Of a DNA stretch of 64,000 bases, positions 1 to 64,000 are shown piece after piece. A model generated the notes under the pieces. It was not told the DNA's origin. It worked only from the letters and a program-made list of their open reading frames with translations, and ran no database searches. Made by a program: the position numbers and the translations under genes. The stretch comes from an uncultured delta proteobacterium. GTDB taxonomy: Bacteria; Desulfobacterota; Binatia; Binatales; Binataceae. The stretch spans positions 992,001 through 1,056,000 of the forward strand of contig CAWEEQ010000004.1 of the NCBI GenBank assembly GCA_963808235.1. The letters are read 5' to 3'. The first letter of the stretch is position 1; every line of letters starts with the position of its first letter.

Positions 1-537
1 ATTCACATGCCGGTAGTGAAAATGCTTCCCCTCGTATCGCCACGGCCCGGGCCGGGTCCACGCCTGCACGATAAAATCGTGAGCCTCTTCGAAGAGCTCG
101 CGGTTGTAAGCGGGATTGGCGTTATTGAAAAACTGCTCGCTGCCCGCGCCGCGCACCCATCCCGTGATAAGCCGTCCCCGCGAGATCAGATCGATCTCCG
201 CAAGCTCCTCAGCCATTCGCAGCGGATGCTTGATCACCGGCAGCGGGTTCCCGATCAGCAGTATGCGCGCCTTCTTCGTCAGTCGCGCGAGAATCCCAGC
301 CTCCACGTTCATCACGCTGCCCATGCAGAACGGGTTGCCATGATGCTCATTCAGCGCGACGATATCGAATCCCAGTTCCTCCGCGTACAGATTCTCGTCG
401 ATAAAATAGTTGTAATCTTCCGCCGCCCGCTCCCGATCGAAGTAGCTATTCGATACACCGAAGTGTCCGCCATTGCGCAAAATAACTTCTTCCGGAACCC
501 ACCGCGCCGGCCGCTCCGTAAAATATCCAATTTTCAT
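1..537 (-). CDS. LLM-class flavin-dependent oxidoreductase (runs off the window edge)
   Basis: Manual minus-strand translation from ATG 537: MKIGYFTERP...AEELGFDIVALNEHH...HPLRMAEELAEIDLISRGRL...WTRPGPWRYEGKHFHY, typical luciferase-like monooxygenase motifs; absent from the ORF track because it is truncated. Confidence 0.9.
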   Translation of the reverse strand, partial: MKIGYFTERPARWVPEEVILRNGGHFGVSNSYFDRERAAEDYNYFIDENLYAEELGFDIVALNEHHGNPFCMGSVMNVEAGILARLTKKARILLIGNPLPVIKHPLRMAEELAEIDLISRGRLITGWVRGAGSEQFFNNANPAYNRELFEEAHDFIVQAWTRPGPWRYEGKHFHYRHVN

Positions 538-573
538 CGAACCACTCCTCCGTTCTCGCGACTCTCAATAATT

Positions 574-613
574 TTGTTCCCCTTCCACTAGGGGAAGGGG
601 TTAGGGGTTAGGT
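574..613 (+). repeat. REP-like palindromic repeat, family A (TTCCCCTTCC-N-GGGAAGGGGTTAGGGGTTAGG)
   Basis: Near-identical copies at 14417-14462 and 15336-15372 (reverse orientation) and 27872-27917. Confidence 0.85.
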
Positions 614-708
614 CTGCACGCATCGTTCGCAAAGCACGGGCACGCGCTTTTCTTTGTATTTATCCTCTTGAGTTTTTCGCCCTACAACACCCCCTTCTTT
701 CTCTTTTT

Positions 709-747
709 TGTGTCATTCTGAGCGCAGCGAAGAATCCCGGTGTCCAG
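709..747 (+). repeat. REP-like repeat, family B (TGTCATTCTGAGCGCAGCGAAGAA)
   Basis: Same motif at 10098, 10381, 10664 and 27966, and in reverse at 10233-10264 and about 20410-20432. Confidence 0.85.
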
Positions 748-871
748 CCGGCGCGCGCAGCACGACTCGAAGCCATCGCCTTGACCAGTCGCGCGCAAAC
801 CAGCGTCGGCCCACCAACGCATTCCAAATTCCGAATTCCGCGCATAACCGAGGTCCTACAAATCTCTCTGA

Positions 872-1657
872 CTACTCACTAAGAAACCGACTGACTACAC
901 GCTCAAACTCACTTGAGTTCTCAATCTCAGGCCGATGCCCCACATTATCAATCTCCGCAACCTGCGCCCCGACGATCGCCTGCTTGTACGCATCGATACA
1001 CCCGCGCGGAACCACTGTGTCACTGGAGCCCCACACCAGAATCGTCGGCGTCTTGTTCCCGCGCAAAAGATGGGGCAGGGCAGGGTCATGCATATACGGC
1101 TCCCACCCGATCCGCGCCGTCTCCGCCCGCGCATCCTCGAACGCCTCGAATTGCGCCGGCGTCATCTCCCCGCCATAGAGCTTCGCAAACTCCGGCGTCC
1201 CCGCCGGATCCGCAACCGTCGCCCGCAGATGCGTCCGAATCGTGATCGGGAAAATATCCTTGATCTCACCCTCAGCCGGCTTGATACCCATCGGCGCGAC
1301 CAGCACCATCTTCGAGAAAATCCGCGGGTCAGCCGCCGCCATTTCAGCCGCGACAAACCCGCCCGCCGAAAATCCAATCACATCGACCGGGTCGAGCTTC
1401 AGCTCGCGCACCACCTGCGAATAGAACCCGCCAAGATCTCGATACGTCCGGATCCAATCCAGCTTCGCCGTCTTCCCAAACCCCGGCTGCAGCGGAATGT
1501 ACAGCGTTCGATCATGCGCAAGACTCTCATTCCAGGTCATCCACCCCGGATACCCAAGCTCATCGTGAAAAATCAAAAGCGGCTTCCCCGACCCGCCCTT
1601 GACCATGACAAGCGGCACCCCCGCAACATTGATCGTTTCCTCAGCCCATCTGATCAC
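872..1657 (-). CDS. Alpha/beta fold hydrolase
   Basis: GxSxGG nucleophile motif (GFSAGG), PGFG motif, C-terminal GH. Confidence 0.9.
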   Translation of the reverse strand: MIRWAEETINVAGVPLVMVKGGSGKPLLIFHDELGYPGWMTWNESLAHDRTLYIPLQPGFGKTAKLDWIRTYRDLGGFYSQVVRELKLDPVDVIGFSAGGFVAAEMAAADPRIFSKMVLVAPMGIKPAEGEIKDIFPITIRTHLRATVADPAGTPEFAKLYGGEMTPAQFEAFEDARAETARIGWEPYMHDPALPHLLRGNKTPTILVWGSSDTVVPRGCIDAYKQAIVGAQVAEIDNVGHRPEIENSSEFERVVSRFLSE

Positions 1658-1704
1658 GTCATCTCTCCTTGCGCGGTCTCCTACTGATTATCACCGGCAA
1701 ATGC

Positions 1705-3279
1705 TCACCAGCTATCGATGTAACTATGCTTCTTTCCCTCGCGCGGCTCCGGCGCCGGCGCCGATCGTAAACCCGTCATGATCCATCGCCGCGATTCAGC
1801 CGGATCGATCACATCGTCGATTCCGAATTGCGACGCACTGTTCAGCGCCTTCCCGCGCTGATACATAGTCGCGACCATCTCGTCGAATCGCTTTTTCCGT
1901 TCCGCCGGATCGTCGATCGCCGCCAACTCGTTGCGATAGCCGAGCTTCACCGCGCCCTCCAGTCCCATCGGCCCGAATTCTCCCGTCGGCCACGCTATCG
2001 TGAACATCGGCGCGTCGTAACTCCCGCCAGCCATCGCGATTCCACCGAGCCCATACGCCTTGCGCAGCACGATCGTAAAAAACGGCACCGTCGCATTCGC
2101 CGCGGTCAGGAACATCCGCGAGGAATGCCGCACCAGCGCGCTCTTCTCGATCTCCGGCCCCACCATGATTCCCGGCGTGTCGCACAAAAATAAAATCGGG
2201 ATGTCAAACGCGTCGCACAATTTTATAAATCGCGCGCCCTTGTCCGATCCGTCGCTGTCGATCGCGCCCGCCAGATGCTTCGGGTTGTTGGCCACCACTC
2301 CAAGAGTCCGCCCCTCGATTCGCATGAACGCCGCGATCATCGTGTGCCCGAAATCCTTCCGGATCTCCAGCACCGACCCCGTATCCGCCATCGTCTCGAT
2401 CACAGTTCTGACGTCGTAAACGCGCAGCCGATTCTCCGGGATGATATTCCGCAGCAGCCGCTGATCCGCGCACTCCCACTTGCTCACCGTTCCCTGGAAG
2501 TACGACAAATATTTTTTCGCCGCCTGCACCGCCGCCGATTCATCCGCCACCGCGATATCCACCACGCCGTTCGGCACCTGCACCTCCATCGGCCCAATTT
2601 CGTCGGGCCTGAAGATGCCCAGTCCGCCGCCTTCGATCATCGCCGGCCCGCCCATCCCGATATTCGAGCGACTCGTCGCGATCACCACGTCGCAGCATCC
2701 GAGCAGCGACGCGTTTCCCGCAAAGCATCGTCCCGACGTGATTCCGACCAGCGGCACCAGCCCGCTCAGCTTCGGGAAATCGTGAAACGATCGCGAGTGA
2801 TGAAATCCGCCGTCGGTGTCTCCGGGCCGCCCGCCGCCGCCTTCCGCGAACAGCACCAGCGGCAGCCGCGACTCGCGCGCGATCTGAAACATCCGATCTT
2901 TCTTGCGATGGTTCTGATGCCCCTGCGTCCCGGCCAGCACCGTGTAGTCGTACGACATGATGATGCATCGCGATTTCGCCGGCTCGAAAAGACTACCGTT
3001 GATGCTCCCGAGTCCAGTGACGAGTCCGTCCGCGGGAGTGTTCTTGATCAGGTCGTCGATCGCGCGCCGCCGCCGCTGTGCCGCCACCACGATCGGCCCG
3101 TACTCGACGAACGTGCCCGGATCGCATAGCTCCTCGATATTCTCCCGCGCCGTGCGCTGCCCGGTTTTTCTCCGCCGCGCCACCGCGTCCGGCCGCGCCG
3201 CATCGAGTCCGATCTCGTGCCGCTCATGCACCTCGGCCAGGTCGGCCCGCACGCTCTCCAGGTCAGTGTCCTTAGCCAT
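1705..3279 (-). CDS. Acyl-CoA carboxylase carboxyltransferase-domain protein
   Basis: YDYTVLAGTQG, EGGGGRPGD, GRCFAGNA, DTPGIMVG motifs; ATG 3279 overlaps the GST stop. Confidence 0.92.
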   Translation of the reverse strand: MAKDTDLESVRADLAEVHERHEIGLDAARPDAVARRRKTGQRTARENIEELCDPGTFVEYGPIVVAAQRRRRAIDDLIKNTPADGLVTGLGSINGSLFEPAKSRCIIMSYDYTVLAGTQGHQNHRKKDRMFQIARESRLPLVLFAEGGGGRPGDTDGGFHHSRSFHDFPKLSGLVPLVGITSGRCFAGNASLLGCCDVVIATSRSNIGMGGPAMIEGGGLGIFRPDEIGPMEVQVPNGVVDIAVADESAAVQAAKKYLSYFQGTVSKWECADQRLLRNIIPENRLRVYDVRTVIETMADTGSVLEIRKDFGHTMIAAFMRIEGRTLGVVANNPKHLAGAIDSDGSDKGARFIKLCDAFDIPILFLCDTPGIMVGPEIEKSALVRHSSRMFLTAANATVPFFTIVLRKAYGLGGIAMAGGSYDAPMFTIAWPTGEFGPMGLEGAVKLGYRNELAAIDDPAERKKRFDEMVATMYQRGKALNSASQFGIDDVIDPAESRRWIMTGLRSAPAPEPREGKKHSYIDSW

Positions 3280-3871
3280 TGTCCTTCGCTGCGCCACGAA
3301 TATAAGCGGGCCGCGCCGTCAGCCGCGCGACGTAATCGTCGTAGCATTTGCGCGCCGGAAAGATATTGCCCTTGAAAAACTGGCACGCCGATCCGTACAG
3401 AACGTCCGCTGCCGAGAATTTCTCGCCGAGAATGTACGGCCCCGCTTCGAGCGCGCCCGCGATCGTCTCCTCGACAGTTTCGAACTTCCCGAATCCCGTG
3501 ATCTGCTCCTTGTCCCAGCCACGAAAACGAGCCGCCGCCACCGGTTCCAGTATCGACGGATAGAAAAACAGCCAACGCAAGTAATCGGCGCGCTTCTTGT
3601 CGCCGACCGTCGGCCCGATGCCCGCCTTCGGGAACGCGTCCGTCAGGTACAGCGCGATACCCGCCGACTCGTACACGATTCCGCCGTCGTGCTCGATCGC
3701 CGGAACTTTCTTCAGCGGATGTATCCGCGCGTAGCTGTCCGGCGCCGGCGCGCCTTGCCCGTCAGCGCGCACGATCGACGTAAGCTCGATTTTGTACGGC
3801 TCTCCCAACTCCTCGAGCAGCCAGATGATCCGCGACGAGCGCGATCGCGGCGCATGATACAGCGTGATCAT
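3272..3871 (-). CDS. Glutathione S-transferase family protein
   Basis: LYHAPRSRS, HPLKKVP, ESAGI, GEKFSAADV motifs. Confidence 0.93.
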   Translation of the reverse strand: MITLYHAPRSRSSRIIWLLEELGEPYKIELTSIVRADGQGAPAPDSYARIHPLKKVPAIEHDGGIVYESAGIALYLTDAFPKAGIGPTVGDKKRADYLRWLFFYPSILEPVAAARFRGWDKEQITGFGKFETVEETIAGALEAGPYILGEKFSAADVLYGSACQFFKGNIFPARKCYDDYVARLTARPAYIRGAAKDNG

Positions 3872-3987
3872 TTTTGCGTTCTCCTCGCTCGCAGCATAGT
3901 CCGGAACCGCGAAAAGAGAAAAACTCTTCGCAGTGTTCGCAAAAGCATCCGGTTGACGCCGATGCCGCCGGCGGCTACGAGAATGCC

Positions 3988-4419
3988 ATGGAAACTGCCC
4001 ACGACGATCTGCTCATCCAGAGTCCCGCCATCGGGATCATCGCCCGCATTCTCTTCACCCTGATCTTCGTGCTCTCCGGCATCACCCACTTCACCGCGAT
4101 GCGCAGTTACATCGACCTGATGCCGCCCGCGATTCCGTGGCGCGCGTTCTGGGTGACGATCTCCGCCGTCGTCGAACTCGCTGGCGCCGCGCTGATTCTC
4201 TTCAACTATCGCCCGCGTCTCGGCGCATGGCTCATCGTGCTGTTCCTGATTCCGGTGACGATCGTCGTGCATGGCACCGCGATGCTCACGCTTCCCGATC
4301 CCGTGATGCGCGCGGTTAACGTCTCGATGTTCCTCAAAGGCCTCGCAATGATCGCGTGCGCCCTCTTCATCACCCAACTCGGCGTCGCGAGCAACTCGCA
4401 GGAAAGTAGAAGGGGTTAG
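3988..4419 (+). CDS. DoxX family membrane protein
   Basis: ARILFTLIFVLSGITHF...VELAGAALIL...FLIPVT...FLKGLAM; four hydrophobic segments. Confidence 0.85.
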   Translation: METAHDDLLIQSPAIGIIARILFTLIFVLSGITHFTAMRSYIDLMPPAIPWRAFWVTISAVVELAGAALILFNYRPRLGAWLIVLFLIPVTIVVHGTAMLTLPDPVMRAVNVSMFLKGLAMIACALFITQLGVASNSQESRRG

Positions 4420-4427
4420 GGATCGGC

Positions 4428-5091
4428 TTACACCCGGCCGCCGATCCAGATCACTCGCCCGATAACCTTCACCATCGGAACCACCATCGGCTTCGTATTT
4501 CGGATTGTCGCTGCGCACCAGCAGCTTGCCGTCGGGTCGCCGCTGGATCCTCTTTACCGTCAACCCGCCGTCATGCCGCAGCAGGTAGATCCCGTCCTGC
4601 TTGAAACGCGGCTCGGCCAGGTTGGCGAGGATCAAGTCCGAATCCTTCACCGTCGGCGCCATCGAATCGCCATCCACTTCGATCAGGAGCAAATCGCGCG
4701 GCTCAGTGTTGAGGCTGCGCTTCACCCACGCGGCGCGAAACGCGACCGAGTCGACCACCTGGTCGCTGCTCAACACTCCCTCGCGCCCGCTCGAAAATCG
4801 AATCCGGTTGCGCGGCATGAAGATATAGTCGCCGTGCTCCATCGCATGCGTGATCGCCGCCGCCGTCTGCTTCGACTCCTCACCCGTCGCCAGCCACTCG
4901 ATCGATACCCGCGCCGCCCGCGCCAGCGAGACCAGGTTGTTCACGCTCGGCTGCCCGCGCCCGGATAGCCATTTGTAAATTGCGTTGTCCGATACTCCGA
5001 CCGCTTTCGCGACCGCCACCACGGAGTCGAATGTGTGAATCACCTGGGTCAGCCGCGCCCGGAATTCTGCCTCAACTATAGTGGTTGACAT
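4428..5091 (-). CDS. CI/LexA-like phage repressor (Cro/C1 HTH + S24 peptidase), with a +1 frameshift near 4492
   Basis: HTH (VAKAVGVSDNAIYKWLSG...VSIEWLATG), GDSMAP Ser, VKRI Lys, SDNPKY; removing one base restores PMVVPMVKVIGRVIWIGGRV* with stop at 4428-4430; AGGAG RBS upstream. Confidence 0.9.
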
Positions 5092-5403
5092 ATAACTCCT
5101 TGTGTGAAATAAAGTTCTTAAAGCGCATGTCGTCTCCACAAGCAAATCACCGTCAACTCTCGCCGAAGCTTTTGCTCCCCACGCAGGTCCCCCGCGAATC
5201 TGCTCTCAACCCCATGCATCCTCCCATTCACCCGCCTCGCCGCCTCGATCGCCGATTCTCCCGCCCACACACTTCTAGCCTAGATCGCAGCCGCGCGCGC
5301 GTGGTTTCGTTCACAGTTTTCCACCAACCTCAAGTCCCACCGATCAAATCCGCACTCTTCCCGCTACTCACACTGCTCGATTCTGTTTGTCCGCGGAGGA
5401 TTT

Positions 5404-5625
5404 ATGGAAGCCGCGACCATTCTCGTTCGCACTCGCGTTTCTAATCGCGTCGTTGGATGCCTCTGGTGTCACCAGCCATCCAGTCATTCGGATGTGATTC
5501 GCAATCATGGACTCTGCGCTTCATGCGCCCAGCAGTGCGCGGAGATTTCATGGCGGCTCATCTATGATCGCGATCGCAAAATCGGATCGATTCCCGTAAA
5601 CCTTCGCCTCGCCTACGGCCTATGA
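5404..5625 (+). CDS. Small putative zinc-binding protein (CxxC...CxxC)
   Basis: GGAGGA RBS; CLWC and CASC pairs; ATGA overlap with the next gene. Confidence 0.6.
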   Translation: MEAATILVRTRVSNRVVGCLWCHQPSSHSDVIRNHGLCASCAQQCAEISWRLIYDRDRKIGSIPVNLRLAYGL

Positions 5626-6107
5626 ACGCATCGCCCAACTTAAGAGCGGCTGCGAATCGCGTGCACTCGATGCCGCCGAGCGATCCTTTCACTGACGCGG
5701 CGCACTCGTCGCTTTACGATCAGATCGGTCGCTCGATCGGCGCCGATAAGGCGCACAAGCTCATCGCGGATTTCGGCGGCCGGCGTTTGTACATCCCGGT
5801 CGCGCCGGCGCCTGGCGATCGAGTGACGAGTTCGATCGGTCTGGTCGCGGCGCTCGCGATGGCGCGAGTGTTCGGCGGGGATCGCCTGGTGATTCCGGTC
5901 ACGATCGATCATGCGCGCCGCCGCAAGCGAATCTTTGCGCTGCGCGCCAACCACCTGAGCGTCGCGCGCATCGCGCGGCAGCTCCGATGCAGTGAGCGCC
6001 ACGTGTACAAGGTCCTGGCCGAGGGCCGCGATGGCCGTCTCGATTCGACAACGCCCGCGCCGTCCGCGGAGCACTTCAAACGTGGAAGCATCACCGGCCG
6101 TTCATGA
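5622..6107 (+). CDS. Mor/C-family transcription activator
   Basis: FGGRRLYIP and FGGDRLVIP motifs plus C-terminal HTH (VARIARQLRCSERHVYKVL). Confidence 0.85.
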   Translation: MNASPNLRAAANRVHSMPPSDPFTDAAHSSLYDQIGRSIGADKAHKLIADFGGRRLYIPVAPAPGDRVTSSIGLVAALAMARVFGGDRLVIPVTIDHARRRKRIFALRANHLSVARIARQLRCSERHVYKVLAEGRDGRLDSTTPAPSAEHFKRGSITGRS

Positions 6108-6612
6108 CAAGTACACGCCTGAATTTTTGATCGCCGTCGATCGGGTTCTGTCTAACGAGGGCGGCTACACCTTGGACCCGGCCGACCCGGGCGGCGCGAC
6201 CAAGTTTGGAATCTCCGCGCGCGAGCATCCCGGAGTCGACATCGCGGCGCTGACGCGCGACGCGGCCGTGAACATTTACTGGCGCGATTGGTGGCTCAAG
6301 TTCGGATTCGCGCGCCTGCCGAGCGGCGCGGCGGCCAAGACCTTCGACCTCGCAGTCAATATCGGACCGGCGCACGCGATCGAATGTCTTCAGCGCGCGC
6401 TGCGCGCCTGCGGGCATCGAGTCTCCGAAGATGGCGTCCTCGGCGAAGGGACGGCGCTCGCGGCGGCGCACGCCGATTCTGCGTCTCTGATCGTTGCGCT
6501 TCGATCCGAGGCCGCCGGCTACTACCGGGTCAGCGCCGCGCTCGCACGCGGCCCGCGCGCCAACGCCGACCGCGAATTTCTCGACGGATGGTTAAACAGG
6601 GCCTACGAATGA
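6082..6612 (+). CDS. GH108 lysozyme (endolysin) with peptidoglycan-binding C-terminus
   Basis: EGGY...DPGGATKFGIS, FDLAVNIG, DGVLG, FLDGWLNR; GTG start chosen from GGAG RBS. Confidence 0.92.
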   Translation: MEASPAVHDKYTPEFLIAVDRVLSNEGGYTLDPADPGGATKFGISAREHPGVDIAALTRDAAVNIYWRDWWLKFGFARLPSGAAAKTFDLAVNIGPAHAIECLQRALRACGHRVSEDGVLGEGTALAAAHADSASLIVALRSEAAGYYRVSAALARGPRANADREFLDGWLNRAYE

Positions 6613-6908
6613 AAACCCGTAAGGAAACTGCCGGTGAGCGCGCCCGCATCAAGCTCGGCCTCTCGCCTCTTCAGCCGGGAGAGGCCGACGCTGCGTCGGG
6701 TGAGGGCGCCGGCATCAACCTGAACGCGCAAGTTGTGCATGATGTCTCGCTTCCTGCACGTTCACTGAAAAAATGCTGCCAGAATCCGAATCTGCCGGCC
6801 GCGCTGGTGCCGGGATTTTGCGCTCTCAAATTCTGCGAACGTCCCCAACTACTGACAAAACGCCGGCTACGGCGCAGGCGCGAGAACGTCGAGCGAGTAC
6901 GAATCTGA
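6609..6908 (+). CDS. Hypothetical protein in lysis cassette
   Basis: ATGA-coupled to endolysin; no family recognised. Confidence 0.4.
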   Translation: MKTRKETAGERARIKLGLSPLQPGEADAASGEGAGINLNAQVVHDVSLPARSLKKCCQNPNLPAALVPGFCALKFCERPQLLTKRRLRRRRENVERVRI

Positions 6909-6933
6909 AACGCACGAAACACTGAACCAAGAG

Positions 6934-7233
6934 GTGAATGAGATGAGCGTAACGGAAATTATCGCCGCGGGTGCGTACCCGCTCGTAGGCCTGGCCGGTT
7001 TTATTTTGGGCTCGCTGTTCGGACAAAAGCTGGTCGCCGATATCGAGGCGATGCTGCACGCGATCGAAGCGCGGCTCACGTCGGTTGAGAGTTCGGTGGC
7101 GACCAGTTCCGCAACCAGCGCGATCATGACTCACGCCGCCGCGACCGAAAAACTCGCGGTCGCCGTCGCCAAGCATTCGGCGGCGCAGGCGCAAGCCGCG
7201 GCCGCATCGAGTGCGCCCGCGGCGAAGAGCTGA
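6934..7233 (+). CDS. Small membrane-anchored coiled-coil protein
   Basis: GAGG RBS, one TM segment then Ala-rich helix. Confidence 0.6.
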   Translation: MNEMSVTEIIAAGAYPLVGLAGFILGSLFGQKLVADIEAMLHAIEARLTSVESSVATSSATSAIMTHAAATEKLAVAVAKHSAAQAQAAAASSAPAAKS

Positions 7234-7238
7234 CCGCG

Positions 7239-7640
7239 ATGCCGGCTCTGTTGATTGCGAACTACTGGAAGCCGATCGCGATCGCGGTCGCGATCGCCGC
7301 GATCTTCGCCTATCGCGCGGTGATTGTTCATCAACGCGACGCGGCGATCGCGTCGGCTGCCGCGCTGACTGCGCAGGTGGCCGACTTGCAAAGCGCGGAA
7401 GCGGCCTGCGAGGCCGCGGTGGCGCGGCAGAACGCGGCGGTCAACGCACTCGCGGATTCGGCCGCGCGCGAATCGGCGGCGGCGCAAACCCGCGAGGCCA
7501 ACGTCGCCGCCGCCGCGGCGAGCACGGCAACGGCCGAAGCGCGCCGCGCGGCCGCGCTCGAGACCGCGCCGATCGCATCGGATTGCGCAGGCGCAATCAA
7601 ATGGGCCAACGCGCAAGCGGCGGACTTGGGCAAATGGTGA
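7239..7640 (+). CDS. Rz-like inner-membrane spanin candidate
   Basis: N-terminal TM, Ala-rich coiled coil, C-terminal Cys; position in lysis cassette. Confidence 0.6.
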   Translation: MPALLIANYWKPIAIAVAIAAIFAYRAVIVHQRDAAIASAAALTAQVADLQSAEAACEAAVARQNAAVNALADSAARESAAAQTREANVAAAAASTATAEARRAAALETAPIASDCAGAIKWANAQAADLGKW

Positions 7641-7808
7641 AGGGCGAACGGATGAAAACACAAAATGACATTAGACGATCTGCTTCGCCCTCCCATTGTT
7701 CCGGTTCACCTCTACCGCTGATGGCGACTGCGTCGCCATCAGCGGACCGGGAGAGGTCGTCCGACGACATTAATGTCGTCGGCCGGGTGAGCGCGCCGGT
7801 ATCGAGCG

Positions 7809-7870
7809 CTCCCGATGGGAGAGGATCGCCTCTTCCCCTCTCCCGATGGGAGAGGATTGAAGGTGAGGGA
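7809..7870 (+). repeat. REP-like repeat, family C (CCTCTCCC-N-GGGAGAGG...GGTGAGGG)
   Basis: Hairpin CCTCTCCCgatGGGAGAGG; related copy at 8394-8448. Confidence 0.7.
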
Positions 7871-7936
7871 CCTTATTCAGCGCGCGCTTCGCGCGCCATT
7901 CAAGATTCTGCTCTGCTCCGAAGCCTCGCTAAAGTT

Positions 7937-8377
7937 ATGCAAAGCCCTCACGCAGGGAGGGGCAAGACCTGCGGCGATATCTGCGCGCTGCTGCTCGCCT
8001 TTGCACTCACTGGATGCGCGCAAGTTGTGCCGGCGCCGGCGCCGCGCCCCGTGATGGTCGAAGTTCCGGTCGCGACTCCAATCTACTGCCAGGTGCCAAC
8101 CCTGACGCCGCCGGCACTCGCAATCGCGACGCTCAGTCCTGACTCGCCGCCTGCCGATACCGTCCGCTCCTACGCGGCGACAGTGGACATACTGAAAAGC
8201 GCGGTCCACGAACGCGACTCGATTTTGCAAGCCTGCGCCCCTCCATCAGGAACCACCAACCCACCTCCACCCCCAATCCCGCAAGCGAGTATCGCAACAC
8301 CGCCCGCAAAACCAGCGCAAGTGAGTATATCCAGTCGAATACTAACTACGATGCGGAAACTAGTCACATGCTGGTAA
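7937..8377 (+). CDS. Rz1-like outer-membrane lipoprotein (o-spanin candidate)
   Basis: Lipobox LLLAFALTGC, Pro-rich VEVPVATPIYCQVP, later LQAC; start uncertain. Confidence 0.6.
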   Translation: MQSPHAGRGKTCGDICALLLAFALTGCAQVVPAPAPRPVMVEVPVATPIYCQVPTLTPPALAIATLSPDSPPADTVRSYAATVDILKSAVHERDSILQACAPPSGTTNPPPPPIPQASIATPPAKPAQVSISSRILTTMRKLVTCW

Positions 8378-8393
8378 CACTCCTCTCCAATAG

Positions 8394-8448
8394 CCTCTCC
8401 CTGACAGGGAGAGGTCGGCGCGTCGTCTTCGACGCGGCGGGTGAGGGT
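8394..8448 (+). repeat. REP-like repeat, family C
   Basis: CCTCTCCCTgacAGGGAGAGG...GGGTGAGGG. Confidence 0.7.
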
Positions 8449-8557
8449 ACTTATTCAAAAGTCGGCATACTCAGATGACATACTCACTAACTATCTCACT
8501 CCTCCCATACGTTTTCTTCGCACTAGGCATAATCGGAGGTTACTACATATTCCGGTC

Positions 8558-8842
8558 ATGAAATTGCTCAATGACATGCTGACCGGGAAAGACAACCTCA
8601 CTTTCGACGCGGCCCGCGTAGTCGGTGTGATCGGCGCGTTTGCCTATATCGCATTCTGGTGCGTGCAGGTCTGGCATATGCGCCGCTTCGAGCCGGCCGA
8701 CGCCGATGCGTACGGCAAGGGCCTCGGGATGGTGCTGCTCGCGATGGCGGGGGCGGTGCTGTTGAAAAAATCGACCGAACCGGAAGTGCGCGCCGAAGAA
8801 GATCGGATGCGCGATCACGACCACGACGGTGCGATGCGATGA
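8558..8842 (+). CDS. Small two-TM phage membrane protein (holin-like)
   Basis: LTGKDNLTFD followed by two hydrophobic helices and a charged tail. Confidence 0.55.
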   Translation: MKLLNDMLTGKDNLTFDAARVVGVIGAFAYIAFWCVQVWHMRRFEPADADAYGKGLGMVLLAMAGAVLLKKSTEPEVRAEEDRMRDHDHDGAMR

Positions 8843-9141
8843 GCTGGGAAGCGATCGCATCGTTTTTGCTGGTGCTGGTGACCCTGGTCGGAATCAATAT
8901 CGGAACGATCCGATCGATGCTCGAGCGGCATCGCAGCGCCACCCTGCGCGATTCCGAGAGATGGCAGGAGATTGAGCGCTCGGTGTTCGAATTGCGCGCG
9001 TCGATGCCGCTGGAATACGTGCGGCGCGAGGACTGGATCAGATTCAGCGGCTCGCTCGACGCGAAGCTCGATGCGATGCGGGAAGAAATGCGTGAAGAGA
9101 TCGCAGAGGTAAAGGACAGGTTGTATGCCGGAAGGAATTGA
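8839..9141 (+). CDS. Mu gp25-like membrane-anchored coiled-coil protein
   Basis: N-terminal TM, PLEYVRREDWIR...LDAKLD motif, position before gp26/gp27-like genes. Confidence 0.65.
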   Translation: MSWEAIASFLLVLVTLVGINIGTIRSMLERHRSATLRDSERWQEIERSVFELRASMPLEYVRREDWIRFSGSLDAKLDAMREEMREEIAEVKDRLYAGRN

Positions 9142-9439
9142 CCTCGAACAGAAGCGTCGCGAAGAAGCGCGCTGGCGCGTTTTGCGCGTCATCGATGCGG
9201 GGCGGCCGATCGCGGTCTCGGAGCAGATAATCTGGCGTGTGCTGGTGGATATCAAGCTCTCGCTCTCGATCAACGGCATCCGCCGCGAGCTCGCCTATCT
9301 GCGCGACTTGGGCCTGGTCGAACTCGAAGGCGAAGACGGGGAGACCTGGTTCGCCAAACTGACCGCCAGCGGGGTTGACGTGGTCGAGTACAACTTCCCC
9401 GCCCCGGCGGGGGTGGCGCGCCCGCGGAAATACTGGTGA
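9125..9439 (+). CDS. Mu gp26-like winged-helix protein
   Basis: IRRELAYLRDLGLV...LTASGVDVVE...GVARP motif. Confidence 0.8.
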   Translation: MPEGIDLEQKRREEARWRVLRVIDAGRPIAVSEQIIWRVLVDIKLSLSINGIRRELAYLRDLGLVELEGEDGETWFAKLTASGVDVVEYNFPAPAGVARPRKYW

Positions 9440-10062
9440 GGAGTCGCAGGTCCGAGAAAAAAGATCTTGCGCCGGGAGGCAACGGCGAAAAGCTGACGCG
9501 GATTGAGACGCCGGGAAAGATTCGGAGGCTCCCTGAACATATCAAGATCGAGCTGGACCGCCGTCTATCGGCCGGAACTTTTCGCAGTTGGCGGATCTTG
9601 TCGGAATGGCTCGCCGAGAAGGGATACGAGATTTCGCACGCGGCGTTGCACAAGTACGGGAAGAAATTCGATCGGCGGCTGGAATCGATTCGGCTGGCGA
9701 CCGAGCAGGCGCGAATCGTCTGCGAACAGTTCAAGGACGATGACGTGCAGATGCAAAGCGCATTGTTGCGCCTGGTGCAAACGCGGCTGTTCGAGGTGCT
9801 TGCCGCGGTCAACGAAAAGCCAAAGAGAGTGCGTGGCAAGAAGGGCGGCGTCGAGAGCATCGAGAAGGTCGCACCGGTGAATCTCACCGCGCTCGCGCGC
9901 AGCGTGTCGGGACTGGTGAAGGCGGAGACGGAAAATCGGAAGTGGGCGGAGCACGCGCGCGGGGCAGTCGACGAGGCAAAAAAGAAACTCGAAGATGCGC
10001 GCGGCAAGGGGCTGAGCCCCAACACAGCGGATCAAATCAGGGCCGTGTTGATGGAGATTTAG
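9436..10062 (+). CDS. DUF3486 family protein (Mu gp27-like, putative small terminase)
   Basis: KIRRLPEHIK...LSEWLAEKGYEISHAALHKYG...GLS...IR motifs; synteny. Confidence 0.88.
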   Translation: MRSRRSEKKDLAPGGNGEKLTRIETPGKIRRLPEHIKIELDRRLSAGTFRSWRILSEWLAEKGYEISHAALHKYGKKFDRRLESIRLATEQARIVCEQFKDDDVQMQSALLRLVQTRLFEVLAAVNEKPKRVRGKKGGVESIEKVAPVNLTALARSVSGLVKAETENRKWAEHARGAVDEAKKKLEDARGKGLSPNTADQIRAVLMEI

Positions 10063-10094
10063 TGGTGAGCAGTTTCTTCAGCCGGCACTTCTTT

Positions 10095-10836
10095 CCTTGT
10101 GTCATTCTGAGCGCAGCGAAGAAACCCGGTGTCCAGGAGAGCGTCGGCATCGAGCTGAATGTGCGCGCCCTTCGGAGCAGCTCGGCTCCGCGTGCCCTAA
10201 GCGAAGTCGAAGTGTATTGCACCGAGAAAGATCCGGGGTTCTTCGCTGCGCTCAGAATGACACAAAAAAAGAGCGCTCCGGGGGTGGGGCTCAGCACGGA
10301 CGTGGCAAATCCGATCAGAGCGGTGTTGATGGAGGTTTAGATTGAATACTCAGTTCATTCAACTTCGCGCTTCTTCTCCTTGTGTCATTCTGAGCGCAGC
10401 GAAGAAACCCGCTGTCCAGGAGAGCGTCGGCATCGAGCTGAATGTGCGCGCCCTTCGGAGCAGCTCGGCTCCGCGTGCCCTAAGCGAAGTCGAAGTGTAT
10501 TGCACCGAGAAAGATCCGGGGTTCTTCGCTGCGCTCAGAATGACACAAAAAAAGAGCGCTCCGGGGGTGGGGCTCAGCACGGACGTGGCAAATCCGATCA
10601 GAGCGGTGTTGATGGAGGTTTAGATTGAATACTCAGTTCATTCAACTTCGCGCTTCTTCTCCTTGTGTCATTCTGAGCGCAGCGAAGAAACCCGGTGTCC
10701 AGGAGAGCGCCGGCATCGAGCTGAATGTACGCGCCCTTCGGAGCAGCTCGGCTCCGCGTGCCCTAAGCGAAGTCGAAGTGTATTGCACCGAGAAAGATCC
10801 GGGGTTCTTCGCTGCGCTCAGAATGAAACAAAAAAA
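10095..10836 (+). repeat. 283-bp tandem repeat (about 2.6 copies), each with a family-B REP doublet hairpin
   Basis: Units start at 10095, 10378 and 10661, nearly identical; about 32-bp inverted arms (10098-10129 / 10233-10264). Confidence 0.95.
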
Positions 10837-11010
10837 AGGGTGCATCTCGAGCACAGAGGGCGCCAATTGAGGAACCTGCGTTCATTTGCGGAGTTGCTGT
10901 TGGCGCGCAACCGGATGCGCGTCGCTTCCACGTCAAGCCGAGCGCACAGCTCGGCGGCCTCGCCGCAAGGCCTGCGGCATCAAACTCGGACCGAAGAGGT
11001 GAAAAAACTC

Positions 11011-11295
11011 ATGAGCGCAATTTCAGACCTTCAGGCAGCGGAGACGGCGATCGCATCGGCAGTCGCGGGCGCGGTCGCCGCGATGAACTCGGCGGCGACG
11101 TTGATCGCGAATCTGCAGAGCGGCGCGGTCAATGCCGACGACGCGCAAGTCGAAGCGGTGGTCTCTCAGTTAAACACGCAGGCGGCGAGTCTGAGCGGTG
11201 CGGCGACCTCGCTGACCGTCGAAGTCACACCAGCGCCAGTTGCTGTTGCTCCCGCGAGCGCGCCAACCACCGGCAGCTCGACGGCGAGTTCCTAG
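11011..11295 (+). CDS. Small Ala-rich helical hypothetical protein
   Basis: GAGGTG RBS, host-like codon use, lies just before terminase. Confidence 0.6.
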   Translation: MSAISDLQAAETAIASAVAGAVAAMNSAATLIANLQSGAVNADDAQVEAVVSQLNTQAASLSGAATSLTVEVTPAPVAVAPASAPTTGSSTASS

Positions 11296-11324
11296 AGCGG
11301 TGAGCACGCCGGTATCGATTGAAG

Positions 11325-12860
11325 ATGAGTGAACCACTTTCAATACTCCTGCCCTATCAGCGGCGATGGATCGCCGACCAGGCGCAGGTCAAGGTCAGCG
11401 AAAAATCGCGGCGCATCGGGATCACCTGGACCGAAGCTGCCGATCGCGCGCTCGGGGCGGCGACTAACGGGCGGGCCGGAATCGATGGATGGTATATCGG
11501 CTACAACAAGGACATGGCGCTCGAATTCGTGGAAGCGGCGGCGAGTTGGGCGCGGCGCTTCAACCGGGCGGCGAATACGATCGAGGAAATCGCGCTGGAA
11601 GACGAACGCGCGAATATTCTCGCCTACCGGATTCGCTTCGCGTCGGGGCACAAGATAGTCGCGCTGTCGTCGCGGCCGTCGAATCTGCGCGGCAAAGACG
11701 GATGCGCCGTTATCGACGAGGCGGCCTTTCATGAAGACCTGCCCGGGCTTCTGAAAGCGGCGCTCGCGTTCACGATGTGGGGCGGCCTGGTGCGGATCAT
11801 CTCGACCCATAACGGCGCCGACAATCCATTCAACGAACTGATCAGCGAGATTCGCGCCGGCCGGCGCCCGTATTCATTGCATCGCACGACCCTCGATGAC
11901 GCGATCGGCGACGGCCTCTACCGGAAAATCTGCGAACAGGGCGGACTGGAATGGAACGAGGCGGGGCAGCGCGATTGGCGTCAGCAGATCGTGGATTTCT
12001 ACGGCGACAACGTCGGCGAGGAATTGTTCTGCATCCCGCGCGCGTCGTCGGGCGCGTACCTGAGTTCGGTATTGATCGAAGCGCGGATGCGCGCGGGCAT
12101 ACCGATCGTCCGATGGCAACTGCCGCAGGAGTTTTCCGGCCGCGCGGAGAATGTGCGCCATTCGGAAACCCGCGACTGGTGCGAGGACAACCTGGCGCCG
12201 GTGCTGGACGCGCTCGAGCCGAAGCTGGCGACTTTTTTCGGCGAGGACTTCGGCCGCTCAGGCGATCTGACCGTCATCTGGCTGCTGCAAATCGCCGCGG
12301 ACCTGGTGCGCCGCACGCCGCTGGTGGTCGAGCTGCGCAACGTCCCGTTTCGCAACCAGGAGCAGATCCTCTTCTATATAGTGGACCGGCTCCCGCGCTT
12401 CGCTGCGGGCGCGATGGACGCGCGCGGCAACGGGCAATATCTGGCCGAGACCGCAGCGCAGCGCTACGGATCGAAAATCGTGCAGGTCATGCTCTCCGAG
12501 TCTTGGTACCGGGAAAACATGCCGCGCTACAAAGCGGCGTTCGAAGACGGGACGATCGAAATTCCCAAGGACGCGGACATCCTGTCGGACCATCGCGCCT
12601 TCGTGCTGGAGCGCGGAGTTGCGAAGATTTCCGAGCGGCGGTCGGGAATCGACGGCAAGGGACGGCATGGTGACGCGGCGATGGCGGCGGCGCTCGCATA
12701 CTTCGCGTCGCGGGTCGACGGCGGCAAGTTCGGATACATCGCGGCGCCGTCGTCGCGATCGCGGCGCGGCCTCGCGGAGTTGGGTAGTGGTGGAAATCCT
12801 TTCGGTGCGCCGCCGGAAGAAGACGCGGCGACGTCGGTGCATCACGCGAGAGGATTCTGA
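11325..12860 (+). CDS. Terminase large subunit (Mu gp28-like)
   Basis: LLPYQRRW, Walker A KSRRIGIT, Walker B VIDEAAF, ISTHNG, nuclease GEDFGRSGD and HGDAA. Confidence 0.95.
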   Translation: MSEPLSILLPYQRRWIADQAQVKVSEKSRRIGITWTEAADRALGAATNGRAGIDGWYIGYNKDMALEFVEAAASWARRFNRAANTIEEIALEDERANILAYRIRFASGHKIVALSSRPSNLRGKDGCAVIDEAAFHEDLPGLLKAALAFTMWGGLVRIISTHNGADNPFNELISEIRAGRRPYSLHRTTLDDAIGDGLYRKICEQGGLEWNEAGQRDWRQQIVDFYGDNVGEELFCIPRASSGAYLSSVLIEARMRAGIPIVRWQLPQEFSGRAENVRHSETRDWCEDNLAPVLDALEPKLATFFGEDFGRSGDLTVIWLLQIAADLVRRTPLVVELRNVPFRNQEQILFYIVDRLPRFAAGAMDARGNGQYLAETAAQRYGSKIVQVMLSESWYRENMPRYKAAFEDGTIEIPKDADILSDHRAFVLERGVAKISERRSGIDGKGRHGDAAMAAALAYFASRVDGGKFGYIAAPSSRSRRGLAELGSGGNPFGAPPEEDAATSVHHARGF

Positions 12861-13044
12861 CCGGGTTCATCAATATGCAGATGAATAGCTACTGGAAGTG
12901 GAAATGCGAAGGGTGCGGGTTTGAGTTTCTTCTGACGCTGGTGCGCATTCCCGAACCGTGCCATCGATGCGGCGGCGAATGGTTTCTGAAAATCGGCGAA
13001 GCAGCGAGCAAGGAACATCGCTCAGACTAGATAATGGAGTGACT

Positions 13045-14430
13045 ATGACCCTCTATGATGCCTACGGGCGCGAAGTAGATACCGGGATGCTAAGCCAGGA
13101 GCAGGCGGCACCGACCATGGCCGGAGTGCGGAATATATATTCGGTGATGCATCCGTCGGCCGGCCTTACGCCTCATCGCCTGTCCCAGATCCTGCAAGCG
13201 GCGGAAATCGGCGACCCGTACCTTTACCTGGAGCTCGCCGAGGAGATGGAGGAGAAGGATCTGCATTACCTGGCGGTGCTCGGCACGCGGAAGAACGCGG
13301 TCTCGCAACTCGACTTGGTGGTGCGTGCGGCCTCGGCTGGGGCCGAGGATCAACGAGCCGCCGCGTTGGTGCGCGAGATGATCGTCAACGGCCCGACGCA
13401 ACTCGACGCGGTGCTGTTCGATATTCTGGATGCAGTCGGAAAGGGCTTCTCTGCGACCGAGATCATGTGGGACAGGTCGGGGCGAGAGTGGTTACCGGTG
13501 GAGCTCAAATGGCGCGATCCACGCTGGTTCGCGTTCGACTGGATTTCCGGGGAGCAGGTGCTGGTGCGGACGCTCAAGGGCGAGATGGAAGCGGCGCCGG
13601 CGCGCGTCGAGAGGGGTCCGCGGCATTTCGGGGCCGACGCTGGACTCGTTCCAAGCTGGACGAAAGCGGGGATCGGCTTGCAACCGATGACTGCGCCGCT
13701 GGCTCCGTTCAAGTTCATCGTGCATTTCGCCAAGGCGAAAACCGGCCTGCCGATCAGAGGCGGCCTTGCGCGGGCGGCAGGCTGGTCATACCTATTCAAG
13801 AACTATGTACTAAAGGACTGGGTAACCTTCACCGAAGTATTCGGACAGCCTTTGAGAGTAGGCAAATACCATCCGGGCGCGTCGGAGCAGGACAAGCAAG
13901 CACTATTGCAGGCAGTATCGAATATAGGTACCGATGCGGCGGCGATAATCCCGGAATCGATGCTGATCGAGTTCACCGAGGCGCATCAGACGGCGAGCGC
14001 CGAACTATATCAGCGCTTTTGTGAGTATCTTGATGCGCAAGTGAGTAAGGCGGTACTGGGGCAGACACTGACTACCGAGATGCCGCGCTCGGGCGGATCG
14101 CGGGCGGCGGCGCAAGTTCACGAATCGGTGCGACGCGACATCCTGAATGCGGATGCAAGGCGACTTGCGGCGACGCTCCGGCGTGACCTGATTAGGCCGG
14201 TGGTCGATTTGAACATGGGGCCGCAAGCGCATTACCCGACGATCGAGCTGGGACTGCCCGACGACAGCGACGTGAAAGTATTTGCGGAGATCGTCGCGAT
14301 GCTCGCGGATCGTGGACTGCGGGTGAGTCAGAAGACGGTGCTGGACAGACTTGGGATCGCGCAAGCGGAGGGGAGTGAGGCAGTGCTCGCGCCGGTGGCG
14401 AGTGGGCGGAGTGGGGAACCTAACCCCTAA
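13045..14430 (+). CDS. Portal protein DUF935 (Mu gp29-like)
   Basis: LAEEMEEKDLH, FGQPLRVGKY, SKAVLGQTLTT, VHESVRRDI motifs; GGAG RBS. Confidence 0.95.
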   Translation: MTLYDAYGREVDTGMLSQEQAAPTMAGVRNIYSVMHPSAGLTPHRLSQILQAAEIGDPYLYLELAEEMEEKDLHYLAVLGTRKNAVSQLDLVVRAASAGAEDQRAAALVREMIVNGPTQLDAVLFDILDAVGKGFSATEIMWDRSGREWLPVELKWRDPRWFAFDWISGEQVLVRTLKGEMEAAPARVERGPRHFGADAGLVPSWTKAGIGLQPMTAPLAPFKFIVHFAKAKTGLPIRGGLARAAGWSYLFKNYVLKDWVTFTEVFGQPLRVGKYHPGASEQDKQALLQAVSNIGTDAAAIIPESMLIEFTEAHQTASAELYQRFCEYLDAQVSKAVLGQTLTTEMPRSGGSRAAAQVHESVRRDILNADARRLAATLRRDLIRPVVDLNMGPQAHYPTIELGLPDDSDVKVFAEIVAMLADRGLRVSQKTVLDRLGIAQAEGSEAVLAPVASGRSGEPNP

Positions 14431-14462
14431 CCCCTTCCCTCGAGGGAAGGGGAACAATCGTA
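14417..14462 (-). repeat. REP-like repeat, family A (supplies the portal stop codon)
   Basis: AACCTAACCCCTAACCCCTTCCCtcgagGGAAGGGGAACAATCGTA. Confidence 0.88.
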
Positions 14463-14486
14463 TTGGGGGGGCGGAGGATGGATGTG

Positions 14487-15293
14487 CTATTTGTTTTGGC
14501 GGAGGCGGGCTTTTATTTTTTGGCGGAGGGCGCGGCGGCTGTGTTTCATTTCCAGGAAGATGTCGTCGTAAATGAATTTTCGGATCGCATGGCCGAACGT
14601 CGGGAGGCGGAGCGGATCGCTCTTGACGGGGCGGCGATAGCGATAGAGCTGAATGCCGTTCCACCATGTGGGAGAATGGTTTCCGGGGGTGCGGAGATCG
14701 AGGACGAGCTCGAAGCCGGGGACGGCGCGCGCGATCAGATTGTTGGCGGAGCGGGCGGCGCGTTTGTTGGTATCGTCGATGATGACGACGCTGTCGTCGG
14801 CGAGATGGGGAAGGCTGAGGGCGACGCCGTCGTACTGATCGCGAAAACTGTGGCCGCCGTCGTAGAAGTAAGCGCCGATGCGGCGCGGGCGCCATGGGGC
14901 GTCGGCAAAAAAATCTCGGAAGTCGAGATCGTCGAAAACGACCTGGCCGGGCGCGGTGCGAGCGTCGAGGGTGTCGCGAAGCTCGGCGGCCGCGCCGTCG
15001 AACTGCACGAAATTGTCGCAGGCAAAAATGCGCGCGTCGGGATTGCCGGTGGCGGCGCCGACGAGGCTGGCGCCTTTGTAGCATCCCACTTCAACATAGA
15101 CTTCGTTCTCGGCGAGCGATGCGACCGCGGCGTTTAAGAGCGCGAGCTTGTTCTCGGTAGCCATCCCGTGAATTTCGCGGAGGATGTTCGCGAGCGAGCG
15201 ATCAGCGGGCTTGAGCGAGCGAGCGAGGCGACTGCGGTCGTCGAACTCGGGCCACAGGAGGCGGCATCGCGCGACGAAGGCGTCAAAGTACAT
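14487..15293 (-). CDS. Class I SAM-dependent methyltransferase (Methyltransf_24-like)
   Basis: YVEVGCYKGAS, FYDGGH, VIIDD motifs. Confidence 0.88.
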   Translation of the reverse strand: MYFDAFVARCRLLWPEFDDRSRLARSLKPADRSLANILREIHGMATENKLALLNAAVASLAENEVYVEVGCYKGASLVGAATGNPDARIFACDNFVQFDGAAAELRDTLDARTAPGQVVFDDLDFRDFFADAPWRPRRIGAYFYDGGHSFRDQYDGVALSLPHLADDSVVIIDDTNKRAARSANNLIARAVPGFELVLDLRTPGNHSPTWWNGIQLYRYRRPVKSDPLRLPTFGHAIRKFIYDDIFLEMKHSRRALRQKIKARLRQNK

Positions 15294-15335
15294 ATGAAGT
15301 GACTATTAACAACCGGAGATAGTGAGTAATCGCGG

Positions 15336-15372
15336 AACCTAACCCCTAACCCCTTCCCCTAGTGGAAGGGGG
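15336..15372 (-). repeat. REP-like repeat, family A
   Basis: AACCTAACCCCTAACCCCTTCCCCTAGTGGAAGGGG. Confidence 0.85.
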
Positions 15373-15384
15373 ACCGGACTTAAG

Positions 15385-15879
15385 TCACCAGTACATTGCG
15401 GGGCCCATCGGGCCGACGAGGCCCATTCCGTAGGGATTGAAGGCGTCTTCCTGCATATCCATTTCTTCCATCTGGCGCGCTTCGAGGTTCTCGCGGGAAA
15501 TCTCGCCTTCCTGTTCCTGGAACTGCTGGTTGAGCTTCTCCTTTTCGTACTGTTGATAGGCTTGCTCGCTGCCCAAGTACATACATTTACAATAGTAAGG
15601 ATCCGCCATCCAATAATGTAGTTTGCCTTTCTTGCCGATGTAGTACTGGACCTGAAGGGGAAGCAGGGTGCCGAGTTTTTCCTGGCGTTCGGGAGTGTCG
15701 GCGGGGAGCATCGTGAAGCCGGCCGCGGAGAGCATCGGTTCGAGTTGCGCGGCCTGCTGCTCGGGGGTCGGAGGGGGCGGATTGAGATCGTTCTTAATCG
15801 AGCCGCATCCGCCGAGTGCGAGCGAAAACGCGGCGGCGGAGAGCATCGTAACTATTGGGATGAAGCGGCGTAGGTGCAT
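15385..15879 (-). CDS. Putative lipoprotein
   Basis: Lipobox LALGGC; LSAAGF...ADPYYCKCMYLG; AAGGA RBS. Confidence 0.75.
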   Translation of the reverse strand: MHLRRFIPIVTMLSAAAFSLALGGCGSIKNDLNPPPPTPEQQAAQLEPMLSAAGFTMLPADTPERQEKLGTLLPLQVQYYIGKKGKLHYWMADPYYCKCMYLGSEQAYQQYEKEKLNQQFQEQEGEISRENLEARQMEEMDMQEDAFNPYGMGLVGPMGPAMYW

Positions 15880-16036
15880 TGGTTCCTTGAGTGCAGTGAT
15901 CGACGAAAAGTCGCCATCGTGGAGGTGGTGGCTATTGTGAATGGCACGGGCTTGATAGGCAAGGGAAAAGGAAGAGGCGGCCAGCGCTGGCCGCCTCGAC
16001 GCGGAAGGATTGGCGCGAAAGATTTTGCGCGCGCGA

Positions 16037-16699
16037 TCAGGGGACGGAGCTGCCCGGGTTGCCGCTCGCGTCGAAGAGAGTCAGAGCGCCGGCGCCGTCA
16101 GCATTGAGGGTCAGCGCGGCGCGGGTTTTGCCGTCGGCGCTGAGCAACGCGAGCCCGGGCAATCCTTCGGGGGTGACGTCGAGGCCGACGCGGCCGCGAT
16201 TCTGATCGGCGAGACGAATTGTCGGCGAACCGTCGGGGGCGACGATGAAGGTGGCGCGCGGATTGCCGTCCTTGTCCATCATGGCGAGGCCGGACTGTCC
16301 GTCGGGCGCGACGCCCATCGAGGCTCTGCTCCTGCCGTCAGGAGAGAAGAGGACGATGCGCGAGACGCTGCCGTTGAGTCCGACTTCGACGCGGGCTTTG
16401 CCGTTCGCGCCGAAGATGCCGAGTGCGGGTGCTCCATTGGAGGCGACGCCGAGTCCGGCGCGCAGCGTGCCGGCGCCGTCGAAGACTGCGACTTGCGCGA
16501 CACCTCTGCTGGTGACGTTAAACTCGCCGCGAGTTTTTCCGCGCGCGTCGACGAGCATGAACTTTTGCGCGGTAATCATTCTGGGAGCAGACGCGGCACC
16601 GACAGCCGAGGCGGCAAACATATGGCCCGACACGGCGCCGCCGACGAATGCGGCTGCGACAGTCAAGGTGATGAATCCGACGCGCTCTTTGATGGTCAT
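16037..16699 (-). CDS. Exported protein with tandem 22-aa beta repeats
   Basis: Signal/TM N-terminus; repeated L.L.D..G..RA.L.V...G.P units; AAGGAG RBS. Confidence 0.75.
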   Translation of the reverse strand: MTIKERVGFITLTVAAAFVGGAVSGHMFAASAVGAASAPRMITAQKFMLVDARGKTRGEFNVTSRGVAQVAVFDGAGTLRAGLGVASNGAPALGIFGANGKARVEVGLNGSVSRIVLFSPDGRSRASMGVAPDGQSGLAMMDKDGNPRATFIVAPDGSPTIRLADQNRGRVGLDVTPEGLPGLALLSADGKTRAALTLNADGAGALTLFDASGNPGSSVP

Positions 16700-16769
16700 G
16701 GTCGCGGCTCCTTTTCCGGTACCGGCGGTTATGAATTTCGGGCAGAGATTAGCAGGGTTTGAGGGGCGC

Positions 16770-17153
16770 TTACAAAGCGGCGTCGGGCGAGCCGCTACGG
16801 TGCAGGGGCCGGCCGCTCCCGCAGTCTCTTATCGAAGGCTCCGTCGCCCAGGTATCAGTGGCCGGGTTGTAAGCCTCAACCGTGGCCAGAGGAGAACCAT
16901 CGGCGCCGCGGCCGCCGATCGCGTAGAGCAATCCATTGAACGCTACGACCGCGAGGTCGGCGCGCGCCGTGGGCATCGCCGCCTTTGTCGCCCAAGTGTT
17001 GGATCCGGGGTCGTAAGCTTCGAGAGTGGCGAGCGCGGGGAAGGCGCTGGCTGGATTCAGTTGGACGATCAGGAGCAACGCTGCGCTCAGGCGCACTCGG
17101 ACAATGAAGGGTGCCGTGATTGCGCCTTGGAATTGCCGGCGAATCTTGTCCAT
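16770..17153 (-). pseudogene. Kelch-repeat protein fragment
   Basis: EAYDPGSNTWATKAAMPTAR...LYAIGG...VEAYNPATDTW; only about 1.5 repeats, too few for a propeller. Confidence 0.6.
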
Positions 17154-17376
17154 GAGAATCCCCCGCTGTGCGGCGCCGAAGCTGCGTGGTCACTATAACG
17201 CGCGTGAGGCATAATTGGTCAAATTGTTATCTTCGCGTTGCGAGGAAGGGAAGAGTGCGAAGGTCAGCGATGACGCTCGAGGGCATGATTCGCAACCGGC
17301 GCGCATCGATGCAGCGGGGAAGAATATTGCTGCGTTGGGGGTTTGGAGCTATTGTTGGTCTGTAGGAGGAAAGAAG

Positions 17377-17553
17377 ATGGATGCGAAGTTCGACGAAGAA
17401 CTTGTTCAATTGATGAACGACCCGTTTTATCGGGATCAATACGACAAGCAGCAGCGCGAAGCGATTGTCAGCCGTGTACCTATCATTCTGAAAGATCGCG
17501 ATGGCAATATTATAAAGACGCTGAAGATCGTACCCGCGTATGCATCGCGCTAG
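17377..17553 (+). CDS. Small hypothetical protein (58 aa)
   Basis: Strong AGGAGGA RBS; MDAKFDEELVQLMNDPFY... Confidence 0.55.
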   Translation: MDAKFDEELVQLMNDPFYRDQYDKQQREAIVSRVPIILKDRDGNIIKTLKIVPAYASR

Positions 17554-17630
17554 GCGGGCGTCCGCTTTCTGACCGGGAACTTCACTACCGCACATAAAGC
17601 TTCGAGAGAAATCACGACTCGCCCGGACAG

Positions 17631-18455
17631 ATGACGATCGCGTTCCAGGCATTTGTCGTCGTTCTATTTATTCTTCCGGGCGCGCTGTTTTTTTCAGCGC
17701 TGACTGGACGCCTCTCGGCCGAGCGCGAATTGCCGCTGATCTCGGCTTCGATCACGTGGGCAGCGGTCGTTTCATTAATCGTCGCGGTGATCTTTCACCT
17801 GGTATGGCAGGGAGCAATCGTCACGCTCGCGAAGGTTGCTTCGCTCAACGTCGAGTCGGGCGTCGCTGTCGTTTTCACTCTCCTGTCGTTCAGCGAGCAG
17901 AGCAAAGAGTACGCTGCAGCGCTTCGTATTTTTCGCGACAACCTTGGATACATGACGGTCTATTTTTTGTCTATTTGCCTGACCGCTCTTGCGAGCGGAC
18001 GGTTACTTAACTACCTGGTCGGCCTGTACAGACTCGAAAGAACTTACCGGTGGCTGAGATTTCGCCCGCGCTGGCATTACCTGTTGGCTGGCGACGACTA
18101 CGAAGGTGCGGGAGATGGAAATGTGACAGTGGTTGTCGACTTGCTTACCGAGATTGATGGCAAACCCCTGCTATACAGCGGCTTCGTGACCAAGTATTGG
18201 TTCGACCAGGCGACCGACGCGCTCGACATCATTCTTATCGCGGGAGCGAAGCGACAATGGATGAAGTCTCTTAGTATGGAAGATGCTGAGCGGCTGTGGA
18301 TGAAGCTATATGTGAAGAGTTCTGAGCCTGCCGAGCCTGCAACTGATAAGGAATCTGGCCAGGAATCAGTGACGTCTCTGCCGAGTCATACCTTCGCGGT
18401 AAAATTCAGCGAAGTAAAGAACATCAACATCAAGTACATCGTTACCGAACGCTGA
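17631..18455 (+). CDS. Membrane protein with soluble C-terminal domain (DUF6338-like)
   Basis: LFILPG, several TMs, PRWHYLL...LYSGFV...FSEVKNINI; lower GC than flanks. Confidence 0.65.
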   Translation: MTIAFQAFVVVLFILPGALFFSALTGRLSAERELPLISASITWAAVVSLIVAVIFHLVWQGAIVTLAKVASLNVESGVAVVFTLLSFSEQSKEYAAALRIFRDNLGYMTVYFLSICLTALASGRLLNYLVGLYRLERTYRWLRFRPRWHYLLAGDDYEGAGDGNVTVVVDLLTEIDGKPLLYSGFVTKYWFDQATDALDIILIAGAKRQWMKSLSMEDAERLWMKLYVKSSEPAEPATDKESGQESVTSLPSHTFAVKFSEVKNINIKYIVTER

Positions 18456-18475
18456 GGGTGGGGAGCTCTCGACTC

Positions 18476-18646
18476 CTACAAGACTACGCCGACGGCGCTC
18501 AGGAACGCGGTGATCGTCGAACCCATCGTCTGGTAGCTCACGATCAGCACGACCGCTACGGTCGCCATGATCAGCGCGTATTCCGCCATTGTCTGGCCGG
18601 GGCGATACTCGCGGACCTTCACGAGCATTGCTGTGAATTTGTGCAT
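18476..18646 (-). CDS. Flp family type IVb pilin
   Basis: GQTMAEYALIMATVAVVLI: G/xxxxEY prepilin motif, 56 aa. Confidence 0.85.
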   Translation of the reverse strand: MHKFTAMLVKVREYRPGQTMAEYALIMATVAVVLIVSYQTMGSTITAFLSAVGVVL

Positions 18647-18761
18647 TGCTAAACCTGCGGTGCGATTTATTGATCGTGGACATACCAACATGGCATCAGT
18701 GCGGCAAACTTTACAACCCGGCAAATGCGGGTCGATCGGCAGTCCTCGCGCAACGTCGGAG

Positions 18762-18878
18762 TGACGCAAATTGGGCGCGGCGACTCGGAACCGGAACCGG
18801 CTTCGCTCGCGCGAAGCTGTCCGGAGGCCAGAAGCCAGTTCCGCTGCGCGAGCGTCGCGAGCTTCGGTCAGGATGACA
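18762..18878 (+). repeat. About 117-bp direct repeat, copy 1
   Basis: Closely matches 20429-20546. Confidence 0.9.
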
Positions 18879-19054
18879 AGCATGCCGGGAGTGCGGGGGC
18901 GTTTTTTAGAAAGTACAGCTGCGCTGCCTTGTTGCGCCATTAGCACAGAGTCTTCGAACGCAGACACGATCTCATTCTCTGCCTTGTCTTTCGGTAGGCG
19001 CGAGTGGTATTGCGATTGCGCGGTTCAGCGTACTGAAAAGGGAGGGTCGAGACG

Positions 19055-20386
19055 TTGGGCATACACAACCTCGTTGTCGCCGACCGGCGGACCACCGCTC
19101 AGAAACATCGGTTTCCGCGACCGTCGCGGCTCTCGAGGCAGGTGGTTATTGCCCTGTTCGCGCTGACCGCGACGGTGGTTTGTACGGGGTGCGTACCGCC
19201 TCAGTTGTTGACGCTGAGCCCGATCCTTTTGCCGCTGCTAGTCTTCCCGCTTCTTCTCTCCGGCCTATTCTACGGGTTTCTGGTCGGGGATGGATCGGGA
19301 TTTTCTCAAGTCGAAGCCCTGTTCGTATATGGCCTCTTCGGAGTTTACCTGGCGCCTTTCCTGAAGTACGTTACGCTGCTTACACGACGGGGACGCGCTA
19401 GTGTGGAGAAAGGGAAGAACCCTCTGTGGGAACACGCATACGCGGTTTCCGTGATAGACGCGGCGCTGAGTAGCTTGATCGTCCTGGGCTGCGCGAGTCT
19501 GGCCAGTTTGTACGACCAAAGTCTTCCTCCGGCGACTTACTGCGCGCTGGTAGCTTTCATTGGATTTTTCATTCTCAATTTGGGTTACAACTTTACGCGC
19601 GACGAGAAGCAGGCATTGGTCCGGGATTTTGGGAGCGATGATGCGGATCGCGAAAGTCGATTAGCTGAAGAAGGGACATTGCCGGCAGAACGGCTCGGCG
19701 GCGGAGCAAACCAGGAGGTATCGCCAGAAGTCACTCGTGCGATTAAGGAAGCGACCCCGCCGTTGCTTCTCTGGAAGACTGGACAAATTCACTACGTTCA
19801 CTTCATCCTTGCGCCCTTTATAACGGTTATGATTTGGCTGTTCGCAAAGCCTCATCTCGATATTCTGGTTTTGAACCTGGTTGTATTGTTTTCTCTGTTG
19901 GGCGTGTCAATTTTTATTCATGCCATGGTCAAAGCGTTCATTATGGCGTCGGGCAAGGTTCCGCGATTGGACGGCGCGAGTACCAGCGAATACACCCGGC
20001 TGTATCTATACCTCAGCAGAGTCCGCCTTCTCTTTCTGTACGACAATTGTCACGACCTCGCGATTGTCGCGATCCTGGGGTTCTGCGGTGGCGAGCTCCT
20101 GGGACAGCGTGACCTCGTATCAATCGTAAGACCGCTGGTCATGATAGTTCTGTGCCTTGGTGTTTTCTCGGCTTTTCTTCCTTTTTACTGGGGACAGAAG
20201 GTGGCCCTGGAGTCGGTCGTTGATGCAGCTGCTTCCGACTACAACGCCCGGGAGGCATTGCGCCGCGCTTTGTTGAAACGGGCGCCTCTTTATCCAAAAG
20301 CTCTGCCGCTGACACCTCTTCTTACCGCACTTGGTGCGGGCGGTTGTCTGACCTTCTTCGTAAAGCAGTTTCTTGGGACGAGCTAG
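19055..20386 (+). CDS. Multi-pass membrane protein of unknown function
   Basis: Long ORF with many hydrophobic helices, atypical low-GC codon usage; start uncertain. Confidence 0.7.
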   Translation: MGIHNLVVADRRTTAQKHRFPRPSRLSRQVVIALFALTATVVCTGCVPPQLLTLSPILLPLLVFPLLLSGLFYGFLVGDGSGFSQVEALFVYGLFGVYLAPFLKYVTLLTRRGRASVEKGKNPLWEHAYAVSVIDAALSSLIVLGCASLASLYDQSLPPATYCALVAFIGFFILNLGYNFTRDEKQALVRDFGSDDADRESRLAEEGTLPAERLGGGANQEVSPEVTRAIKEATPPLLLWKTGQIHYVHFILAPFITVMIWLFAKPHLDILVLNLVVLFSLLGVSIFIHAMVKAFIMASGKVPRLDGASTSEYTRLYLYLSRVRLLFLYDNCHDLAIVAILGFCGGELLGQRDLVSIVRPLVMIVLCLGVFSAFLPFYWGQKVALESVVDAAASDYNAREALRRALLKRAPLYPKALPLTPLLTALGAGGCLTFFVKQFLGTS

Positions 20387-20428
20387 TGCCGGAATAAAGA
20401 TTCGGTGGTTTCTTCACTGCGCTCAGAA

Positions 20429-20546
20429 TGACGCGAAATTGGGCGCGGCGATTCGAAACCGGAACCGGCTTCGATTGCGCGAAGCTGTCCGGAGGCCAGA
20501 AGCCAGTTCCATTGCGCGAGCGTCGCGAGCTTCGGTCAGGAGGACA
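20429..20546 (+). repeat. About 117-bp direct repeat, copy 2 (adjoins a family-B REP)
   Basis: Closely matches 18762-18878. Confidence 0.9.
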
Positions 20547-20838
20547 CATCGGCGCGAAGTCCGAGGTCCTTCCGTTGCGCGAGCGTCGCTCGCTTCGGTC
20601 GGGGTGACACGAGCAAGGGAGCGCATTTGTTCGGGAGATGGTGCTGGGAAACATTTTGATTGGGTGTTGTACACAAAAAGCGTGCATACTGTGCCTTGGG
20701 GAACATGGGGCTCGTTCGGTAACGATGCTGGTGAGTCTATGCTCGTCTTAACACGCTGCGTGGCTGCTTCGTCCGTTTGCCATTGAGGATGCCTAGTATG
20801 GGCGGATGCTACGGGTTCGCGCGCGTCGAGGGGAACCA

Positions 20839-23757
20839 ATGCGCCCAGCTTTGCGGGCTCGCGCGATCATATCGAGTGTGCTTCTTGGCGCTGCGATCGC
20901 GCTCGGTACAGTTTGGGGAGTCTTGCGCGCGGGCGACGGCGACGTCATCGCCGACCGGGTGCTCGGGCAGATCGATTTTACCAAGACGGCGGTGAATTTC
21001 GTCGATTCGACCGGATTCGACGCACCGGCCGGAGTTGCGATCGACAAAGCCGCGAACCACGTCCTGGTCGCCGACACGCAGAACAACCGGGTACTCGGCT
21101 GGAAGAGCGAGTCGGCGTTCGCCTCGGGGGGGCCCGCCGACCTGGTGATTGGGCAGCCGGATTTCAATTCGTCGCGATGCAATCAGAGCGCGACGCCGAG
21201 CGCGGCGACGTTGTGCGGGCCGGTCAGCGTGGCCGTCGACTCGGCGCATCGCGTGTACATAAGCGATACCCAGAACAATCGTTTGTTAGTATTCAGCGAT
21301 CCGTTCGCGTCGTCAGTGAGTAGTGGATTTGCGGCCGGATGGGTATTCGGGCAGGGCGGGAACTTTGCGGCCAATTCGGCGAACGCGGGCGGTATCGGCG
21401 CGAACGGCCTTAACAGTCCGCAGGGTGTTGCGGTCGACGCGAATGGAAATCTGTTCGTCCTCGACGCGGGCAACAATCGGGCGCTGATATATTTCTCGCC
21501 GTTTCCGATGACGGCGATCGCCGGGCCGCCGGGGAATTTTGGCGACGCGACCGCGGACCTGGTGTTTGGGCAGGCGGGCTTTACCGGCAGTGCGTGCAAT
21601 GGCGGCGGCTCGATGACGCTCACCTCGCTGTGCATGTCGCCATTCACCGGGGCAGGACTCGCGCTCGACGGCGCGGACAATCTTTATATTGCCGATACGG
21701 AAAATAATCGCGCGCTCGAAATCAACGGGCCGTTCGGATTAGGCCAGCCCAACAACCTGACCGCGGACCTGGTGTTCTCGGGCAACAGTCTCGCGTTGCC
21801 GTCGGGCGTCGCGGTCGATTCGGTGGGCAATTTTTACGTGTCGTCGGAGCAGCACAACCAGGTTTATGAGTACACGCAGCCGGTCCCGCTCAACAGATCG
21901 GACCTGCTCAATATCAAGATTGGTCCGGGGGCGAATAATCCGAGTGCGTCGACGCTGCAATTTCCGATGGGACTTGCGCTCGATGCGACCGACAATCTCT
22001 ACGTCGCCGACCAGGCCAACAATCGCGTGCTCAAGTACATCGAGGGCAGCTCGCCGAGCAACGAGAACGCCGACGGCGCGGGCGGGCAGCGCGACACCAG
22101 CCATAACGCGCCCAACTACGTGGAGGCGATTGGAAACGACCTGCCGGCTGGTATCGCGATCGACCCTTCGTCGGCGCCGCCGCATCTGCATTTGTACGCG
22201 GCTGACACGTCGAACAATCGAGTACTGGGATGGGACGACGCGTTGTCGTTCACGGCGGCCAGGCCGGCCGATATCGCGATCGGACAGCCCGACGTTTTTT
22301 CCAATAAGTGCAACAACGGGATCGCGGCTATCGACGTGTCCGGGCTTGGCGCGGACAGCCTGTGCGGGCCGCGCGGGGTGAGCGTCGATGCAGCCGGAAA
22401 TCTCTACGTCGCGGACGCGGAGAACAATCGCGTGCTGGTCTACAACACGCCGTTCGACCCGAGCAGCGGCGAGCCGGGCGCCGGCGACGGAATCGCTGAC
22501 TTCGTTTATGGGCAGGCGGGAAGCTTCACCAGCCGGACCTGCAATCTCAAATCGGTCGGTGCGACGACGCTATGCAATCCGTTGGCGGTCGCGGTCGACA
22601 TTGGGCGCAACATCTATATAGCCGACGGAGACAACAGCCGGGTGCTCGAATTCGCGCCGCCGCATAATCCGCCGGTCAATTCAGATGCGATCGCGAACCG
22701 CGCATACGGGCAAAGTGGAGTGTCGGATTTTACTGACGCGATCTGCGCCAATGGGCAGGGCGGGAATCCGGCGCCGAGCGATCATGGAATGTGCAATCCG
22801 GGCGGTCTCGCGCTCGACGCGAGCGGCGATCTGTTCGTCGCTGATTCCGGCAACAGCCGCCTGCTGGAAATCGACGCGCCGCTGACCGGCTCGCAGAGTG
22901 CCGTGCGGGTGTTCGGGCAGGGTGACGATTTCACTGCTTCGGGATGCAATCGCGGTGCGCCGGAACCGGGCGCGGCGACATTGTGCGCGCCGGCGGGACT
23001 CACGCTCGACGTGCTCGGCGATCTGTATGTCGCCGACGTGAACAACGATCGGGTGCTCGAGTACGCGGCGCCATTCGGATCGGATCCGGCCGCCGCGATG
23101 GCGATAGGGCAGGGCGATGCGGGCAGTTTCACGACTTCGGGATGCAATCGAGGAATCGAGCCGGCTGACGTGCTCGGACTCGGCGCGGACAGCCTCTGCA
23201 TGCCCGCCGCAGTGGCCGTCGACGCGTCGATCGATCTCTATGTCGCCGACTCCGCGAACAACCGGATCCTCGAGTACGACCAAGTCGTCCCGCTGCCGAC
23301 TCCCACGGCCACCGCGACTGCGACTGCGACCGCGACGCCGACCGCATCGGTATCGCCGACTGCGACCGCCACTCCGACCGCGACCGCATCCGCCACGCTG
23401 ACTGCGACCGAGACACCCACCGCCACGCAGACACCGCGCATCGGGGGAAAACTCAAGCTCAAGCCCAAGTCGATCAATTTCGGAAAGGTGCGCGTCGGCA
23501 GTACGTCGACGAAGCATACGGTGCAAATCAAAAATGCGGGCACCGTCGCGCTGACCGGCGCGGTCGCGATGCCCGGGGCGCCATTCCCGGTCAGTAGCGG
23601 GGGCGGAATGTTCAGCGTCGCTCCGAAGGGTTCGCAAGCGGTGACGATTCAATTTGTGCCTATTTCAGCGGGATTGGTGAAGGCTACGGTCAATATAACC
23701 AGCAGCGACCCGAAGCATCGGACGGTGGTAGTGAAGCTCAAGGGTACCGGGCAGTAA
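20839..23757 (+). CDS. Secreted NHL-repeat beta-propeller protein with Thr/Ala/Pro linker and C-terminal Ig-like (ASH/choice-of-anchor D-like) domain
   Basis: Signal peptide; many P.GVAVD..GNLYVAD..NNRVL repeats; INFGKVRVG...IKNAG...VKLKGTG. Confidence 0.9.
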   Translation: MRPALRARAIISSVLLGAAIALGTVWGVLRAGDGDVIADRVLGQIDFTKTAVNFVDSTGFDAPAGVAIDKAANHVLVADTQNNRVLGWKSESAFASGGPADLVIGQPDFNSSRCNQSATPSAATLCGPVSVAVDSAHRVYISDTQNNRLLVFSDPFASSVSSGFAAGWVFGQGGNFAANSANAGGIGANGLNSPQGVAVDANGNLFVLDAGNNRALIYFSPFPMTAIAGPPGNFGDATADLVFGQAGFTGSACNGGGSMTLTSLCMSPFTGAGLALDGADNLYIADTENNRALEINGPFGLGQPNNLTADLVFSGNSLALPSGVAVDSVGNFYVSSEQHNQVYEYTQPVPLNRSDLLNIKIGPGANNPSASTLQFPMGLALDATDNLYVADQANNRVLKYIEGSSPSNENADGAGGQRDTSHNAPNYVEAIGNDLPAGIAIDPSSAPPHLHLYAADTSNNRVLGWDDALSFTAARPADIAIGQPDVFSNKCNNGIAAIDVSGLGADSLCGPRGVSVDAAGNLYVADAENNRVLVYNTPFDPSSGEPGAGDGIADFVYGQAGSFTSRTCNLKSVGATTLCNPLAVAVDIGRNIYIADGDNSRVLEFAPPHNPPVNSDAIANRAYGQSGVSDFTDAICANGQGGNPAPSDHGMCNPGGLALDASGDLFVADSGNSRLLEIDAPLTGSQSAVRVFGQGDDFTASGCNRGAPEPGAATLCAPAGLTLDVLGDLYVADVNNDRVLEYAAPFGSDPAAAMAIGQGDAGSFTTSGCNRGIEPADVLGLGADSLCMPAAVAVDASIDLYVADSANNRILEYDQVVPLPTPTATATATATATPTASVSPTATATPTATASATLTATETPTATQTPRIGGKLKLKPKSINFGKVRVGSTSTKHTVQIKNAGTVALTGAVAMPGAPFPVSSGGGMFSVAPKGSQAVTIQFVPISAGLVKATVNITSSDPKHRTVVVKLKGTGQ

Positions 23758-23958
23758 GAAGCGCGTGGATGTGATTCTATTTGCTACAGTGTTTTTCCTT
23801 GCGCCAAAACGCGCATGATGGTACTCATTCCCCTGTCCGCGATCATCTGACCACATACCTGATTTGGGGGAATCCCGGCGCCCGCCGCGCCACTTTCGGC
23901 GTCTTCGCTATGAGGTCATAGACGGTCGAGGCGTTTTTCTCGAGGGGAGGATCGTTTC

Positions 23959-26900
23959 ATGGCCAGGGGGACTTCTTCGGTTTCGCGCCACGCGCGGATC
24001 ACGCTCGGGTCGATGGTTGTCGCGGCGACTGCGGTGGTCGCAATCGTAGTTGCTTCATCGAGTCCGGCGAAATTCAAATCACAAATCGCAGCCGCGAACG
24101 TGCAAAGCGCGGCTTCCGATTCGGCTGCCGATAGCGCTGCGATCCAGGCCGAGGAGATCGCGAAGGCCAAGGGCATGATTGCCTCGATGCCGACTTACTT
24201 CGAGGCGAATCGCGGCCAGACCGATCCCAGCGTCCGCTATCTCTCACGCTCGGGACGATACTCGATGTACCTCACCGACGATGCGACGGTCATCTCGATG
24301 GTCGGCGGGACGATTCACAAAAGCCCGCTGCTCGCGAGCTCGAAACTGCAGGCTGAGAAGCTGGTCGAATCGGCGGTGCGAATCCGGATGGTCGGCGCGA
24401 ATCCTCATCCGAAGGTCACAGGCCTGGAACCGCTGCCGGGGCGAATCAACTATCTGATCGGCGATCAGTCGCACTGGCATAGGAACATTCCAACTTACTC
24501 GCGGGTGAAATTCGCGGGCGTCTATCCGGGCGTTGACGTGATCCATTATGGAGTCGGCGACACGCTCGAGGACGACATCGTGGCGGCGCCGCACGCGGAC
24601 GCGTCGCGAATCAAACTTGGGATCGAAGGTAACGCTGATACGTTGATCGACAAGGACGGCAATCTGCAAATTTTGACGCCGGCCGGCGTGGTGGCGATGC
24701 GCAAGCCGAGCATCTATCAGCGCAACCACGACGGCAGCCGCACTTCCGTCGCGGGCTCGTTCGCGCTGTCGAAGGCATCCACGATCGAAAAGGGCGTGCG
24801 ACGACGCGAGGTCGCGATTCAGCTCGCCGCGTACGACCATTCGCGCGAGCTGGTGATCGATCCGGTGGCATCGATCCTGATTTACTCGACCTTCCTGGGC
24901 GGCGGCGCGCAGAACCAGGGCCCGGTGAACCTCGAGCAATTCGGCGGAGTGACCGGCGGGAATGCGATCACGGTTGCGGACACTGGATTGGACGTCGCGC
25001 TCGACTCGACCAATCATGCCTACGTAACCGGCACCGTATACTCGACTAATTTTCCGACTTCCGCGGGCGCGTTCCAGACCACGCTCGGCAGCGCGGGCGT
25101 GGGCTCGACGCCGAATCAGAATCCCAACGCCTATGTCTCGAAATTTGACACCACCGCGGCAGGCGCGGCGTCGCTTGCCTACTCGACCTATATCGGCGCC
25201 GAGGGTAACACCACCGCGCAGGGCACCGGAGACGGCGACCTGGCATTCGGTATCGCGGTGGACGCCAGCGGACAGGCGTTCATCGTCGGGCAGACCTACT
25301 CGGGCAACGCAAATTCGAGCGGGCCGGATTTTCCCGGGGTCGCCTCGTGCGGAACGTTCGGCACCACCGGAAAGAATAACGGCGGCGCCGCGAGCACCAA
25401 CGTCGGCTTCGTAAGCAAAGTGGCGTCGAACGGCGACTCGCTGATTTTTTCCTGCTATATCCCCGGTTCCGAAAACGCCACCGAGTCCCGCGTCGTCCTG
25501 TACCCGGCCGGATGCGGGACCACTACCTGCCAGGCCTACATATCGGGCTCGACCCAAAGCACGGCCGCCCAGGGATGGCCGGTCACCGCTGCGACTGCAT
25601 TCCAAACGGATCTGCTGGCCACCGGCGGCAAGAGCAACGCGACTTTTATCGTGTTGCATCCTGACGCTTCGAAACTCGACTACGCTACCTACTATGGCGG
25701 GAGCGGCAACGGCACGAACGCGGATGCCGGGATCGCCGTCGCGGTTGACGGGAGCGGTAACGGCTACATCACCGGCGCGACATTCTCGAGCGACTTGACG
25801 ACCAAGAACGCCGCATTCACTACCTATGACGGCAATGTGCAATCTCCGCCGACCAGCAACGCCTTCGTCGCTGAATTCAACCCGAACAATACGGGAGCCG
25901 CTTCGCTGATCTACGCCACCTACCTTGGCGGCACCGGCGCGAGCGGCACCATCACCATCACTTCCCCGATATCGCAAAAGATTACGATCAACGTCGGCGA
26001 CATCGGCGATGGAATCATCGTCGATCCTACTACCGGCATCTGGGTGAGCGGTCTGACCGCATCGCTCGACTTTCGCGGCATCCCCGGCAACACCGGCACT
26101 TCCTTCCAATCTCACAACGAAGCCGGAAGCCATACCGATTGCTCCCCCGATAACACCGCGAATCCTCCGGCCACGGCTGTCTTCGCGATGCAACTAAAGA
26201 CGGCCAACGCCGGTTCGGCTCAGGTTCAATATGCCACCTATTTCGGTGGATGCGGCGTCAGGGTGACCGTGCCACCGCCGTTTACCGCAACCGGTTCGCT
26301 CGGATTCGGAGACGCAGGCATCGATCTGAAAGTGCTCGGCAGTAAGATCTACCTTACCGGCGCCACCACCAGCGGCACCAGCGCGGGACATGATTTCCCG
26401 CTCAGCAACAACGCGAAAGCCTGCAACACCCCGTTCCGTCTCGATGACAATCAGAGCGCCGGCCTCGGCATCGGCAATTTCTCCAATATCGTCCCGCTGG
26501 TGGCCTTCGCCAGCGAGCTCGATACCTCGCAGAGTACGCTTGCGAACGAGCTGGTTTTTTCGACCCTGTTAGGCGGGTCCGGGTTAGCCGATATCGGTGG
26601 AGGTCTCGCGGTCGACTCGAACGGGAACATCGTGGTGGCGGGACTCACCTATTCAACTGACTTTCCGATCACGCCCAATGCGTTCCAGTTCAAAAACAAG
26701 GGCAACAATCATAGCTCGACCAACGCATTCCTGACCGTGATCGATCCGACCGGGAGCACCTGTCCGACCCCGTTCCCAACCCCGACTGCATCTCCGACCT
26801 CGACCGGCGTGACGCCGACGCCAACCCCGACCGCGACTGTAACGGCGACCGCATCTGCAACGGCGACCGCGTCCAGGACGGCGACAGCAACCGCGACCTC

Positions 26901-27744
26901 GACTGCAACCGCAAGCAGGACGGCGACAGCAACTGCGACATCGACTGGATCAGCAACGCCGACGGCTACTGCAACCGCAACCAAGACGGCGACAGCAACC
27001 GCGACATCGACCGGATCGGCGACGCCGACCGCAACTGCGACTGCAACCAGGAGTGCGACCGCAACCGCGACGTCGACCGGATCGGCAACGCCGACGGCGA
27101 CTGCAACCGCAAGCAGGACGGCGACAGCAACCGCGACATCGACTGGATCGGCAACGCCGACGGCGACTGCAACTGCGTCCAGAACGGCGACAGCAACTGC
27201 AACGTCGACTGGATCGGTCACGCCGACTGCAACCGCAACTGCGTCCAGGACGGCGACTGCGACCGCGACATCAACTGGATCGGTTACGCCGACCGCGACT
27301 GCAACGGCGACCAGAACGGCGACGGCAACTGCAACGTCGACTGGATCGGTAACACCGACCGCAACCGCGACTGCGACCGCAACGGCAACTCACACGGCGA
27401 CGGCGACTCCAACCATGACTCCAACCGGAGTGCCGCCGCATATCACGGTTGAGCCGCGCAAACTAAAGCTGAAGACCACCGGCGACGCGGCAGTGGACGG
27501 AGAATTCGTGGTCGGCAATACCGGCTCGAGTCCGCTCAATGTGACCATAACCGGGCCCAAGCATAATCCGCCATTCTCGATCTTTAGCGGCAGCGCTTTC
27601 ACGGTCGAGCCGAGCGCGCAAAGCACCGTGATAATCACCTTCGCGCCGAGCAAAAAGGGCACCACGGATGACAAGCTCAATTTCAAGAGCAACGATAAGA
27701 AACATCCGAAGATAAGGGTGAGCCTGATCGGAATATCGAAATGA
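23959..27744 (+). CDS. Secreted SBBP-repeat beta-propeller surface protein with long Thr/Ala linker and C-terminal Ig-like domain
   Basis: FEANRGQTD, NYLIG, VYPGVD, YDHSRELVIDP, YSTFLGG, IAVD..G..YITG.T.S repeats. Confidence 0.9.
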   Translation: MARGTSSVSRHARITLGSMVVAATAVVAIVVASSSPAKFKSQIAAANVQSAASDSAADSAAIQAEEIAKAKGMIASMPTYFEANRGQTDPSVRYLSRSGRYSMYLTDDATVISMVGGTIHKSPLLASSKLQAEKLVESAVRIRMVGANPHPKVTGLEPLPGRINYLIGDQSHWHRNIPTYSRVKFAGVYPGVDVIHYGVGDTLEDDIVAAPHADASRIKLGIEGNADTLIDKDGNLQILTPAGVVAMRKPSIYQRNHDGSRTSVAGSFALSKASTIEKGVRRREVAIQLAAYDHSRELVIDPVASILIYSTFLGGGAQNQGPVNLEQFGGVTGGNAITVADTGLDVALDSTNHAYVTGTVYSTNFPTSAGAFQTTLGSAGVGSTPNQNPNAYVSKFDTTAAGAASLAYSTYIGAEGNTTAQGTGDGDLAFGIAVDASGQAFIVGQTYSGNANSSGPDFPGVASCGTFGTTGKNNGGAASTNVGFVSKVASNGDSLIFSCYIPGSENATESRVVLYPAGCGTTTCQAYISGSTQSTAAQGWPVTAATAFQTDLLATGGKSNATFIVLHPDASKLDYATYYGGSGNGTNADAGIAVAVDGSGNGYITGATFSSDLTTKNAAFTTYDGNVQSPPTSNAFVAEFNPNNTGAASLIYATYLGGTGASGTITITSPISQKITINVGDIGDGIIVDPTTGIWVSGLTASLDFRGIPGNTGTSFQSHNEAGSHTDCSPDNTANPPATAVFAMQLKTANAGSAQVQYATYFGGCGVRVTVPPPFTATGSLGFGDAGIDLKVLGSKIYLTGATTSGTSAGHDFPLSNNAKACNTPFRLDDNQSAGLGIGNFSNIVPLVAFASELDTSQSTLANELVFSTLLGGSGLADIGGGLAVDSNGNIVVAGLTYSTDFPITPNAFQFKNKGNNHSSTNAFLTVIDPTGSTCPTPFPTPTASPTSTGVTPTPTPTATVTATASATATASRTATATATSTATASRTATATATSTGSATPTATATATKTATATATSTGSATPTATATATRSATATATSTGSATPTATATASRTATATATSTGSATPTATATASRTATATATSTGSVTPTATATASRTATATATSTGSVTPTATATATRTATATATSTGSVTPTATATATATATHTATATPTMTPTGVPPHITVEPRKLKLKTTGDAAVDGEFVVGNTGSSPLNVTITGPKHNPPFSIFSGSAFTVEPSAQSTVIITFAPSKKGTTDDKLNFKSNDKKHPKIRVSLIGISK
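26944..27385 (+). repeat. 66-bp (22-aa) intragenic tandem repeat TGS(A/V)TPTATATASRTATATATS
   Basis: Units start at 26944, 27010, 27076, 27142, 27208, 27274 and 27340. Confidence 0.92.
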
Positions 27745-27794
27745 TCGTTGCCGGGCAGGCGCGCTAAGCGCGCGCCGAATCAAATCGCGCGCAA

Positions 27795-27827
27795 AGAGGG
27801 GCGGCCGAACAGCCGCCTCTCTTTTTT
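27795..27827 (+). terminator. Intrinsic terminator
   Basis: AGAGGGGCGGC-cgaaca-GCCGCCTCTCT followed by a T run. Confidence 0.75.
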
Positions 27828-27871
27828 CGCTTGTGAGTTTTTCAGTCCCTAACAGACTCCGCGCCCTCTCT

Positions 27872-27998
27872 TACGATTGTTCCCCTTCCACTAGGGGAAG
27901 GGGTTAGGGGTTAGGTTTGCACGCGTCGTTCGCAAAGCACGCATCGCACGCGTGCGCTTTCCTTATGTCATTCTGAGCGCAGCGAAGAACCCGGATCT
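27872..27998 (+). repeat. Composite REP: family A (27872-27917) + linker + family B (27966-27998)
   Basis: Same arrangement and a similar linker (TGCACGC.TCGTTCGCAAAGCACG) as 574-747. Confidence 0.85.
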
Positions 27999-28180
27999 TT
28001 TTCGACGCTCGCCATCACCACGCCCTGCTGACATTCAGTCAACACGCGCATCGATTCTCCCTCTCCGCGTAGGCCCGCGGCGTCCCATTAGCAACGTTAA
28101 TCTTCCGGATCGCCACGAAAGTTCAGGGATGAACTGTTCAGCCTTATGGCTTCCGCGATCGCGGCGCACAATGCCCCTCG

Positions 28181-29332
28181 ATGGAAGACCTCATTACACG
28201 CACCGGCGGTGAGCGCGATACGCGGGCGGGCAAACTGATTCCTTCGTTCGTGATCGATACCGCCGGTGCGCCCGCCTCTCAAAAGAATCCCGGAGCCGAC
28301 CAATCCGATCCGTCGGCGCCGGAATGGATCGAGCTGCTCCCGGCCGGGATCTTTTTCGGACGCGACGGCCGCGGACCATTTCGGCTCGACGATCCGGACG
28401 CGGTTATCGAATCCACCGAGGCGCTGCAGATGAATGCGGGCCTGCCGATCGACTACGACCATGCGACCGATTTCGGCGCGCCCGAAGGCCGCCCGGCGCC
28501 GGCCGCGGGATGGATTCGCGAGCTTGCGGTGCGCGACGGAGCGCTCTGGGGGCGGGTCGAATGGACCGCGCGCGCGGCCGATTCGATCGTCGCGCGCGAG
28601 TATCGCTACGTGTCGCCGGTATTCCAGTTCGATCCAAAAAATGGCGCGGTTACCCGTCTCTTGCGGGCCGGTCTGACCAACAATCCAAATTTGCATTTGA
28701 CCGCAATTGCGGCCGCTGAAACGGCGGCCGTCAAGGAAGTGACGATGGAAGTTCCAAGCAATGAAATTCAGGAACTGCGCGAGTTGCTCGGTCTCGACGC
28801 GGACGCGTCGGGCGCCGCCATGATCGCGAGAGTTCGCGAAATATGCGCGGCGTCACGAGCCCCGCAGCTCGCGGCCGGAGCGCATGCGCACGACCCGGCG
28901 CATTACGTGGCGATCGCGGAATTCGAGCGCGCCCTTACCGAGCTCAACGCGCTCAAACTGGAGCGCGCGCGTGAGCGCGCGGCGCACACCGTCGAAGACG
29001 CGATTCGCGCCGGAAAAATCGTGCCCGCACAGCGCGAGTGGGCAATCAGCTACTGCGCCGCGGACCCGCGCGCCTTCGCCGCGTTCGCGAAACGGCAGCC
29101 GTCGATCCTGGGCGGCGATTTGGGACTGGGCGGCGAGCCTCCCGTCGAACGACGGCTCGGGATGCTCAGCGCGGCCGAACTGGTCATTTGCGCGCAGCTC
29201 GGACTCAAGCATTCGGAATTTATTCAACGCAAACGCGGACGCGCCGATTTTCTCAAGCTCGAGCGCGCCGATGCCGATGGCCGCAGCGCGGAATTCCGCA
29301 ACCCCGATTCCCTGAACGACAATCAGGACTAA
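28181..29332 (+). CDS. Mu-like prohead protease/scaffold (gp32, I/Z)
   Basis: WIELLPAG, PIDYDHA, APAAGWI, VEWT, EYRYVSPVF, GLTNNPNL; GKIVPAQREWA in scaffold part. Confidence 0.95.
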   Translation: MEDLITRTGGERDTRAGKLIPSFVIDTAGAPASQKNPGADQSDPSAPEWIELLPAGIFFGRDGRGPFRLDDPDAVIESTEALQMNAGLPIDYDHATDFGAPEGRPAPAAGWIRELAVRDGALWGRVEWTARAADSIVAREYRYVSPVFQFDPKNGAVTRLLRAGLTNNPNLHLTAIAAAETAAVKEVTMEVPSNEIQELRELLGLDADASGAAMIARVREICAASRAPQLAAGAHAHDPAHYVAIAEFERALTELNALKLERARERAAHTVEDAIRAGKIVPAQREWAISYCAADPRAFAAFAKRQPSILGGDLGLGGEPPVERRLGMLSAAELVICAQLGLKHSEFIQRKRGRADFLKLERADADGRSAEFRNPDSLNDNQD

Positions 29333-29359
29333 TCGAATCGAAATCGACAAGGTGAAAAG

Positions 29360-29842
29360 ATGGCGGCTCTAACCAATTCCCGTAACACGCCCGAGATGGC
29401 CGATGGCGGCAGGATGCGCGTGTATCCGGTCGAGGCCAACACCAACGTTTACTTAGGCAGCATCGTCGCGCTCAACAGTGCGGGCAACGCCGTTCCGGCC
29501 TCCGCGACTACCACCACGGCCAACGCGCTCAAGGTGATCGGCCGCGCCGAGTATGTGAAGAGCGGCATCCCCGGCCAGAACGCGATCAACAACCCGGGCG
29601 CCGCCGGCGCGATTTCGATCACCGCGCGCAAGGGCGTCTTCATGTACTCGACCGACGGATCGGTCGGCGCTGCGCAGGTCGGACTCACCTGCTTTGCGCT
29701 CGACGACAACACCGTCACCGCGGCCGATCGCGCAAGCGGCGCATCGGTGCAGCAATACGCGGCCGCCGGACAGGTGGTTGCGATCGATCCGAGCGGGCAG
29801 GTGTGGGTCGATTTCTGGCATCAGGCAACCGTGACCGCGTAA
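29360..29842 (+). CDS. Head decoration / capsid cement protein
   Basis: MAALT..RNTP, RKGVF, VG..CFALDDNTV, AG.V......VWV; lies between protease and capsid. Confidence 0.8.
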   Translation: MAALTNSRNTPEMADGGRMRVYPVEANTNVYLGSIVALNSAGNAVPASATTTTANALKVIGRAEYVKSGIPGQNAINNPGAAGAISITARKGVFMYSTDGSVGAAQVGLTCFALDDNTVTAADRASGASVQQYAAAGQVVAIDPSGQVWVDFWHQATVTA

Positions 29843-29878
29843 CGAATCACGATGACTTCATTTAGAGGATCAAATTAG

Positions 29879-30823
29879 ATGGAAATCAGTGCTGCGAATC
29901 TGACCGCGTTGTTCACCGGCTTCGACGTAGTTTTCCAGCGTGGATTCGAGAAGCCACCGTCGTACTACGAACAGATAACCTCAGTGGTGCGCTCCGCCTC
30001 GCGCCAGACTACCTATCCATGGCTCGGGCGGACGACCAAGTTCCGCGAATGGCTCGGCGATCGCGTCGTGCAGGCGCTCGAGACCCACGCATACACGATC
30101 GTCAATAAAAATTTCGAAGACACCGTGGCGATCGATCGCAACGATATCGAAGACGATACCTACGGCGCCTACGAGCCGATCATCGAGCAGCTCGGATGGG
30201 ACACCAAGGTTCATCCCGACATGCTGCTCTTCGCGATGATCAAAGACGCGGTCGTAAATCCCACCGATGTCGTCGGCTTCGACGGGGTGCCGTTCTTTTC
30301 CGCCAGCCATCCGGTCGGCCTGATGGGCCAGGCGGGGACCACGGCGGCCAATATCAACACCACCGGCTCGGGACCTTACTGGTACTTGCTCGACGCGTCG
30401 CGGGTGATCCGCCCGTTCATCTTTCAGCTCCGCCGCGAATACGCCGTCACCCGGATGAACACGGTGACCGACGAAGCGGTCTTCAACCGGCGCGAGTTCC
30501 GTTACGGCGTCGACGGGCGCGCAAACACCGGAGTCGGGCTCTGGCAGCTCGCGTACGCAAGCAACACCGATCTCAGCAATCCCGCGAACTACGGTGCGGT
30601 GCGCGCCGCGATGCGCGCGTTCAAGACCGACGCCGGACAGCCCTTCGGCGCATTGTCGAGCCGCACCGGCGTCTACCTGCTGGTCCCGCCCGCGCTCGAA
30701 GAAGTCGCGCGCCAACTTCTGAATTCGGAGTTCATGGCCGGAACCGGCGCCAGCGCATCGGTCTCAACCTCGAACATCTGGCGCAACAGCGCGGACCTCA
30801 TAGTCAGCGAGTTCCTGGCCTAA
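29879..30823 (+). CDS. Mu-like major capsid protein (gpT family)
   Basis: YPWLG, REWLGDR, NKNFEDTV.IDRNDIEDD, WYLLD, PFIFQ, YGVDGR.N.G.GLWQLAY. Confidence 0.95.
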   Translation: MEISAANLTALFTGFDVVFQRGFEKPPSYYEQITSVVRSASRQTTYPWLGRTTKFREWLGDRVVQALETHAYTIVNKNFEDTVAIDRNDIEDDTYGAYEPIIEQLGWDTKVHPDMLLFAMIKDAVVNPTDVVGFDGVPFFSASHPVGLMGQAGTTAANINTTGSGPYWYLLDASRVIRPFIFQLRREYAVTRMNTVTDEAVFNRREFRYGVDGRANTGVGLWQLAYASNTDLSNPANYGAVRAAMRAFKTDAGQPFGALSSRTGVYLLVPPALEEVARQLLNSEFMAGTGASASVSTSNIWRNSADLIVSEFLA

Positions 30824-30985
30824 AGGGGCATGGCGATGAAACCCGTCTCTATGATCCGGCTTGCCGCGGGTCCCCCTCCTGCTCGCGGCGCCGGAGTTCG
30901 GACCGACTCTTCGCGGGTGCAGACAACCAGTCTCGCACCCGCGGAGAGACCTCTCAGCATCAAGTGAGTATATGAGGCCAATCCA

Positions 30986-31420
30986 GTGAGTTACGCGACC
31001 GCCCAGGATGTGATTAATCGATACCCTAATCGCGATCTCGTCCAACTGACTAATGAAGATCCAACCGCAACTACCGTAAATACAGCGCCGATCACGCAAG
31101 CGCTCGGCGACGCATCTGCGGAAATCGACGGATATATCGAAGGGCGCTTCACGCTCCCGCTGACCGATCCGCCCGCGGTGCTCAACCGGCTCGCGACCGA
31201 TATCGCGATGTACCGGATGCAGTCGCTGCGGCCGCTGCACGACCTCGAAGACGCGCGCAAGCGTTACGAAGACGCGATCGCGATGCTCGCGAAGGTTGCG
31301 TCGGGCGACCTCACCCTCGGCCTCTCCGCCGACGGTCAGGAACCGGCGAATGCCAAAGCGGTCGAAACCGTCGATGGACCCAAACGCGTGTTCAATCGCC
31401 GCAAACTGAAGGGCTACTGA
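30986..31420 (+). CDS. Mu gp36-like head-tail adaptor (DUF1320)
   Basis: MSYAT..D, DASAEIDGYI..RF.LPL, DIAMYR, RYEDAI..L..VASG. Confidence 0.92.
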   Translation: MSYATAQDVINRYPNRDLVQLTNEDPTATTVNTAPITQALGDASAEIDGYIEGRFTLPLTDPPAVLNRLATDIAMYRMQSLRPLHDLEDARKRYEDAIAMLAKVASGDLTLGLSADGQEPANAKAVETVDGPKRVFNRRKLKGY

Positions 31421-31421
31421 G

Positions 31422-32243
31422 ATGGGTGTCATGCTCGACTCGCCATGGGCCGGCACTACCTTCGCGCCGCCGACCCCGCTCGACATCGCGACTATCGAAG
31501 CCGCAATCGTCGCGCAACTGCGATCGCAAATTACCGCGATCGAAATCGCGCACTATCCCGACCGTCCCGAGACCTGGCGCATGACCCATCGCGTCGGCGC
31601 GGCGCTCGTGATCTACAAGGGCGCGCAATACGGCGACCTGCTCGACACCGCCGCCGTCATCCAGGAACGCAAGCTCGAGTTCGAAGTGGCGGTGATGATG
31701 CGCGATCTCGGATGGGCGGTGGGTGGCGATGCGTCCGGGCCGAGCCCCGGCGCCTACTCGATCATCGAAAGCATCCGCACCGCTCTGACCGGATTTCAAA
31801 TCGCGGGATGCCGCAAGATGTACCCGCTGCGCGAGAAATTCCTGAAGCGCGACAAGCAAGGCGGCGTCTGGACTTACGCATCGACGTTCGCGCTCACCAC
31901 GATGGCGGTCGAAGGCTCGCCGCCGGAAAATTTCCCGCTCTTCATCAAAGGCATCGCGTTGGAAGAAGGCGGCCTGACCTCGATCGCAGTCGGCGCGGCC
32001 GCCTACACATTCGACTCCAACGGAAACGTTCAACTTCCTCACGGAAACGTATTCGCGGTGATCGTCACCGGACCCGGCGGAGCACTGCTTGTCGAAGGTA
32101 CCGACTTCACCGTGGACCGAGCCGACGGAATTATCGTGGCAAGAGACGGCAATGCGCTCTTACCGGGCGAAACAGTCCAGATCGCGTACGCATACGCCGA
32201 CCAGGCAATAGCAACTACGAATCAAAGTGCGCCGACTAACTAG
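31422..32243 (+). CDS. Gp37-like tail terminator with C-terminal beta-domain extension
   Basis: YPDRPE.WRMTH..GAALV.YKG, GAY.IIE.IR.AL.GF...GC, GVWTY. Confidence 0.85.
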   Translation: MGVMLDSPWAGTTFAPPTPLDIATIEAAIVAQLRSQITAIEIAHYPDRPETWRMTHRVGAALVIYKGAQYGDLLDTAAVIQERKLEFEVAVMMRDLGWAVGGDASGPSPGAYSIIESIRTALTGFQIAGCRKMYPLREKFLKRDKQGGVWTYASTFALTTMAVEGSPPENFPLFIKGIALEEGGLTSIAVGAAAYTFDSNGNVQLPHGNVFAVIVTGPGGALLVEGTDFTVDRADGIIVARDGNALLPGETVQIAYAYADQAIATTNQSAPTN

Positions 32244-32275
32244 TTCATACGACTCAACTGAGTAATAGGTGATAC

Positions 32276-33817
32276 ATGCCAGCCAGTTTCTTGCACGGGA
32301 TTGAAGTAATCGAAGTACCGAATGGATCGGTCGCAGTAAGCGTCGTGAAGTCAGCGGTGATTGGGCTGGTGGGGAGCGCTCCTTCGTGGGCGGTCACCGC
32401 ACCTGCGGTCGCGGTGGCGCCCAATACGCCGACGCTGGTTTCCTCGGCGCTCGATGCGGCGAACTTCGGACCAATTATCCGCGGCTACACGATTCCCTAC
32501 GCGCTCGCCGCGATTCAGGCGCAGGGCAGTGGACAGGCCATCGTGGTGAATGTGTTCGACGCGACTCGGCATTTCACTGCGATTGCAGCGACCGCATTCA
32601 CCTTCAATGCGAATGGAGCAATCAACCTCGGCCACATGGGAGTATCGAGTGTAGTAGTAACCAGCAACCCGGCGGGCACTACCTACATCGCCGGGACTGA
32701 CTATACGCTCGATGCAATCAACGGCGTGATCAGTATAGTGCCGACTGGATCGGGCGGTCACATCACAGCCGGCGCCAGCGTTCTGATTGCGTTCAACTAT
32801 GCGGACCCGTCGAAGGTGTCGGACGCCGACGTCGTCGGCGCGGTGACCGGCGGGGTGTTCACCGGCATCCAGGCGTTTCTGACGACTTTCGGAACGATGG
32901 GATTCTTTCCGAAGCTACTGATCGCTCCGGGCTACGCGCAGGACGCATCGGTGGCCACGGCGCTGGGAGCGGCGGCGGACAAGATTCGAGCGATGGCGCT
33001 GGTCGACTCGCCGCCGTCGACCTCGGCGGCGGCGGCGATCGCAAACCGCGCGGTGGTGGGCAATGGGTTCGCTTCCACCGACAGCCGCGTCATTCTGTGT
33101 TACCCGCAGGAAACTTTCTTCGACACCGGAATAGTCCCAACCGGTGTGACGCTCAGCACTTCGGGAACTCCGGTAACGACGCAGCTCAACGCAAACGCGG
33201 TGGCGCCTTACTCGCAGTGGGTAGCCGGCGCGATCGCCGCGCGCGATCTCGCCAATGGCTATTGGTGGTCGCCGTCGAACATGCAAGTAAACGGCATCCT
33301 CGGTCCGGACGTTCAGCTCTACGCCTCGATACTGGATCCGTCGTCGGACGTGAACAACCTGAACGCGGCCGGAATCGTAACGGTGTTCAACGCCTTCGGC
33401 AGCGGGCTCCGGGTGTGGGGAAACCGGAGCGCGGCGTATCCGCTGTCGACCACGCCGGCCAATTTCATTTCGGTGCGGCGCACGATGGACGTGATCGAAG
33501 AGTCGGTGGAACTTGCGATGTTGCAGTTCATCGATCAGCCGATCTCGAACGCGCTGATCGACACGATCCTGGCGAGTGCGAATGCATTCATCAGATCGCT
33601 AATCCAGCGCGGGGCGCTGGTGGATGGATCGGCCAGCTTCAACCCGGCCGAGAATCCAAGCGCGCAAATTGCGGCCGGCCAGTTGGTCTTCGATATCGAC
33701 GTGATGCCGCCGCCACCCACGGAAAGGATTACCTTCCAGGCGTTCATCGATGTGAGCCTGCTCGCGGAACTCGGACAGACCAGTCCTATAACCGCCGCGG
33801 CAGGAGCGACCGCCTAG
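32276..33817 (+). CDS. Contractile tail sheath protein (P2 FI-like)
   Basis: FLHGIEVIE, SAVIGLVG, PKLLIAPG, GYWWSPSN, GLRVWGNRS, FISVRRT. Confidence 0.95.
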   Translation: MPASFLHGIEVIEVPNGSVAVSVVKSAVIGLVGSAPSWAVTAPAVAVAPNTPTLVSSALDAANFGPIIRGYTIPYALAAIQAQGSGQAIVVNVFDATRHFTAIAATAFTFNANGAINLGHMGVSSVVVTSNPAGTTYIAGTDYTLDAINGVISIVPTGSGGHITAGASVLIAFNYADPSKVSDADVVGAVTGGVFTGIQAFLTTFGTMGFFPKLLIAPGYAQDASVATALGAAADKIRAMALVDSPPSTSAAAAIANRAVVGNGFASTDSRVILCYPQETFFDTGIVPTGVTLSTSGTPVTTQLNANAVAPYSQWVAGAIAARDLANGYWWSPSNMQVNGILGPDVQLYASILDPSSDVNNLNAAGIVTVFNAFGSGLRVWGNRSAAYPLSTTPANFISVRRTMDVIEESVELAMLQFIDQPISNALIDTILASANAFIRSLIQRGALVDGSASFNPAENPSAQIAAGQLVFDIDVMPPPPTERITFQAFIDVSLLAELGQTSPITAAAGATA

Positions 33818-33842
33818 TCGGCCCGGACGCCAGAGGAAAAGA

Positions 33843-34361
33843 ATGAATATCCAGATCAACTCACTGACTAATGCAAATATCTACATCGACGGTGTCGGGC
33901 TGCTGGGGCGAGCCGAAGAAATTGAAATACCGCATCCCAAGCACAAGATGATCGACTACAAGGGACTGGGCATGGCGGGCACCGCTGAGCTGTGGGCGGG
34001 AGTCGAAAAGCTCGAGTCGCGAATCAAGTGGTCGTCGTTCGACGCGGACACGCTTTCGATGTCGACGAGCCCATTCACCACGCATAACTTTCAGGCCCGC
34101 GGAAGTCTGGAGCAATACACAAGCCAGGGGCGCAGTTCCCAACTTCCGGTCGTTTACCTAATGACGGGAGTATTCAAGGACGCGGGGAGCCCCAGCTTCC
34201 GGCAGCATCACATGGTCGAAACGACGTCGCGCGTAAGTGTGTATCACTGCGAACTATACGTCGCTGGGGTGCAAATTTATTTGTACGACGTGTTCGCAAA
34301 TATCTACGTCGTGGGAGGTGTCGATCAACTGAGTAATTTCCGATCGAATATCGGCGGATGA
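33843..34361 (+). CDS. Tail tube protein (P2 FII-like)
   Basis: NANIYIDG..LLGRAEE, GLGMAG, GVEKLE, VGGVDQL. Confidence 0.93.
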   Translation: MNIQINSLTNANIYIDGVGLLGRAEEIEIPHPKHKMIDYKGLGMAGTAELWAGVEKLESRIKWSSFDADTLSMSTSPFTTHNFQARGSLEQYTSQGRSSQLPVVYLMTGVFKDAGSPSFRQHHMVETTSRVSVYHCELYVAGVQIYLYDVFANIYVVGGVDQLSNFRSNIGG

Positions 34362-34401
34362 CCGTGCCTGGCCGCGAAATCGCGGCATGGAGCGATGCGC
34401 T

Positions 34402-34767
34402 ATGAAGACCGACGAAGTTACGGTGAACGGAGTGCGAATCGGCGGCGCGGAGGCTCTGGAAGAGCGAGAGACGAAGACGATCGAGCTGCCGTCGGGAGCG
34501 CGGGCAGAAGTTCGCACGGGTGTGGGGCGCGACTTGATGCGAGCGCAACGGGCAGTGGCCGGCGGAGACGCGAGTGCGGTGGTATTCGCGCTGATCGCGG
34601 AACTCGCGCGGATCGATGGTCGCAAGATCGTCTACGAAGACGTGCTGGAGATGGAACTTGGCGATGTGATGGCGTTGCAGGCGGAGGTGATCGGCGAAAA
34701 TTTCGAGCGCCCTCCGCAGCGAGCTTCGCAGGCCTCGTCCAATCCGGATTCTCAGCCGGAGAGCTAG
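34402..34767 (+). CDS. Tail assembly chaperone (E/G-like)
   Basis: IELPSG, GRDLMRAQR, IDGRKI.YED..EM..GD; position after tube. Confidence 0.8.
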   Translation: MKTDEVTVNGVRIGGAEALEERETKTIELPSGARAEVRTGVGRDLMRAQRAVAGGDASAVVFALIAELARIDGRKIVYEDVLEMELGDVMALQAEVIGENFERPPQRASQASSNPDSQPES

Positions 34768-34862
34768 CCGAGATGGATTTTGCGGAGCTGTCGTACTGGC
34801 TCGATGCGGTCGCGGAATATGAACGGATGCGCATCGAACGCGGCGGAGGGAACGATAGGTGA
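34698..34862 (+). CDS. -1 frameshift extension of the tail chaperone (GpE/GT-like)
   Basis: Slippery heptamer A AAT TTC in frame at 34698-34704; -1 frame reads GFSAGELAEMDFAELSYW. Confidence 0.75.
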   Translation, partial: KFRAPSAASFAGLVQSGFSAGELAEMDFAELSYWLDAVAEYERMRIERGGGNDR

Positions 34863-34926
34863 GTAGTAATTCGATTGACTATTGCGAAATGCGTGAACCA
34901 ATGAGTCACGCGAACACGGTGAAGCG

Positions 34927-35211
34927 ATGGGTGTGAGACTATTCGTAGGTAATTTGAGTTTTTCGCTGGGCGACAACGATCTGCGCGCGGCATTCGCGGA
35001 CGTGGGTAGTGTGGAACGCGCCGAGATTGTGCGCGATCGCTACGACGGGCGCTCGCGCGGTTTTGGATTCGTCGAGATGCGCAACGAAGACGACGCGGCG
35101 GTGGCTTTGCGTTCGATGAACGGAAAGGAACTCGCGGGACGATTGCTACGCGTTGAAGCGGCAACCTCGCAGCGCCGGCCCTTCGAGCGCAATACGGCGC
35201 GGCCTGGTTAG
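34927..35211 (+). CDS. RRM-domain RNA-binding protein
   Basis: RNP2 LFVGNL, RNP1 RGFGFVEM, MNGKELAGRLLRV. Confidence 0.95.
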   Translation: MGVRLFVGNLSFSLGDNDLRAAFADVGSVERAEIVRDRYDGRSRGFGFVEMRNEDDAAVALRSMNGKELAGRLLRVEAATSQRRPFERNTARPG

Positions 35212-35243
35212 CGCCGAGCGAAGTCGCGGTATCGAGATGGATT

Positions 35244-36278
35244 ATGAAAAAGACGGAGCGATCCAAGGCGGACATCATGAAGCGCGGCCCTGGTGAATCG
35301 GCGTTGGCGGGAGGGCACGACGCACTTAGCCAGGTGGCCGGCTTCGTACGCGCAAGTATCGAGGTCGCTCGGGCGACCGATCGGCTGGCAAAGATCGCGC
35401 GACAGCAAATTCCCCTTGCCGCGTACGGACTGGTTACGAGAACCGCGACGCCCGCCGAGATGGAGTCGATGCGAGGTGGCTCTCAGAGCCATCTGGAAGA
35501 TCCGGCGTGGCCAAGTGAAGGTGGGAGCGCGTTTCAAGCTGCGGATGCGATGGTGGCGCTTCAGAGGTTTGCATCGAACCTCAAGGCACTCGACGCGGCA
35601 CGAGTCGGAGAGGGCAGGCGCTTTCTGCGCGGATCGGAAAGCTTAAGCGTGAGAGCGACCGGCGAGATGTCGGAGATCGGCGGGCCGGAAATGGATTCTA
35701 CAGTCGATGCTCGCGGCAGATTTTTCCGGGCCGTTCAGCAGTCGGCCTCTCGCATACAAGCGCTGAGGGGGATCGGAAGCAGAGAACGTCTGGAGGGTCC
35801 GGATGGCAAGCGAAGTTCGAACGTCACGCTCTCATGGGGTGACCTTGCGGGGCGGGCAGATCGCGCGCTTGGCCTTGTCGGCCGACTCTCAACGGAAGGC
35901 GAAGAATCATCACGCGGGCCTGGTCCGCGCTTCGAGCGGAGTCGTGCCTCGTTCAATGTCGACCGAATACTAACTTCGACTGAAAAGTATATGTCGGGGT
36001 CGAGAGGGCGCGGATGGAACGGGGCGAGAGGCACGATAGTTGCGCCGGCGAGTCTTTCGCGGCCGGAATTTGCGGAGCCCATGCGCGGCGTATATGGGCA
36101 GGAGTCGAGGAGCACGCCTGGGGCGATAACGATCAACTCGACTCCGACAGTGGTTATCAATGCGGGCGAGCCCGGCGATGTTGAGCGTCAAGTAGCCGGC
36201 GCGCTGAGACTGCATCGCGAGGAATTGTTCGATCAATTGAAACGAGAGTCGGTGCGGCGCGAACGCGCGCAGTTTTAA
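35244..36278 (+). CDS. Short or degenerate tape-measure-like protein
   Basis: Syntenic slot before gpU; only the C-terminus (ITINSTPTVVINAG...LKRESVRRERAQF) resembles a tape-measure end. Confidence 0.55.
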   Translation: MKKTERSKADIMKRGPGESALAGGHDALSQVAGFVRASIEVARATDRLAKIARQQIPLAAYGLVTRTATPAEMESMRGGSQSHLEDPAWPSEGGSAFQAADAMVALQRFASNLKALDAARVGEGRRFLRGSESLSVRATGEMSEIGGPEMDSTVDARGRFFRAVQQSASRIQALRGIGSRERLEGPDGKRSSNVTLSWGDLAGRADRALGLVGRLSTEGEESSRGPGPRFERSRASFNVDRILTSTEKYMSGSRGRGWNGARGTIVAPASLSRPEFAEPMRGVYGQESRSTPGAITINSTPTVVINAGEPGDVERQVAGALRLHREELFDQLKRESVRRERAQF

Positions 36279-36294
36279 GTGAGAGGCAGCACCA

Positions 36295-36873
36295 TTGTTC
36301 GCAACGTTGGGTGAAATTCCGTTCGAAGTAGTCGGCTCGCCTGAGGGCTACGAATCGAGCCGGGCATACGATTTCGCCGAGCATCGAGTGGTCGAGAGCA
36401 AGCCGCGGCTGCAATGGGTAGGCAACGATCTCGAGCGCCTGAAATTTGAATTGCGGCTGCATTCATCGTTCACCGACCCGGCCGCGAAGCTGGCGCTGCT
36501 GCGCGCGACGGCGGCGGCGCATCTCGCGTTGCCGCTGGTTTTTGGCGACGGCGGTTTTCGAGGGTTTTTCGTAATCGAATCCATATCAATGAGATCGCAG
36601 CAACTTTCGGCACACGGTGCTCCGATCGCGATTACAGCCGCGCTCGCGCTCAAGGAATGGGCGGTGGAATCCGAGTTGTTCGCAGGGTCATCGCCGATCC
36701 CGGATTTTGTGCCGCTGGGAATCATGCCGGCGGCGAGTTCGAGCGGCGGCTCGGCGCCGATCCCGGGGATATCGGCATTACTTAGTGTATCTCCTGCGAC
36801 GGGCACGACTGGACCGAACCTCGAGGCAAACGACGTACCAGTCTCGGTGATAGTAAGGAGCGCCGCACCATGA
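36295..36873 (+). CDS. P2 GpU-like tail tube initiator
   Basis: FATLGEIPF, FAEHRV...KPRLQWVG, LPLVFGDG.F.G.FVI, LKEW. Confidence 0.9.
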   Translation: MFATLGEIPFEVVGSPEGYESSRAYDFAEHRVVESKPRLQWVGNDLERLKFELRLHSSFTDPAAKLALLRATAAAHLALPLVFGDGGFRGFFVIESISMRSQQLSAHGAPIAITAALALKEWAVESELFAGSSPIPDFVPLGIMPAASSSGGSAPIPGISALLSVSPATGTTGPNLEANDVPVSVIVRSAAP

Positions 36874-37112
36874 CGCAGGGGACGCAATACATACTTCATA
36901 TCACCAAAGCGGGTGAGCGGTGGGATTTGCTTGCGTGGCGATACTACGGCGATCCGACTGACTATAGCCCGATCATAATGGCTAATCCGGATGTTGCGAT
37001 CGAACCGGTATTTGACGCGGGAATAGCTATCGCGGTGCCTATCGTCCAGAAGAGCACGGTGGTGAGCGCAGATTTACCGCCGTGGAAAATGCCGCGGCCG
37101 GTGGGCGTGTAG
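36870..37112 (+). CDS. Tail protein X (LysM-like)
   Basis: HIT..GERWDLLAWRYYG, IIMANP, LPPWK. Confidence 0.92.
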   Translation: MTQGTQYILHITKAGERWDLLAWRYYGDPTDYSPIIMANPDVAIEPVFDAGIAIAVPIVQKSTVVSADLPPWKMPRPVGV

Positions 37113-38126
37113 ATGGCTGCCGCAGTATTGCATTCCGTTCGCGCGCCGCAGTGGGTGCTTACCTACGAGGGTGTGAACATCACTACGGATATATCGCACA
37201 TGGTACTTGCGATTAGCTATGTGGACCGGCTTGGTGAGGCGTCGGGCGAGTTTGAGGTAGAGCTGGAAGATCACGCGAAAAAGTGGCAAGGGCCATGGTA
37301 TCCGGGACTGGGAAACATACTCAGTCTGCAGATTGGCTACTCCGGCGAAGCACTACTGGATTGCGGGTCCTTCCAGGTCGACGAACTGGAGTTCGACGGG
37401 CCACCGGATGTGATGCGACTCAGATGCCTGAGCGCGTACATCACACCAGCGATGCGCACGCCAAATACGATGGCCTACGAGGGTCAGAGCATCGTGGATA
37501 TCGCCGGGCAAATCGCGTCCAAGTATGGACTCAGCCTGGTGACGGCGCCCTCGGCCATCGAGAGCGACGTAGTGTTTGCGCGCGTAACCCAACGCCGCGA
37601 AACGGATCTCGGATTTCTGAAGCGCCTTGCAATCGAGCACGGTTTTGACTTCACGGTGCGCGGCGCGCAGATGGTCTTTTACGCGCGGACGGCTCTGGAA
37701 GCGGTAATCCCGCTGGTCGTGATCACACGGCCGGACACGACAGGGTTCTCGTTTCGCAACCGGACGCGGCGAATTTACAGCGGCGCGGAAGTGGCTTACT
37801 TCGATCCTGACACCAAGCAGTTGATCACTCAGACCGTGACAGCGATTCCGCTGGTCCCGACGACGGACACGCTCAAGATCGTAACGCGTTCGGAAAACGC
37901 ACAGCAGGCCCTGGTGAAGGCCCAAGCGGCGCTTCATCTGCACAACATGGTGTTCGTCGATGCGTCGATCGAGGGTCCGGGGAACGTGATGCTGGTGGCG
38001 GGAAACCAAGTGGAGATATCCGGATGGGGCGCGCTTGACGGAGCGTATCTGATTGAAACGGCGCGGCATCGGGTCGCGCGTGCGAGCGGATACACGACTG
38101 CGATCGAGGCGCGCCGGGTTGATTAA
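37113..38126 (+). CDS. Late control D / baseplate hub protein
   Basis: ISYVD, LQIGY, GSFQVDE, RVTQRRETDLGFLKRLA, GYTT. Confidence 0.92.
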   Translation: MAAAVLHSVRAPQWVLTYEGVNITTDISHMVLAISYVDRLGEASGEFEVELEDHAKKWQGPWYPGLGNILSLQIGYSGEALLDCGSFQVDELEFDGPPDVMRLRCLSAYITPAMRTPNTMAYEGQSIVDIAGQIASKYGLSLVTAPSAIESDVVFARVTQRRETDLGFLKRLAIEHGFDFTVRGAQMVFYARTALEAVIPLVVITRPDTTGFSFRNRTRRIYSGAEVAYFDPDTKQLITQTVTAIPLVPTTDTLKIVTRSENAQQALVKAQAALHLHNMVFVDASIEGPGNVMLVAGNQVEISGWGALDGAYLIETARHRVARASGYTTAIEARRVD

Positions 38127-38271
38127 AGTGTCGCAGCGCAAAAGAAAGACCGCTACGCGCGGGGCGGCAGGGGTGACCCCTGCACCCAGTGTCCATTCCA
38201 TTCAATCGCAAAATCCCGCGGACGGTATTTTGCTCCGGTCTGATGGCGAAGATAGGTGAAGGGAACGAATC

Positions 38272-38964
38272 ATGAATCAGCTCATTGAATATCGCGAAAG
38301 ATTTTTCGCGCAGAATCCGGCGTTTCGGGTTGGGATCGTGCAGCAGCAGGATGCCGCGCACGCGAAGGTCCGCGTGGTGTTTCCGGATTACGACGAAGTG
38401 ATCAGTTGGTGGCTGCCGGTGGTTTTCGCGAAGACGCAGAACGACAAAGCTTACTGGATTCCGGACGTCGGAGAGCAAGTCGTTTGTCTGATGGATTTGC
38501 GGGACGAAGCAGGCGCGGTGCTGGGCGCGATTTATTCAGACGCGGACTTGACGCCGGTGAACAGCGCCGACAAGTTTCATCTCGGGTTCCAGGATGGCAC
38601 CAGCATCGACTACGATCGCGCGGCACACGTTCTCGATCTCCTTTTCCAGGACACCACGGAACTCAAGTACGACGCTCATGTCCATCTGCTCGATCTGAAG
38701 TTTCAGGACCAGGGCGAGATCAAATACGACGGCACCGAGCACATTCTGACCGTGAGCCTTCCGCAGGGTGCGGCGTTCAACGTTACCGCGAACGGTGCGC
38801 AGATGCAGATCGATTCTAACGGCGACGTCATCATCAGGGCTGCCGGACAGGTGAGGCTTGGAACCGGTCAACTGGCAGGAGTCGCGCGGTTGGGCGACAC
38901 GGTTCAGGTTGGCAATCAGACGGGAACGATCGTGACGGCGAGCGCCGACGTGTTGGCAGGGTAA
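38272..38964 (+). CDS. Baseplate spike protein V
   Basis: VRVVFPD...SWWLPV, WIPDVGEQV.CL, GAVLGAIYS, FQDGT.I.YD. Confidence 0.92.
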   Translation: MNQLIEYRERFFAQNPAFRVGIVQQQDAAHAKVRVVFPDYDEVISWWLPVVFAKTQNDKAYWIPDVGEQVVCLMDLRDEAGAVLGAIYSDADLTPVNSADKFHLGFQDGTSIDYDRAAHVLDLLFQDTTELKYDAHVHLLDLKFQDQGEIKYDGTEHILTVSLPQGAAFNVTANGAQMQIDSNGDVIIRAAGQVRLGTGQLAGVARLGDTVQVGNQTGTIVTASADVLAG

Positions 38965-38967
38965 GCG

Positions 38968-39384
38968 ATGCCGGCAGGAGCAATAACGCTCGCGGACATC
39001 ACGTCGGCGGACTGGTCGCTGGAGCTCGGCACGATTGGCGGGGTGGTACAGGGGATTGCGGACGTCGAGCAGTGTCTGGGGATCATCGTGACGACGCCGC
39101 GCGGTAGCGATCCACTTCGGCCGACGTTTGGCTCGGACATCTGGCGATATATCGATTTTCCGATCGACGAAGCGCTGCCGGCGATCGTGCGTGAGCTGAC
39201 CTCGGCAATCACCACGTGGGAGCCGCGGGTGAATCTGATTTCGGTAACGGCGCAACCGGTGAACGATGGGAGCACGCAGTCGGGGGCGCATCTTGATGTG
39301 ACGCTCACGTGGCAACTGAAGCTCGGCGGCGCACCATCGCCAGCGCAAATCACGATCGTGACAATCCCGGGAGCGGCGGCCTGA
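38968..39384 (+). CDS. GpW/gp25 baseplate wedge protein
   Basis: I..TPRGSDPLRPTFGS, YIDFP, AI.TWEPRV. Confidence 0.93.
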   Translation: MPAGAITLADITSADWSLELGTIGGVVQGIADVEQCLGIIVTTPRGSDPLRPTFGSDIWRYIDFPIDEALPAIVRELTSAITTWEPRVNLISVTAQPVNDGSTQSGAHLDVTLTWQLKLGGAPSPAQITIVTIPGAAA

Positions 39385-39421
39385 CGCTGGGCCGCGCCGA
39401 TGGCGATGAAAGGATGAGTTG

Positions 39422-40591
39422 ATGGGCGCAGGAATTCCGTCGCTGCCACCGCCGATATTCGTGAACGATGCCGACGGCCTGGATCCGAACAAGATCCTGG
39501 CCGACATGATCGCCGAGTTCGAGGCGGCATCGGGGCGCACGCTTGCGCCGGCGCAAGTCGAGCGCCTGCTGATCAATCTCTATGCTTATCGCGAGTCGCT
39601 GGTGCGAAACGCGATTCAGTATGCGGGGGAGCAGAATCTGCTGGCGTTCGCGTCGTTTCCGATGCTTGACTATCTCGGTCAACTGCTCGGCGTGAGCCGG
39701 CTCGCGTCGCAGCCCGCGTCGACTACGATCCAATTCACACTGACGAACGCGCTCTCGGTGCCGTTTACGATTGCGGCGGGAACCCTGGTTGGGACCAACG
39801 ATGGGAACTTTGCATTTGCGACGGGCGCCGCAATCACGATCGCGGCGGGCGCGACGACCGCGAGTGTCGCAGCCCTGGCGACCGCTCCAGGAGCCGCCGC
39901 GAACGGCTACTTGGCCGGACAGGTGAGCGTACAGCTGAATCCGAGCGCGCTAATCGCGAGCGCTAGCAATACGACGACGACTGCAGGTGGATCGGCTCCT
40001 GAGACCGACGATCATCTGCGGACACGAATCCAGGCGGCGCCCAATCAATTCAGCGTCGCAGGACCGGTCGGCGCGTACCGGTTTTTCGCGATCGGCGCCG
40101 ATCCGTCGATCATCGACGCGCAGATCATGAGTCCGGCGCCGGGAATAGTGAACGCATACGTGCTGACCGGACCGATCAGTGTGCAGCCCGCGGCGGCGCC
40201 GAACAGCGCCGGGGTAGCGAGCGGATTGCTGCTCGCAAAAGTTGCGGCGGCGCTGAACGCAGACATCGTGCGGCCGCTTACCGACACGGTGAACGCGCTC
40301 GCGGTGACTGAAATCGACTACCAGATAAGCGCGACGGTAACACTTTATGCCGACGCCGATCCGACCGCGACGATAGCGGCGGCGAGTGCGGCGGCGCAGG
40401 AGCTCGCGCTCGAGCTGGCGGCGAAGATACAGCGCGACATCGTGCCGAGCCAGGTTATCGCGGCGCTTTCGGTAGCGGGGGTGTACGGTGTGACGCTCTC
40501 GTCGCCGGCGCTGACGACGCTCGGCGTGGGGCAGTGGGCGAACTGTACTGCGATTACGCTGACGACCGCGTTCAGCACGGAGCATAGCTGA
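39422..40591 (+). CDS. Baseplate J/gp47 protein
   Basis: GRTLAPAQVERLLI, AYRE, LDYLG, ETDDHLR.RI, FSVAGP.GAY, RPLTD.V. Confidence 0.94.
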   Translation: MGAGIPSLPPPIFVNDADGLDPNKILADMIAEFEAASGRTLAPAQVERLLINLYAYRESLVRNAIQYAGEQNLLAFASFPMLDYLGQLLGVSRLASQPASTTIQFTLTNALSVPFTIAAGTLVGTNDGNFAFATGAAITIAAGATTASVAALATAPGAAANGYLAGQVSVQLNPSALIASASNTTTTAGGSAPETDDHLRTRIQAAPNQFSVAGPVGAYRFFAIGADPSIIDAQIMSPAPGIVNAYVLTGPISVQPAAAPNSAGVASGLLLAKVAAALNADIVRPLTDTVNALAVTEIDYQISATVTLYADADPTATIAAASAAAQELALELAAKIQRDIVPSQVIAALSVAGVYGVTLSSPALTTLGVGQWANCTAITLTTAFSTEHS

Positions 40592-40592
40592 T

Positions 40593-41456
40593 ATGCCTGA
40601 GCTTTCCGCGGCGCCCTCGATAAACGATACGCGCACGCAGGCGTTGCTGGAATTGATCGCGCGGCTGGCTGCGCTCGATCTGACGCAGATCCTGGTTTAT
40701 CGGATCGACTCGGTGCCGGAGGGCGCATTGCCATTTCTCGCGTGGCAGTTCGACATCCTGTCGCCGCTGTGGCAGTTGGTTGCGCCGGTGTCGCTTGGAG
40801 TCGATGCGCTTTCCGATATCGATCTGTTGATCGACATCGACAACCTGATCGAGACCGGCGGAATTGTGTCGGGCGAGAGTCTTACCGAGGCGGCGCAGCG
40901 CGTAATGCTCAAGAGCGCCGTGCCGTTGCATCGCTTCCGCGGAACCCCGTTTGCGGTGAAGCAGGCGCTAGCGTCGCTCGGATGGACGCAGGTCAATCTG
41001 CTTGAAGGGCAATCGAGATGGGGCGGAGCGAGCTATCCTTCGAGCCAGGGTTGGGCGGTTTTTCGGGTGATGATCGACTTGGTGGACGGGCAGAGCGTGG
41101 CGAGCGGGGTGGTATCGACGGCGGCCGCGGCGGTGAATTTTTTCAAGCCTGCGCGCGCATGGCTGGATTCGATTTGGTTTGTGACGCCGCCGGTGTCTGA
41201 TGTGGGGCCGACGCCCTCAGACGAATTCACGCTTGGAGGAATCGTTCAATACCAGATCGACGCGGCTCGAGTACCTGGCGACGGCGGACTGGCTATAGCC
41301 ATTGTGTCCGCGGCAATTGTGGATGCGTACGGTCCGATCATGCCCATTTACGATAGTCACTATCGGCATAGCGGAATCACCTATGGCGTCAACGAGCCCG
41401 AAGTGGCGGATTGCGCCCTGTTGATGAACGGCGCGGCCGTCTTGGACGGAGGTTAA
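40593..41456 (+). CDS. P2 gpI-like tail/baseplate protein
   Basis: LPFLAWQF, LHRFRGTPFAVK.AL, WAVFRV, FKPAR. Confidence 0.88.
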   Translation: MPELSAAPSINDTRTQALLELIARLAALDLTQILVYRIDSVPEGALPFLAWQFDILSPLWQLVAPVSLGVDALSDIDLLIDIDNLIETGGIVSGESLTEAAQRVMLKSAVPLHRFRGTPFAVKQALASLGWTQVNLLEGQSRWGGASYPSSQGWAVFRVMIDLVDGQSVASGVVSTAAAAVNFFKPARAWLDSIWFVTPPVSDVGPTPSDEFTLGGIVQYQIDAARVPGDGGLAIAIVSAAIVDAYGPIMPIYDSHYRHSGITYGVNEPEVADCALLMNGAAVLDGG

Positions 41457-41457
41457 G

Positions 41458-41922
41458 ATGAAAAGTCCGGCGGGAATTGTGCGGATCCGACTGCTGAAGC
41501 GAGGTCGCGTCGCGTGGACCTACGAGGGGCGCAATCTTTTCGTGAATGCGGGAAGACCGGCGCTCGCGGCGCTCCTCGGAGGCGATACCGCCGGCGAATT
41601 TGCGGCGGCAGTCGGGTTCGGATCGGGCTCGTTGGCTCCCACAGTGAACGACACGGCGCTGACGGCGCCCGGATACTACAAGGCGCTCGACAGCCACAGC
41701 GAAGACGGCAGTGGGAGCGTGACGTTCAACTGGTCCCTGACCGGGGCTGACACGGGAGCGCTGGGAATAACAATTCAGGAATTGGCGCTGTTCGCGAATC
41801 ACGCGAGCGCGGGCTTGCCGGGTACAACCGCGCCGACTCCGATGCTCGCGCGCAAGACGATCGCGCCGATAGTCTTCGGGACGGGAATGAGTATCAGCGG
41901 CACGTGGACCCTTACTTTCTGA
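41458..41922 (+). CDS. Tail-collar / fibre N-terminal-like protein
   Basis: NLFVNAGR, VGFGSG..AP...DTAL, I.ELALF, WTLTF; GGAGG RBS. Confidence 0.65.
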   Translation: MKSPAGIVRIRLLKRGRVAWTYEGRNLFVNAGRPALAALLGGDTAGEFAAAVGFGSGSLAPTVNDTALTAPGYYKALDSHSEDGSGSVTFNWSLTGADTGALGITIQELALFANHASAGLPGTTAPTPMLARKTIAPIVFGTGMSISGTWTLTF

Positions 41923-41930
41923 GGTAGTCA

Positions 41931-42494
41931 ATGGCTACACTAATCGACGCAGCGGAGTTTACCTCGAATGAGGTTTACCAAATTCAAGCGACCGACCCGG
42001 TCGAGGGCGCGGCGAGTGGCGCGACCTTCAACGGCACCGGCATTTCCAACCAGCCGCATCAGCAACTTGCAAATCGAACCGCGTTCCTGAAGCAGCGCCA
42101 GGATGTGAACATCGGGAATATCGGCGTCCTGCAGGCATTCATGGGCGCGTTCGCGGGTTCGATCTCGGGAAATGGATATCTGACAATTCCGATCGCGGAT
42201 GTGAATCGCGGATCGATCGTTGCGATTTTGGAGTGGGGCGCGATGTTTCCGGGTGGGGGTCTGGATGACGATACGAACTACGCGGTGACCTGGCCGACGG
42301 CATTTCCCAACGCGTGCATCTGGGCGATGGCGACGCTCGCGAATCCGCGTGGGAGAGCGCATATCGCAAAGTTGGTAATAGATGTCGTCAGTTACACCAG
42401 GACGATAGGTACGTTTCGATCGGCCTTCATCGCCGGCTCGGACAGCACCCAGGCTCCGAACGACGGCTTTTACTGGATGGCGATCGGATTCTGA
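41931..42494 (+). CDS. Short tail fibre protein (gp53-like C-terminal domain)
   Basis: VYQI...DPV.G, NQP.QQLANRT.FLK, NGYL.IP, EWG, WPTAFPNAC, YWMAIGF. Confidence 0.85.
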   Translation: MATLIDAAEFTSNEVYQIQATDPVEGAASGATFNGTGISNQPHQQLANRTAFLKQRQDVNIGNIGVLQAFMGAFAGSISGNGYLTIPIADVNRGSIVAILEWGAMFPGGGLDDDTNYAVTWPTAFPNACIWAMATLANPRGRAHIAKLVIDVVSYTRTIGTFRSAFIAGSDSTQAPNDGFYWMAIGF

Positions 42495-42501
42495 ACGCGA
42501 G

Positions 42502-43944
42502 TCAGGCGAGAGCGGCGATGATTCGTTCCATCGCGATTCCGCGGGAGCCTTTGACCAGCAGGACGTCGCCGGCGCGGACCAATCCGGCGACGAGATCGGC
42601 GGCGGCGGCGGAATCGGGCGCGACGAGAACATCAGAGGGAAGGCTCGAGCCCGCGACCGTCGCGAGCCCGGCGCTCATTTCGGGGCCGACGGCGACGAAC
42701 GCGGCGGGCCGTTCGCGCATGATGTCGCGGATGGCGTCATGGTGCGCGGCCGCACTCATCGCACCCAACTCGAGCATATCGCCCATCGCAATCACGAGGC
42801 GCGCGCCGAGGCCATGCGCGACCTCGCGCGCCGCGCTGAGTGCAACGCGAATCGAGCGCGGGTTCGAGTTATAGGTGTCGTCGATCACGATAACGCCGCC
42901 AATGGTGGAGCTCGACAAGCGCCCGGCGACTGGCTTTGCACTGGCGAGCGCAGCGGCGATTGCGGCTAATTCGGGAGCGTTGAAAGGCTTGGGGCGTATC
43001 GCGGCGAGAGCTGCAATCGCGGCGGCACAATTAAGCGCGGCAGTTTCACCCAGGAGAGCGATTTCGGTTTCGACAAACGGTTCGACGCCGGTGGAGACGA
43101 ACGAGCGGGCAATTTCGATTTTGATCTGCGATCGAGCGCCTACGATCCTGCCACGAAGCCGCACGGTCGCATCGGGCGATTTGCCAAACGTGATTAGCTT
43201 CAGATGTTTCGGTATGCGTGCGAGGACGAGCGGTTCTTCGGCTGAGGCGACCGCATAACGTCTGGCGGTTGAGAACAGCGCCGCTTCCTCATCGGCGATC
43301 TCGTCGAGAGTGCCGAGGCCCTCGCTATGTTCGAGATCGACGTTGAGGACAATCGCGGCGTCCGGCTCCACGATGCGTGCGAGCTTTGGAATTTCTCCGC
43401 GGGTGTTGGTGCCGCATTCGAGCACGACGGCGTTGTGCCGGTCGGTGAGCGTGAAGATCGTCATCGGCACGCCGATGAGATTGTTGAAATTAGCGGTGGT
43501 CGATAAAGCGGTTCCGAAGAGCGCGCGAGTGATGGCGGCAGTCAGCTCCTTGGTCGTGGTTTTGCCGGCGGCGCCTCCGATTGCGAGCACCGGGAGCGGA
43601 CGTTTGGCGCGAATCCTCGCGAGATGGCTATGCGCGAGATTGCCGAGCGCGGCGAGCGTGTCGGCAACCTCGATGCAGGCTAGTGCGGAAGTTTGTCTTC
43701 CGGTCTCGACGACTGCGGCCCTCGCGCCGCGCTCGCGGGCTTGCGCGAGATAGTCGTGGCCGTCGGATCCGACGCCGCGAAGCGCGACGAACAGATTGCC
43801 CGGCACGAGCGAGCGAGTATCGATGCTGACGCCTTTGATCGCGCCGTCGCCAATCTCGGTCGAAGAGTGGAGCCGGCCGCCGCACGCCTCGACCACTTCG
43901 GCGAGAGTGAACTCACATTGATTGCTGGGAATCGGCGTCGTCAT
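42502..43944 (-). CDS. murF: UDP-MurNAc-tripeptide:D-Ala-D-Ala ligase
   Basis: SIDTR, DGHDY, GKTTTKE, NFNNLIGVP, IDDTYNSNP, GDMLELG, VKGSRG. Confidence 0.95.
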   Translation of the reverse strand: MTTPIPSNQCEFTLAEVVEACGGRLHSSTEIGDGAIKGVSIDTRSLVPGNLFVALRGVGSDGHDYLAQARERGARAAVVETGRQTSALACIEVADTLAALGNLAHSHLARIRAKRPLPVLAIGGAAGKTTTKELTAAITRALFGTALSTTANFNNLIGVPMTIFTLTDRHNAVVLECGTNTRGEIPKLARIVEPDAAIVLNVDLEHSEGLGTLDEIADEEAALFSTARRYAVASAEEPLVLARIPKHLKLITFGKSPDATVRLRGRIVGARSQIKIEIARSFVSTGVEPFVETEIALLGETAALNCAAAIAALAAIRPKPFNAPELAAIAAALASAKPVAGRLSSSTIGGVIVIDDTYNSNPRSIRVALSAAREVAHGLGARLVIAMGDMLELGAMSAAAHHDAIRDIMRERPAAFVAVGPEMSAGLATVAGSSLPSDVLVAPDSAAAADLVAGLVRAGDVLLVKGSRGIAMERIIAALA

Positions 43945-44098
43945 TTTAGATAAACTGCCGGGTCCATTGTGCCGAATTATCGCCAGCGGTTATACCGCCA
44001 CGTTCTTGACATGACGCCGAGAGCGAATCAGCCTTCAGATTCGACTTTTCGACGGGCATTCGATGAAGAGGCGAACAGCTTCGGGGAGGCAGGAATCG

Positions 44099-44587
44099 AT
44101 GGCAGAGGCGCCGATGGTTGGCGTGATAATGGGCAGCAAGAGCGACTGGGAGTACATGTCGGCGGCGGCCGAAGTCATGGAAGAACTTAAAGTGCCGCAT
44201 GAAGTTCGGATTTTATCGGCGCATCGTACTCCTGACGAGACGCTCGAATATTCCGCGGGAGCAGCGGGGCGCGGTCTGCGGGTGATAATCGCGGGCGCGG
44301 GCGGCGCGGCGCATCTGGCGGGAGTGGTCGCGGCAAAGACGATCCTTCCGGTGATCGGGGTGCCGATGCCGACCACGTCGCTCAATGGAATCGATTCGCT
44401 GCTGTCGATCGTGCAGATGCCCAAGGGAGTGCCGGTGGCGACGATGGCGATTGGAAAGCCGGGCGCGGCGAATGCGGGTCTGTACGCGGTGCAAATTATC
44501 GCGCTTGGCGACGCCAAGCTCGGCGCGAGGCTCAGGAAATGGCGATTGGCGCGGGCGCAGGAATTGTTGCAGCAGAAAATTCCCTAG
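44099..44587 (+). CDS. purE: N5-carboxyaminoimidazole ribonucleotide mutase
   Basis: MGSKSD, SAHRTP, AGAGGAAHL, SIVQMPKGVPVAT. Confidence 0.97.
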   Translation: MAEAPMVGVIMGSKSDWEYMSAAAEVMEELKVPHEVRILSAHRTPDETLEYSAGAAGRGLRVIIAGAGGAAHLAGVVAAKTILPVIGVPMPTTSLNGIDSLLSIVQMPKGVPVATMAIGKPGAANAGLYAVQIIALGDAKLGARLRKWRLARAQELLQQKIP

Positions 44588-44619
44588 CCGGCGAGTGCTC
44601 GCCGCGCGAGGTTTATTGG

Positions 44620-45681
44620 ATGAAAAAGAGCGAAGTCGATACGCCCGCGCTGATCCTGGATCTCGACATCGCGGAGGAAAATATTCGCGCGATGGGGGCG
44701 TACTTTGCGGCGCGCTCGCAGAAGCTGCGGCCACATTTCAAAACGCCGAAGACACCCGAGATAGCGCGTCGCCAGCTCGCGGCGGGTGCGATCGGGATCA
44801 CCGCATCGAAGCTCGGCGAGGTCGAGGTGCTGGCGCGCGCGGGACTCGGACCGGTGTTGCTCGCGAACCAGATCGCGGGGGCGCAGAAGATCGATCGCTT
44901 TTTTGCGTCGGCGGCGCGAATCGAATTGATCGGGACGGTCGAAAGCGCATTCAACGCGCGCGAGTTCGAAGCGGGCGCCGCACGGGCGGGACGCACAGCC
45001 GACGTGATAATCGAAGTGGACACGGGGATGCATCGATGCGGCACCGAGTCGCCGGAAGAGACGATCGAACTGGCGCGCTTGATCAAAAGCAGCGGGCTCA
45101 ACTATCGCGGCGTGATGGGTTATGAGGGGCACGCGGTTTTGATTCCCGACGCGGAGAAACGAGTGGCGCTTGCGCGCAAGGCGTTGACGCGGCTCGGCCA
45201 ACACGTCGAGGCGCTGCAGAGCGCCGGACTTGCGCCCGAGATCGTGAGCGCAGGAGGGACAGGAACTTTCGACATCGCAGGGAACTGGCCCGAAGTGACG
45301 GAAGTGCAGGCGGGCTCCTATGTGTTCATGGATGGCGCGTATCGTAACGTGCGCCCCGACCTCGGACGGCCCGCACTCACGCTGCTCGCGACAGTGATCT
45401 CGCGACGCGGCGACCGCGCGATAATCGATGCGGGCATGAAATCTCTCACCAATGAATTCGGGGCGCCGGTCGGCAAAACGATTGCGGTCAAGATCGTGGG
45501 GCTCTCCGAGGAGCATGGACATCTTGGTGCCGGTGAGAGCAGTCTCGAAGCGGGATCGAAAATCGAGCTGATTCCGAGCCACAACGACACGACGATCAAT
45601 CTGCACAGCGAATACTACGTGGTGCGCGGTGACGAAGTGATCGCGACATGGCCGATAGAAGCGGCGCGGGCGTACCGATGA
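44620..45681 (+). CDS. DSD1/D-threonine aldolase family PLP enzyme
   Basis: TPALILD, LRPHFKT.K, MGYEGH, SAGGTGT, EVQAGSY.FMD, LSEEHG. Confidence 0.9.
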   Translation: MKKSEVDTPALILDLDIAEENIRAMGAYFAARSQKLRPHFKTPKTPEIARRQLAAGAIGITASKLGEVEVLARAGLGPVLLANQIAGAQKIDRFFASAARIELIGTVESAFNAREFEAGAARAGRTADVIIEVDTGMHRCGTESPEETIELARLIKSSGLNYRGVMGYEGHAVLIPDAEKRVALARKALTRLGQHVEALQSAGLAPEIVSAGGTGTFDIAGNWPEVTEVQAGSYVFMDGAYRNVRPDLGRPALTLLATVISRRGDRAIIDAGMKSLTNEFGAPVGKTIAVKIVGLSEEHGHLGAGESSLEAGSKIELIPSHNDTTINLHSEYYVVRGDEVIATWPIEAARAYR

Positions 45682-46343
45682 AGAATGCGGGCGCGAAAAC
45701 TATTCGAGGCGCGGTCGCGATGCTCGCGGCGATAGCGGCAGTCGCGGGAACTGCGCGCGCGACCGACGTCAAGATGTCCGGAAAGCTCAGGCTGCCGCCG
45801 GACGCCAACGTCGTCGCGATATGCACCGATCCGGTGGTGCAGAAAATACTCAATGACGACTTGCGCGCGGCGCGGCGCGGGAGCGGGCCGGACGAGCGCA
45901 TGGTGACGCTGACGGTTACGGTCAGTCAGCAGATGCTCAAACCCGGGGTCTCGTTGAATCAAATGTTTCCCGGCGATCCTTCGATGGTCGAGTTGCTGAA
46001 GGAGGCGGGCGCGGACGCGCCGGCGCTTGGCGACACCGGCAGTCAGCCGATAGATCCGTATGCGAATGAGGCGCGCCGCAATGCGCTCACTCCCGACGAT
46101 CCGGTGACGGCGCAGTTCAGGGCCTACCAGGCGAGGCAGCAGGTGATGCGCGGTACGAATGCACCGACGCCCTACGACAAGATTCCGGAAAACGAAATTT
46201 ACTCCACCGTGATTGTCGCGCGCGCGTCGCTCGAGGGCGCTTTCGATCAGATGAAAGTCGTGGCCGTGGTGAATTCAGGCGACGACACTCGGCGGGCCAA
46301 GGAACTGGTGGCCGAAGAGATCGCCAACGCGATATTGCATTAG
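45678..46343 (+). CDS. Exported hypothetical protein
   Basis: ATGA-coupled; signal peptide ending ARA. Confidence 0.65.
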   Translation: MKNAGAKTIRGAVAMLAAIAAVAGTARATDVKMSGKLRLPPDANVVAICTDPVVQKILNDDLRAARRGSGPDERMVTLTVTVSQQMLKPGVSLNQMFPGDPSMVELLKEAGADAPALGDTGSQPIDPYANEARRNALTPDDPVTAQFRAYQARQQVMRGTNAPTPYDKIPENEIYSTVIVARASLEGAFDQMKVVAVVNSGDDTRRAKELVAEEIANAILH

Positions 46344-46349
46344 CGGGTG

Positions 46350-47057
46350 CTAGTCGTCAGTCGCGGGAGCGGGAATCGGACGAGGCGCCCGCTGCGCGGG
46401 ACGCGGCGCTTGCGGCACGACGGCTTGCGGCGGCGTTACCCTGTTAAGAGTCGGTGGAGCGGGCGGAATCGCGGCGGGCGCGGAAGGTTCTGCTGCGGGC
46501 TCGGGATTGGTGACTATGGTTGCCGGCGGCAAGCTCTCGGGCGCAATCGCGGCGGGCGACGCAACCGGCGCAGGGTTCTCGGCGTGTCGATCGAAGAATC
46601 GGCGATAAGCGAAATCCGCAAGCAGAACGAGCACCGCGACAACCAGCGCGAAGATCGCGACTTGGCCCGCCCGGCCGGTCCGCTTGGTGACCACCGTGAT
46701 TTCTTGCGAGATTCGCACCACGTTGGCCTCGGCGTGTTGAACGTCGCGGACGAAGCGCGACGCGACGTCCTCGGCGTCGAGACCGAGAAAGCTTGCGTAG
46801 CGGCGCAGAAATGGCACCAGGTAAAGCTGATCGGAAATCAGGCCGTAGCTGTCGGTCTCGATCATCTTGACGTAGTGGGCGGGAAGATGGGCCTCGACGA
46901 CAACCTGCTCGCGGGTGAGGCCTTTGCGTTCGCGAGCCTCAGTCACTATCTGGCCGAGCGAAATTTCCGGTTCGGCAGCCGAGGTTCCGGAATCGGTATC
47001 CCGCGATTTGCCTTTGGATTTTTTGTCAGCCACCTGTGATTCAGTCTCTCCCGGCAA
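46350..47057 (-). CDS. RodZ-like HTH membrane protein
   Basis: LGQ...EARERKGLT, FLRRYASFLGLD, single TM, Pro-rich tail; start uncertain. Confidence 0.8.
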   Translation of the reverse strand: MPGETESQVADKKSKGKSRDTDSGTSAAEPEISLGQIVTEARERKGLTREQVVVEAHLPAHYVKMIETDSYGLISDQLYLVPFLRRYASFLGLDAEDVASRFVRDVQHAEANVVRISQEITVVTKRTGRAGQVAIFALVVAVLVLLADFAYRRFFDRHAENPAPVASPAAIAPESLPPATIVTNPEPAAEPSAPAAIPPAPPTLNRVTPPQAVVPQAPRPAQRAPRPIPAPATDD

Positions 47058-47139
47058 ATCGCCTGAGGCGAATGCGAAATTCCACTTAGGAGAAAGCTAC
47101 CGTCGGATGAGGACGAATCCAAGTACCCCAATTTCGGCG

Positions 47140-48849
47140 TCATCGCGTCTGAGACGATTCGGCGGACGGCGCGGCATGAGGGCTATTGTAGAGCGCAAAT
47201 TTCTTACCTTCGAATCCCAATATCACCGGCGGCGGCTTTAGCGAGTTTCGTAGCGCCGGCAAATCCCGGTCGTTTGCGATCAGAATCATGCATCCGCTGG
47301 ACGACCAAATCTCATTCAGGCGCGTGTCGGAACCGATTATGAATGGTGACTTGAGGGCGGTAGGTGGAGCGACCTCCGAGAGTTCGCCCCAGTACAAAAC
47401 CCGGGTCTCGCGGCGGCCGGTGTAAAACGGAATCGACTGTATGTAGTGGCGATACGAGGCGATTGCGCAGTCGCTCGCGAGGTAGGGCTGCACGATGTGG
47501 GCGAGGTTGCGATAGGTGGAGAACGAGCTTGCGTCCTCGCGCGCGCTGCTGGTCAGTGGAATCGCCGCGAGCATCGCAAGTGCGATCGCGCCGATCGCAT
47601 AAGGCACGCGTGATGCGTCGCGTCCGAGTGCGTACATCAGGACAGCGCCGCCGGCGACGATAAGAGAGAGAAATAGTCCATCGAGCGCGAGCGAGGGATT
47701 TGTGCTGCCCGCTACGGTTTTGAAAAAGACGATACCGGTCAGCGCAAAAACGACGCTGGTGATCACTACTGCGGCGAGAGTGCGGCGGCGCAAATTTGCC
47801 GCGATCGAGCTCAGTCGAAAGAGACCGTATCCGGCGACGATCGCGAGCGGCGGGAGCGCGGGCAGAATGTAGGTGCCGAGTTTGGAGCGGGGGATCGAGA
47901 AGAAAACGAAGATGACCAGGAACCAGATGGCGAGAAAGCTCGCGGCGGCGCGGCGCTGACCTCCGCTCTCGGAGCGGTCGTCGCCGGTGCGCATCGCGGA
48001 CCATCCGATCGGCGTGAAGAAAATCCATGGCCAGGTTCCACCAGCAACTATTGGAATAAAGAACCACGGACCCCATCCGTGCTCGTTCGAACTGACGTAG
48101 CGCTGGAGATGTTCATGGATGAAAAAGAACTTCAGGAAACCGGGATTTCGCGTTTCCATCAAGACGAACCATGGCATGACAATCGCGCAGTAAACGACAG
48201 CACACCAGGCGAGCGGCATTCGGAGGATCGCGGCGAGCCGCCGCTCCGATGCGAGCCATATGGAAACGATCGCGACGCCAAGAAACAGCGCGACAGGTCC
48301 TTTGGCAAGAGTGCCGAGCGCCAGCATCGCAGAGGAAGCGATCAGCCATCGGCGCGAGGGCGGCGCTGCGAACGAGTCATGGCGCGCGGCGGCATAAAAC
48401 GCGGCGAGCGCCGCGGTCAGAAAAAATGCGAGTGCGGGATCGAGCGTTGCGAATCGCGCGAGGCCGAAGAACAGCGGGCTCAGCGCGAGCGCGAGTGCGG
48501 CGAGGAACCCGGCCGTCGCGCCGAGCATCGCCTCGGCCAACGCGGCGGTGACCACAACCTCGCCGACGCTGAAGAGGGCGGCTGGCAATCGCACCGCGAA
48601 CTCGCTTGCGCCGAAGGTTTGAATTGCGGCGGCCTCGGCCCAATAAACTAACGGTGGCTTTTCGAAGTAGAGTTCGAAGTCGTCGCGTGGCGTTACGTAG
48701 TCGCCCGATACGACCATCTCGCGAGCGATTTCGGCGTAACGACCTTCGTCTGGTTCCCAGAGCGCTGGATGGCCGAGGCCGGGAATGTAGAGAATCGCGG
48801 CCAGGATGGCGTAGATACTGAGGCGAAGAGATCGGTTGGACGCTAGCAT
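47140..48849 (-). CDS. arnT: ArnT-like GT-C glycosyltransferase
   Basis: PDEGRYAEIAREM...DYVTP, YFEKPPL.YW, RLP, LAKG, SKL.TYILP. Confidence 0.88.
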   Translation of the reverse strand: MLASNRSLRLSIYAILAAILYIPGLGHPALWEPDEGRYAEIAREMVVSGDYVTPRDDFELYFEKPPLVYWAEAAAIQTFGASEFAVRLPAALFSVGEVVVTAALAEAMLGATAGFLAALALALSPLFFGLARFATLDPALAFFLTAALAAFYAAARHDSFAAPPSRRWLIASSAMLALGTLAKGPVALFLGVAIVSIWLASERRLAAILRMPLAWCAVVYCAIVMPWFVLMETRNPGFLKFFFIHEHLQRYVSSNEHGWGPWFFIPIVAGGTWPWIFFTPIGWSAMRTGDDRSESGGQRRAAASFLAIWFLVIFVFFSIPRSKLGTYILPALPPLAIVAGYGLFRLSSIAANLRRRTLAAVVITSVVFALTGIVFFKTVAGSTNPSLALDGLFLSLIVAGGAVLMYALGRDASRVPYAIGAIALAMLAAIPLTSSAREDASSFSTYRNLAHIVQPYLASDCAIASYRHYIQSIPFYTGRRETRVLYWGELSEVAPPTALKSPFIIGSDTRLNEIWSSSGCMILIANDRDLPALRNSLKPPPVILGFEGKKFALYNSPHAAPSAESSQTR

Positions 48850-48985
48850 CGTCGGAACAGCAGTCTCGCGAGGTGATCGGGCGCGGTCAACCTGTAGGCG
48901 CGCGCTATCTTTAATTCCCCGAGGCTGTCTGCAAGAATCAACTCACGCGACTGTGATCGATGACCCTTCAGGTCGCGCACATTTC

Positions 48986-50068
48986 TTGAGCTTCCCCGAC
49001 AAAATATCACCGATTCGGAACACTTCTACCTTTTCGCGCACGACCGGCGAACTGGTCACGATCGTGGTGCCGGTGTTCAACGAATCGGCGAACCTGGCGT
49101 CGCTCTGGTCGCGCCTCAAGCCGGTGCTCGACGGTCTGGACCGTCCGTGGGAGACCGTTTTTATCGATGACGGATCCCGTGATGATTCTCTATCGATACT
49201 TTGCGAAATTGCGGCGGGCGAAGAGGGCCGCGTGCAAGTGGTCGAGCTGGCGCGCAACTTCGGACAGCATTCCGCGATTCTCGCAGGATTCAGGCAGGCA
49301 CGCGGCGAGATAGTGGTCACGCTCGACGCAGACCTGCAAAATCCGCCGGAAGAAATTCCGCGCCTGATCGCGGCGATCGACGAGGGCAACGACGTGGTGG
49401 GCGGATGGCGCGAGGAGCGTCACGACCAGATGTACAGGAAGTACGCGTCGCGGCTGCACAACCGGTTGACGTCGATGATTGTCGGCGTGCCGATGCATGA
49501 CTACGGATGCATGCTGCGCGCCTATCGGCGGCATATCGTCGAGACGGTAGTCGATTGCGACGAGAAGGCGGCGTTCGTGCCGGCGCTCGCCAACACCTTT
49601 GCCAAGCGCGTCGCCGAAATTCCTGTCGGCCACGACGATCGCGCCAGCGGCGAATCGAAGTACAACCTGTTCGGATTGGCGAAGCTGAGTCTCAATCTGA
49701 TTACCGGATTTTCGCTCATCCCGATTCAGATGCTGAGCATGACCGGGATCGGAATCTCGATGCTGGCCGTAATGATGGCGGTCGTACTGCTCGCCCATCG
49801 GTTGATTTACGGCCCGCAAGAAGAGGGCGCGCTGTGGACGTTGTTCGCGGTGCTGTTCTTTTTCATCGGGATGATATTTCTCGCGCTCGGGCTGATCGGC
49901 GAATACGCCGGACGTATCTATATAGAAGTGCGGGGTCGCCCTACCTATATCATCCGAAAGATCCACTCGCCTGATCGCAAATTGGGCGATTCGAAATCCG
50001 ATAAAGCGCGAGATGCGAATGGAGCCGAGCGCAAGGCGGACGATTCGGAAGCCAACAAACGCGACTGA
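48986..50068 (+). CDS. arnC: ArnC-like undecaprenyl-phosphate glycosyltransferase (GT2)
   Basis: VVPVFNE, DDGSRD, RNFGQHSAI, DADLQNPPEEIP, DYGCMLRAY; start uncertain. Confidence 0.85.
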   Translation: MSFPDKISPIRNTSTFSRTTGELVTIVVPVFNESANLASLWSRLKPVLDGLDRPWETVFIDDGSRDDSLSILCEIAAGEEGRVQVVELARNFGQHSAILAGFRQARGEIVVTLDADLQNPPEEIPRLIAAIDEGNDVVGGWREERHDQMYRKYASRLHNRLTSMIVGVPMHDYGCMLRAYRRHIVETVVDCDEKAAFVPALANTFAKRVAEIPVGHDDRASGESKYNLFGLAKLSLNLITGFSLIPIQMLSMTGIGISMLAVMMAVVLLAHRLIYGPQEEGALWTLFAVLFFFIGMIFLALGLIGEYAGRIYIEVRGRPTYIIRKIHSPDRKLGDSKSDKARDANGAERKADDSEANKRD

Positions 50069-50092
50069 CTAACTATCTCGAGAGCTTCGACC

Positions 50093-51076
50093 GTGGAGTC
50101 CAACGTTTCGAGTGTCGCATCCGGCGCGACTGTGAAAGTGAAATCCACGCCGTGCGTGCTGTTCGCGTATCATGAGATGGGTTACGCGTGCATGGAGGCG
50201 CTGATAAAAATGGGTGCGCCGATTGCGGCGCTGGTGACGCATCGGGACGACCCGCACGAGGAAATCTGGTGGCGATCGTGCGCGCAGCTGGCCGCGCGTC
50301 ACGGTATACCGGTGCATACTCCGGATAGCGCTGATGCGGAGTTGGCGGCGATCGTCGGCGCGGCAAAGCCCGCCATAATGTATTCCATGTCATACCGGCA
50401 CCTGATTCCCGAGAGCGTGCTCGGATTGGCGCGGCTCGGCGCTTTCAACCTGCATCCGTCGATCCTGCCGGCATATCGCGGCCGCGCCCCGGTTAACTGG
50501 ATGCTGGTCAATGGGGAACACGAAGCAGGGGTCACGTTGCATCGGATGGTCGCGCGCGCCGACGCGGGAGACATTGTGGGCCAGCGCGCGGTTGCGATCG
50601 ACGACCGCGACAACGCGCTCACGCTCTATCGCAAGCTGGTGCCGCTGGGCGTCGAGCTGATAACTGAAATGCATCCGCGAATCGTCGCCGGCAATGCACC
50701 GCGGCGAAAGATGGATATCGCGAAGGGAAGTTACTTCGGGCGCAGGAAGCCGGAGGACGGACGAATCGACTGGCGATGGCCGGCGCGCAGGATATTCAAC
50801 CTGGTGCGAGCGGTCACGCATCCGTATCCGGGCGCGTTCTGTTTCACTGGCGGACGAAAGCTGCTGGTATGGGAAGCGAGCGTCGGCGCGGAAGCAGGGC
50901 ATCGCGGAGCGCCGGGTGAGATAGTTGGAAAAACAGCGGATGGCGCGCTCGAAATTGCCGCGGGAGAGGGCAGCGTGATCGTGAGACGCGCGCAGTTTGA
51001 GAATTGCGTGGAAAGCGATGCGAGCGAAGTACTGGCCGGCGTCTCGCGCGGCGAAGAGACGATACTGTTCGAATAG
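50093..51076 (+). CDS. Stand-alone ArnA-type formyltransferase
   Basis: FAYHEMG, AFNLHPS.LP.YRGRAPVNW, DAGDI, YFGRRKPEDG, RAVTHPYPGAF. Confidence 0.88.
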   Translation: MESNVSSVASGATVKVKSTPCVLFAYHEMGYACMEALIKMGAPIAALVTHRDDPHEEIWWRSCAQLAARHGIPVHTPDSADAELAAIVGAAKPAIMYSMSYRHLIPESVLGLARLGAFNLHPSILPAYRGRAPVNWMLVNGEHEAGVTLHRMVARADAGDIVGQRAVAIDDRDNALTLYRKLVPLGVELITEMHPRIVAGNAPRRKMDIAKGSYFGRRKPEDGRIDWRWPARRIFNLVRAVTHPYPGAFCFTGGRKLLVWEASVGAEAGHRGAPGEIVGKTADGALEIAAGEGSVIVRRAQFENCVESDASEVLAGVSRGEETILFE

Positions 51077-51088
51077 TTCGGAGGTCAC

Positions 51089-52055
51089 ATGCGGGTTCTG
51101 ATAACCGGCGGCGCGGGATTTCTCGGGTCGCATCTTTCTGACGCGTTCATCGCGCGCGGCGACGAAGTCTTTGTGCTCGACACCGGCTCGATCGCCAAGG
51201 TGCGGCATCTGCTGAACAACCCGCTCTTCCACTACGTGCATGACTCGGTGTTCAACGTCGAGCTGATCGACAGTCTCGTGTCGAAGGTCGATCTCATCTA
51301 CCATCTCGCGGCCGTCGTGGGGGTGGAGCACTACGTCGCCGATCCGTACGAGACGCTCAACGTGAACGTGAACGGGACGCAGAACGTTCTGAAGGCGGCC
51401 TATAAGCACAACAAGCGCGTGGTTTTCAGCTCAACGTCGGAGGTATACGGACGCAATCCGAAAGTGCCATGGCGCGAAGACGACGATCGCGTGCTCGGCG
51501 CGACCAGCATCGACCGATGGTGCTACTCGACTTCGAAGGCAGTCGGCGAGCATTTTTGTTTCGCGTATCACAAGCTCGGCCTGCCGGTTACGATCGTGCG
51601 CTACTTCAACGCGTACGGTCCGCGCCTCGACAAGGTTGACGTCGGGCGCCTGTTCACGATCTTCATGGGGCAGTTGCTGCGCGGCGCGGACTTGACCGTG
51701 GTTGGCGACGGCTTGCAGACGCGATGCTTCACCTATGTGACCGACGCGATCGATGCGACCGTGCAGGCGGGAGTGAATCCCAAGGCCGACGGACAAGCGA
51801 TTAACATCGGCGTCGAACGTCGAGACGACAGTGCTCGAATTCGCAAAGCTGATGATCGAACTGTTTGGCCAGACGAAATCGAAGATCAAGTTCGTGACCC
51901 AGGAAGAAGTTTACGGAAACAGTTACGAGGATATCCCACGGCGGGTGCCGGACAATACGAAAATGCGCACGCTGCTCGGAGTCACGCCGAAGGTGAATAT
52001 GCGCGAAGGCGTGAAAATTTCGATGGACTGGTTTCGCAAAGAGATGGCTTCCTAG
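51089..52055 (+). CDS. NAD-dependent epimerase/decarboxylase (ArnA C-terminal-like), +1 frameshift near 51816
   Basis: GGAGFLG, SSTSEVYG, RWCYSTSK, YGPR; continues as ETTVLEFAKL...YEDIPRRVPD in the shifted frame. Confidence 0.85.
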
Positions 52056-52088
52056 GCGCGGCGCATCCGCGCAGTCATCCTGCTTCGC

Positions 52089-53003
52089 GTGGAAGTCGCA
52101 CTAAAAATCAACGTCGATACCCATCAGGGTCTCGAGCATGGAGTGCCACGGCTCGCGGCGATGCTCGAGCGCGAGGCTATCGCCGCGAGTTTCTATATCG
52201 CGATGGGCCCGGACAATTCGGGGCGCGCAATCCTGCGCGTATTTCGAAATCGCGGATTCATCTCAAAAATGTTCCGTACCAAGGCGGCCTCGATGTACGG
52301 GGCGCGCACGATTTTATCGGGAACGATAATGCCGTCGCGGCCGATCGCGCTGTCGTTTCCCGAAATACTTCGACAACTCAGAGGGCGTGGTTTTGAGGTA
52401 GGCGTTCATGGCTATTGCCATGTGCGATGGCAGGATCAGCTGGACAAAATCGGCGACCGCGGGGTTCGCGACGAACTCGAAGATGCGTTCGAGGCGTATC
52501 GCGCAATTTTCGGCGCGGCGTCGAAGAGCTTCGCCGCGCCCGGATGGCGCACCAATGACGCGGCGCTGCTTGCGCTCGATGCGATGGGCCTCGACTATCG
52601 CAGCGATACGCGCGGGCGTTCGCCGTATCGATGCGTGGTCAGCGGCAAAGTGCTCGCAACTCCCGAGATACCGACCACGCTGCCTACTCTCGACGAAGTC
52701 ATGGGCCGTCGCGATTTGTCGGATGCCGCGTCGATCACGAATTTCTATCTCGGGCTGTGCAAGGCCGACGCGCTCAATGTGCATACGATTCACGCCGAGA
52801 CTGAAGGGATGGGGCAGCTGGAGAGTTTCACCGCGTTGGTTCGTGCGCTGAAAGATCGAGGAGCAGAGTTCGTGCAGCTTCGCGAAGTCGCGGCACGGCT
52901 CGATCGCGCGGAACTTCCAGTCTGCGAAGTCGTTCGCTCGACGCTGCCCGGGCGCGCGGGATGGGTCTCGGTGCAGGGACCGGTGCGAACCGGCTCCGAA
53001 TGA
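52089..53003 (+). CDS. arnD: ArnD-like deformylase (polysaccharide deacetylase family)
   Basis: GVPRL, MGPDNSGR, H.RWQD, APGW, SDTRG, IPTTLPTLDE, TIHAE.EG. Confidence 0.85.
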   Translation: MEVALKINVDTHQGLEHGVPRLAAMLEREAIAASFYIAMGPDNSGRAILRVFRNRGFISKMFRTKAASMYGARTILSGTIMPSRPIALSFPEILRQLRGRGFEVGVHGYCHVRWQDQLDKIGDRGVRDELEDAFEAYRAIFGAASKSFAAPGWRTNDAALLALDAMGLDYRSDTRGRSPYRCVVSGKVLATPEIPTTLPTLDEVMGRRDLSDAASITNFYLGLCKADALNVHTIHAETEGMGQLESFTALVRALKDRGAEFVQLREVAARLDRAELPVCEVVRSTLPGRAGWVSVQGPVRTGSE

Positions 53004-53064
53004 CGAATCGCCGGTGGTGTGTTATATCCCGAGGACGCAAATCTAATCGCAGGGAGAACTTGCA

Positions 53065-54255
53065 ATGCCCGCGCAAAGTCATTTTGCAGAGAGTCCGCGC
53101 GAAGTGGGTCTCGACCCGGATAAAGTGGAGGCGCTGTTCAAGCGAGCCGAGCGCGAAGTCAACGAAGGATTGCTGCCGTCGACGCAGATCGCGATTGCGC
53201 GCAACGGAAAGATCGGCGCGATGCGCACCGTCGGACATGCCCGTCAGGGTGGACAGGACAAGCCCGCCACCAACGAGACGCTCTACACGATTTTTTCCTG
53301 CACCAAGGCGATCATGTCGGCGGCATCGTGGATCCTGATGGGCGAAGGCAAACTGAATCCGAGCGAGCGGGTGGCGGAGATCGTCCCGGAGTTCGGCACC
53401 AACGGCAAGGAGAAAATCACGGTCGAGCAGGTACTGCTCCACGTTTCGGGATTTCCCAACGCGCCATATCCGCAGGACGAGTGGCCCGATAAGCGCAAGC
53501 GCCTGGAGCGGTTTGCGAAATGGCGGCTCGAATGGCCCGTCGGCAGCAAGTTTGAATATCATCCGACCTCGGGCTTCTGGGTAATCGCGGAAATAATTGA
53601 GCGCCGCACCGGCAAGGACTTTCGGGAATTTGTATACGAGCGAATTTCGACCCCGCTCGGATTGCCGGAGCTTCGCGTCGGCCTGCCGCGCGAATTTCAT
53701 GCTCGGATCGCGGAACTGTGTCACGTCAGCGAACCGCTGACCGACGAAGAGCGCAAGAAATTCGGGTTGCCGGCGATGCCTGAAACGGAAGTTACCGAAG
53801 AAGCGATCATGGGCTTCAACCGGCCGCAGGTCAGGGAATCGGGAGTGCCGGGCGGCGGCGGAATCATGACCGCCGGAGATCTCGCGCTGTTCTATCAGGG
53901 ACTTCTGCACAATCGCGGCACCAACGGCGCGCCAATCGTCAAGCCGGAGGCGCTCAAGGAAGGGCTGCGCGTGCGCTCGGGCGATTACAAGGATCCGATT
54001 TTCGGCGTCAAAGTTAATCGAGCGCTTGGTGTGGTCGTGGCGGGCGGCGATGGGCTAGCGAACTACCGCGGCTTCGGCAAGACGAACACCGCGCTCGCAT
54101 TCGGACACGGCGGCGCGGGCGGACAGATCGGATGGGCGGATCCGGGCACAGGAATTTCTATCGGATATTGCACCAATGGATTCGATCGCAACGACATGAG
54201 ACAGGGCCGTCGAGGAGTGGCGTTGTCGAGCCTCGCCGCGGTGTGCGCAGGGTAG
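53065..54255 (+). CDS. Beta-lactamase-family serine hydrolase
   Basis: SxxK (FSCTK), LLH.SG, YHP, FGHGGAGG, ADP. Confidence 0.9.
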   Translation: MPAQSHFAESPREVGLDPDKVEALFKRAEREVNEGLLPSTQIAIARNGKIGAMRTVGHARQGGQDKPATNETLYTIFSCTKAIMSAASWILMGEGKLNPSERVAEIVPEFGTNGKEKITVEQVLLHVSGFPNAPYPQDEWPDKRKRLERFAKWRLEWPVGSKFEYHPTSGFWVIAEIIERRTGKDFREFVYERISTPLGLPELRVGLPREFHARIAELCHVSEPLTDEERKKFGLPAMPETEVTEEAIMGFNRPQVRESGVPGGGGIMTAGDLALFYQGLLHNRGTNGAPIVKPEALKEGLRVRSGDYKDPIFGVKVNRALGVVVAGGDGLANYRGFGKTNTALAFGHGGAGGQIGWADPGTGISIGYCTNGFDRNDMRQGRRGVALSSLAAVCAG

Positions 54256-54298
54256 GGGGCACGAGGATTGGTCATCAGATTGCGTGTGCTAGAGTGAA

Positions 54299-54517
54299 AT
54301 GATGAAGTTTCTCGTGACCTTGGAACGTGACGAAGACGGCTTTGTCGTCGTGGAATGCCCGGCACTACCGGGATGTCTCTCCCAGGGGCGGACCGAAGCT
54401 GAAGCTCTCGCGAATATCCGCGAGGCGATAGAAGCGAGCTTGGAAACCCGGCGAGAGTACGGAATCTCGACGCAAGTCGAGGTTGCCGAGGTCGAAATCA
54501 AAACTTCGCCGGATTAA
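54299..54517 (+). CDS. hicB: HicB family antitoxin (short)
   Basis: DEDG.VV.CPALPGCLSQGRT..EALANIREAI. Confidence 0.9.
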   Translation: MMKFLVTLERDEDGFVVVECPALPGCLSQGRTEAEALANIREAIEASLETRREYGISTQVEVAEVEIKTSPD

Positions 54518-54523
54518 TTTGCG

Positions 54524-54751
54524 ATGGCCACACTGCCGGTCTGCTCGGGTGCCGACGCAATCCGGGTTTTTGAATGCGCAGGCTGGTCACAAGCGTCGCA
54601 GAAAGGCAGCCATACGACGCTGGTAAAATCGGGGGCAGTGGTCGTCCTCACAGTCCCAGTACATAAAGAGCTTGGCCGTGGCCTTCTTCGCAGCTTGATT
54701 CGAAAAGCGGGAATGACGGTCGAGGAATTCGTCGATTTGCTCAACCGCTAG
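54524..54751 (+). CDS. hicA: HicA family toxin
   Basis: LPV.SG, GW...QKGSH, VPVH.EL.RG.LRS.I. Confidence 0.9.
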   Translation: MATLPVCSGADAIRVFECAGWSQASQKGSHTTLVKSGAVVVLTVPVHKELGRGLLRSLIRKAGMTVEEFVDLLNR

Positions 54752-54758
54752 CGGCGAC

Positions 54759-56054
54759 TCAGTCGGCGAAGGGGTTTTGTACGACGATGGTGGCCTCGCG
54801 TTCCTTGCCGACGCCGATCATCGCGATCGGCACGCCGGCGAGCTCGCCGATTCGATCGACATAGCGGCGCACGCTCGACGGTAACTGTTCCAGCGTGCGC
54901 GCATCCGCCGGGCTCTCGCTCCATCCCGGCATCTCCTCGAAAATCGGCTTCGCGTTGATGAGCATCCGCTGCGACGGCGGCATATCGTCGTAGCGTTTTC
55001 CCTTTACGGTGTAACCGACGCAAATTTTGACCGGGTCGATTCCGGTCAGCACGTCGAGCTTGGTCAGCGCCAGCGCCCACATCCCGTTGACGCGAGCCGC
55101 GTAGCGCGCGAGCACTGCGTCGAACCATCCGATACGCCGCGGTCGCCCGGTCGCGCTGCCGAACTCGTTGCCCTCTTCGCGCAGAGAGTCCGCAAGGTAG
55201 CCGGTGAACTCGCTCGGAAACGGTCCCGCGCCGACCCGCGTCGTGTAGCCCTTGCTGATTCCTAGTACGGCGTCGAGGCTGTCCGGCCCAACTCCGGTGC
55301 CGCTAAACACGTTGCTGGCAACGCAGTTTGACGAAGTCACATACGGATAGGTGCCGTGATCGATATCGAGCATCGTGCCGTGCGCGCCTTCGAAAAGAAC
55401 GCGCTGGCCGGATTTGATCGCCGCGCTGACGAGCGCGCCGGTGTCGCACAGATAAGGAAGCAGGCGGCGGCGCGCTTTCTTCATGGCCGCGATCGTCTCG
55501 TCCGCTTTGATCGGTTTCTGTTTCAGTATCACCTTCAGATAGAGATTTTTTTCGGTGATGTTGCGGCGTAGCTTTTCGGTGAAGAATTTGAAATCGAGCA
55601 GGTCCTCGAATCTGAGCCCGACTCTCGACATCTTGTCTTCGTATGCCGGGCCGATTCCAAATCCCGTGGTTCCAATCGCGCGTTTCCCCAGCCGCGCCTC
55701 GCGCGCACGATCGATCGCAAGATGATACGGCATCACCAGGTGCGCGTCGTAACTGATTTTAAAAAGATCATCGTCAGCGAGATGGCCGCCGAGCTTAAGA
55801 TCGGAGATTTCCGCCAACAGCGCCAGCGGATTGACGACCAACCCGTTCCCGATCACGCAAACCTTGCCGGGATGGAGCGCGCCGGCCGGGACCAGCCGCA
55901 GGACGAATTTTTTTCCGCCGACGACCAGCGTGTGCGCCGCGTTGTTTCCACCCTGGAATCGCACGACGACATCGGCGTCGGCGGCGAGCATGTCGACGAT
56001 TTTGCCCTTACCCTCATCTCCCCACTGCGTGCCGACCACCGCAACTGTCTTCAT
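54759..56054 (-). CDS. purA: Adenylosuccinate synthetase
   Basis: QWGDEGKGK, IGTT..GIGPAY, LDIDHGTYPYVTSS, TGRPRR.GW, TKLDVL. Confidence 0.97.
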   Translation of the reverse strand: MKTVAVVGTQWGDEGKGKIVDMLAADADVVVRFQGGNNAAHTLVVGGKKFVLRLVPAGALHPGKVCVIGNGLVVNPLALLAEISDLKLGGHLADDDLFKISYDAHLVMPYHLAIDRAREARLGKRAIGTTGFGIGPAYEDKMSRVGLRFEDLLDFKFFTEKLRRNITEKNLYLKVILKQKPIKADETIAAMKKARRRLLPYLCDTGALVSAAIKSGQRVLFEGAHGTMLDIDHGTYPYVTSSNCVASNVFSGTGVGPDSLDAVLGISKGYTTRVGAGPFPSEFTGYLADSLREEGNEFGSATGRPRRIGWFDAVLARYAARVNGMWALALTKLDVLTGIDPVKICVGYTVKGKRYDDMPPSQRMLINAKPIFEEMPGWSESPADARTLEQLPSSVRRYVDRIGELAGVPIAMIGVGKEREATIVVQNPFAD

Positions 56055-56157
56055 TTCTCTCCCCTCGGCGTGCGTCGAGTTTTCCGCACGCAACTCTCCG
56101 CACGCATTCGTGCGCGCACTCCGACCCAAGCGCCGGTGCGCGAGTATCAGTCTGAAT

Positions 56158-57753
56158 TCAGAGCTTCAGTAGTGATGCCGCCGTAATTGCCGGCAGAGTT
56201 TTCAGTTTGTCGAGTACCGCATTCGGCACAGGCTCATCGACTTCGAAAATGCTGAGCGCGGTTCCGCCCACCCGATCGCGGCCAAGTTCCAGGCCGCCAA
56301 TATTTATTCCCGCCTGCCCGAGCATCGAGCCGACCGCGCCGACCACTCCGGGCACGTCGCGATTATGCAGCATCAGGAAGTAGCCGTCGGGCACCGCCTC
56401 GACGTGGTATCCGTCGATCCGAGTCAACCGCAACGCGCGATTTCCCAACACGGCGCCGGCCACTTCATGCTCTCCCGCTCCGGTGCGGACGGTGAGGGTG
56501 AGGGTATTTACATAGTCAGTGACTTCGCGGGAGCGTTTTTCGGTGATGCTGATTCCACGTTCGCGGGCGATGAACGGCGCGTTGACGTAATTCAGATCCT
56601 CATCGAGGAAGCCGCTCATCAGGCCCTTCAAGACGGCCGCAGTGATTGCGTCGGGTTTCAGATTGGCCGCCTCGCCGCCGAATGCCAGCGTCAGTTCCTT
56701 CGGTGGATCTGTTATCAACTGCGCTGCGAGGCGCCCCAACTTCTCGCCGAGAGTAAGATGCGGTCCCAGGACCTCGAGCTCCTTGGTCGACAAGGCAGGA
56801 ATGTTTACCGCCTGTCGAATGGTGCCATCGATCAGGAACTCGGCTACTTGATGCGCGATGTCGACCGAGACCTGGACCTGCGCTTCGTCGGTAGCAGCGC
56901 CGAGATGAGGCGTCGCGATCACGCTTTCGAACTTGAGCAGCGGATGGTCGGCGGGCGGTGGCTCCTGGACGAAGACATCGAGCGCGGCGCCGGCGACCTT
57001 TCCCGACTTGAGCGCGTCGGCGAGCGCATTCTCATCGACGATTCCGCCGCGTGCGCAGTTGATGATGCGCACGCCCTTCTTCATCTTCGCGAATGCGGCG
57101 GCGCCAACCAGCCCGCGCGTATCGTCAGTGAGCGGAGTGTGAACGGTAATGAAGTCGGCGCGGGCGAAGAGCTGATCGAGGCTCACCAGCTCGACGCCGA
57201 CGCGTCCGGCGGCCTCCGCGGTGAGAATCGGATCGTATCCAATAACTTTCATCTTCAGGCCGAGCGCGCGGTCGGCGACGATCCGCCCGATGTTGCCCAA
57301 GCCGACGACGCCGAGGGTTTTGTTGCAAATTTCGGCGCCGGTGAATTTTGTTCGATCCCACTTGCCCGCGCGCAACGCCGCGTTGGCAGCGGGAATATGC
57401 CGCGCCATCGCCATCATCATTGTAATTGCGTGCTCGGCGGTGGTGACGCTGTTGCCGGTCGGGCTGTTCATCACGACGATTCCGCGCCGTGTGGCCGCTT
57501 CGATATCGACGTTGTCCACGCCGACGCCTGCGCGTCCGATCACCTTCAGCGCGGTTGCGGCATCGATCACCTCGCGCGTGACTTTGGTGCCGCTGCGGAT
57601 GAGCAGCGCGTCGTAGGGCGCGATTATTTGCGCCAGCTCTTCGGGCTTGAGCCCGGTCTTGACGTCGAACTTGAGCTGCGGAAAGCGCTTCAGGACTTCG
57701 ATACCCTGGGGCGCAAGCGAGTCGCTTAGTAGAACGCGGAAGGTTTCCGCCAT
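56158..57753 (-). CDS. serA: D-3-phosphoglycerate dehydrogenase
   Basis: GRAGVGVDN, GLGNIG, INCARGG, TPHLGAAT.EAQ, C-terminal ACT domain. Confidence 0.96.
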   Translation of the reverse strand: MAETFRVLLSDSLAPQGIEVLKRFPQLKFDVKTGLKPEELAQIIAPYDALLIRSGTKVTREVIDAATALKVIGRAGVGVDNVDIEAATRRGIVVMNSPTGNSVTTAEHAITMMMAMARHIPAANAALRAGKWDRTKFTGAEICNKTLGVVGLGNIGRIVADRALGLKMKVIGYDPILTAEAAGRVGVELVSLDQLFARADFITVHTPLTDDTRGLVGAAAFAKMKKGVRIINCARGGIVDENALADALKSGKVAGAALDVFVQEPPPADHPLLKFESVIATPHLGAATDEAQVQVSVDIAHQVAEFLIDGTIRQAVNIPALSTKELEVLGPHLTLGEKLGRLAAQLITDPPKELTLAFGGEAANLKPDAITAAVLKGLMSGFLDEDLNYVNAPFIARERGISITEKRSREVTDYVNTLTLTVRTGAGEHEVAGAVLGNRALRLTRIDGYHVEAVPDGYFLMLHNRDVPGVVGAVGSMLGQAGINIGGLELGRDRVGGTALSIFEVDEPVPNAVLDKLKTLPAITAASLLKL

Positions 57754-57760
57754 GTTGATT

Positions 57761-58903
57761 TCAAACGCTCCGCGCAAGCCGTTTCTGAACGGCGGCGACG
57801 CCGGCGCCAAGCTCGAACTTCGCGCCGATCTTTTGTAGGCCCATCTCGAGTGCGCCGACCGCAATCAGCGTATCGAACGGGCTCAGATAGCCCATGTGCC
57901 CGATGCGCACCAGTTTTCCCTTCATCTGATCCTGGCCGCCCTGCACCGAGACGCCCAAACTATCGCGCAGGTACTTTACCAGTTTGCCGCCATCGAGACC
58001 CTCGGGCACCAAAATTCCGGTGACGCCAGGCGCGGGATTGTCCGGCGACAGCAGCTTCAATCCGAGCGCGAGCGCGGCCTCGCGAGTCGCCTCCGCCATC
58101 GTGGCGTGCCGCGCGTAGACATTCGGCAAAGTCTCGGCATGGATCATTTCGAGCGACTTGTTAAGACCGAAGATCAGCGACACCGCCGCCGTCCATGCGG
58201 TCGTATGTTCATCGCGCTGCGCCTTCAGCTCTTTCAAAAGATCGAAATAGAATCGCGGCGTCTTGCTGGTTTTAGCAGCCTCTAGAGCGCGTGCGGAAAG
58301 CGCGACCATGCCGAGTCCGGGCGGCAGCATGAGTGCTTTCTGACTGCCCGTCACGAACGCGTCGACGCCCCATTCGTCCATCTTCTGCTCGAACACGCCG
58401 ACCGAAGTGATCCCGTCGACGATCAGCATCGCGCCCCGCCTGCGCGTGACCTCGCCGATCGATGCGATCGGATGTATCGCGCAGGTGGAAGTCTCGCTGG
58501 CCTGTACGAGCACTGCGCGTGAATCAGGATAGGCCTTCAGCGCATCGTCGATTTGCTCGGGACGCACCGCACGGCCCCATTCGACTCGCACCTCGTGACC
58601 CGCGATGCCGAACGCCGCGAGCAGCTTGCCCCATCGCTCGCCGAATTTGCCGCCATTGACGAAAATCGCATGCTCACCCGGCTGCAACAGATTGATCACC
58701 GCGGCTTCCATCGCGCCTGTGCCGGTGGACGAAAGCAGGATCACCTCGCTGGCAGTGCCGTAGAGCGGCTTCATCCGTTCGCGAGCTGAATCGAGCGCCG
58801 CGCTGAACTCCGGCGTTCGATGATGAATGATCGGCCGCGCCATCTCGAGTAATACTTCGGGAGGTACCGGCGCTGGACCGGGTGTGAACAAATATTTTTT
58901 CAT
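57761..58903 (-). CDS. Class V aminotransferase (alanine-glyoxylate/serine-pyruvate type)
   Basis: FTPGP, HHRT, GTGAME, ETST, GSQKALMLPPG, RIGHMG. Confidence 0.93.
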   Translation of the reverse strand: MKKYLFTPGPAPVPPEVLLEMARPIIHHRTPEFSAALDSARERMKPLYGTASEVILLSSTGTGAMEAAVINLLQPGEHAIFVNGGKFGERWGKLLAAFGIAGHEVRVEWGRAVRPEQIDDALKAYPDSRAVLVQASETSTCAIHPIASIGEVTRRRGAMLIVDGITSVGVFEQKMDEWGVDAFVTGSQKALMLPPGLGMVALSARALEAAKTSKTPRFYFDLLKELKAQRDEHTTAWTAAVSLIFGLNKSLEMIHAETLPNVYARHATMAEATREAALALGLKLLSPDNPAPGVTGILVPEGLDGGKLVKYLRDSLGVSVQGGQDQMKGKLVRIGHMGYLSPFDTLIAVGALEMGLQKIGAKFELGAGVAAVQKRLARSV

Positions 58904-58960
58904 TTGCGGCACTTGCGATGTTCCGAGCGACGTTGGAGTTTCGGCAGGACAGCCCAAGAG

Positions 58961-59004
58961 CCAGCCAAAAAAAAGGCTGGTGCCCGCGGATGCGGATCGC
59001 CAGT
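58961..59004 (-). terminator. Terminator-like hairpin + T8 in the leader of the aminotransferase-serA-purA operon
   Basis: Minus strand CTGGCGATCCGC-atcc-GCGGGCACCAG-CC-TTTTTTTT, about 60 nt upstream of ATG 58903. Confidence 0.5.
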
Positions 59005-59162
59005 CCCCGATTCGTCCCGGATTTTACCGGGCCCCCGTCCTCACCCCTTGGGATAACGGAGCCGATAAGCAGAGTCAAGGTGACAGCCGCGCGGCGCGAA
59101 TTCGGCTCGGCGTTGTAATGACGCGCGGGCAATTGTTAAAGGTGATCCCGTGATCAACCCCA

Positions 59163-60197
59163 ATGCCGATTGAGTGCGAAATCCGCGACGGTTCCCTGGT
59201 CTGGATCAAGAGCCCGATCAGCGGGGTGATTTCTTACGTCGTCGACGTGCGCGGCAAGAGCTTCGCGTTCACACTCGGCGGTCGCGAGAGTGCCGACTCG
59301 GACGCTCCTCGCCTCGATCCCGAGTCGATTCGGCTCGCGACTTCGACCTGTCCTTTCTGTCCGGGCAACGAAGAGCTGGCGACACGAGAGCTCTTTCGAC
59401 TCACTACTCACGATGTTCCGGAATGGACCGGCAGGAAGAATTCCGATGACGCGCCGTGGGTGGTGCGCGTCTTCAACAACCTGTTCCCGCGTATCCCTGC
59501 CGAGCTGACCGGCAATCGCAACGAGTCGTATATTGTCATCGAGGATCCGCGCCACTTCGTTGAGGCGCCGCGCTCGCACAGTGATCTGATCTTCACCGGC
59601 GCGCTAGGCGAGGGCCATTTCTTTCACCTGATGCAGGCCGACGCGCGCGTGATGGGGCTCGCACTGGAGAATCCCGACGTGTGCTCGGTCGTGATTCGCA
59701 AGAACCAGGGGCGCGAGTCGGGCGCCTCGCAGCCGCATCTGCATCAGCAGATCATTGGCTCGCCGGAACCGTTCCCGGCGATCCTGGCGGAGTCGCGAGC
59801 TGAGCGTGAGAATCCGCATCTATGGCACGAGATTGTTTCGCTGATGGATCGCCTCGGGCTGGTGATCGATCGCGACGACGCGGTAGTCAGCTACGCCAGT
59901 CCGTTCGGTGGATTCCCGCGCAGCTACGACGTGGTGATGCCTGAATATCGGGGACTGCTGTCGGAGTTGACGGCCATCCAGATGCGCGAGTTTGCAAACG
60001 CGCTCTACCGCATCCTCACCGTCCTCGGGCCATTGCCGCTCGACTATGAAGTCCATCAGGGCGAAGGACTCCCGCTGCACGCGCACATCAATGCGCGGCT
60101 CTATCCTTACTCGAACGTGGCCGGAACTTTGAATCTGCCGAGCACGCTGCTGCAAAGTGCCGCCGCGATCCGCAACGCGATGCGCCGGCATTCGTAA
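59163..60197 (+). CDS. GalT-like (HIT superfamily) nucleotidyltransferase
   Basis: CPFCPGNE, W.VRVFNNLFP, KNQG..SGASQPHLHQQI. Confidence 0.8.
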   Translation: MPIECEIRDGSLVWIKSPISGVISYVVDVRGKSFAFTLGGRESADSDAPRLDPESIRLATSTCPFCPGNEELATRELFRLTTHDVPEWTGRKNSDDAPWVVRVFNNLFPRIPAELTGNRNESYIVIEDPRHFVEAPRSHSDLIFTGALGEGHFFHLMQADARVMGLALENPDVCSVVIRKNQGRESGASQPHLHQQIIGSPEPFPAILAESRAERENPHLWHEIVSLMDRLGLVIDRDDAVVSYASPFGGFPRSYDVVMPEYRGLLSELTAIQMREFANALYRILTVLGPLPLDYEVHQGEGLPLHAHINARLYPYSNVAGTLNLPSTLLQSAAAIRNAMRRHS

Positions 60198-60206
60198 AGC
60201 TGCGTT

Positions 60207-60977
60207 CTACTGCGCCTTCCAGACGGGCTTGCGCTTCTCGAGAAACGCGCGCACGCCTTCTTTGGCATCACTGCTCTCGCGCACTGTGCGAGCCATCTTC
60301 AGCATGTCGTCATGCCACGCGTCGAAGGTCTCGCTCATGCATCGGCGCACGGTCGCCTTCATCGCGCGCAGCGAGAGGGGAGCGTTAGCGGCAATTTTCT
60401 CGGCCAGCGCCGTGGTTGCCTCGACGAGTTTCGAGTCGGGGACGACCTCGTGCACGATATTCATGTGAAGGCCGCGCTCCGCATCGAGCAAATCGGCGGT
60501 GTAAAGAATCCATGCGGTGTTGGCCGAGCCGCAGACCTCGATCAATTTGCGAGTGAAGTCGTACGGCACCATCAGGCCGACGCGTCCAAGCGTCATACCG
60601 AGCCGAGCGTTGTCGGAAGCGATTCGAAGATCGCAGTGCAGTGCCAGTTCGAGCCCGCCAGCGAGCGCCGCGCCCTGCACGGCCGCGATAGTCGGCACCG
60701 GGAAACGTTCGAGGCGCCCGAACACCGATTCCAGCGAAGTCGGGTTGTGGCCGGACTCCGCCTCGTCCACTTCCTTCAGATCGATCCCGGCGCAGAAACT
60801 CGAGCCCTCACCGCGCAGGAGCAGCGCGCGGATCTCTTTGTCGTTTTCGAACTTCAGGAGCGCGTCGTTGAGCGCCTCGATCACCGGTTGGTTCAGCGCG
60901 TTACGCTTTTCCGGGCGGTTCAGAGTCAGCACGGCGTAATTCGGATGACGCGTGACTTTGAGGACTTCGTCAGCCAT
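60207..60977 (-). CDS. Enoyl-CoA hydratase/isomerase family protein
   Basis: LNRPEKRNAL, FCAGIDL, AGGLELAL.CD, EGVRAFLEKRKP. Confidence 0.93.
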   Translation of the reverse strand: MADEVLKVTRHPNYAVLTLNRPEKRNALNQPVIEALNDALLKFENDKEIRALLLRGEGSSFCAGIDLKEVDEAESGHNPTSLESVFGRLERFPVPTIAAVQGAALAGGLELALHCDLRIASDNARLGMTLGRVGLMVPYDFTRKLIEVCGSANTAWILYTADLLDAERGLHMNIVHEVVPDSKLVEATTALAEKIAANAPLSLRAMKATVRRCMSETFDAWHDDMLKMARTVRESSDAKEGVRAFLEKRKPVWKAQ

Positions 60978-61064
60978 GTCGTTTGCTCCTTGCGGCAAGC
61001 GCGGAATTTAGCGATTCGCGCCCGCGACGGGGAGCATCGCACGGCACGCTCACGCCCTTCAAGA

Positions 61065-63501
61065 TCAGGCTACGATGCTTAGCATCTTGTTTGGGATGTA
61101 GATTATTTTATGCGGCGTTTTGCCGTCGAGGTGGCGGATAACGGATTCGCTCTTGAGCGCGAGGTCGCGAACGTCCGCTTCCGGAGCGCCTGCCGCAACT
61201 TCAAGGCGATCGCGGACTTTGCCGTTTACTTGCACTACGACGGTTACGGTTTCATCGCGAGCGAGGTTCGCGTCGAACCTTGGCCACTGCTCGAGGTGAA
61301 TGGAATTCTTGTGTCCCAGAGCTTGCCACATTTCTTCGGTGACGTAGGGGGCCATCGGCGCGAGCAGCAGGACCATCGACTCGGCAGCGAAACGTCCCAT
61401 CTCGGCGGGCGTCAGCTTGGCGAGATAGTTCAGATGATCCATCAGCTTCGCAAGGCCGGTGTTGAAGCGCAGCCGTTCGATATGGTCGGTGACGGCTTCG
61501 ATAGTTTTGTGCGTGCGTTTGAGCGTTTCCTGGTTCTGGATTTCCTTCGGGGCATCCGGCTTCGACGTAGCGGCGTATCATAGACCAGACGCGGGTGATG
61601 AAGCGTAAAGTGCCGGGGATGCCGCCCTCGTTCCAGTTCGTTGCCTCGTCGAAGGGGCTCATGTACAGCTCCCAGAGCCGTAGAGCGTCGGCGCCGTACT
61701 TTTCGATCATCGCGTCGGGTGTGACGACATTGCCCTTGCTCTTGGACATCCGCTGGCCGTCGGATGCCCACACCACGCCCTGATTGCGCAGCGCGGGAAA
61801 TGGCTCGTCGAAACTGATGAGCTCCGCGTCGCTCATCACCTTGGTCCACATCCGCGCGTACAGCAGATGCATCACGGCATGCTCTGCGCCACCGACGTAG
61901 AGATCTACCGGCAGCCAGTAGTCAGCAGCGCGACGATCGAAAGGGCGCGCATTTTCGTGCGTCGAAGCGAAGCGCAGGAAATACCACGACGAGCATGCGA
62001 ACCCGTCGAGCGTGTCGGTCTCGCGCTCGGCCGGGCCGTCACATTTCGGACAAGTGGTGTTGACGAACTCGGGCACGTTAGCGAGCGGAGAACGCCCGGT
62101 GCCCGAGGGCAGATAGTCTTTCATCGGCGGAAGCATCACGGGCAGTTGATCTTCCGGCACCGGTACGATTCCGTCGGTCTTGCAGTAAACGATCGGGATG
62201 GGGCATCCCCAATAGCGCTGGCGGGAGATCAGCCAGTCGCGCATCCGGTAGCTAATCGAAGCGCGGCCGATCTTTTTCTGTTCTGCGTGTTTCGCTACCG
62301 CGGCGATCGCCTCAACCGTCGTCATCCCGTTCAGAAAGCCGGAATTGATTGCGACGCCATGCTCTGTGTACGCACGATCAGCCGAGGGAGTGCTGCCGTC
62401 AGGCGGTGCAGTGACGCGAGGAATCTCGAGACCGTACTTGGTTGCGAATTCGAAATCGCGTTGATCTTCGCCAGGCGCCGCCATGATCGCGCCGGTGCCA
62501 TAGCCCATAAGGACGTAGTCGGCGATCCAGATCGGGATGTCCTTCCCGGTGAAGACGTTGTGCGCGTATGCGCCGGTGAAGACGCCGGATTTTTCCTTCA
62601 CTGTCGACATGCGCTCGATCTCGGTCTGGCGGCGCGCGTCGGCGACGTAGGCCTCGACGCTGGCGCGCGCATCGGGTGTGGCGATTTCCGCGACCAGCGG
62701 ATGCTCGGGTGCCAGCACCATGAACGATACACCGAACACGGTGTCGGGACGGGTGGTGAAGAAGCGGACTTCCTTGCCAGCGTGGCCGACGACCGGGAAG
62801 CCAAGTTCCGCGCCTTCGCTGCGGCCGATCCAGTTACGTTGCATCAACTTGATCGGCTCGGGCCAGTCGATTCCGTCCAGGTCGGCGAGCAGTCGATCCG
62901 CGTATTCAGTGATCTTGATGTACCACTGCTCGAGGTCTTTCTTGCTGACCGGATTGTCGGGATGCCGCCAGCAGCATCCGTTGATGACCTGCTCGTTGGC
63001 GAGAATCGTCTGGCATTTGTCGCACCACCACTGCGCGCCGGTAGCGCGGTAGGCGAGCCCGCGCTTGAAGAGCATCAGGAAGAACCACTGGGTCCAACGG
63101 TAGTACTCCGGCGACGACGAATTGATCTCGCGCGACCAGTCGTAAGCGCATCCGGAAATTGTGAGCTGGCGTTTGAAGTTGGCCGCATAGCGCGGAACGG
63201 TTTCGGTGGGATGCGATTCTTTGAGAATCGCTTCGTTCTCGGCCGGCAGTCCGAACGCATCCCAGCCCATCGGATGCAGTACGTTGAATCCCATCATCCG
63301 TTTGTAGCGGCCGACGACGTCGCACGGCACGTAATTGTGCAGATGGCCGACGCTGAGTCCCGCGCCGGACGGATACGGAAACATCTCGAGGATGTAAAAT
63401 TTGGGGCGGCCGGGATCCTCGCGGGTGAGGTAGAGGTTGGCGCGATCCCATTCCGCCTGCCACGCGGGCTCGATTTTCTTCGGGTCGTAGCGTTCGTCCA
63501 T
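61065..63501 (-). CDS. leuS: Leucine--tRNA ligase, +1 frameshift near 61534
   Basis: MFPYPSG, GWDAFGLPAEN, DWLISRQRYWG, RMSKSKGN; C-terminus (VQVNGKVRD) in the 61065-61442 frame. Confidence 0.96.
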
Positions 63502-63611
63502 CGTCGTCAGACGAGTCTAGCGTGAGGAAAGCGTCGCTCCAACTGCGATGCCAACATCGTGGCCGTCGGCGGATCGCGTCGCCCTCAAGTACGGATCGCT
63601 ATCCGGCGCAG

Positions 63612-63986
63612 CTATTCGACGATCTCTTTCTTGAGACTCTGGACAAACGCGACCACATCGCGTTGTTCCTCCTCGGGCACCCGGAACTTCGCCAACGTCG
63701 CGGCCGCATGACCGAGGAACGCATTCCAATCGCTCTCGCTAATGCGCATACCTCGATGGGTGAGCACCATGTCTCTGCCACGATAGTAGGTGGGTCCGCC
63801 CGCGCTCGCGGAGAGGAAATCGATCAGTAGCTGCTTCTCGCGCATGACGCCGTCCTCCCCGCGATGTGCCCAGAAGCGGCCAAGCTGCGGATCGGTCCGG
63901 AGCCGTGGAAGCAGATCATTCGCCACTGCCGTGATCGCGTCGTACCCGCCAAGGCGCTCGTAAAGGGTCTTCTCGTCTGTGCTCAT
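63612..63986 (-). CDS. Group 1 truncated haemoglobin
   Basis: TLYERLGG, GGP..Y.GRDM...H.GM.I; GGAGG RBS. Confidence 0.92.
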   Translation of the reverse strand: MSTDEKTLYERLGGYDAITAVANDLLPRLRTDPQLGRFWAHRGEDGVMREKQLLIDFLSASAGGPTYYRGRDMVLTHRGMRISESDWNAFLGHAAATLAKFRVPEEEQRDVVAFVQSLKKEIVE

Positions 63987-64000
63987 GATGTCCTCCATGA

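Follow-up and report, generated by a model that had tools for sequence, protein, structure and literature searches.

A Mu-like phage head, tail and lysis gene cluster in the Binataceae, probably domesticated by its host and inherited vertically

A real cluster of Mu-like phage head, tail, and lysis genes occupies positions 4428-42494 of the analyzed window (a 64,000-nucleotide stretch of a Binataceae genome), and it probably represents Mu/BcepMu-like myophage particle genes that have been domesticated by the host, inherited vertically, and kept functional by host selection. Based on Pfam, PHROGs, and NCBIfam searches of ORFs in the window, the cluster contains an S24 repressor, a Mor activator, a lysis cassette, a gp27-like protein, a large terminase subunit (TerL), a Mu portal, a protease, a gpT capsid, neck proteins, and a P2-type contractile tail. 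MuA, MuB, integrase, and invertase domains were found in none of the scanned ORFs of the window, as an initial annotation of this DNA had noted. The best reading of these sequences would be a host-maintained, inducible particle similar to gene transfer agents (GTAs) or PBSX. The cluster abuts its host neighbors as tightly as had been described: on the left, the DoxX stop lies at 4419 and the repressor stop codon at 4428-4430 (a gap of 8 bp), and on the right, the fiber stop at 42494 is followed after 7 bp by a murF-family gene at 42502 (TIGR01143, 297.8 bits vs. a cut-off of 288.6).

The CI/LexA-like repressor gene (4428..5091, minus strand; HTH_3 and peptidase S24 in Pfam) encodes 220 aa in relatives. 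Here, a single additional base at 4488 of the assembled sequence puts it out of frame 17 codons before the stop, which is probably an assembly error since otherwise identical contigs from two public soil runs (X1 and X4) lack this base and rpoB is likewise split by frameshifts in the same assembly; intact orthologs of 220-221 aa ending in ...IGRVIWIGGRV are present in genomes G017, G013, and G008. All other genes of the cluster, except those of a non-phage insert, are on the plus strand. A small Cys-rich ORF of 73 aa (5404..5625; 60-71% identity in five same-genus genomes; no Pfam, PHROGs, or NCBIfam match) separates the repressor from the Mor-family late transcription activator (5622..6107; PF08765, E 2.1e-11), which is followed by a GH108 endolysin with a peptidoglycan-binding domain (5992..6612; PF05838, PF09374) whose true start is probably one of the candidate start codons at 6031 or 6082. 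The putative remainder of the lysis cassette (6934..8842), named from a hydrophobicity scan and the sequences themselves, comprises an ORF with one TM segment (6934-7233), an i-spanin-like ORF with an N-terminal TM segment and an Ala-rich coil (7239-7640), an o-spanin-like lipoprotein ORF (7937-8377), and an ORF with two TM segments (8441-8842). These small membrane and lipoprotein ORFs, which have no family match and possess homologs in G069, G083, G174, and G148, look like a holin and spanins. Two conserved phage ORFs assigned by PHROGs, phrog_462 (annotated as a lipoprotein) and phrog_436 (85-89% identity within the genus), are located at 8659..9439.

The packaging and head genes include a Mu gp27-like protein (9436..10062; PF11985, E 6.9e-32), which by Mu biology we take to be the small terminase subunit, TerL (11319..12860; phrog_2, E 1.4e-32; 80-83% identity within the genus), and a Mu-type portal protein that is single-copy in the genome (12958..14430; PF06074, E 3.7e-105), as well as the Mu gpI head protease/scaffold (28181..29332; PF10123, E 4.5e-69), a virion structural protein (29360..29842; phrog_1731 in PHROGs; 88-90% identity in the genus), the Mu gpT major capsid protein (29879..30823; PF10124, E 1.7e-92), and the neck and head-tail joining proteins gp36 and gp37 (30986..32243; PF07030, PF09646). 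Between the portal and the protease lies a 13.3-kb non-phage insert (14487..27744; Pfam), which, with the gene order of Ralstonia phage RS138 as the reference, occupies the position that Mu F has in Mu-like phages. Mu F is a late gene identified in Mu by mutation. Mu F (PF04233) had no match in this genome (G000) or in five genomes of other genera. The insert carries a methyltransferase, the lipoprotein o164, o220, Kelch, and a Flp-like ORF on the minus strand, three plus-strand ORFs without family match (17215-17553, 17631-18455, and 19055-20386), an NHL-repeat protein of 983 aa, and a DUF7948 protein of 1261 aa. Its section 16770-20386 is specific to this genome; the methyltransferase, o164, o220, and NHL genes are conserved in position in relatives, the last being complete in four of five. 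In addition, blastn detected dispersed host repeats of five different families in intergenic spaces of the cluster, each present 5 to 35 times in the genome at nearly full length, in agreement with the initial annotation. One of them forms three tandem copies (10008..10836, period about 283 bp) between gp27 and TerL, out of 35 in the genome (at least 70% of the length).

The tail module contains a contractile sheath, a tail tube, and a tail assembly chaperone (32276..34767; PF04984/PF17482, PF04985, weak TAC families, phrog_21320) and, within it, a gene for an RRM_1 RNA-binding protein (34927..35211; PF00076, E 1.3e-21; NF058537) that is conserved in genera g1, g20, g25, and g44 and has four paralogs in the genome. 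An eroded tape-measure remnant of 344 aa (35244..36278; 266-365 aa in the genus) was recognized by its position and C-terminal similarity: it has no Pfam or PHROGs match, conservation is limited to its last 80 aa, and these align with the C-terminal end of a PF10145 tape measure (30%, E 2e-4). A tape measure is expected to be needed by a P2/Mu-type tail, and in G174, G069, and G075 the interval between the chaperone and gpU contains no ORF at all. The module further comprises a P2-type baseplate (gpU, gpX, gpD, the gpV spike, gpW, gpJ, gpI, and phrog_5417; 36295..41922; Pfam and PHROGs) and a short tail fiber of 187 aa with a gp53-like C-terminal domain (41931..42494; PF21882, phrog_4209), which evolves faster than any other structural gene (dN/dS 0.17-0.37, 53-70% identity). 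In G017, the region from mid-tube to mid-gpJ is missing and the head genes are kept; thus, at least one species manages without an intact tail. As a whole, the initial annotation is partly confirmed: the phage genes given above and the edges of the cluster were found, but the cluster is not continuous, and the description of its genes as complete took no account of the large insert, the absence of Mu F, or the erosion of the tape measure. The 13.3 kb of non-phage genes, the RRM gene, the tape-measure remnant, and the repressor frameshift had escaped notice.

The cluster is distributed throughout most of the family. The capsid gene was detected in 121 of 165 family genomes, including all 46 of the genus, and in 22 of 30 genera (no match in the other eight), nearly always as one intact copy of 314 aa. 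The portal was found in 78 and the sheath in 83 of 106 family genomes (20 and 19 of 27 genera, respectively), the portal being undetected in three of 29 near-complete genus genomes that have the capsid. In a comparison with 19 other families, 43 of 52 family genomes carried the capsid vs. two of 248 outside genomes, whose capsids share 32-38% identity. Capsid identity is 75-95% for most of the family and 55-66% in a few deep-branching genera; in a phage collection, the closest capsids belong to Ralstonia phage RS138 and Pseudomonas D3112/B3-like phages, and the closest from a cultured phage is 41.7% identical.

The locus of the cluster is shared by relatives. In all five same-genus genomes examined, the left half stands in the same order behind the repressor, Mor, and endolysin, flanked by a carboxyltransferase-like gene in four and DoxX in three, and the right half is beside the murF-family gene in four, the fifth being split. 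The same gene order and right flank were observed in G069, G174, and G075, which represent three other genera. Among 11 relatives examined, the two halves are unlinked in three (G006, G174, and G148), and in G075 they are 44 kb apart and inverted, both halves being kept in all of these. In such genomes, the complete set could not be packaged in one headful. Some relatives have split genes; four of the 15 assemblies examined also have a split rpoB, which makes the former indistinguishable from assembly errors. Probes for MuF, MuA, and MuB gave no matches in the 60-kb regions of 11 relatives.

Purifying selection acts on the head, packaging, tail, and regulator genes. With dS between genus members near saturation for some genes, dN/dS was 0.04-0.07 for gpT, 0.05-0.07 for the tube, 0.09-0.10 for the sheath, 0.11-0.16 for the portal, 0.11-0.18 for TerL, 0.10-0.19 for gp36 and gp37, and 0.21-0.24 for the repressor. 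The structural genes (0.04-0.2) are equal to or below the flanking host genes (0.08-0.32), at similar dS (mostly 0.5-1.3 in flanking host genes and 0.5-1.8 in cluster genes); in genus g44, where dS is unsaturated (0.26-0.97), tail-gene dN/dS is 0.02-0.09. The tree of six concatenated cluster proteins (15 genomes) is compatible with the RpoB tree, and genera are monophyletic in both. In AU tests, whose groups were chosen after the trees had been inspected, the two RpoB groupings that differ from the cluster tree were not rejected by the cluster data (p 0.108 and 0.59), and the g40 placement of the cluster tree was rejected by the RpoB data (p 0.0135).

These observations suggest a history in which a Mu/BcepMu-like myophage would have integrated into the chromosome of a bacterium ancestral to most Binataceae. 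Its entire early operon (including ner, MuA, and MuB) as well as Mu F would subsequently have disappeared, the cluster having since been passed on vertically under host selection. The S24 repressor may silence the cluster until stress-induced self-cleavage releases Mor, which would turn on the late genes. The gp27-like protein, TerL, and portal could then fill gpT capsids by headful packaging, presumably with chromosomal DNA as the only substrate since there is no transposase, phage ends, or phage replication. Heads would be joined to P2-type contractile tails, the GH108 endolysin cassette would lyse the producer cell, and the particles might act on neighboring cells either by delivering host DNA, as GTAs do, or by killing, as PBSX does. 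The previously proposed domesticated GTA-like or weapon-like particle is supported by distribution, synteny, dN/dS, and trees, while its function (gene transfer, killing, or other) is something that we infer.

Other explanations should be weighed against host domestication. It is unlikely that the cluster encodes a PBSX-type killing particle, an inducible host weapon in which DNA packaging is an assembly leftover without productive transfer. Its logic (repressor, late activator, head, contractile tail, lysis, and no replication) is that of PBSX, the fiber evolves fastest, as expected of a target-recognition part, and without Mu F and with an eroded tape measure, DNA delivery might suffer more than puncturing; however, TerL, the portal, and the gp27-like protein, which would be dispensable for a purely tailocin-like weapon, are constrained by purifying selection no less than the tail genes. 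Killing and transfer are not separated by the present sequence data. It is improbable that only parts are in use and a single particle is no longer formed; in that case the tail might, for example, act as a tailocin or contractile injector, or the head genes might have another role. The unlinked or inverted halves, the G017 deletion, and the genes inserted between portal and protease all fit such use of parts, but the sets of genera carrying head, neck, and tail genes nearly coincide, and the joiners gp36 and gp37 are constrained as well. An ordinary cryptic prophage, decaying and kept by chance or for a few useful passenger genes, was the fallback of the initial annotation and now appears hardly credible. 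Although the eroded tape measure, the lost Mu F, the invading host repeats and foreign genes, and the deletions in some relatives resemble decay, the cluster is retained in at least 19-22 genera, a span over which neutral decay would have destroyed the reading frames, with low dN/dS on nearly every structural gene and dS as large as that of host genes, and the trees do not suggest recent transfer among genera.

The sole MuA/MuB pair of this genome is on contig C2, in an element (C2:2839-17427) that has a repressor, MuA, MuB, and a 652-aa PF10145 tape measure and lacks portal, capsid, and sheath. Such elements might borrow the resident particle genes to spread as a two-part phage, which we consider very improbable. 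This tape measure is full-length and its C-terminus resembles the cluster remnant, and all eight MuA-positive genomes also carry the capsid, which is not significant because about four in five family genomes do so. However, MuA occurs in only eight of 106 family genomes, vs. 78 for the portal, and thus cannot explain the family-wide conservation; moreover, the elements differ in content and resemble assorted deletion remnants, and no inverted terminal repeats longer than 10 bp were found at them. While a MuA/MuB pair does exist elsewhere in the genome, its separate element, its repressor (only 35% identical to that of the cluster), and the rarity of MuA indicate that it is not cognate to the cluster. 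Of the findings named beforehand as contrary to domestication, three (absence or a different locus in relatives, dN/dS near 1, and a cognate MuA/MuB) were looked for, and none of the results refuted it. Counted against host domestication are the missing Mu F, the eroded tape measure, the G017 tail deletion, the genomes without portal and genera without capsid match, the split genes, near-saturated dS, the AU groups named afterwards, the rejected g40 placement, and the occurrence of the stretch in no RNA run.

GTAs such as RcGTA of Rhodobacter, BaGTA of Bartonella, and VSH-1 of Brachyspira likewise consist of head, tail, and lysis genes of phage origin, lack functions for replication and integration, are inherited vertically through whole clades under purifying selection, and in some genomes occupy more than one locus. 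The present cluster differs in its Mu-like genes (PF10124 capsid and PF06074 portal), unlike the ancestry of RcGTA, its contractile tail, a repressor and Mor switch retained from the phage itself, and its uncultured soil lineage. Furthermore, packaging and transfer of host DNA, which define a GTA following a review (PMC8987985), are candidate functions in the cluster. With Mu-like phages, it shares the order of repressor, Mor, lysis genes, gp27, TerL, portal, protease, phrog_1731-like protein, gpT, gp36, gp37, and tail; however, it lacks MuA, MuB, phage ends, and Mu F, its capsid is at most 41.7% identical to that of any collected phage, and its chromosomal position is fixed. The BcepMu group comprises Mu-like transposable phages with P2-type tails. 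PBSX-like prophages of the Bacillus subtilis group, which are conserved among related species, resemble the cluster in their inducible repressor and late activator, head, contractile tail, and lysis genes, and absence of replication, but belong to unrelated gene families; the cluster spans a many-genus family and has an eroded tape measure. In enterobacteria, defective prophages that are vertically inherited under purifying selection have reportedly been described by Bobay, Touchon and Rocha in 2014, and orthologous position and low dN/dS serve as evidence in both cases; those prophages span species to genera and are mostly fragments, whereas the cluster is nearly complete and family-wide. Since nearly the entire family has inherited and preserved this gene set, the cluster has the look of a host-tamed phage and not of a dying one.

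The source genome is available as an assembly of four contigs (4.59 Mb). ORFs were called by codon-position GC and then scanned with Pfam, PHROGs and NCBIfam, and these scans bear out the phage genes listed for the cluster in the initial annotation. On the left, a GST gene and DoxX (3874-4419) precede the minus-strand repressor gene with HTH and S24 domains (4428-5091), which is followed by a conserved Cys-rich ORF of 73 aa, Mor (5622-6107, Pfam), a GH108 endolysin (5992-6612) and small holin/spanin-like membrane and lipoprotein ORFs. Two ORFs recognized by PHROGs (phrog_462 and phrog_436) lie before a Mu gp27-like gene (9436-10062, Pfam), the large terminase gene TerL (11319-12860) and a Mu portal gene (12958-14430, PF06074). 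Beyond 13.3 kb of non-phage genes (14487-27744), the phage order resumes with the gpI protease, a phrog_1731 protein, the gpT capsid (PF10124), gp36 and gp37, and then sheath, tube and tail chaperone. The tail module also holds an RRM_1 RNA-binding gene (34927-35211), an ORF of 344 aa at the tape-measure position, the baseplate genes gpU, gpX, gpD, gpV, gpW, gpJ, gpI and phrog_5417, and a fibre of 187 aa that ends at 42494. Mor, gp27, portal, gpI, gpT, gp36 and gp37 are the Mu-type late genes recognized by Pfam in the cluster. NCBIfam gave no match for the 73-aa ORF, gp27, TerL, the 344-aa ORF, or the methyltransferase (MTase) and o220, two ORFs after the portal. The edges are as tight as had been described, with the DoxX stop 8 bp and the stop of a murF-family gene (TIGR01143 score above cut-off) 7 bp from the outermost cluster genes.

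While the gene list stands, the earlier description did not mention the 13.3-kb insert, the RRM gene, the small ORF at the tape-measure position, the lack of Mu F, a MuA-bearing element elsewhere in the genome, or a repressor that is out of frame. The insert comprises the MTase, a lipoprotein and a membrane protein (all on the minus strand), a Kelch ORF, a Flp-like ORF, an NHL-repeat protein of 983 aa and a DUF7948 protein of 1261 aa. Within it, positions 16770-20386 have a lower GC content (about 0.55), contain the Kelch and Flp-like ORFs and three unknown ORFs, are flanked by copies of one host repeat (18756 and 20423) and have no counterpart in the ten other genomes compared; this segment looks like a recent insertion within an already foreign insert. 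The presence of host repeats inside the cluster was confirmed for five families, each with 5 to 35 near-full-length genomic copies, one of which forms three tandem copies at 10008-10836. In one part of the lysis region (6900-8850), the ORFs have homologues in four other genera (genomes G069, G083, G174 and G148), and the five same-genus genomes compared carry unrelated sequence at that place, which points to segment replacement within the cluster.

As assembled, the repressor loses its frame 17 codons before the stop through one extra base at 4488; relatives have an intact protein of 220-221 aa with the C-terminus ...IGRVIWIGGRV. In two public soil runs, contigs that match the window at every other position along 365 and 122 bases do not have this base (the comparison covered 4000-9000, and parts without contig cover carry no information). 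Indel errors reach even essential genes in these long assemblies, that of the source genome included: frameshifts split rpoB in the source genome, G006, G008 and G083. In the source genome rpoB lies outside the window (C4:430926-434983) and is read in three frames. Since identical contigs lack the extra base and rpoB is likewise split, the repressor frameshift was taken as an assembly error and ruled out as a sign of decay, and single indels in any of these genomes were not counted as decay. All genomes compared are metagenome-assembled, some with indel errors; absence calls depend on genome completeness, kin are not independent, and the tallies take in seven unpublished genomes.

A capsid match was detected in 121 of 165 family genomes, representing 22 of 30 genera and all 46 genomes of the window's genus, almost always as a single copy with an open frame of 314 aa. 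Capsid identity is 75-95% across most of the family, with values grouped tightly by genus. Among genomes at least 90% complete, the Mu portal family is present in 78/106 and the sheath in 83/106, in nearly the same genera as the capsid. In a class-wide draw, the capsid was found in 43 of 52 genomes of the family, whereas only two of 248 genomes from 19 other families had a match, at only 32-38% identity.

In agreement with the proposal of a host-maintained cluster, relatives carry it at the same locus. All five same-genus genomes compared show the same gene order, including MTase-o164-o220 after the portal, and a complete NHL gene lies between portal and protease in four of them, G006 retaining its C-terminal end only; the RRM gene is found in the tail module of three. 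The right flank (the murF-family gene and its neighbours) is conserved in four of the five, the fifth (G006) being split, and on the left a carboxyltransferase-like gene is shared by four and DoxX by three. Outside the genus, the entire cluster adjoins this right flank in G069, the right half (protease to fibre) does so in G174 and G075, and G083 carries the entire cluster at another place. In G006, G174 and G148 the right half is unlinked from the left one, which runs from repressor to o220; G075 has the two inverted and separated by 44 kb. All four genomes keep both halves intact. The full set measures 38 kb in the source genome, roughly the size of a Mu headful.

Two variants were observed among the relatives. 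G017 (same genus, loci L020-L022) lacks the stretch from mid-tube to mid-gpJ and keeps the head genes, and its sequence marks it as a natural tail-deletion variant. G015, G017, G174, G069 and G075 encode, between fibre and murF, a protein of 867-1516 aa that bears a signal peptide and the conserved motif NLPPPGAYQPIP and for which Pfam has no family; as it is absent in the source genome and G008, the 7-bp murF junction represents the derived state.

Selection was estimated by the NG86 method as dN/dS in pairwise comparisons with four or five genomes of the genus, and the values are approximations. The lowest were those of the gpT capsid (0.04-0.07) and tube (0.05-0.07), followed by sheath (0.09-0.10), portal (0.11-0.16), TerL (0.11-0.18), repressor (0.21-0.24) and Mor (0.18-0.49), compared with 0.08-0.32 for flanking host genes. 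Purifying selection on the cluster is in line with the host maintenance that had been proposed. Values of dS were comparable (mostly 0.5-1.3 in flanking host genes and 0.5-1.8 in cluster genes); because some approached saturation, the estimate was redone within genus g44 (dS 0.26-0.97), giving 0.056 for the capsid, 0.024 for the tube, 0.074 for the sheath and 0.045-0.085 for baseplate genes. Trees of RpoB and of six concatenated cluster proteins were compared for 15 genomes from seven genera. Both recover every genus with two or more sampled genomes as monophyletic and pair g20 with g44 as sisters; they place g40 and g25 differently. The AU test did not reject the RpoB groupings with cluster data (p 0.108 and 0.59), and it rejected the g40 placement of the cluster tree with RpoB data (p 0.0135). 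The agreement with the host tree is therefore one of compatibility and not proof of co-divergence, since the tested groups were defined only once the trees were known.

The reported absence of MuA, MuB, integrase and invertase domains from the window was upheld by the scans (PF02914 and PF09299 for MuA), and the repressor-Mor gap is only 477 bp. No terminal Mu ends were found at the two borders, where only 8 bp separate the cluster from the DoxX stop and 7 bp from the murF stop. For the genome as a whole, the absence of MuA does not hold: a single match (C2:3928-6081; PF02914, PF09299) occurs on contig C2, followed by MuB (PF09077), which was found only in the ORF at 6071-6916 of that contig. 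The S24 repressor preceding this MuA is only 35% identical to the cluster repressor, which favours a non-cognate transposase. MuA is present in only 8 of 106 family genomes, and the family-wide cluster is therefore not dependent on it.

The MuA gene belongs to a second Mu-like element (C2:2839-17427, locus L004), which has an S24 repressor, MuA (717 aa), MuB, an 878-aa LamG/pectate-lyase-like protein, a Kelch ORF and a 652-aa PF10145 tape measure, is without portal, capsid and sheath, and has a tRNA-Sec-like sequence directly to its left. No terminal inverted repeats longer than 10 bp were found for it. Akin elements in G015, G056 and G115 are mosaics with pieces of gpI, gpD, TAC and gp27. We considered that C2 might be a plasmid supplying a cognate MuA, and rejected this on account of the divergent repressor, the sporadic occurrence of MuA and the start of C2, whose first 1.7 kb duplicates the end of C4 (C2:438-2129 versus C4:3847634-3849286, 551 aa at 100%). 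Because of this repeat, C2 is probably not a plasmid, and the two contigs probably join into one chromosome.

The nearest phages of the capsid are transposable phages, the closest in the phage collection being Ralstonia phage RS138 (41.7% identity), in which the order is portal, Mu F, G, protease, a phrog_1731-like protein and capsid. Mu F (PF04233) has no match in the source genome or in the five genomes examined from five other genera. From IMG/VR, 80 loci retrieved with the portal were kept, of which 25 (L149-L173) are of the Binataceae type, with portals 60-82% identical. Within the sequence present, Mu F-like and MuA-like genes are absent from all of these 25, and many have the protease within about 1.5-2 kb of the portal, with no Mu F, MTase or NHL between. 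In contrast, ordinary Mu-like loci (portal identity at most 55%) have Mu F after the portal in 45 of 54 cases, and several carry MuA or MuB at the left end. This difference implies that the ancestor from which the kept lineage descends had already lost Mu F, and that host-type genes later came to occupy the vacated slot. The nearest relative still with a Mu F-like gene, between portal and protease, is L174, a 47.5-kb IMG/VR record (portal 61%, capsid 69%) that may have branched off early or belong to a related free phage; it has no PF02914 match, which carries little weight because the control was also without any match. The 25 loci are pieces of the host-inherited cluster that virus-prediction pipelines catalogued as viral contigs, and soil virus catalogues thus probably count a host gene set as phages.

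At the tape-measure position, the ORF between chaperone and gpU is 266-365 aa long in the window's genus, 475 aa in g40 and fragmented in G083; G174, G069 and G075 have no such ORF, and their RRM gene lies directly before gpU. Conservation of the ORF is limited to its last 80 residues, which match the extreme C-terminus of a PF10145 tape measure at E 2e-4; the match of the g40 ORF extends over the final 280 residues (E 3e-9). These lengths and alignments indicate that the tape measure was eroded step by step, and the rest of the tail is under strong selection even in the lineage without this ORF (g44). A search with the 344-aa ORF gave no match in G174, G069, G075, G068 and G148, the query being a weak probe that misses the 475-aa ORF of G148. 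Pfam returned nothing for the tape-measure candidates of G148 and G083. PF10145 genes were found in the source genome (on C2), G174 and G176 and not in G069 or G075, and the C2-type tape measure is sporadic (36/106). The RRM gene sits where the tape-measure gene should begin; four genera keep it at that tail position, with 65-89% identity and dN/dS of 0.05-0.11, and the source genome encodes four paralogues at other loci.

Binatota is an uncultured phylum common in soils. Our literature search found no report of gene transfer agents (GTAs) in Binatota; titles and abstract openings on Binatota prophages or Binatia phages held nothing relevant, and the listings for Mu-like, domesticated or contractile-tail GTAs showed no such cluster. 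To our knowledge, only a handful of independently domesticated phage-particle systems exist, all from cultured bacteria, and we know of no genetic tools or phages for this lineage. The cluster would add a domesticated particle that descends from a Mu-like phage, has a contractile tail and is fixed throughout one Binatota family. If it is a GTA, it would constitute a new viriform lineage moving chromosomal DNA within an abundant uncultured soil family, and particles carrying host DNA would offer a route of gene exchange where neither genetic tools nor phages are at hand. Tape-measure erosion and Mu F loss, with every other part selected, also offer a natural test of which components remain necessary to a phage-derived particle when reproduction is no longer required.

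Judged by its genes, the cluster would be switched on by repressor cleavage, followed by Mor-dependent late transcription, headful packaging of available DNA, attachment of contractile tails and lysis; with no ends, no transposase and no phage replication, the packaged DNA would have to be chromosomal. No RNA runs containing the window stretch were listed. We regard an inducible, non-replicating particle, whether it serves transfer or killing, as the rather probable reading. A narrower proposal is more tentative: a working GTA that arose independently from a Mu-like phage, builds a contractile tail on a tape measure that is vestigial or missing, and fills its heads without Mu F. We see this as possible rather than probable.

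Among known systems, a functional Mu-like transposable prophage shares the late genes, whereas the cluster is without MuA, MuB, ends and Mu F. R-type tailocins consist of tail genes only, in contrast to the head and packaging genes kept here under constraint. The cluster resembles the PBSX-like class in its predicted repressor and late activator, head, contractile tail, lysis genes and lack of replication; particles of that class are lethal to sensitive strains and contain short host DNA fragments. The mode of action of the cluster, as predicted from its genes, is that of PBSX or that of a GTA. Its capsid (PF10124, Mu gpT) and portal (PF06074, Mu) families place it outside the RcGTA sequence family, as had been proposed. 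With GTAs as a functional class, described in PMC8987985 as particles that deliver random host DNA to recipients, it has in common phage structural and lysis genes that come without functions for replication or integration, vertical inheritance through a clade, and purifying selection.
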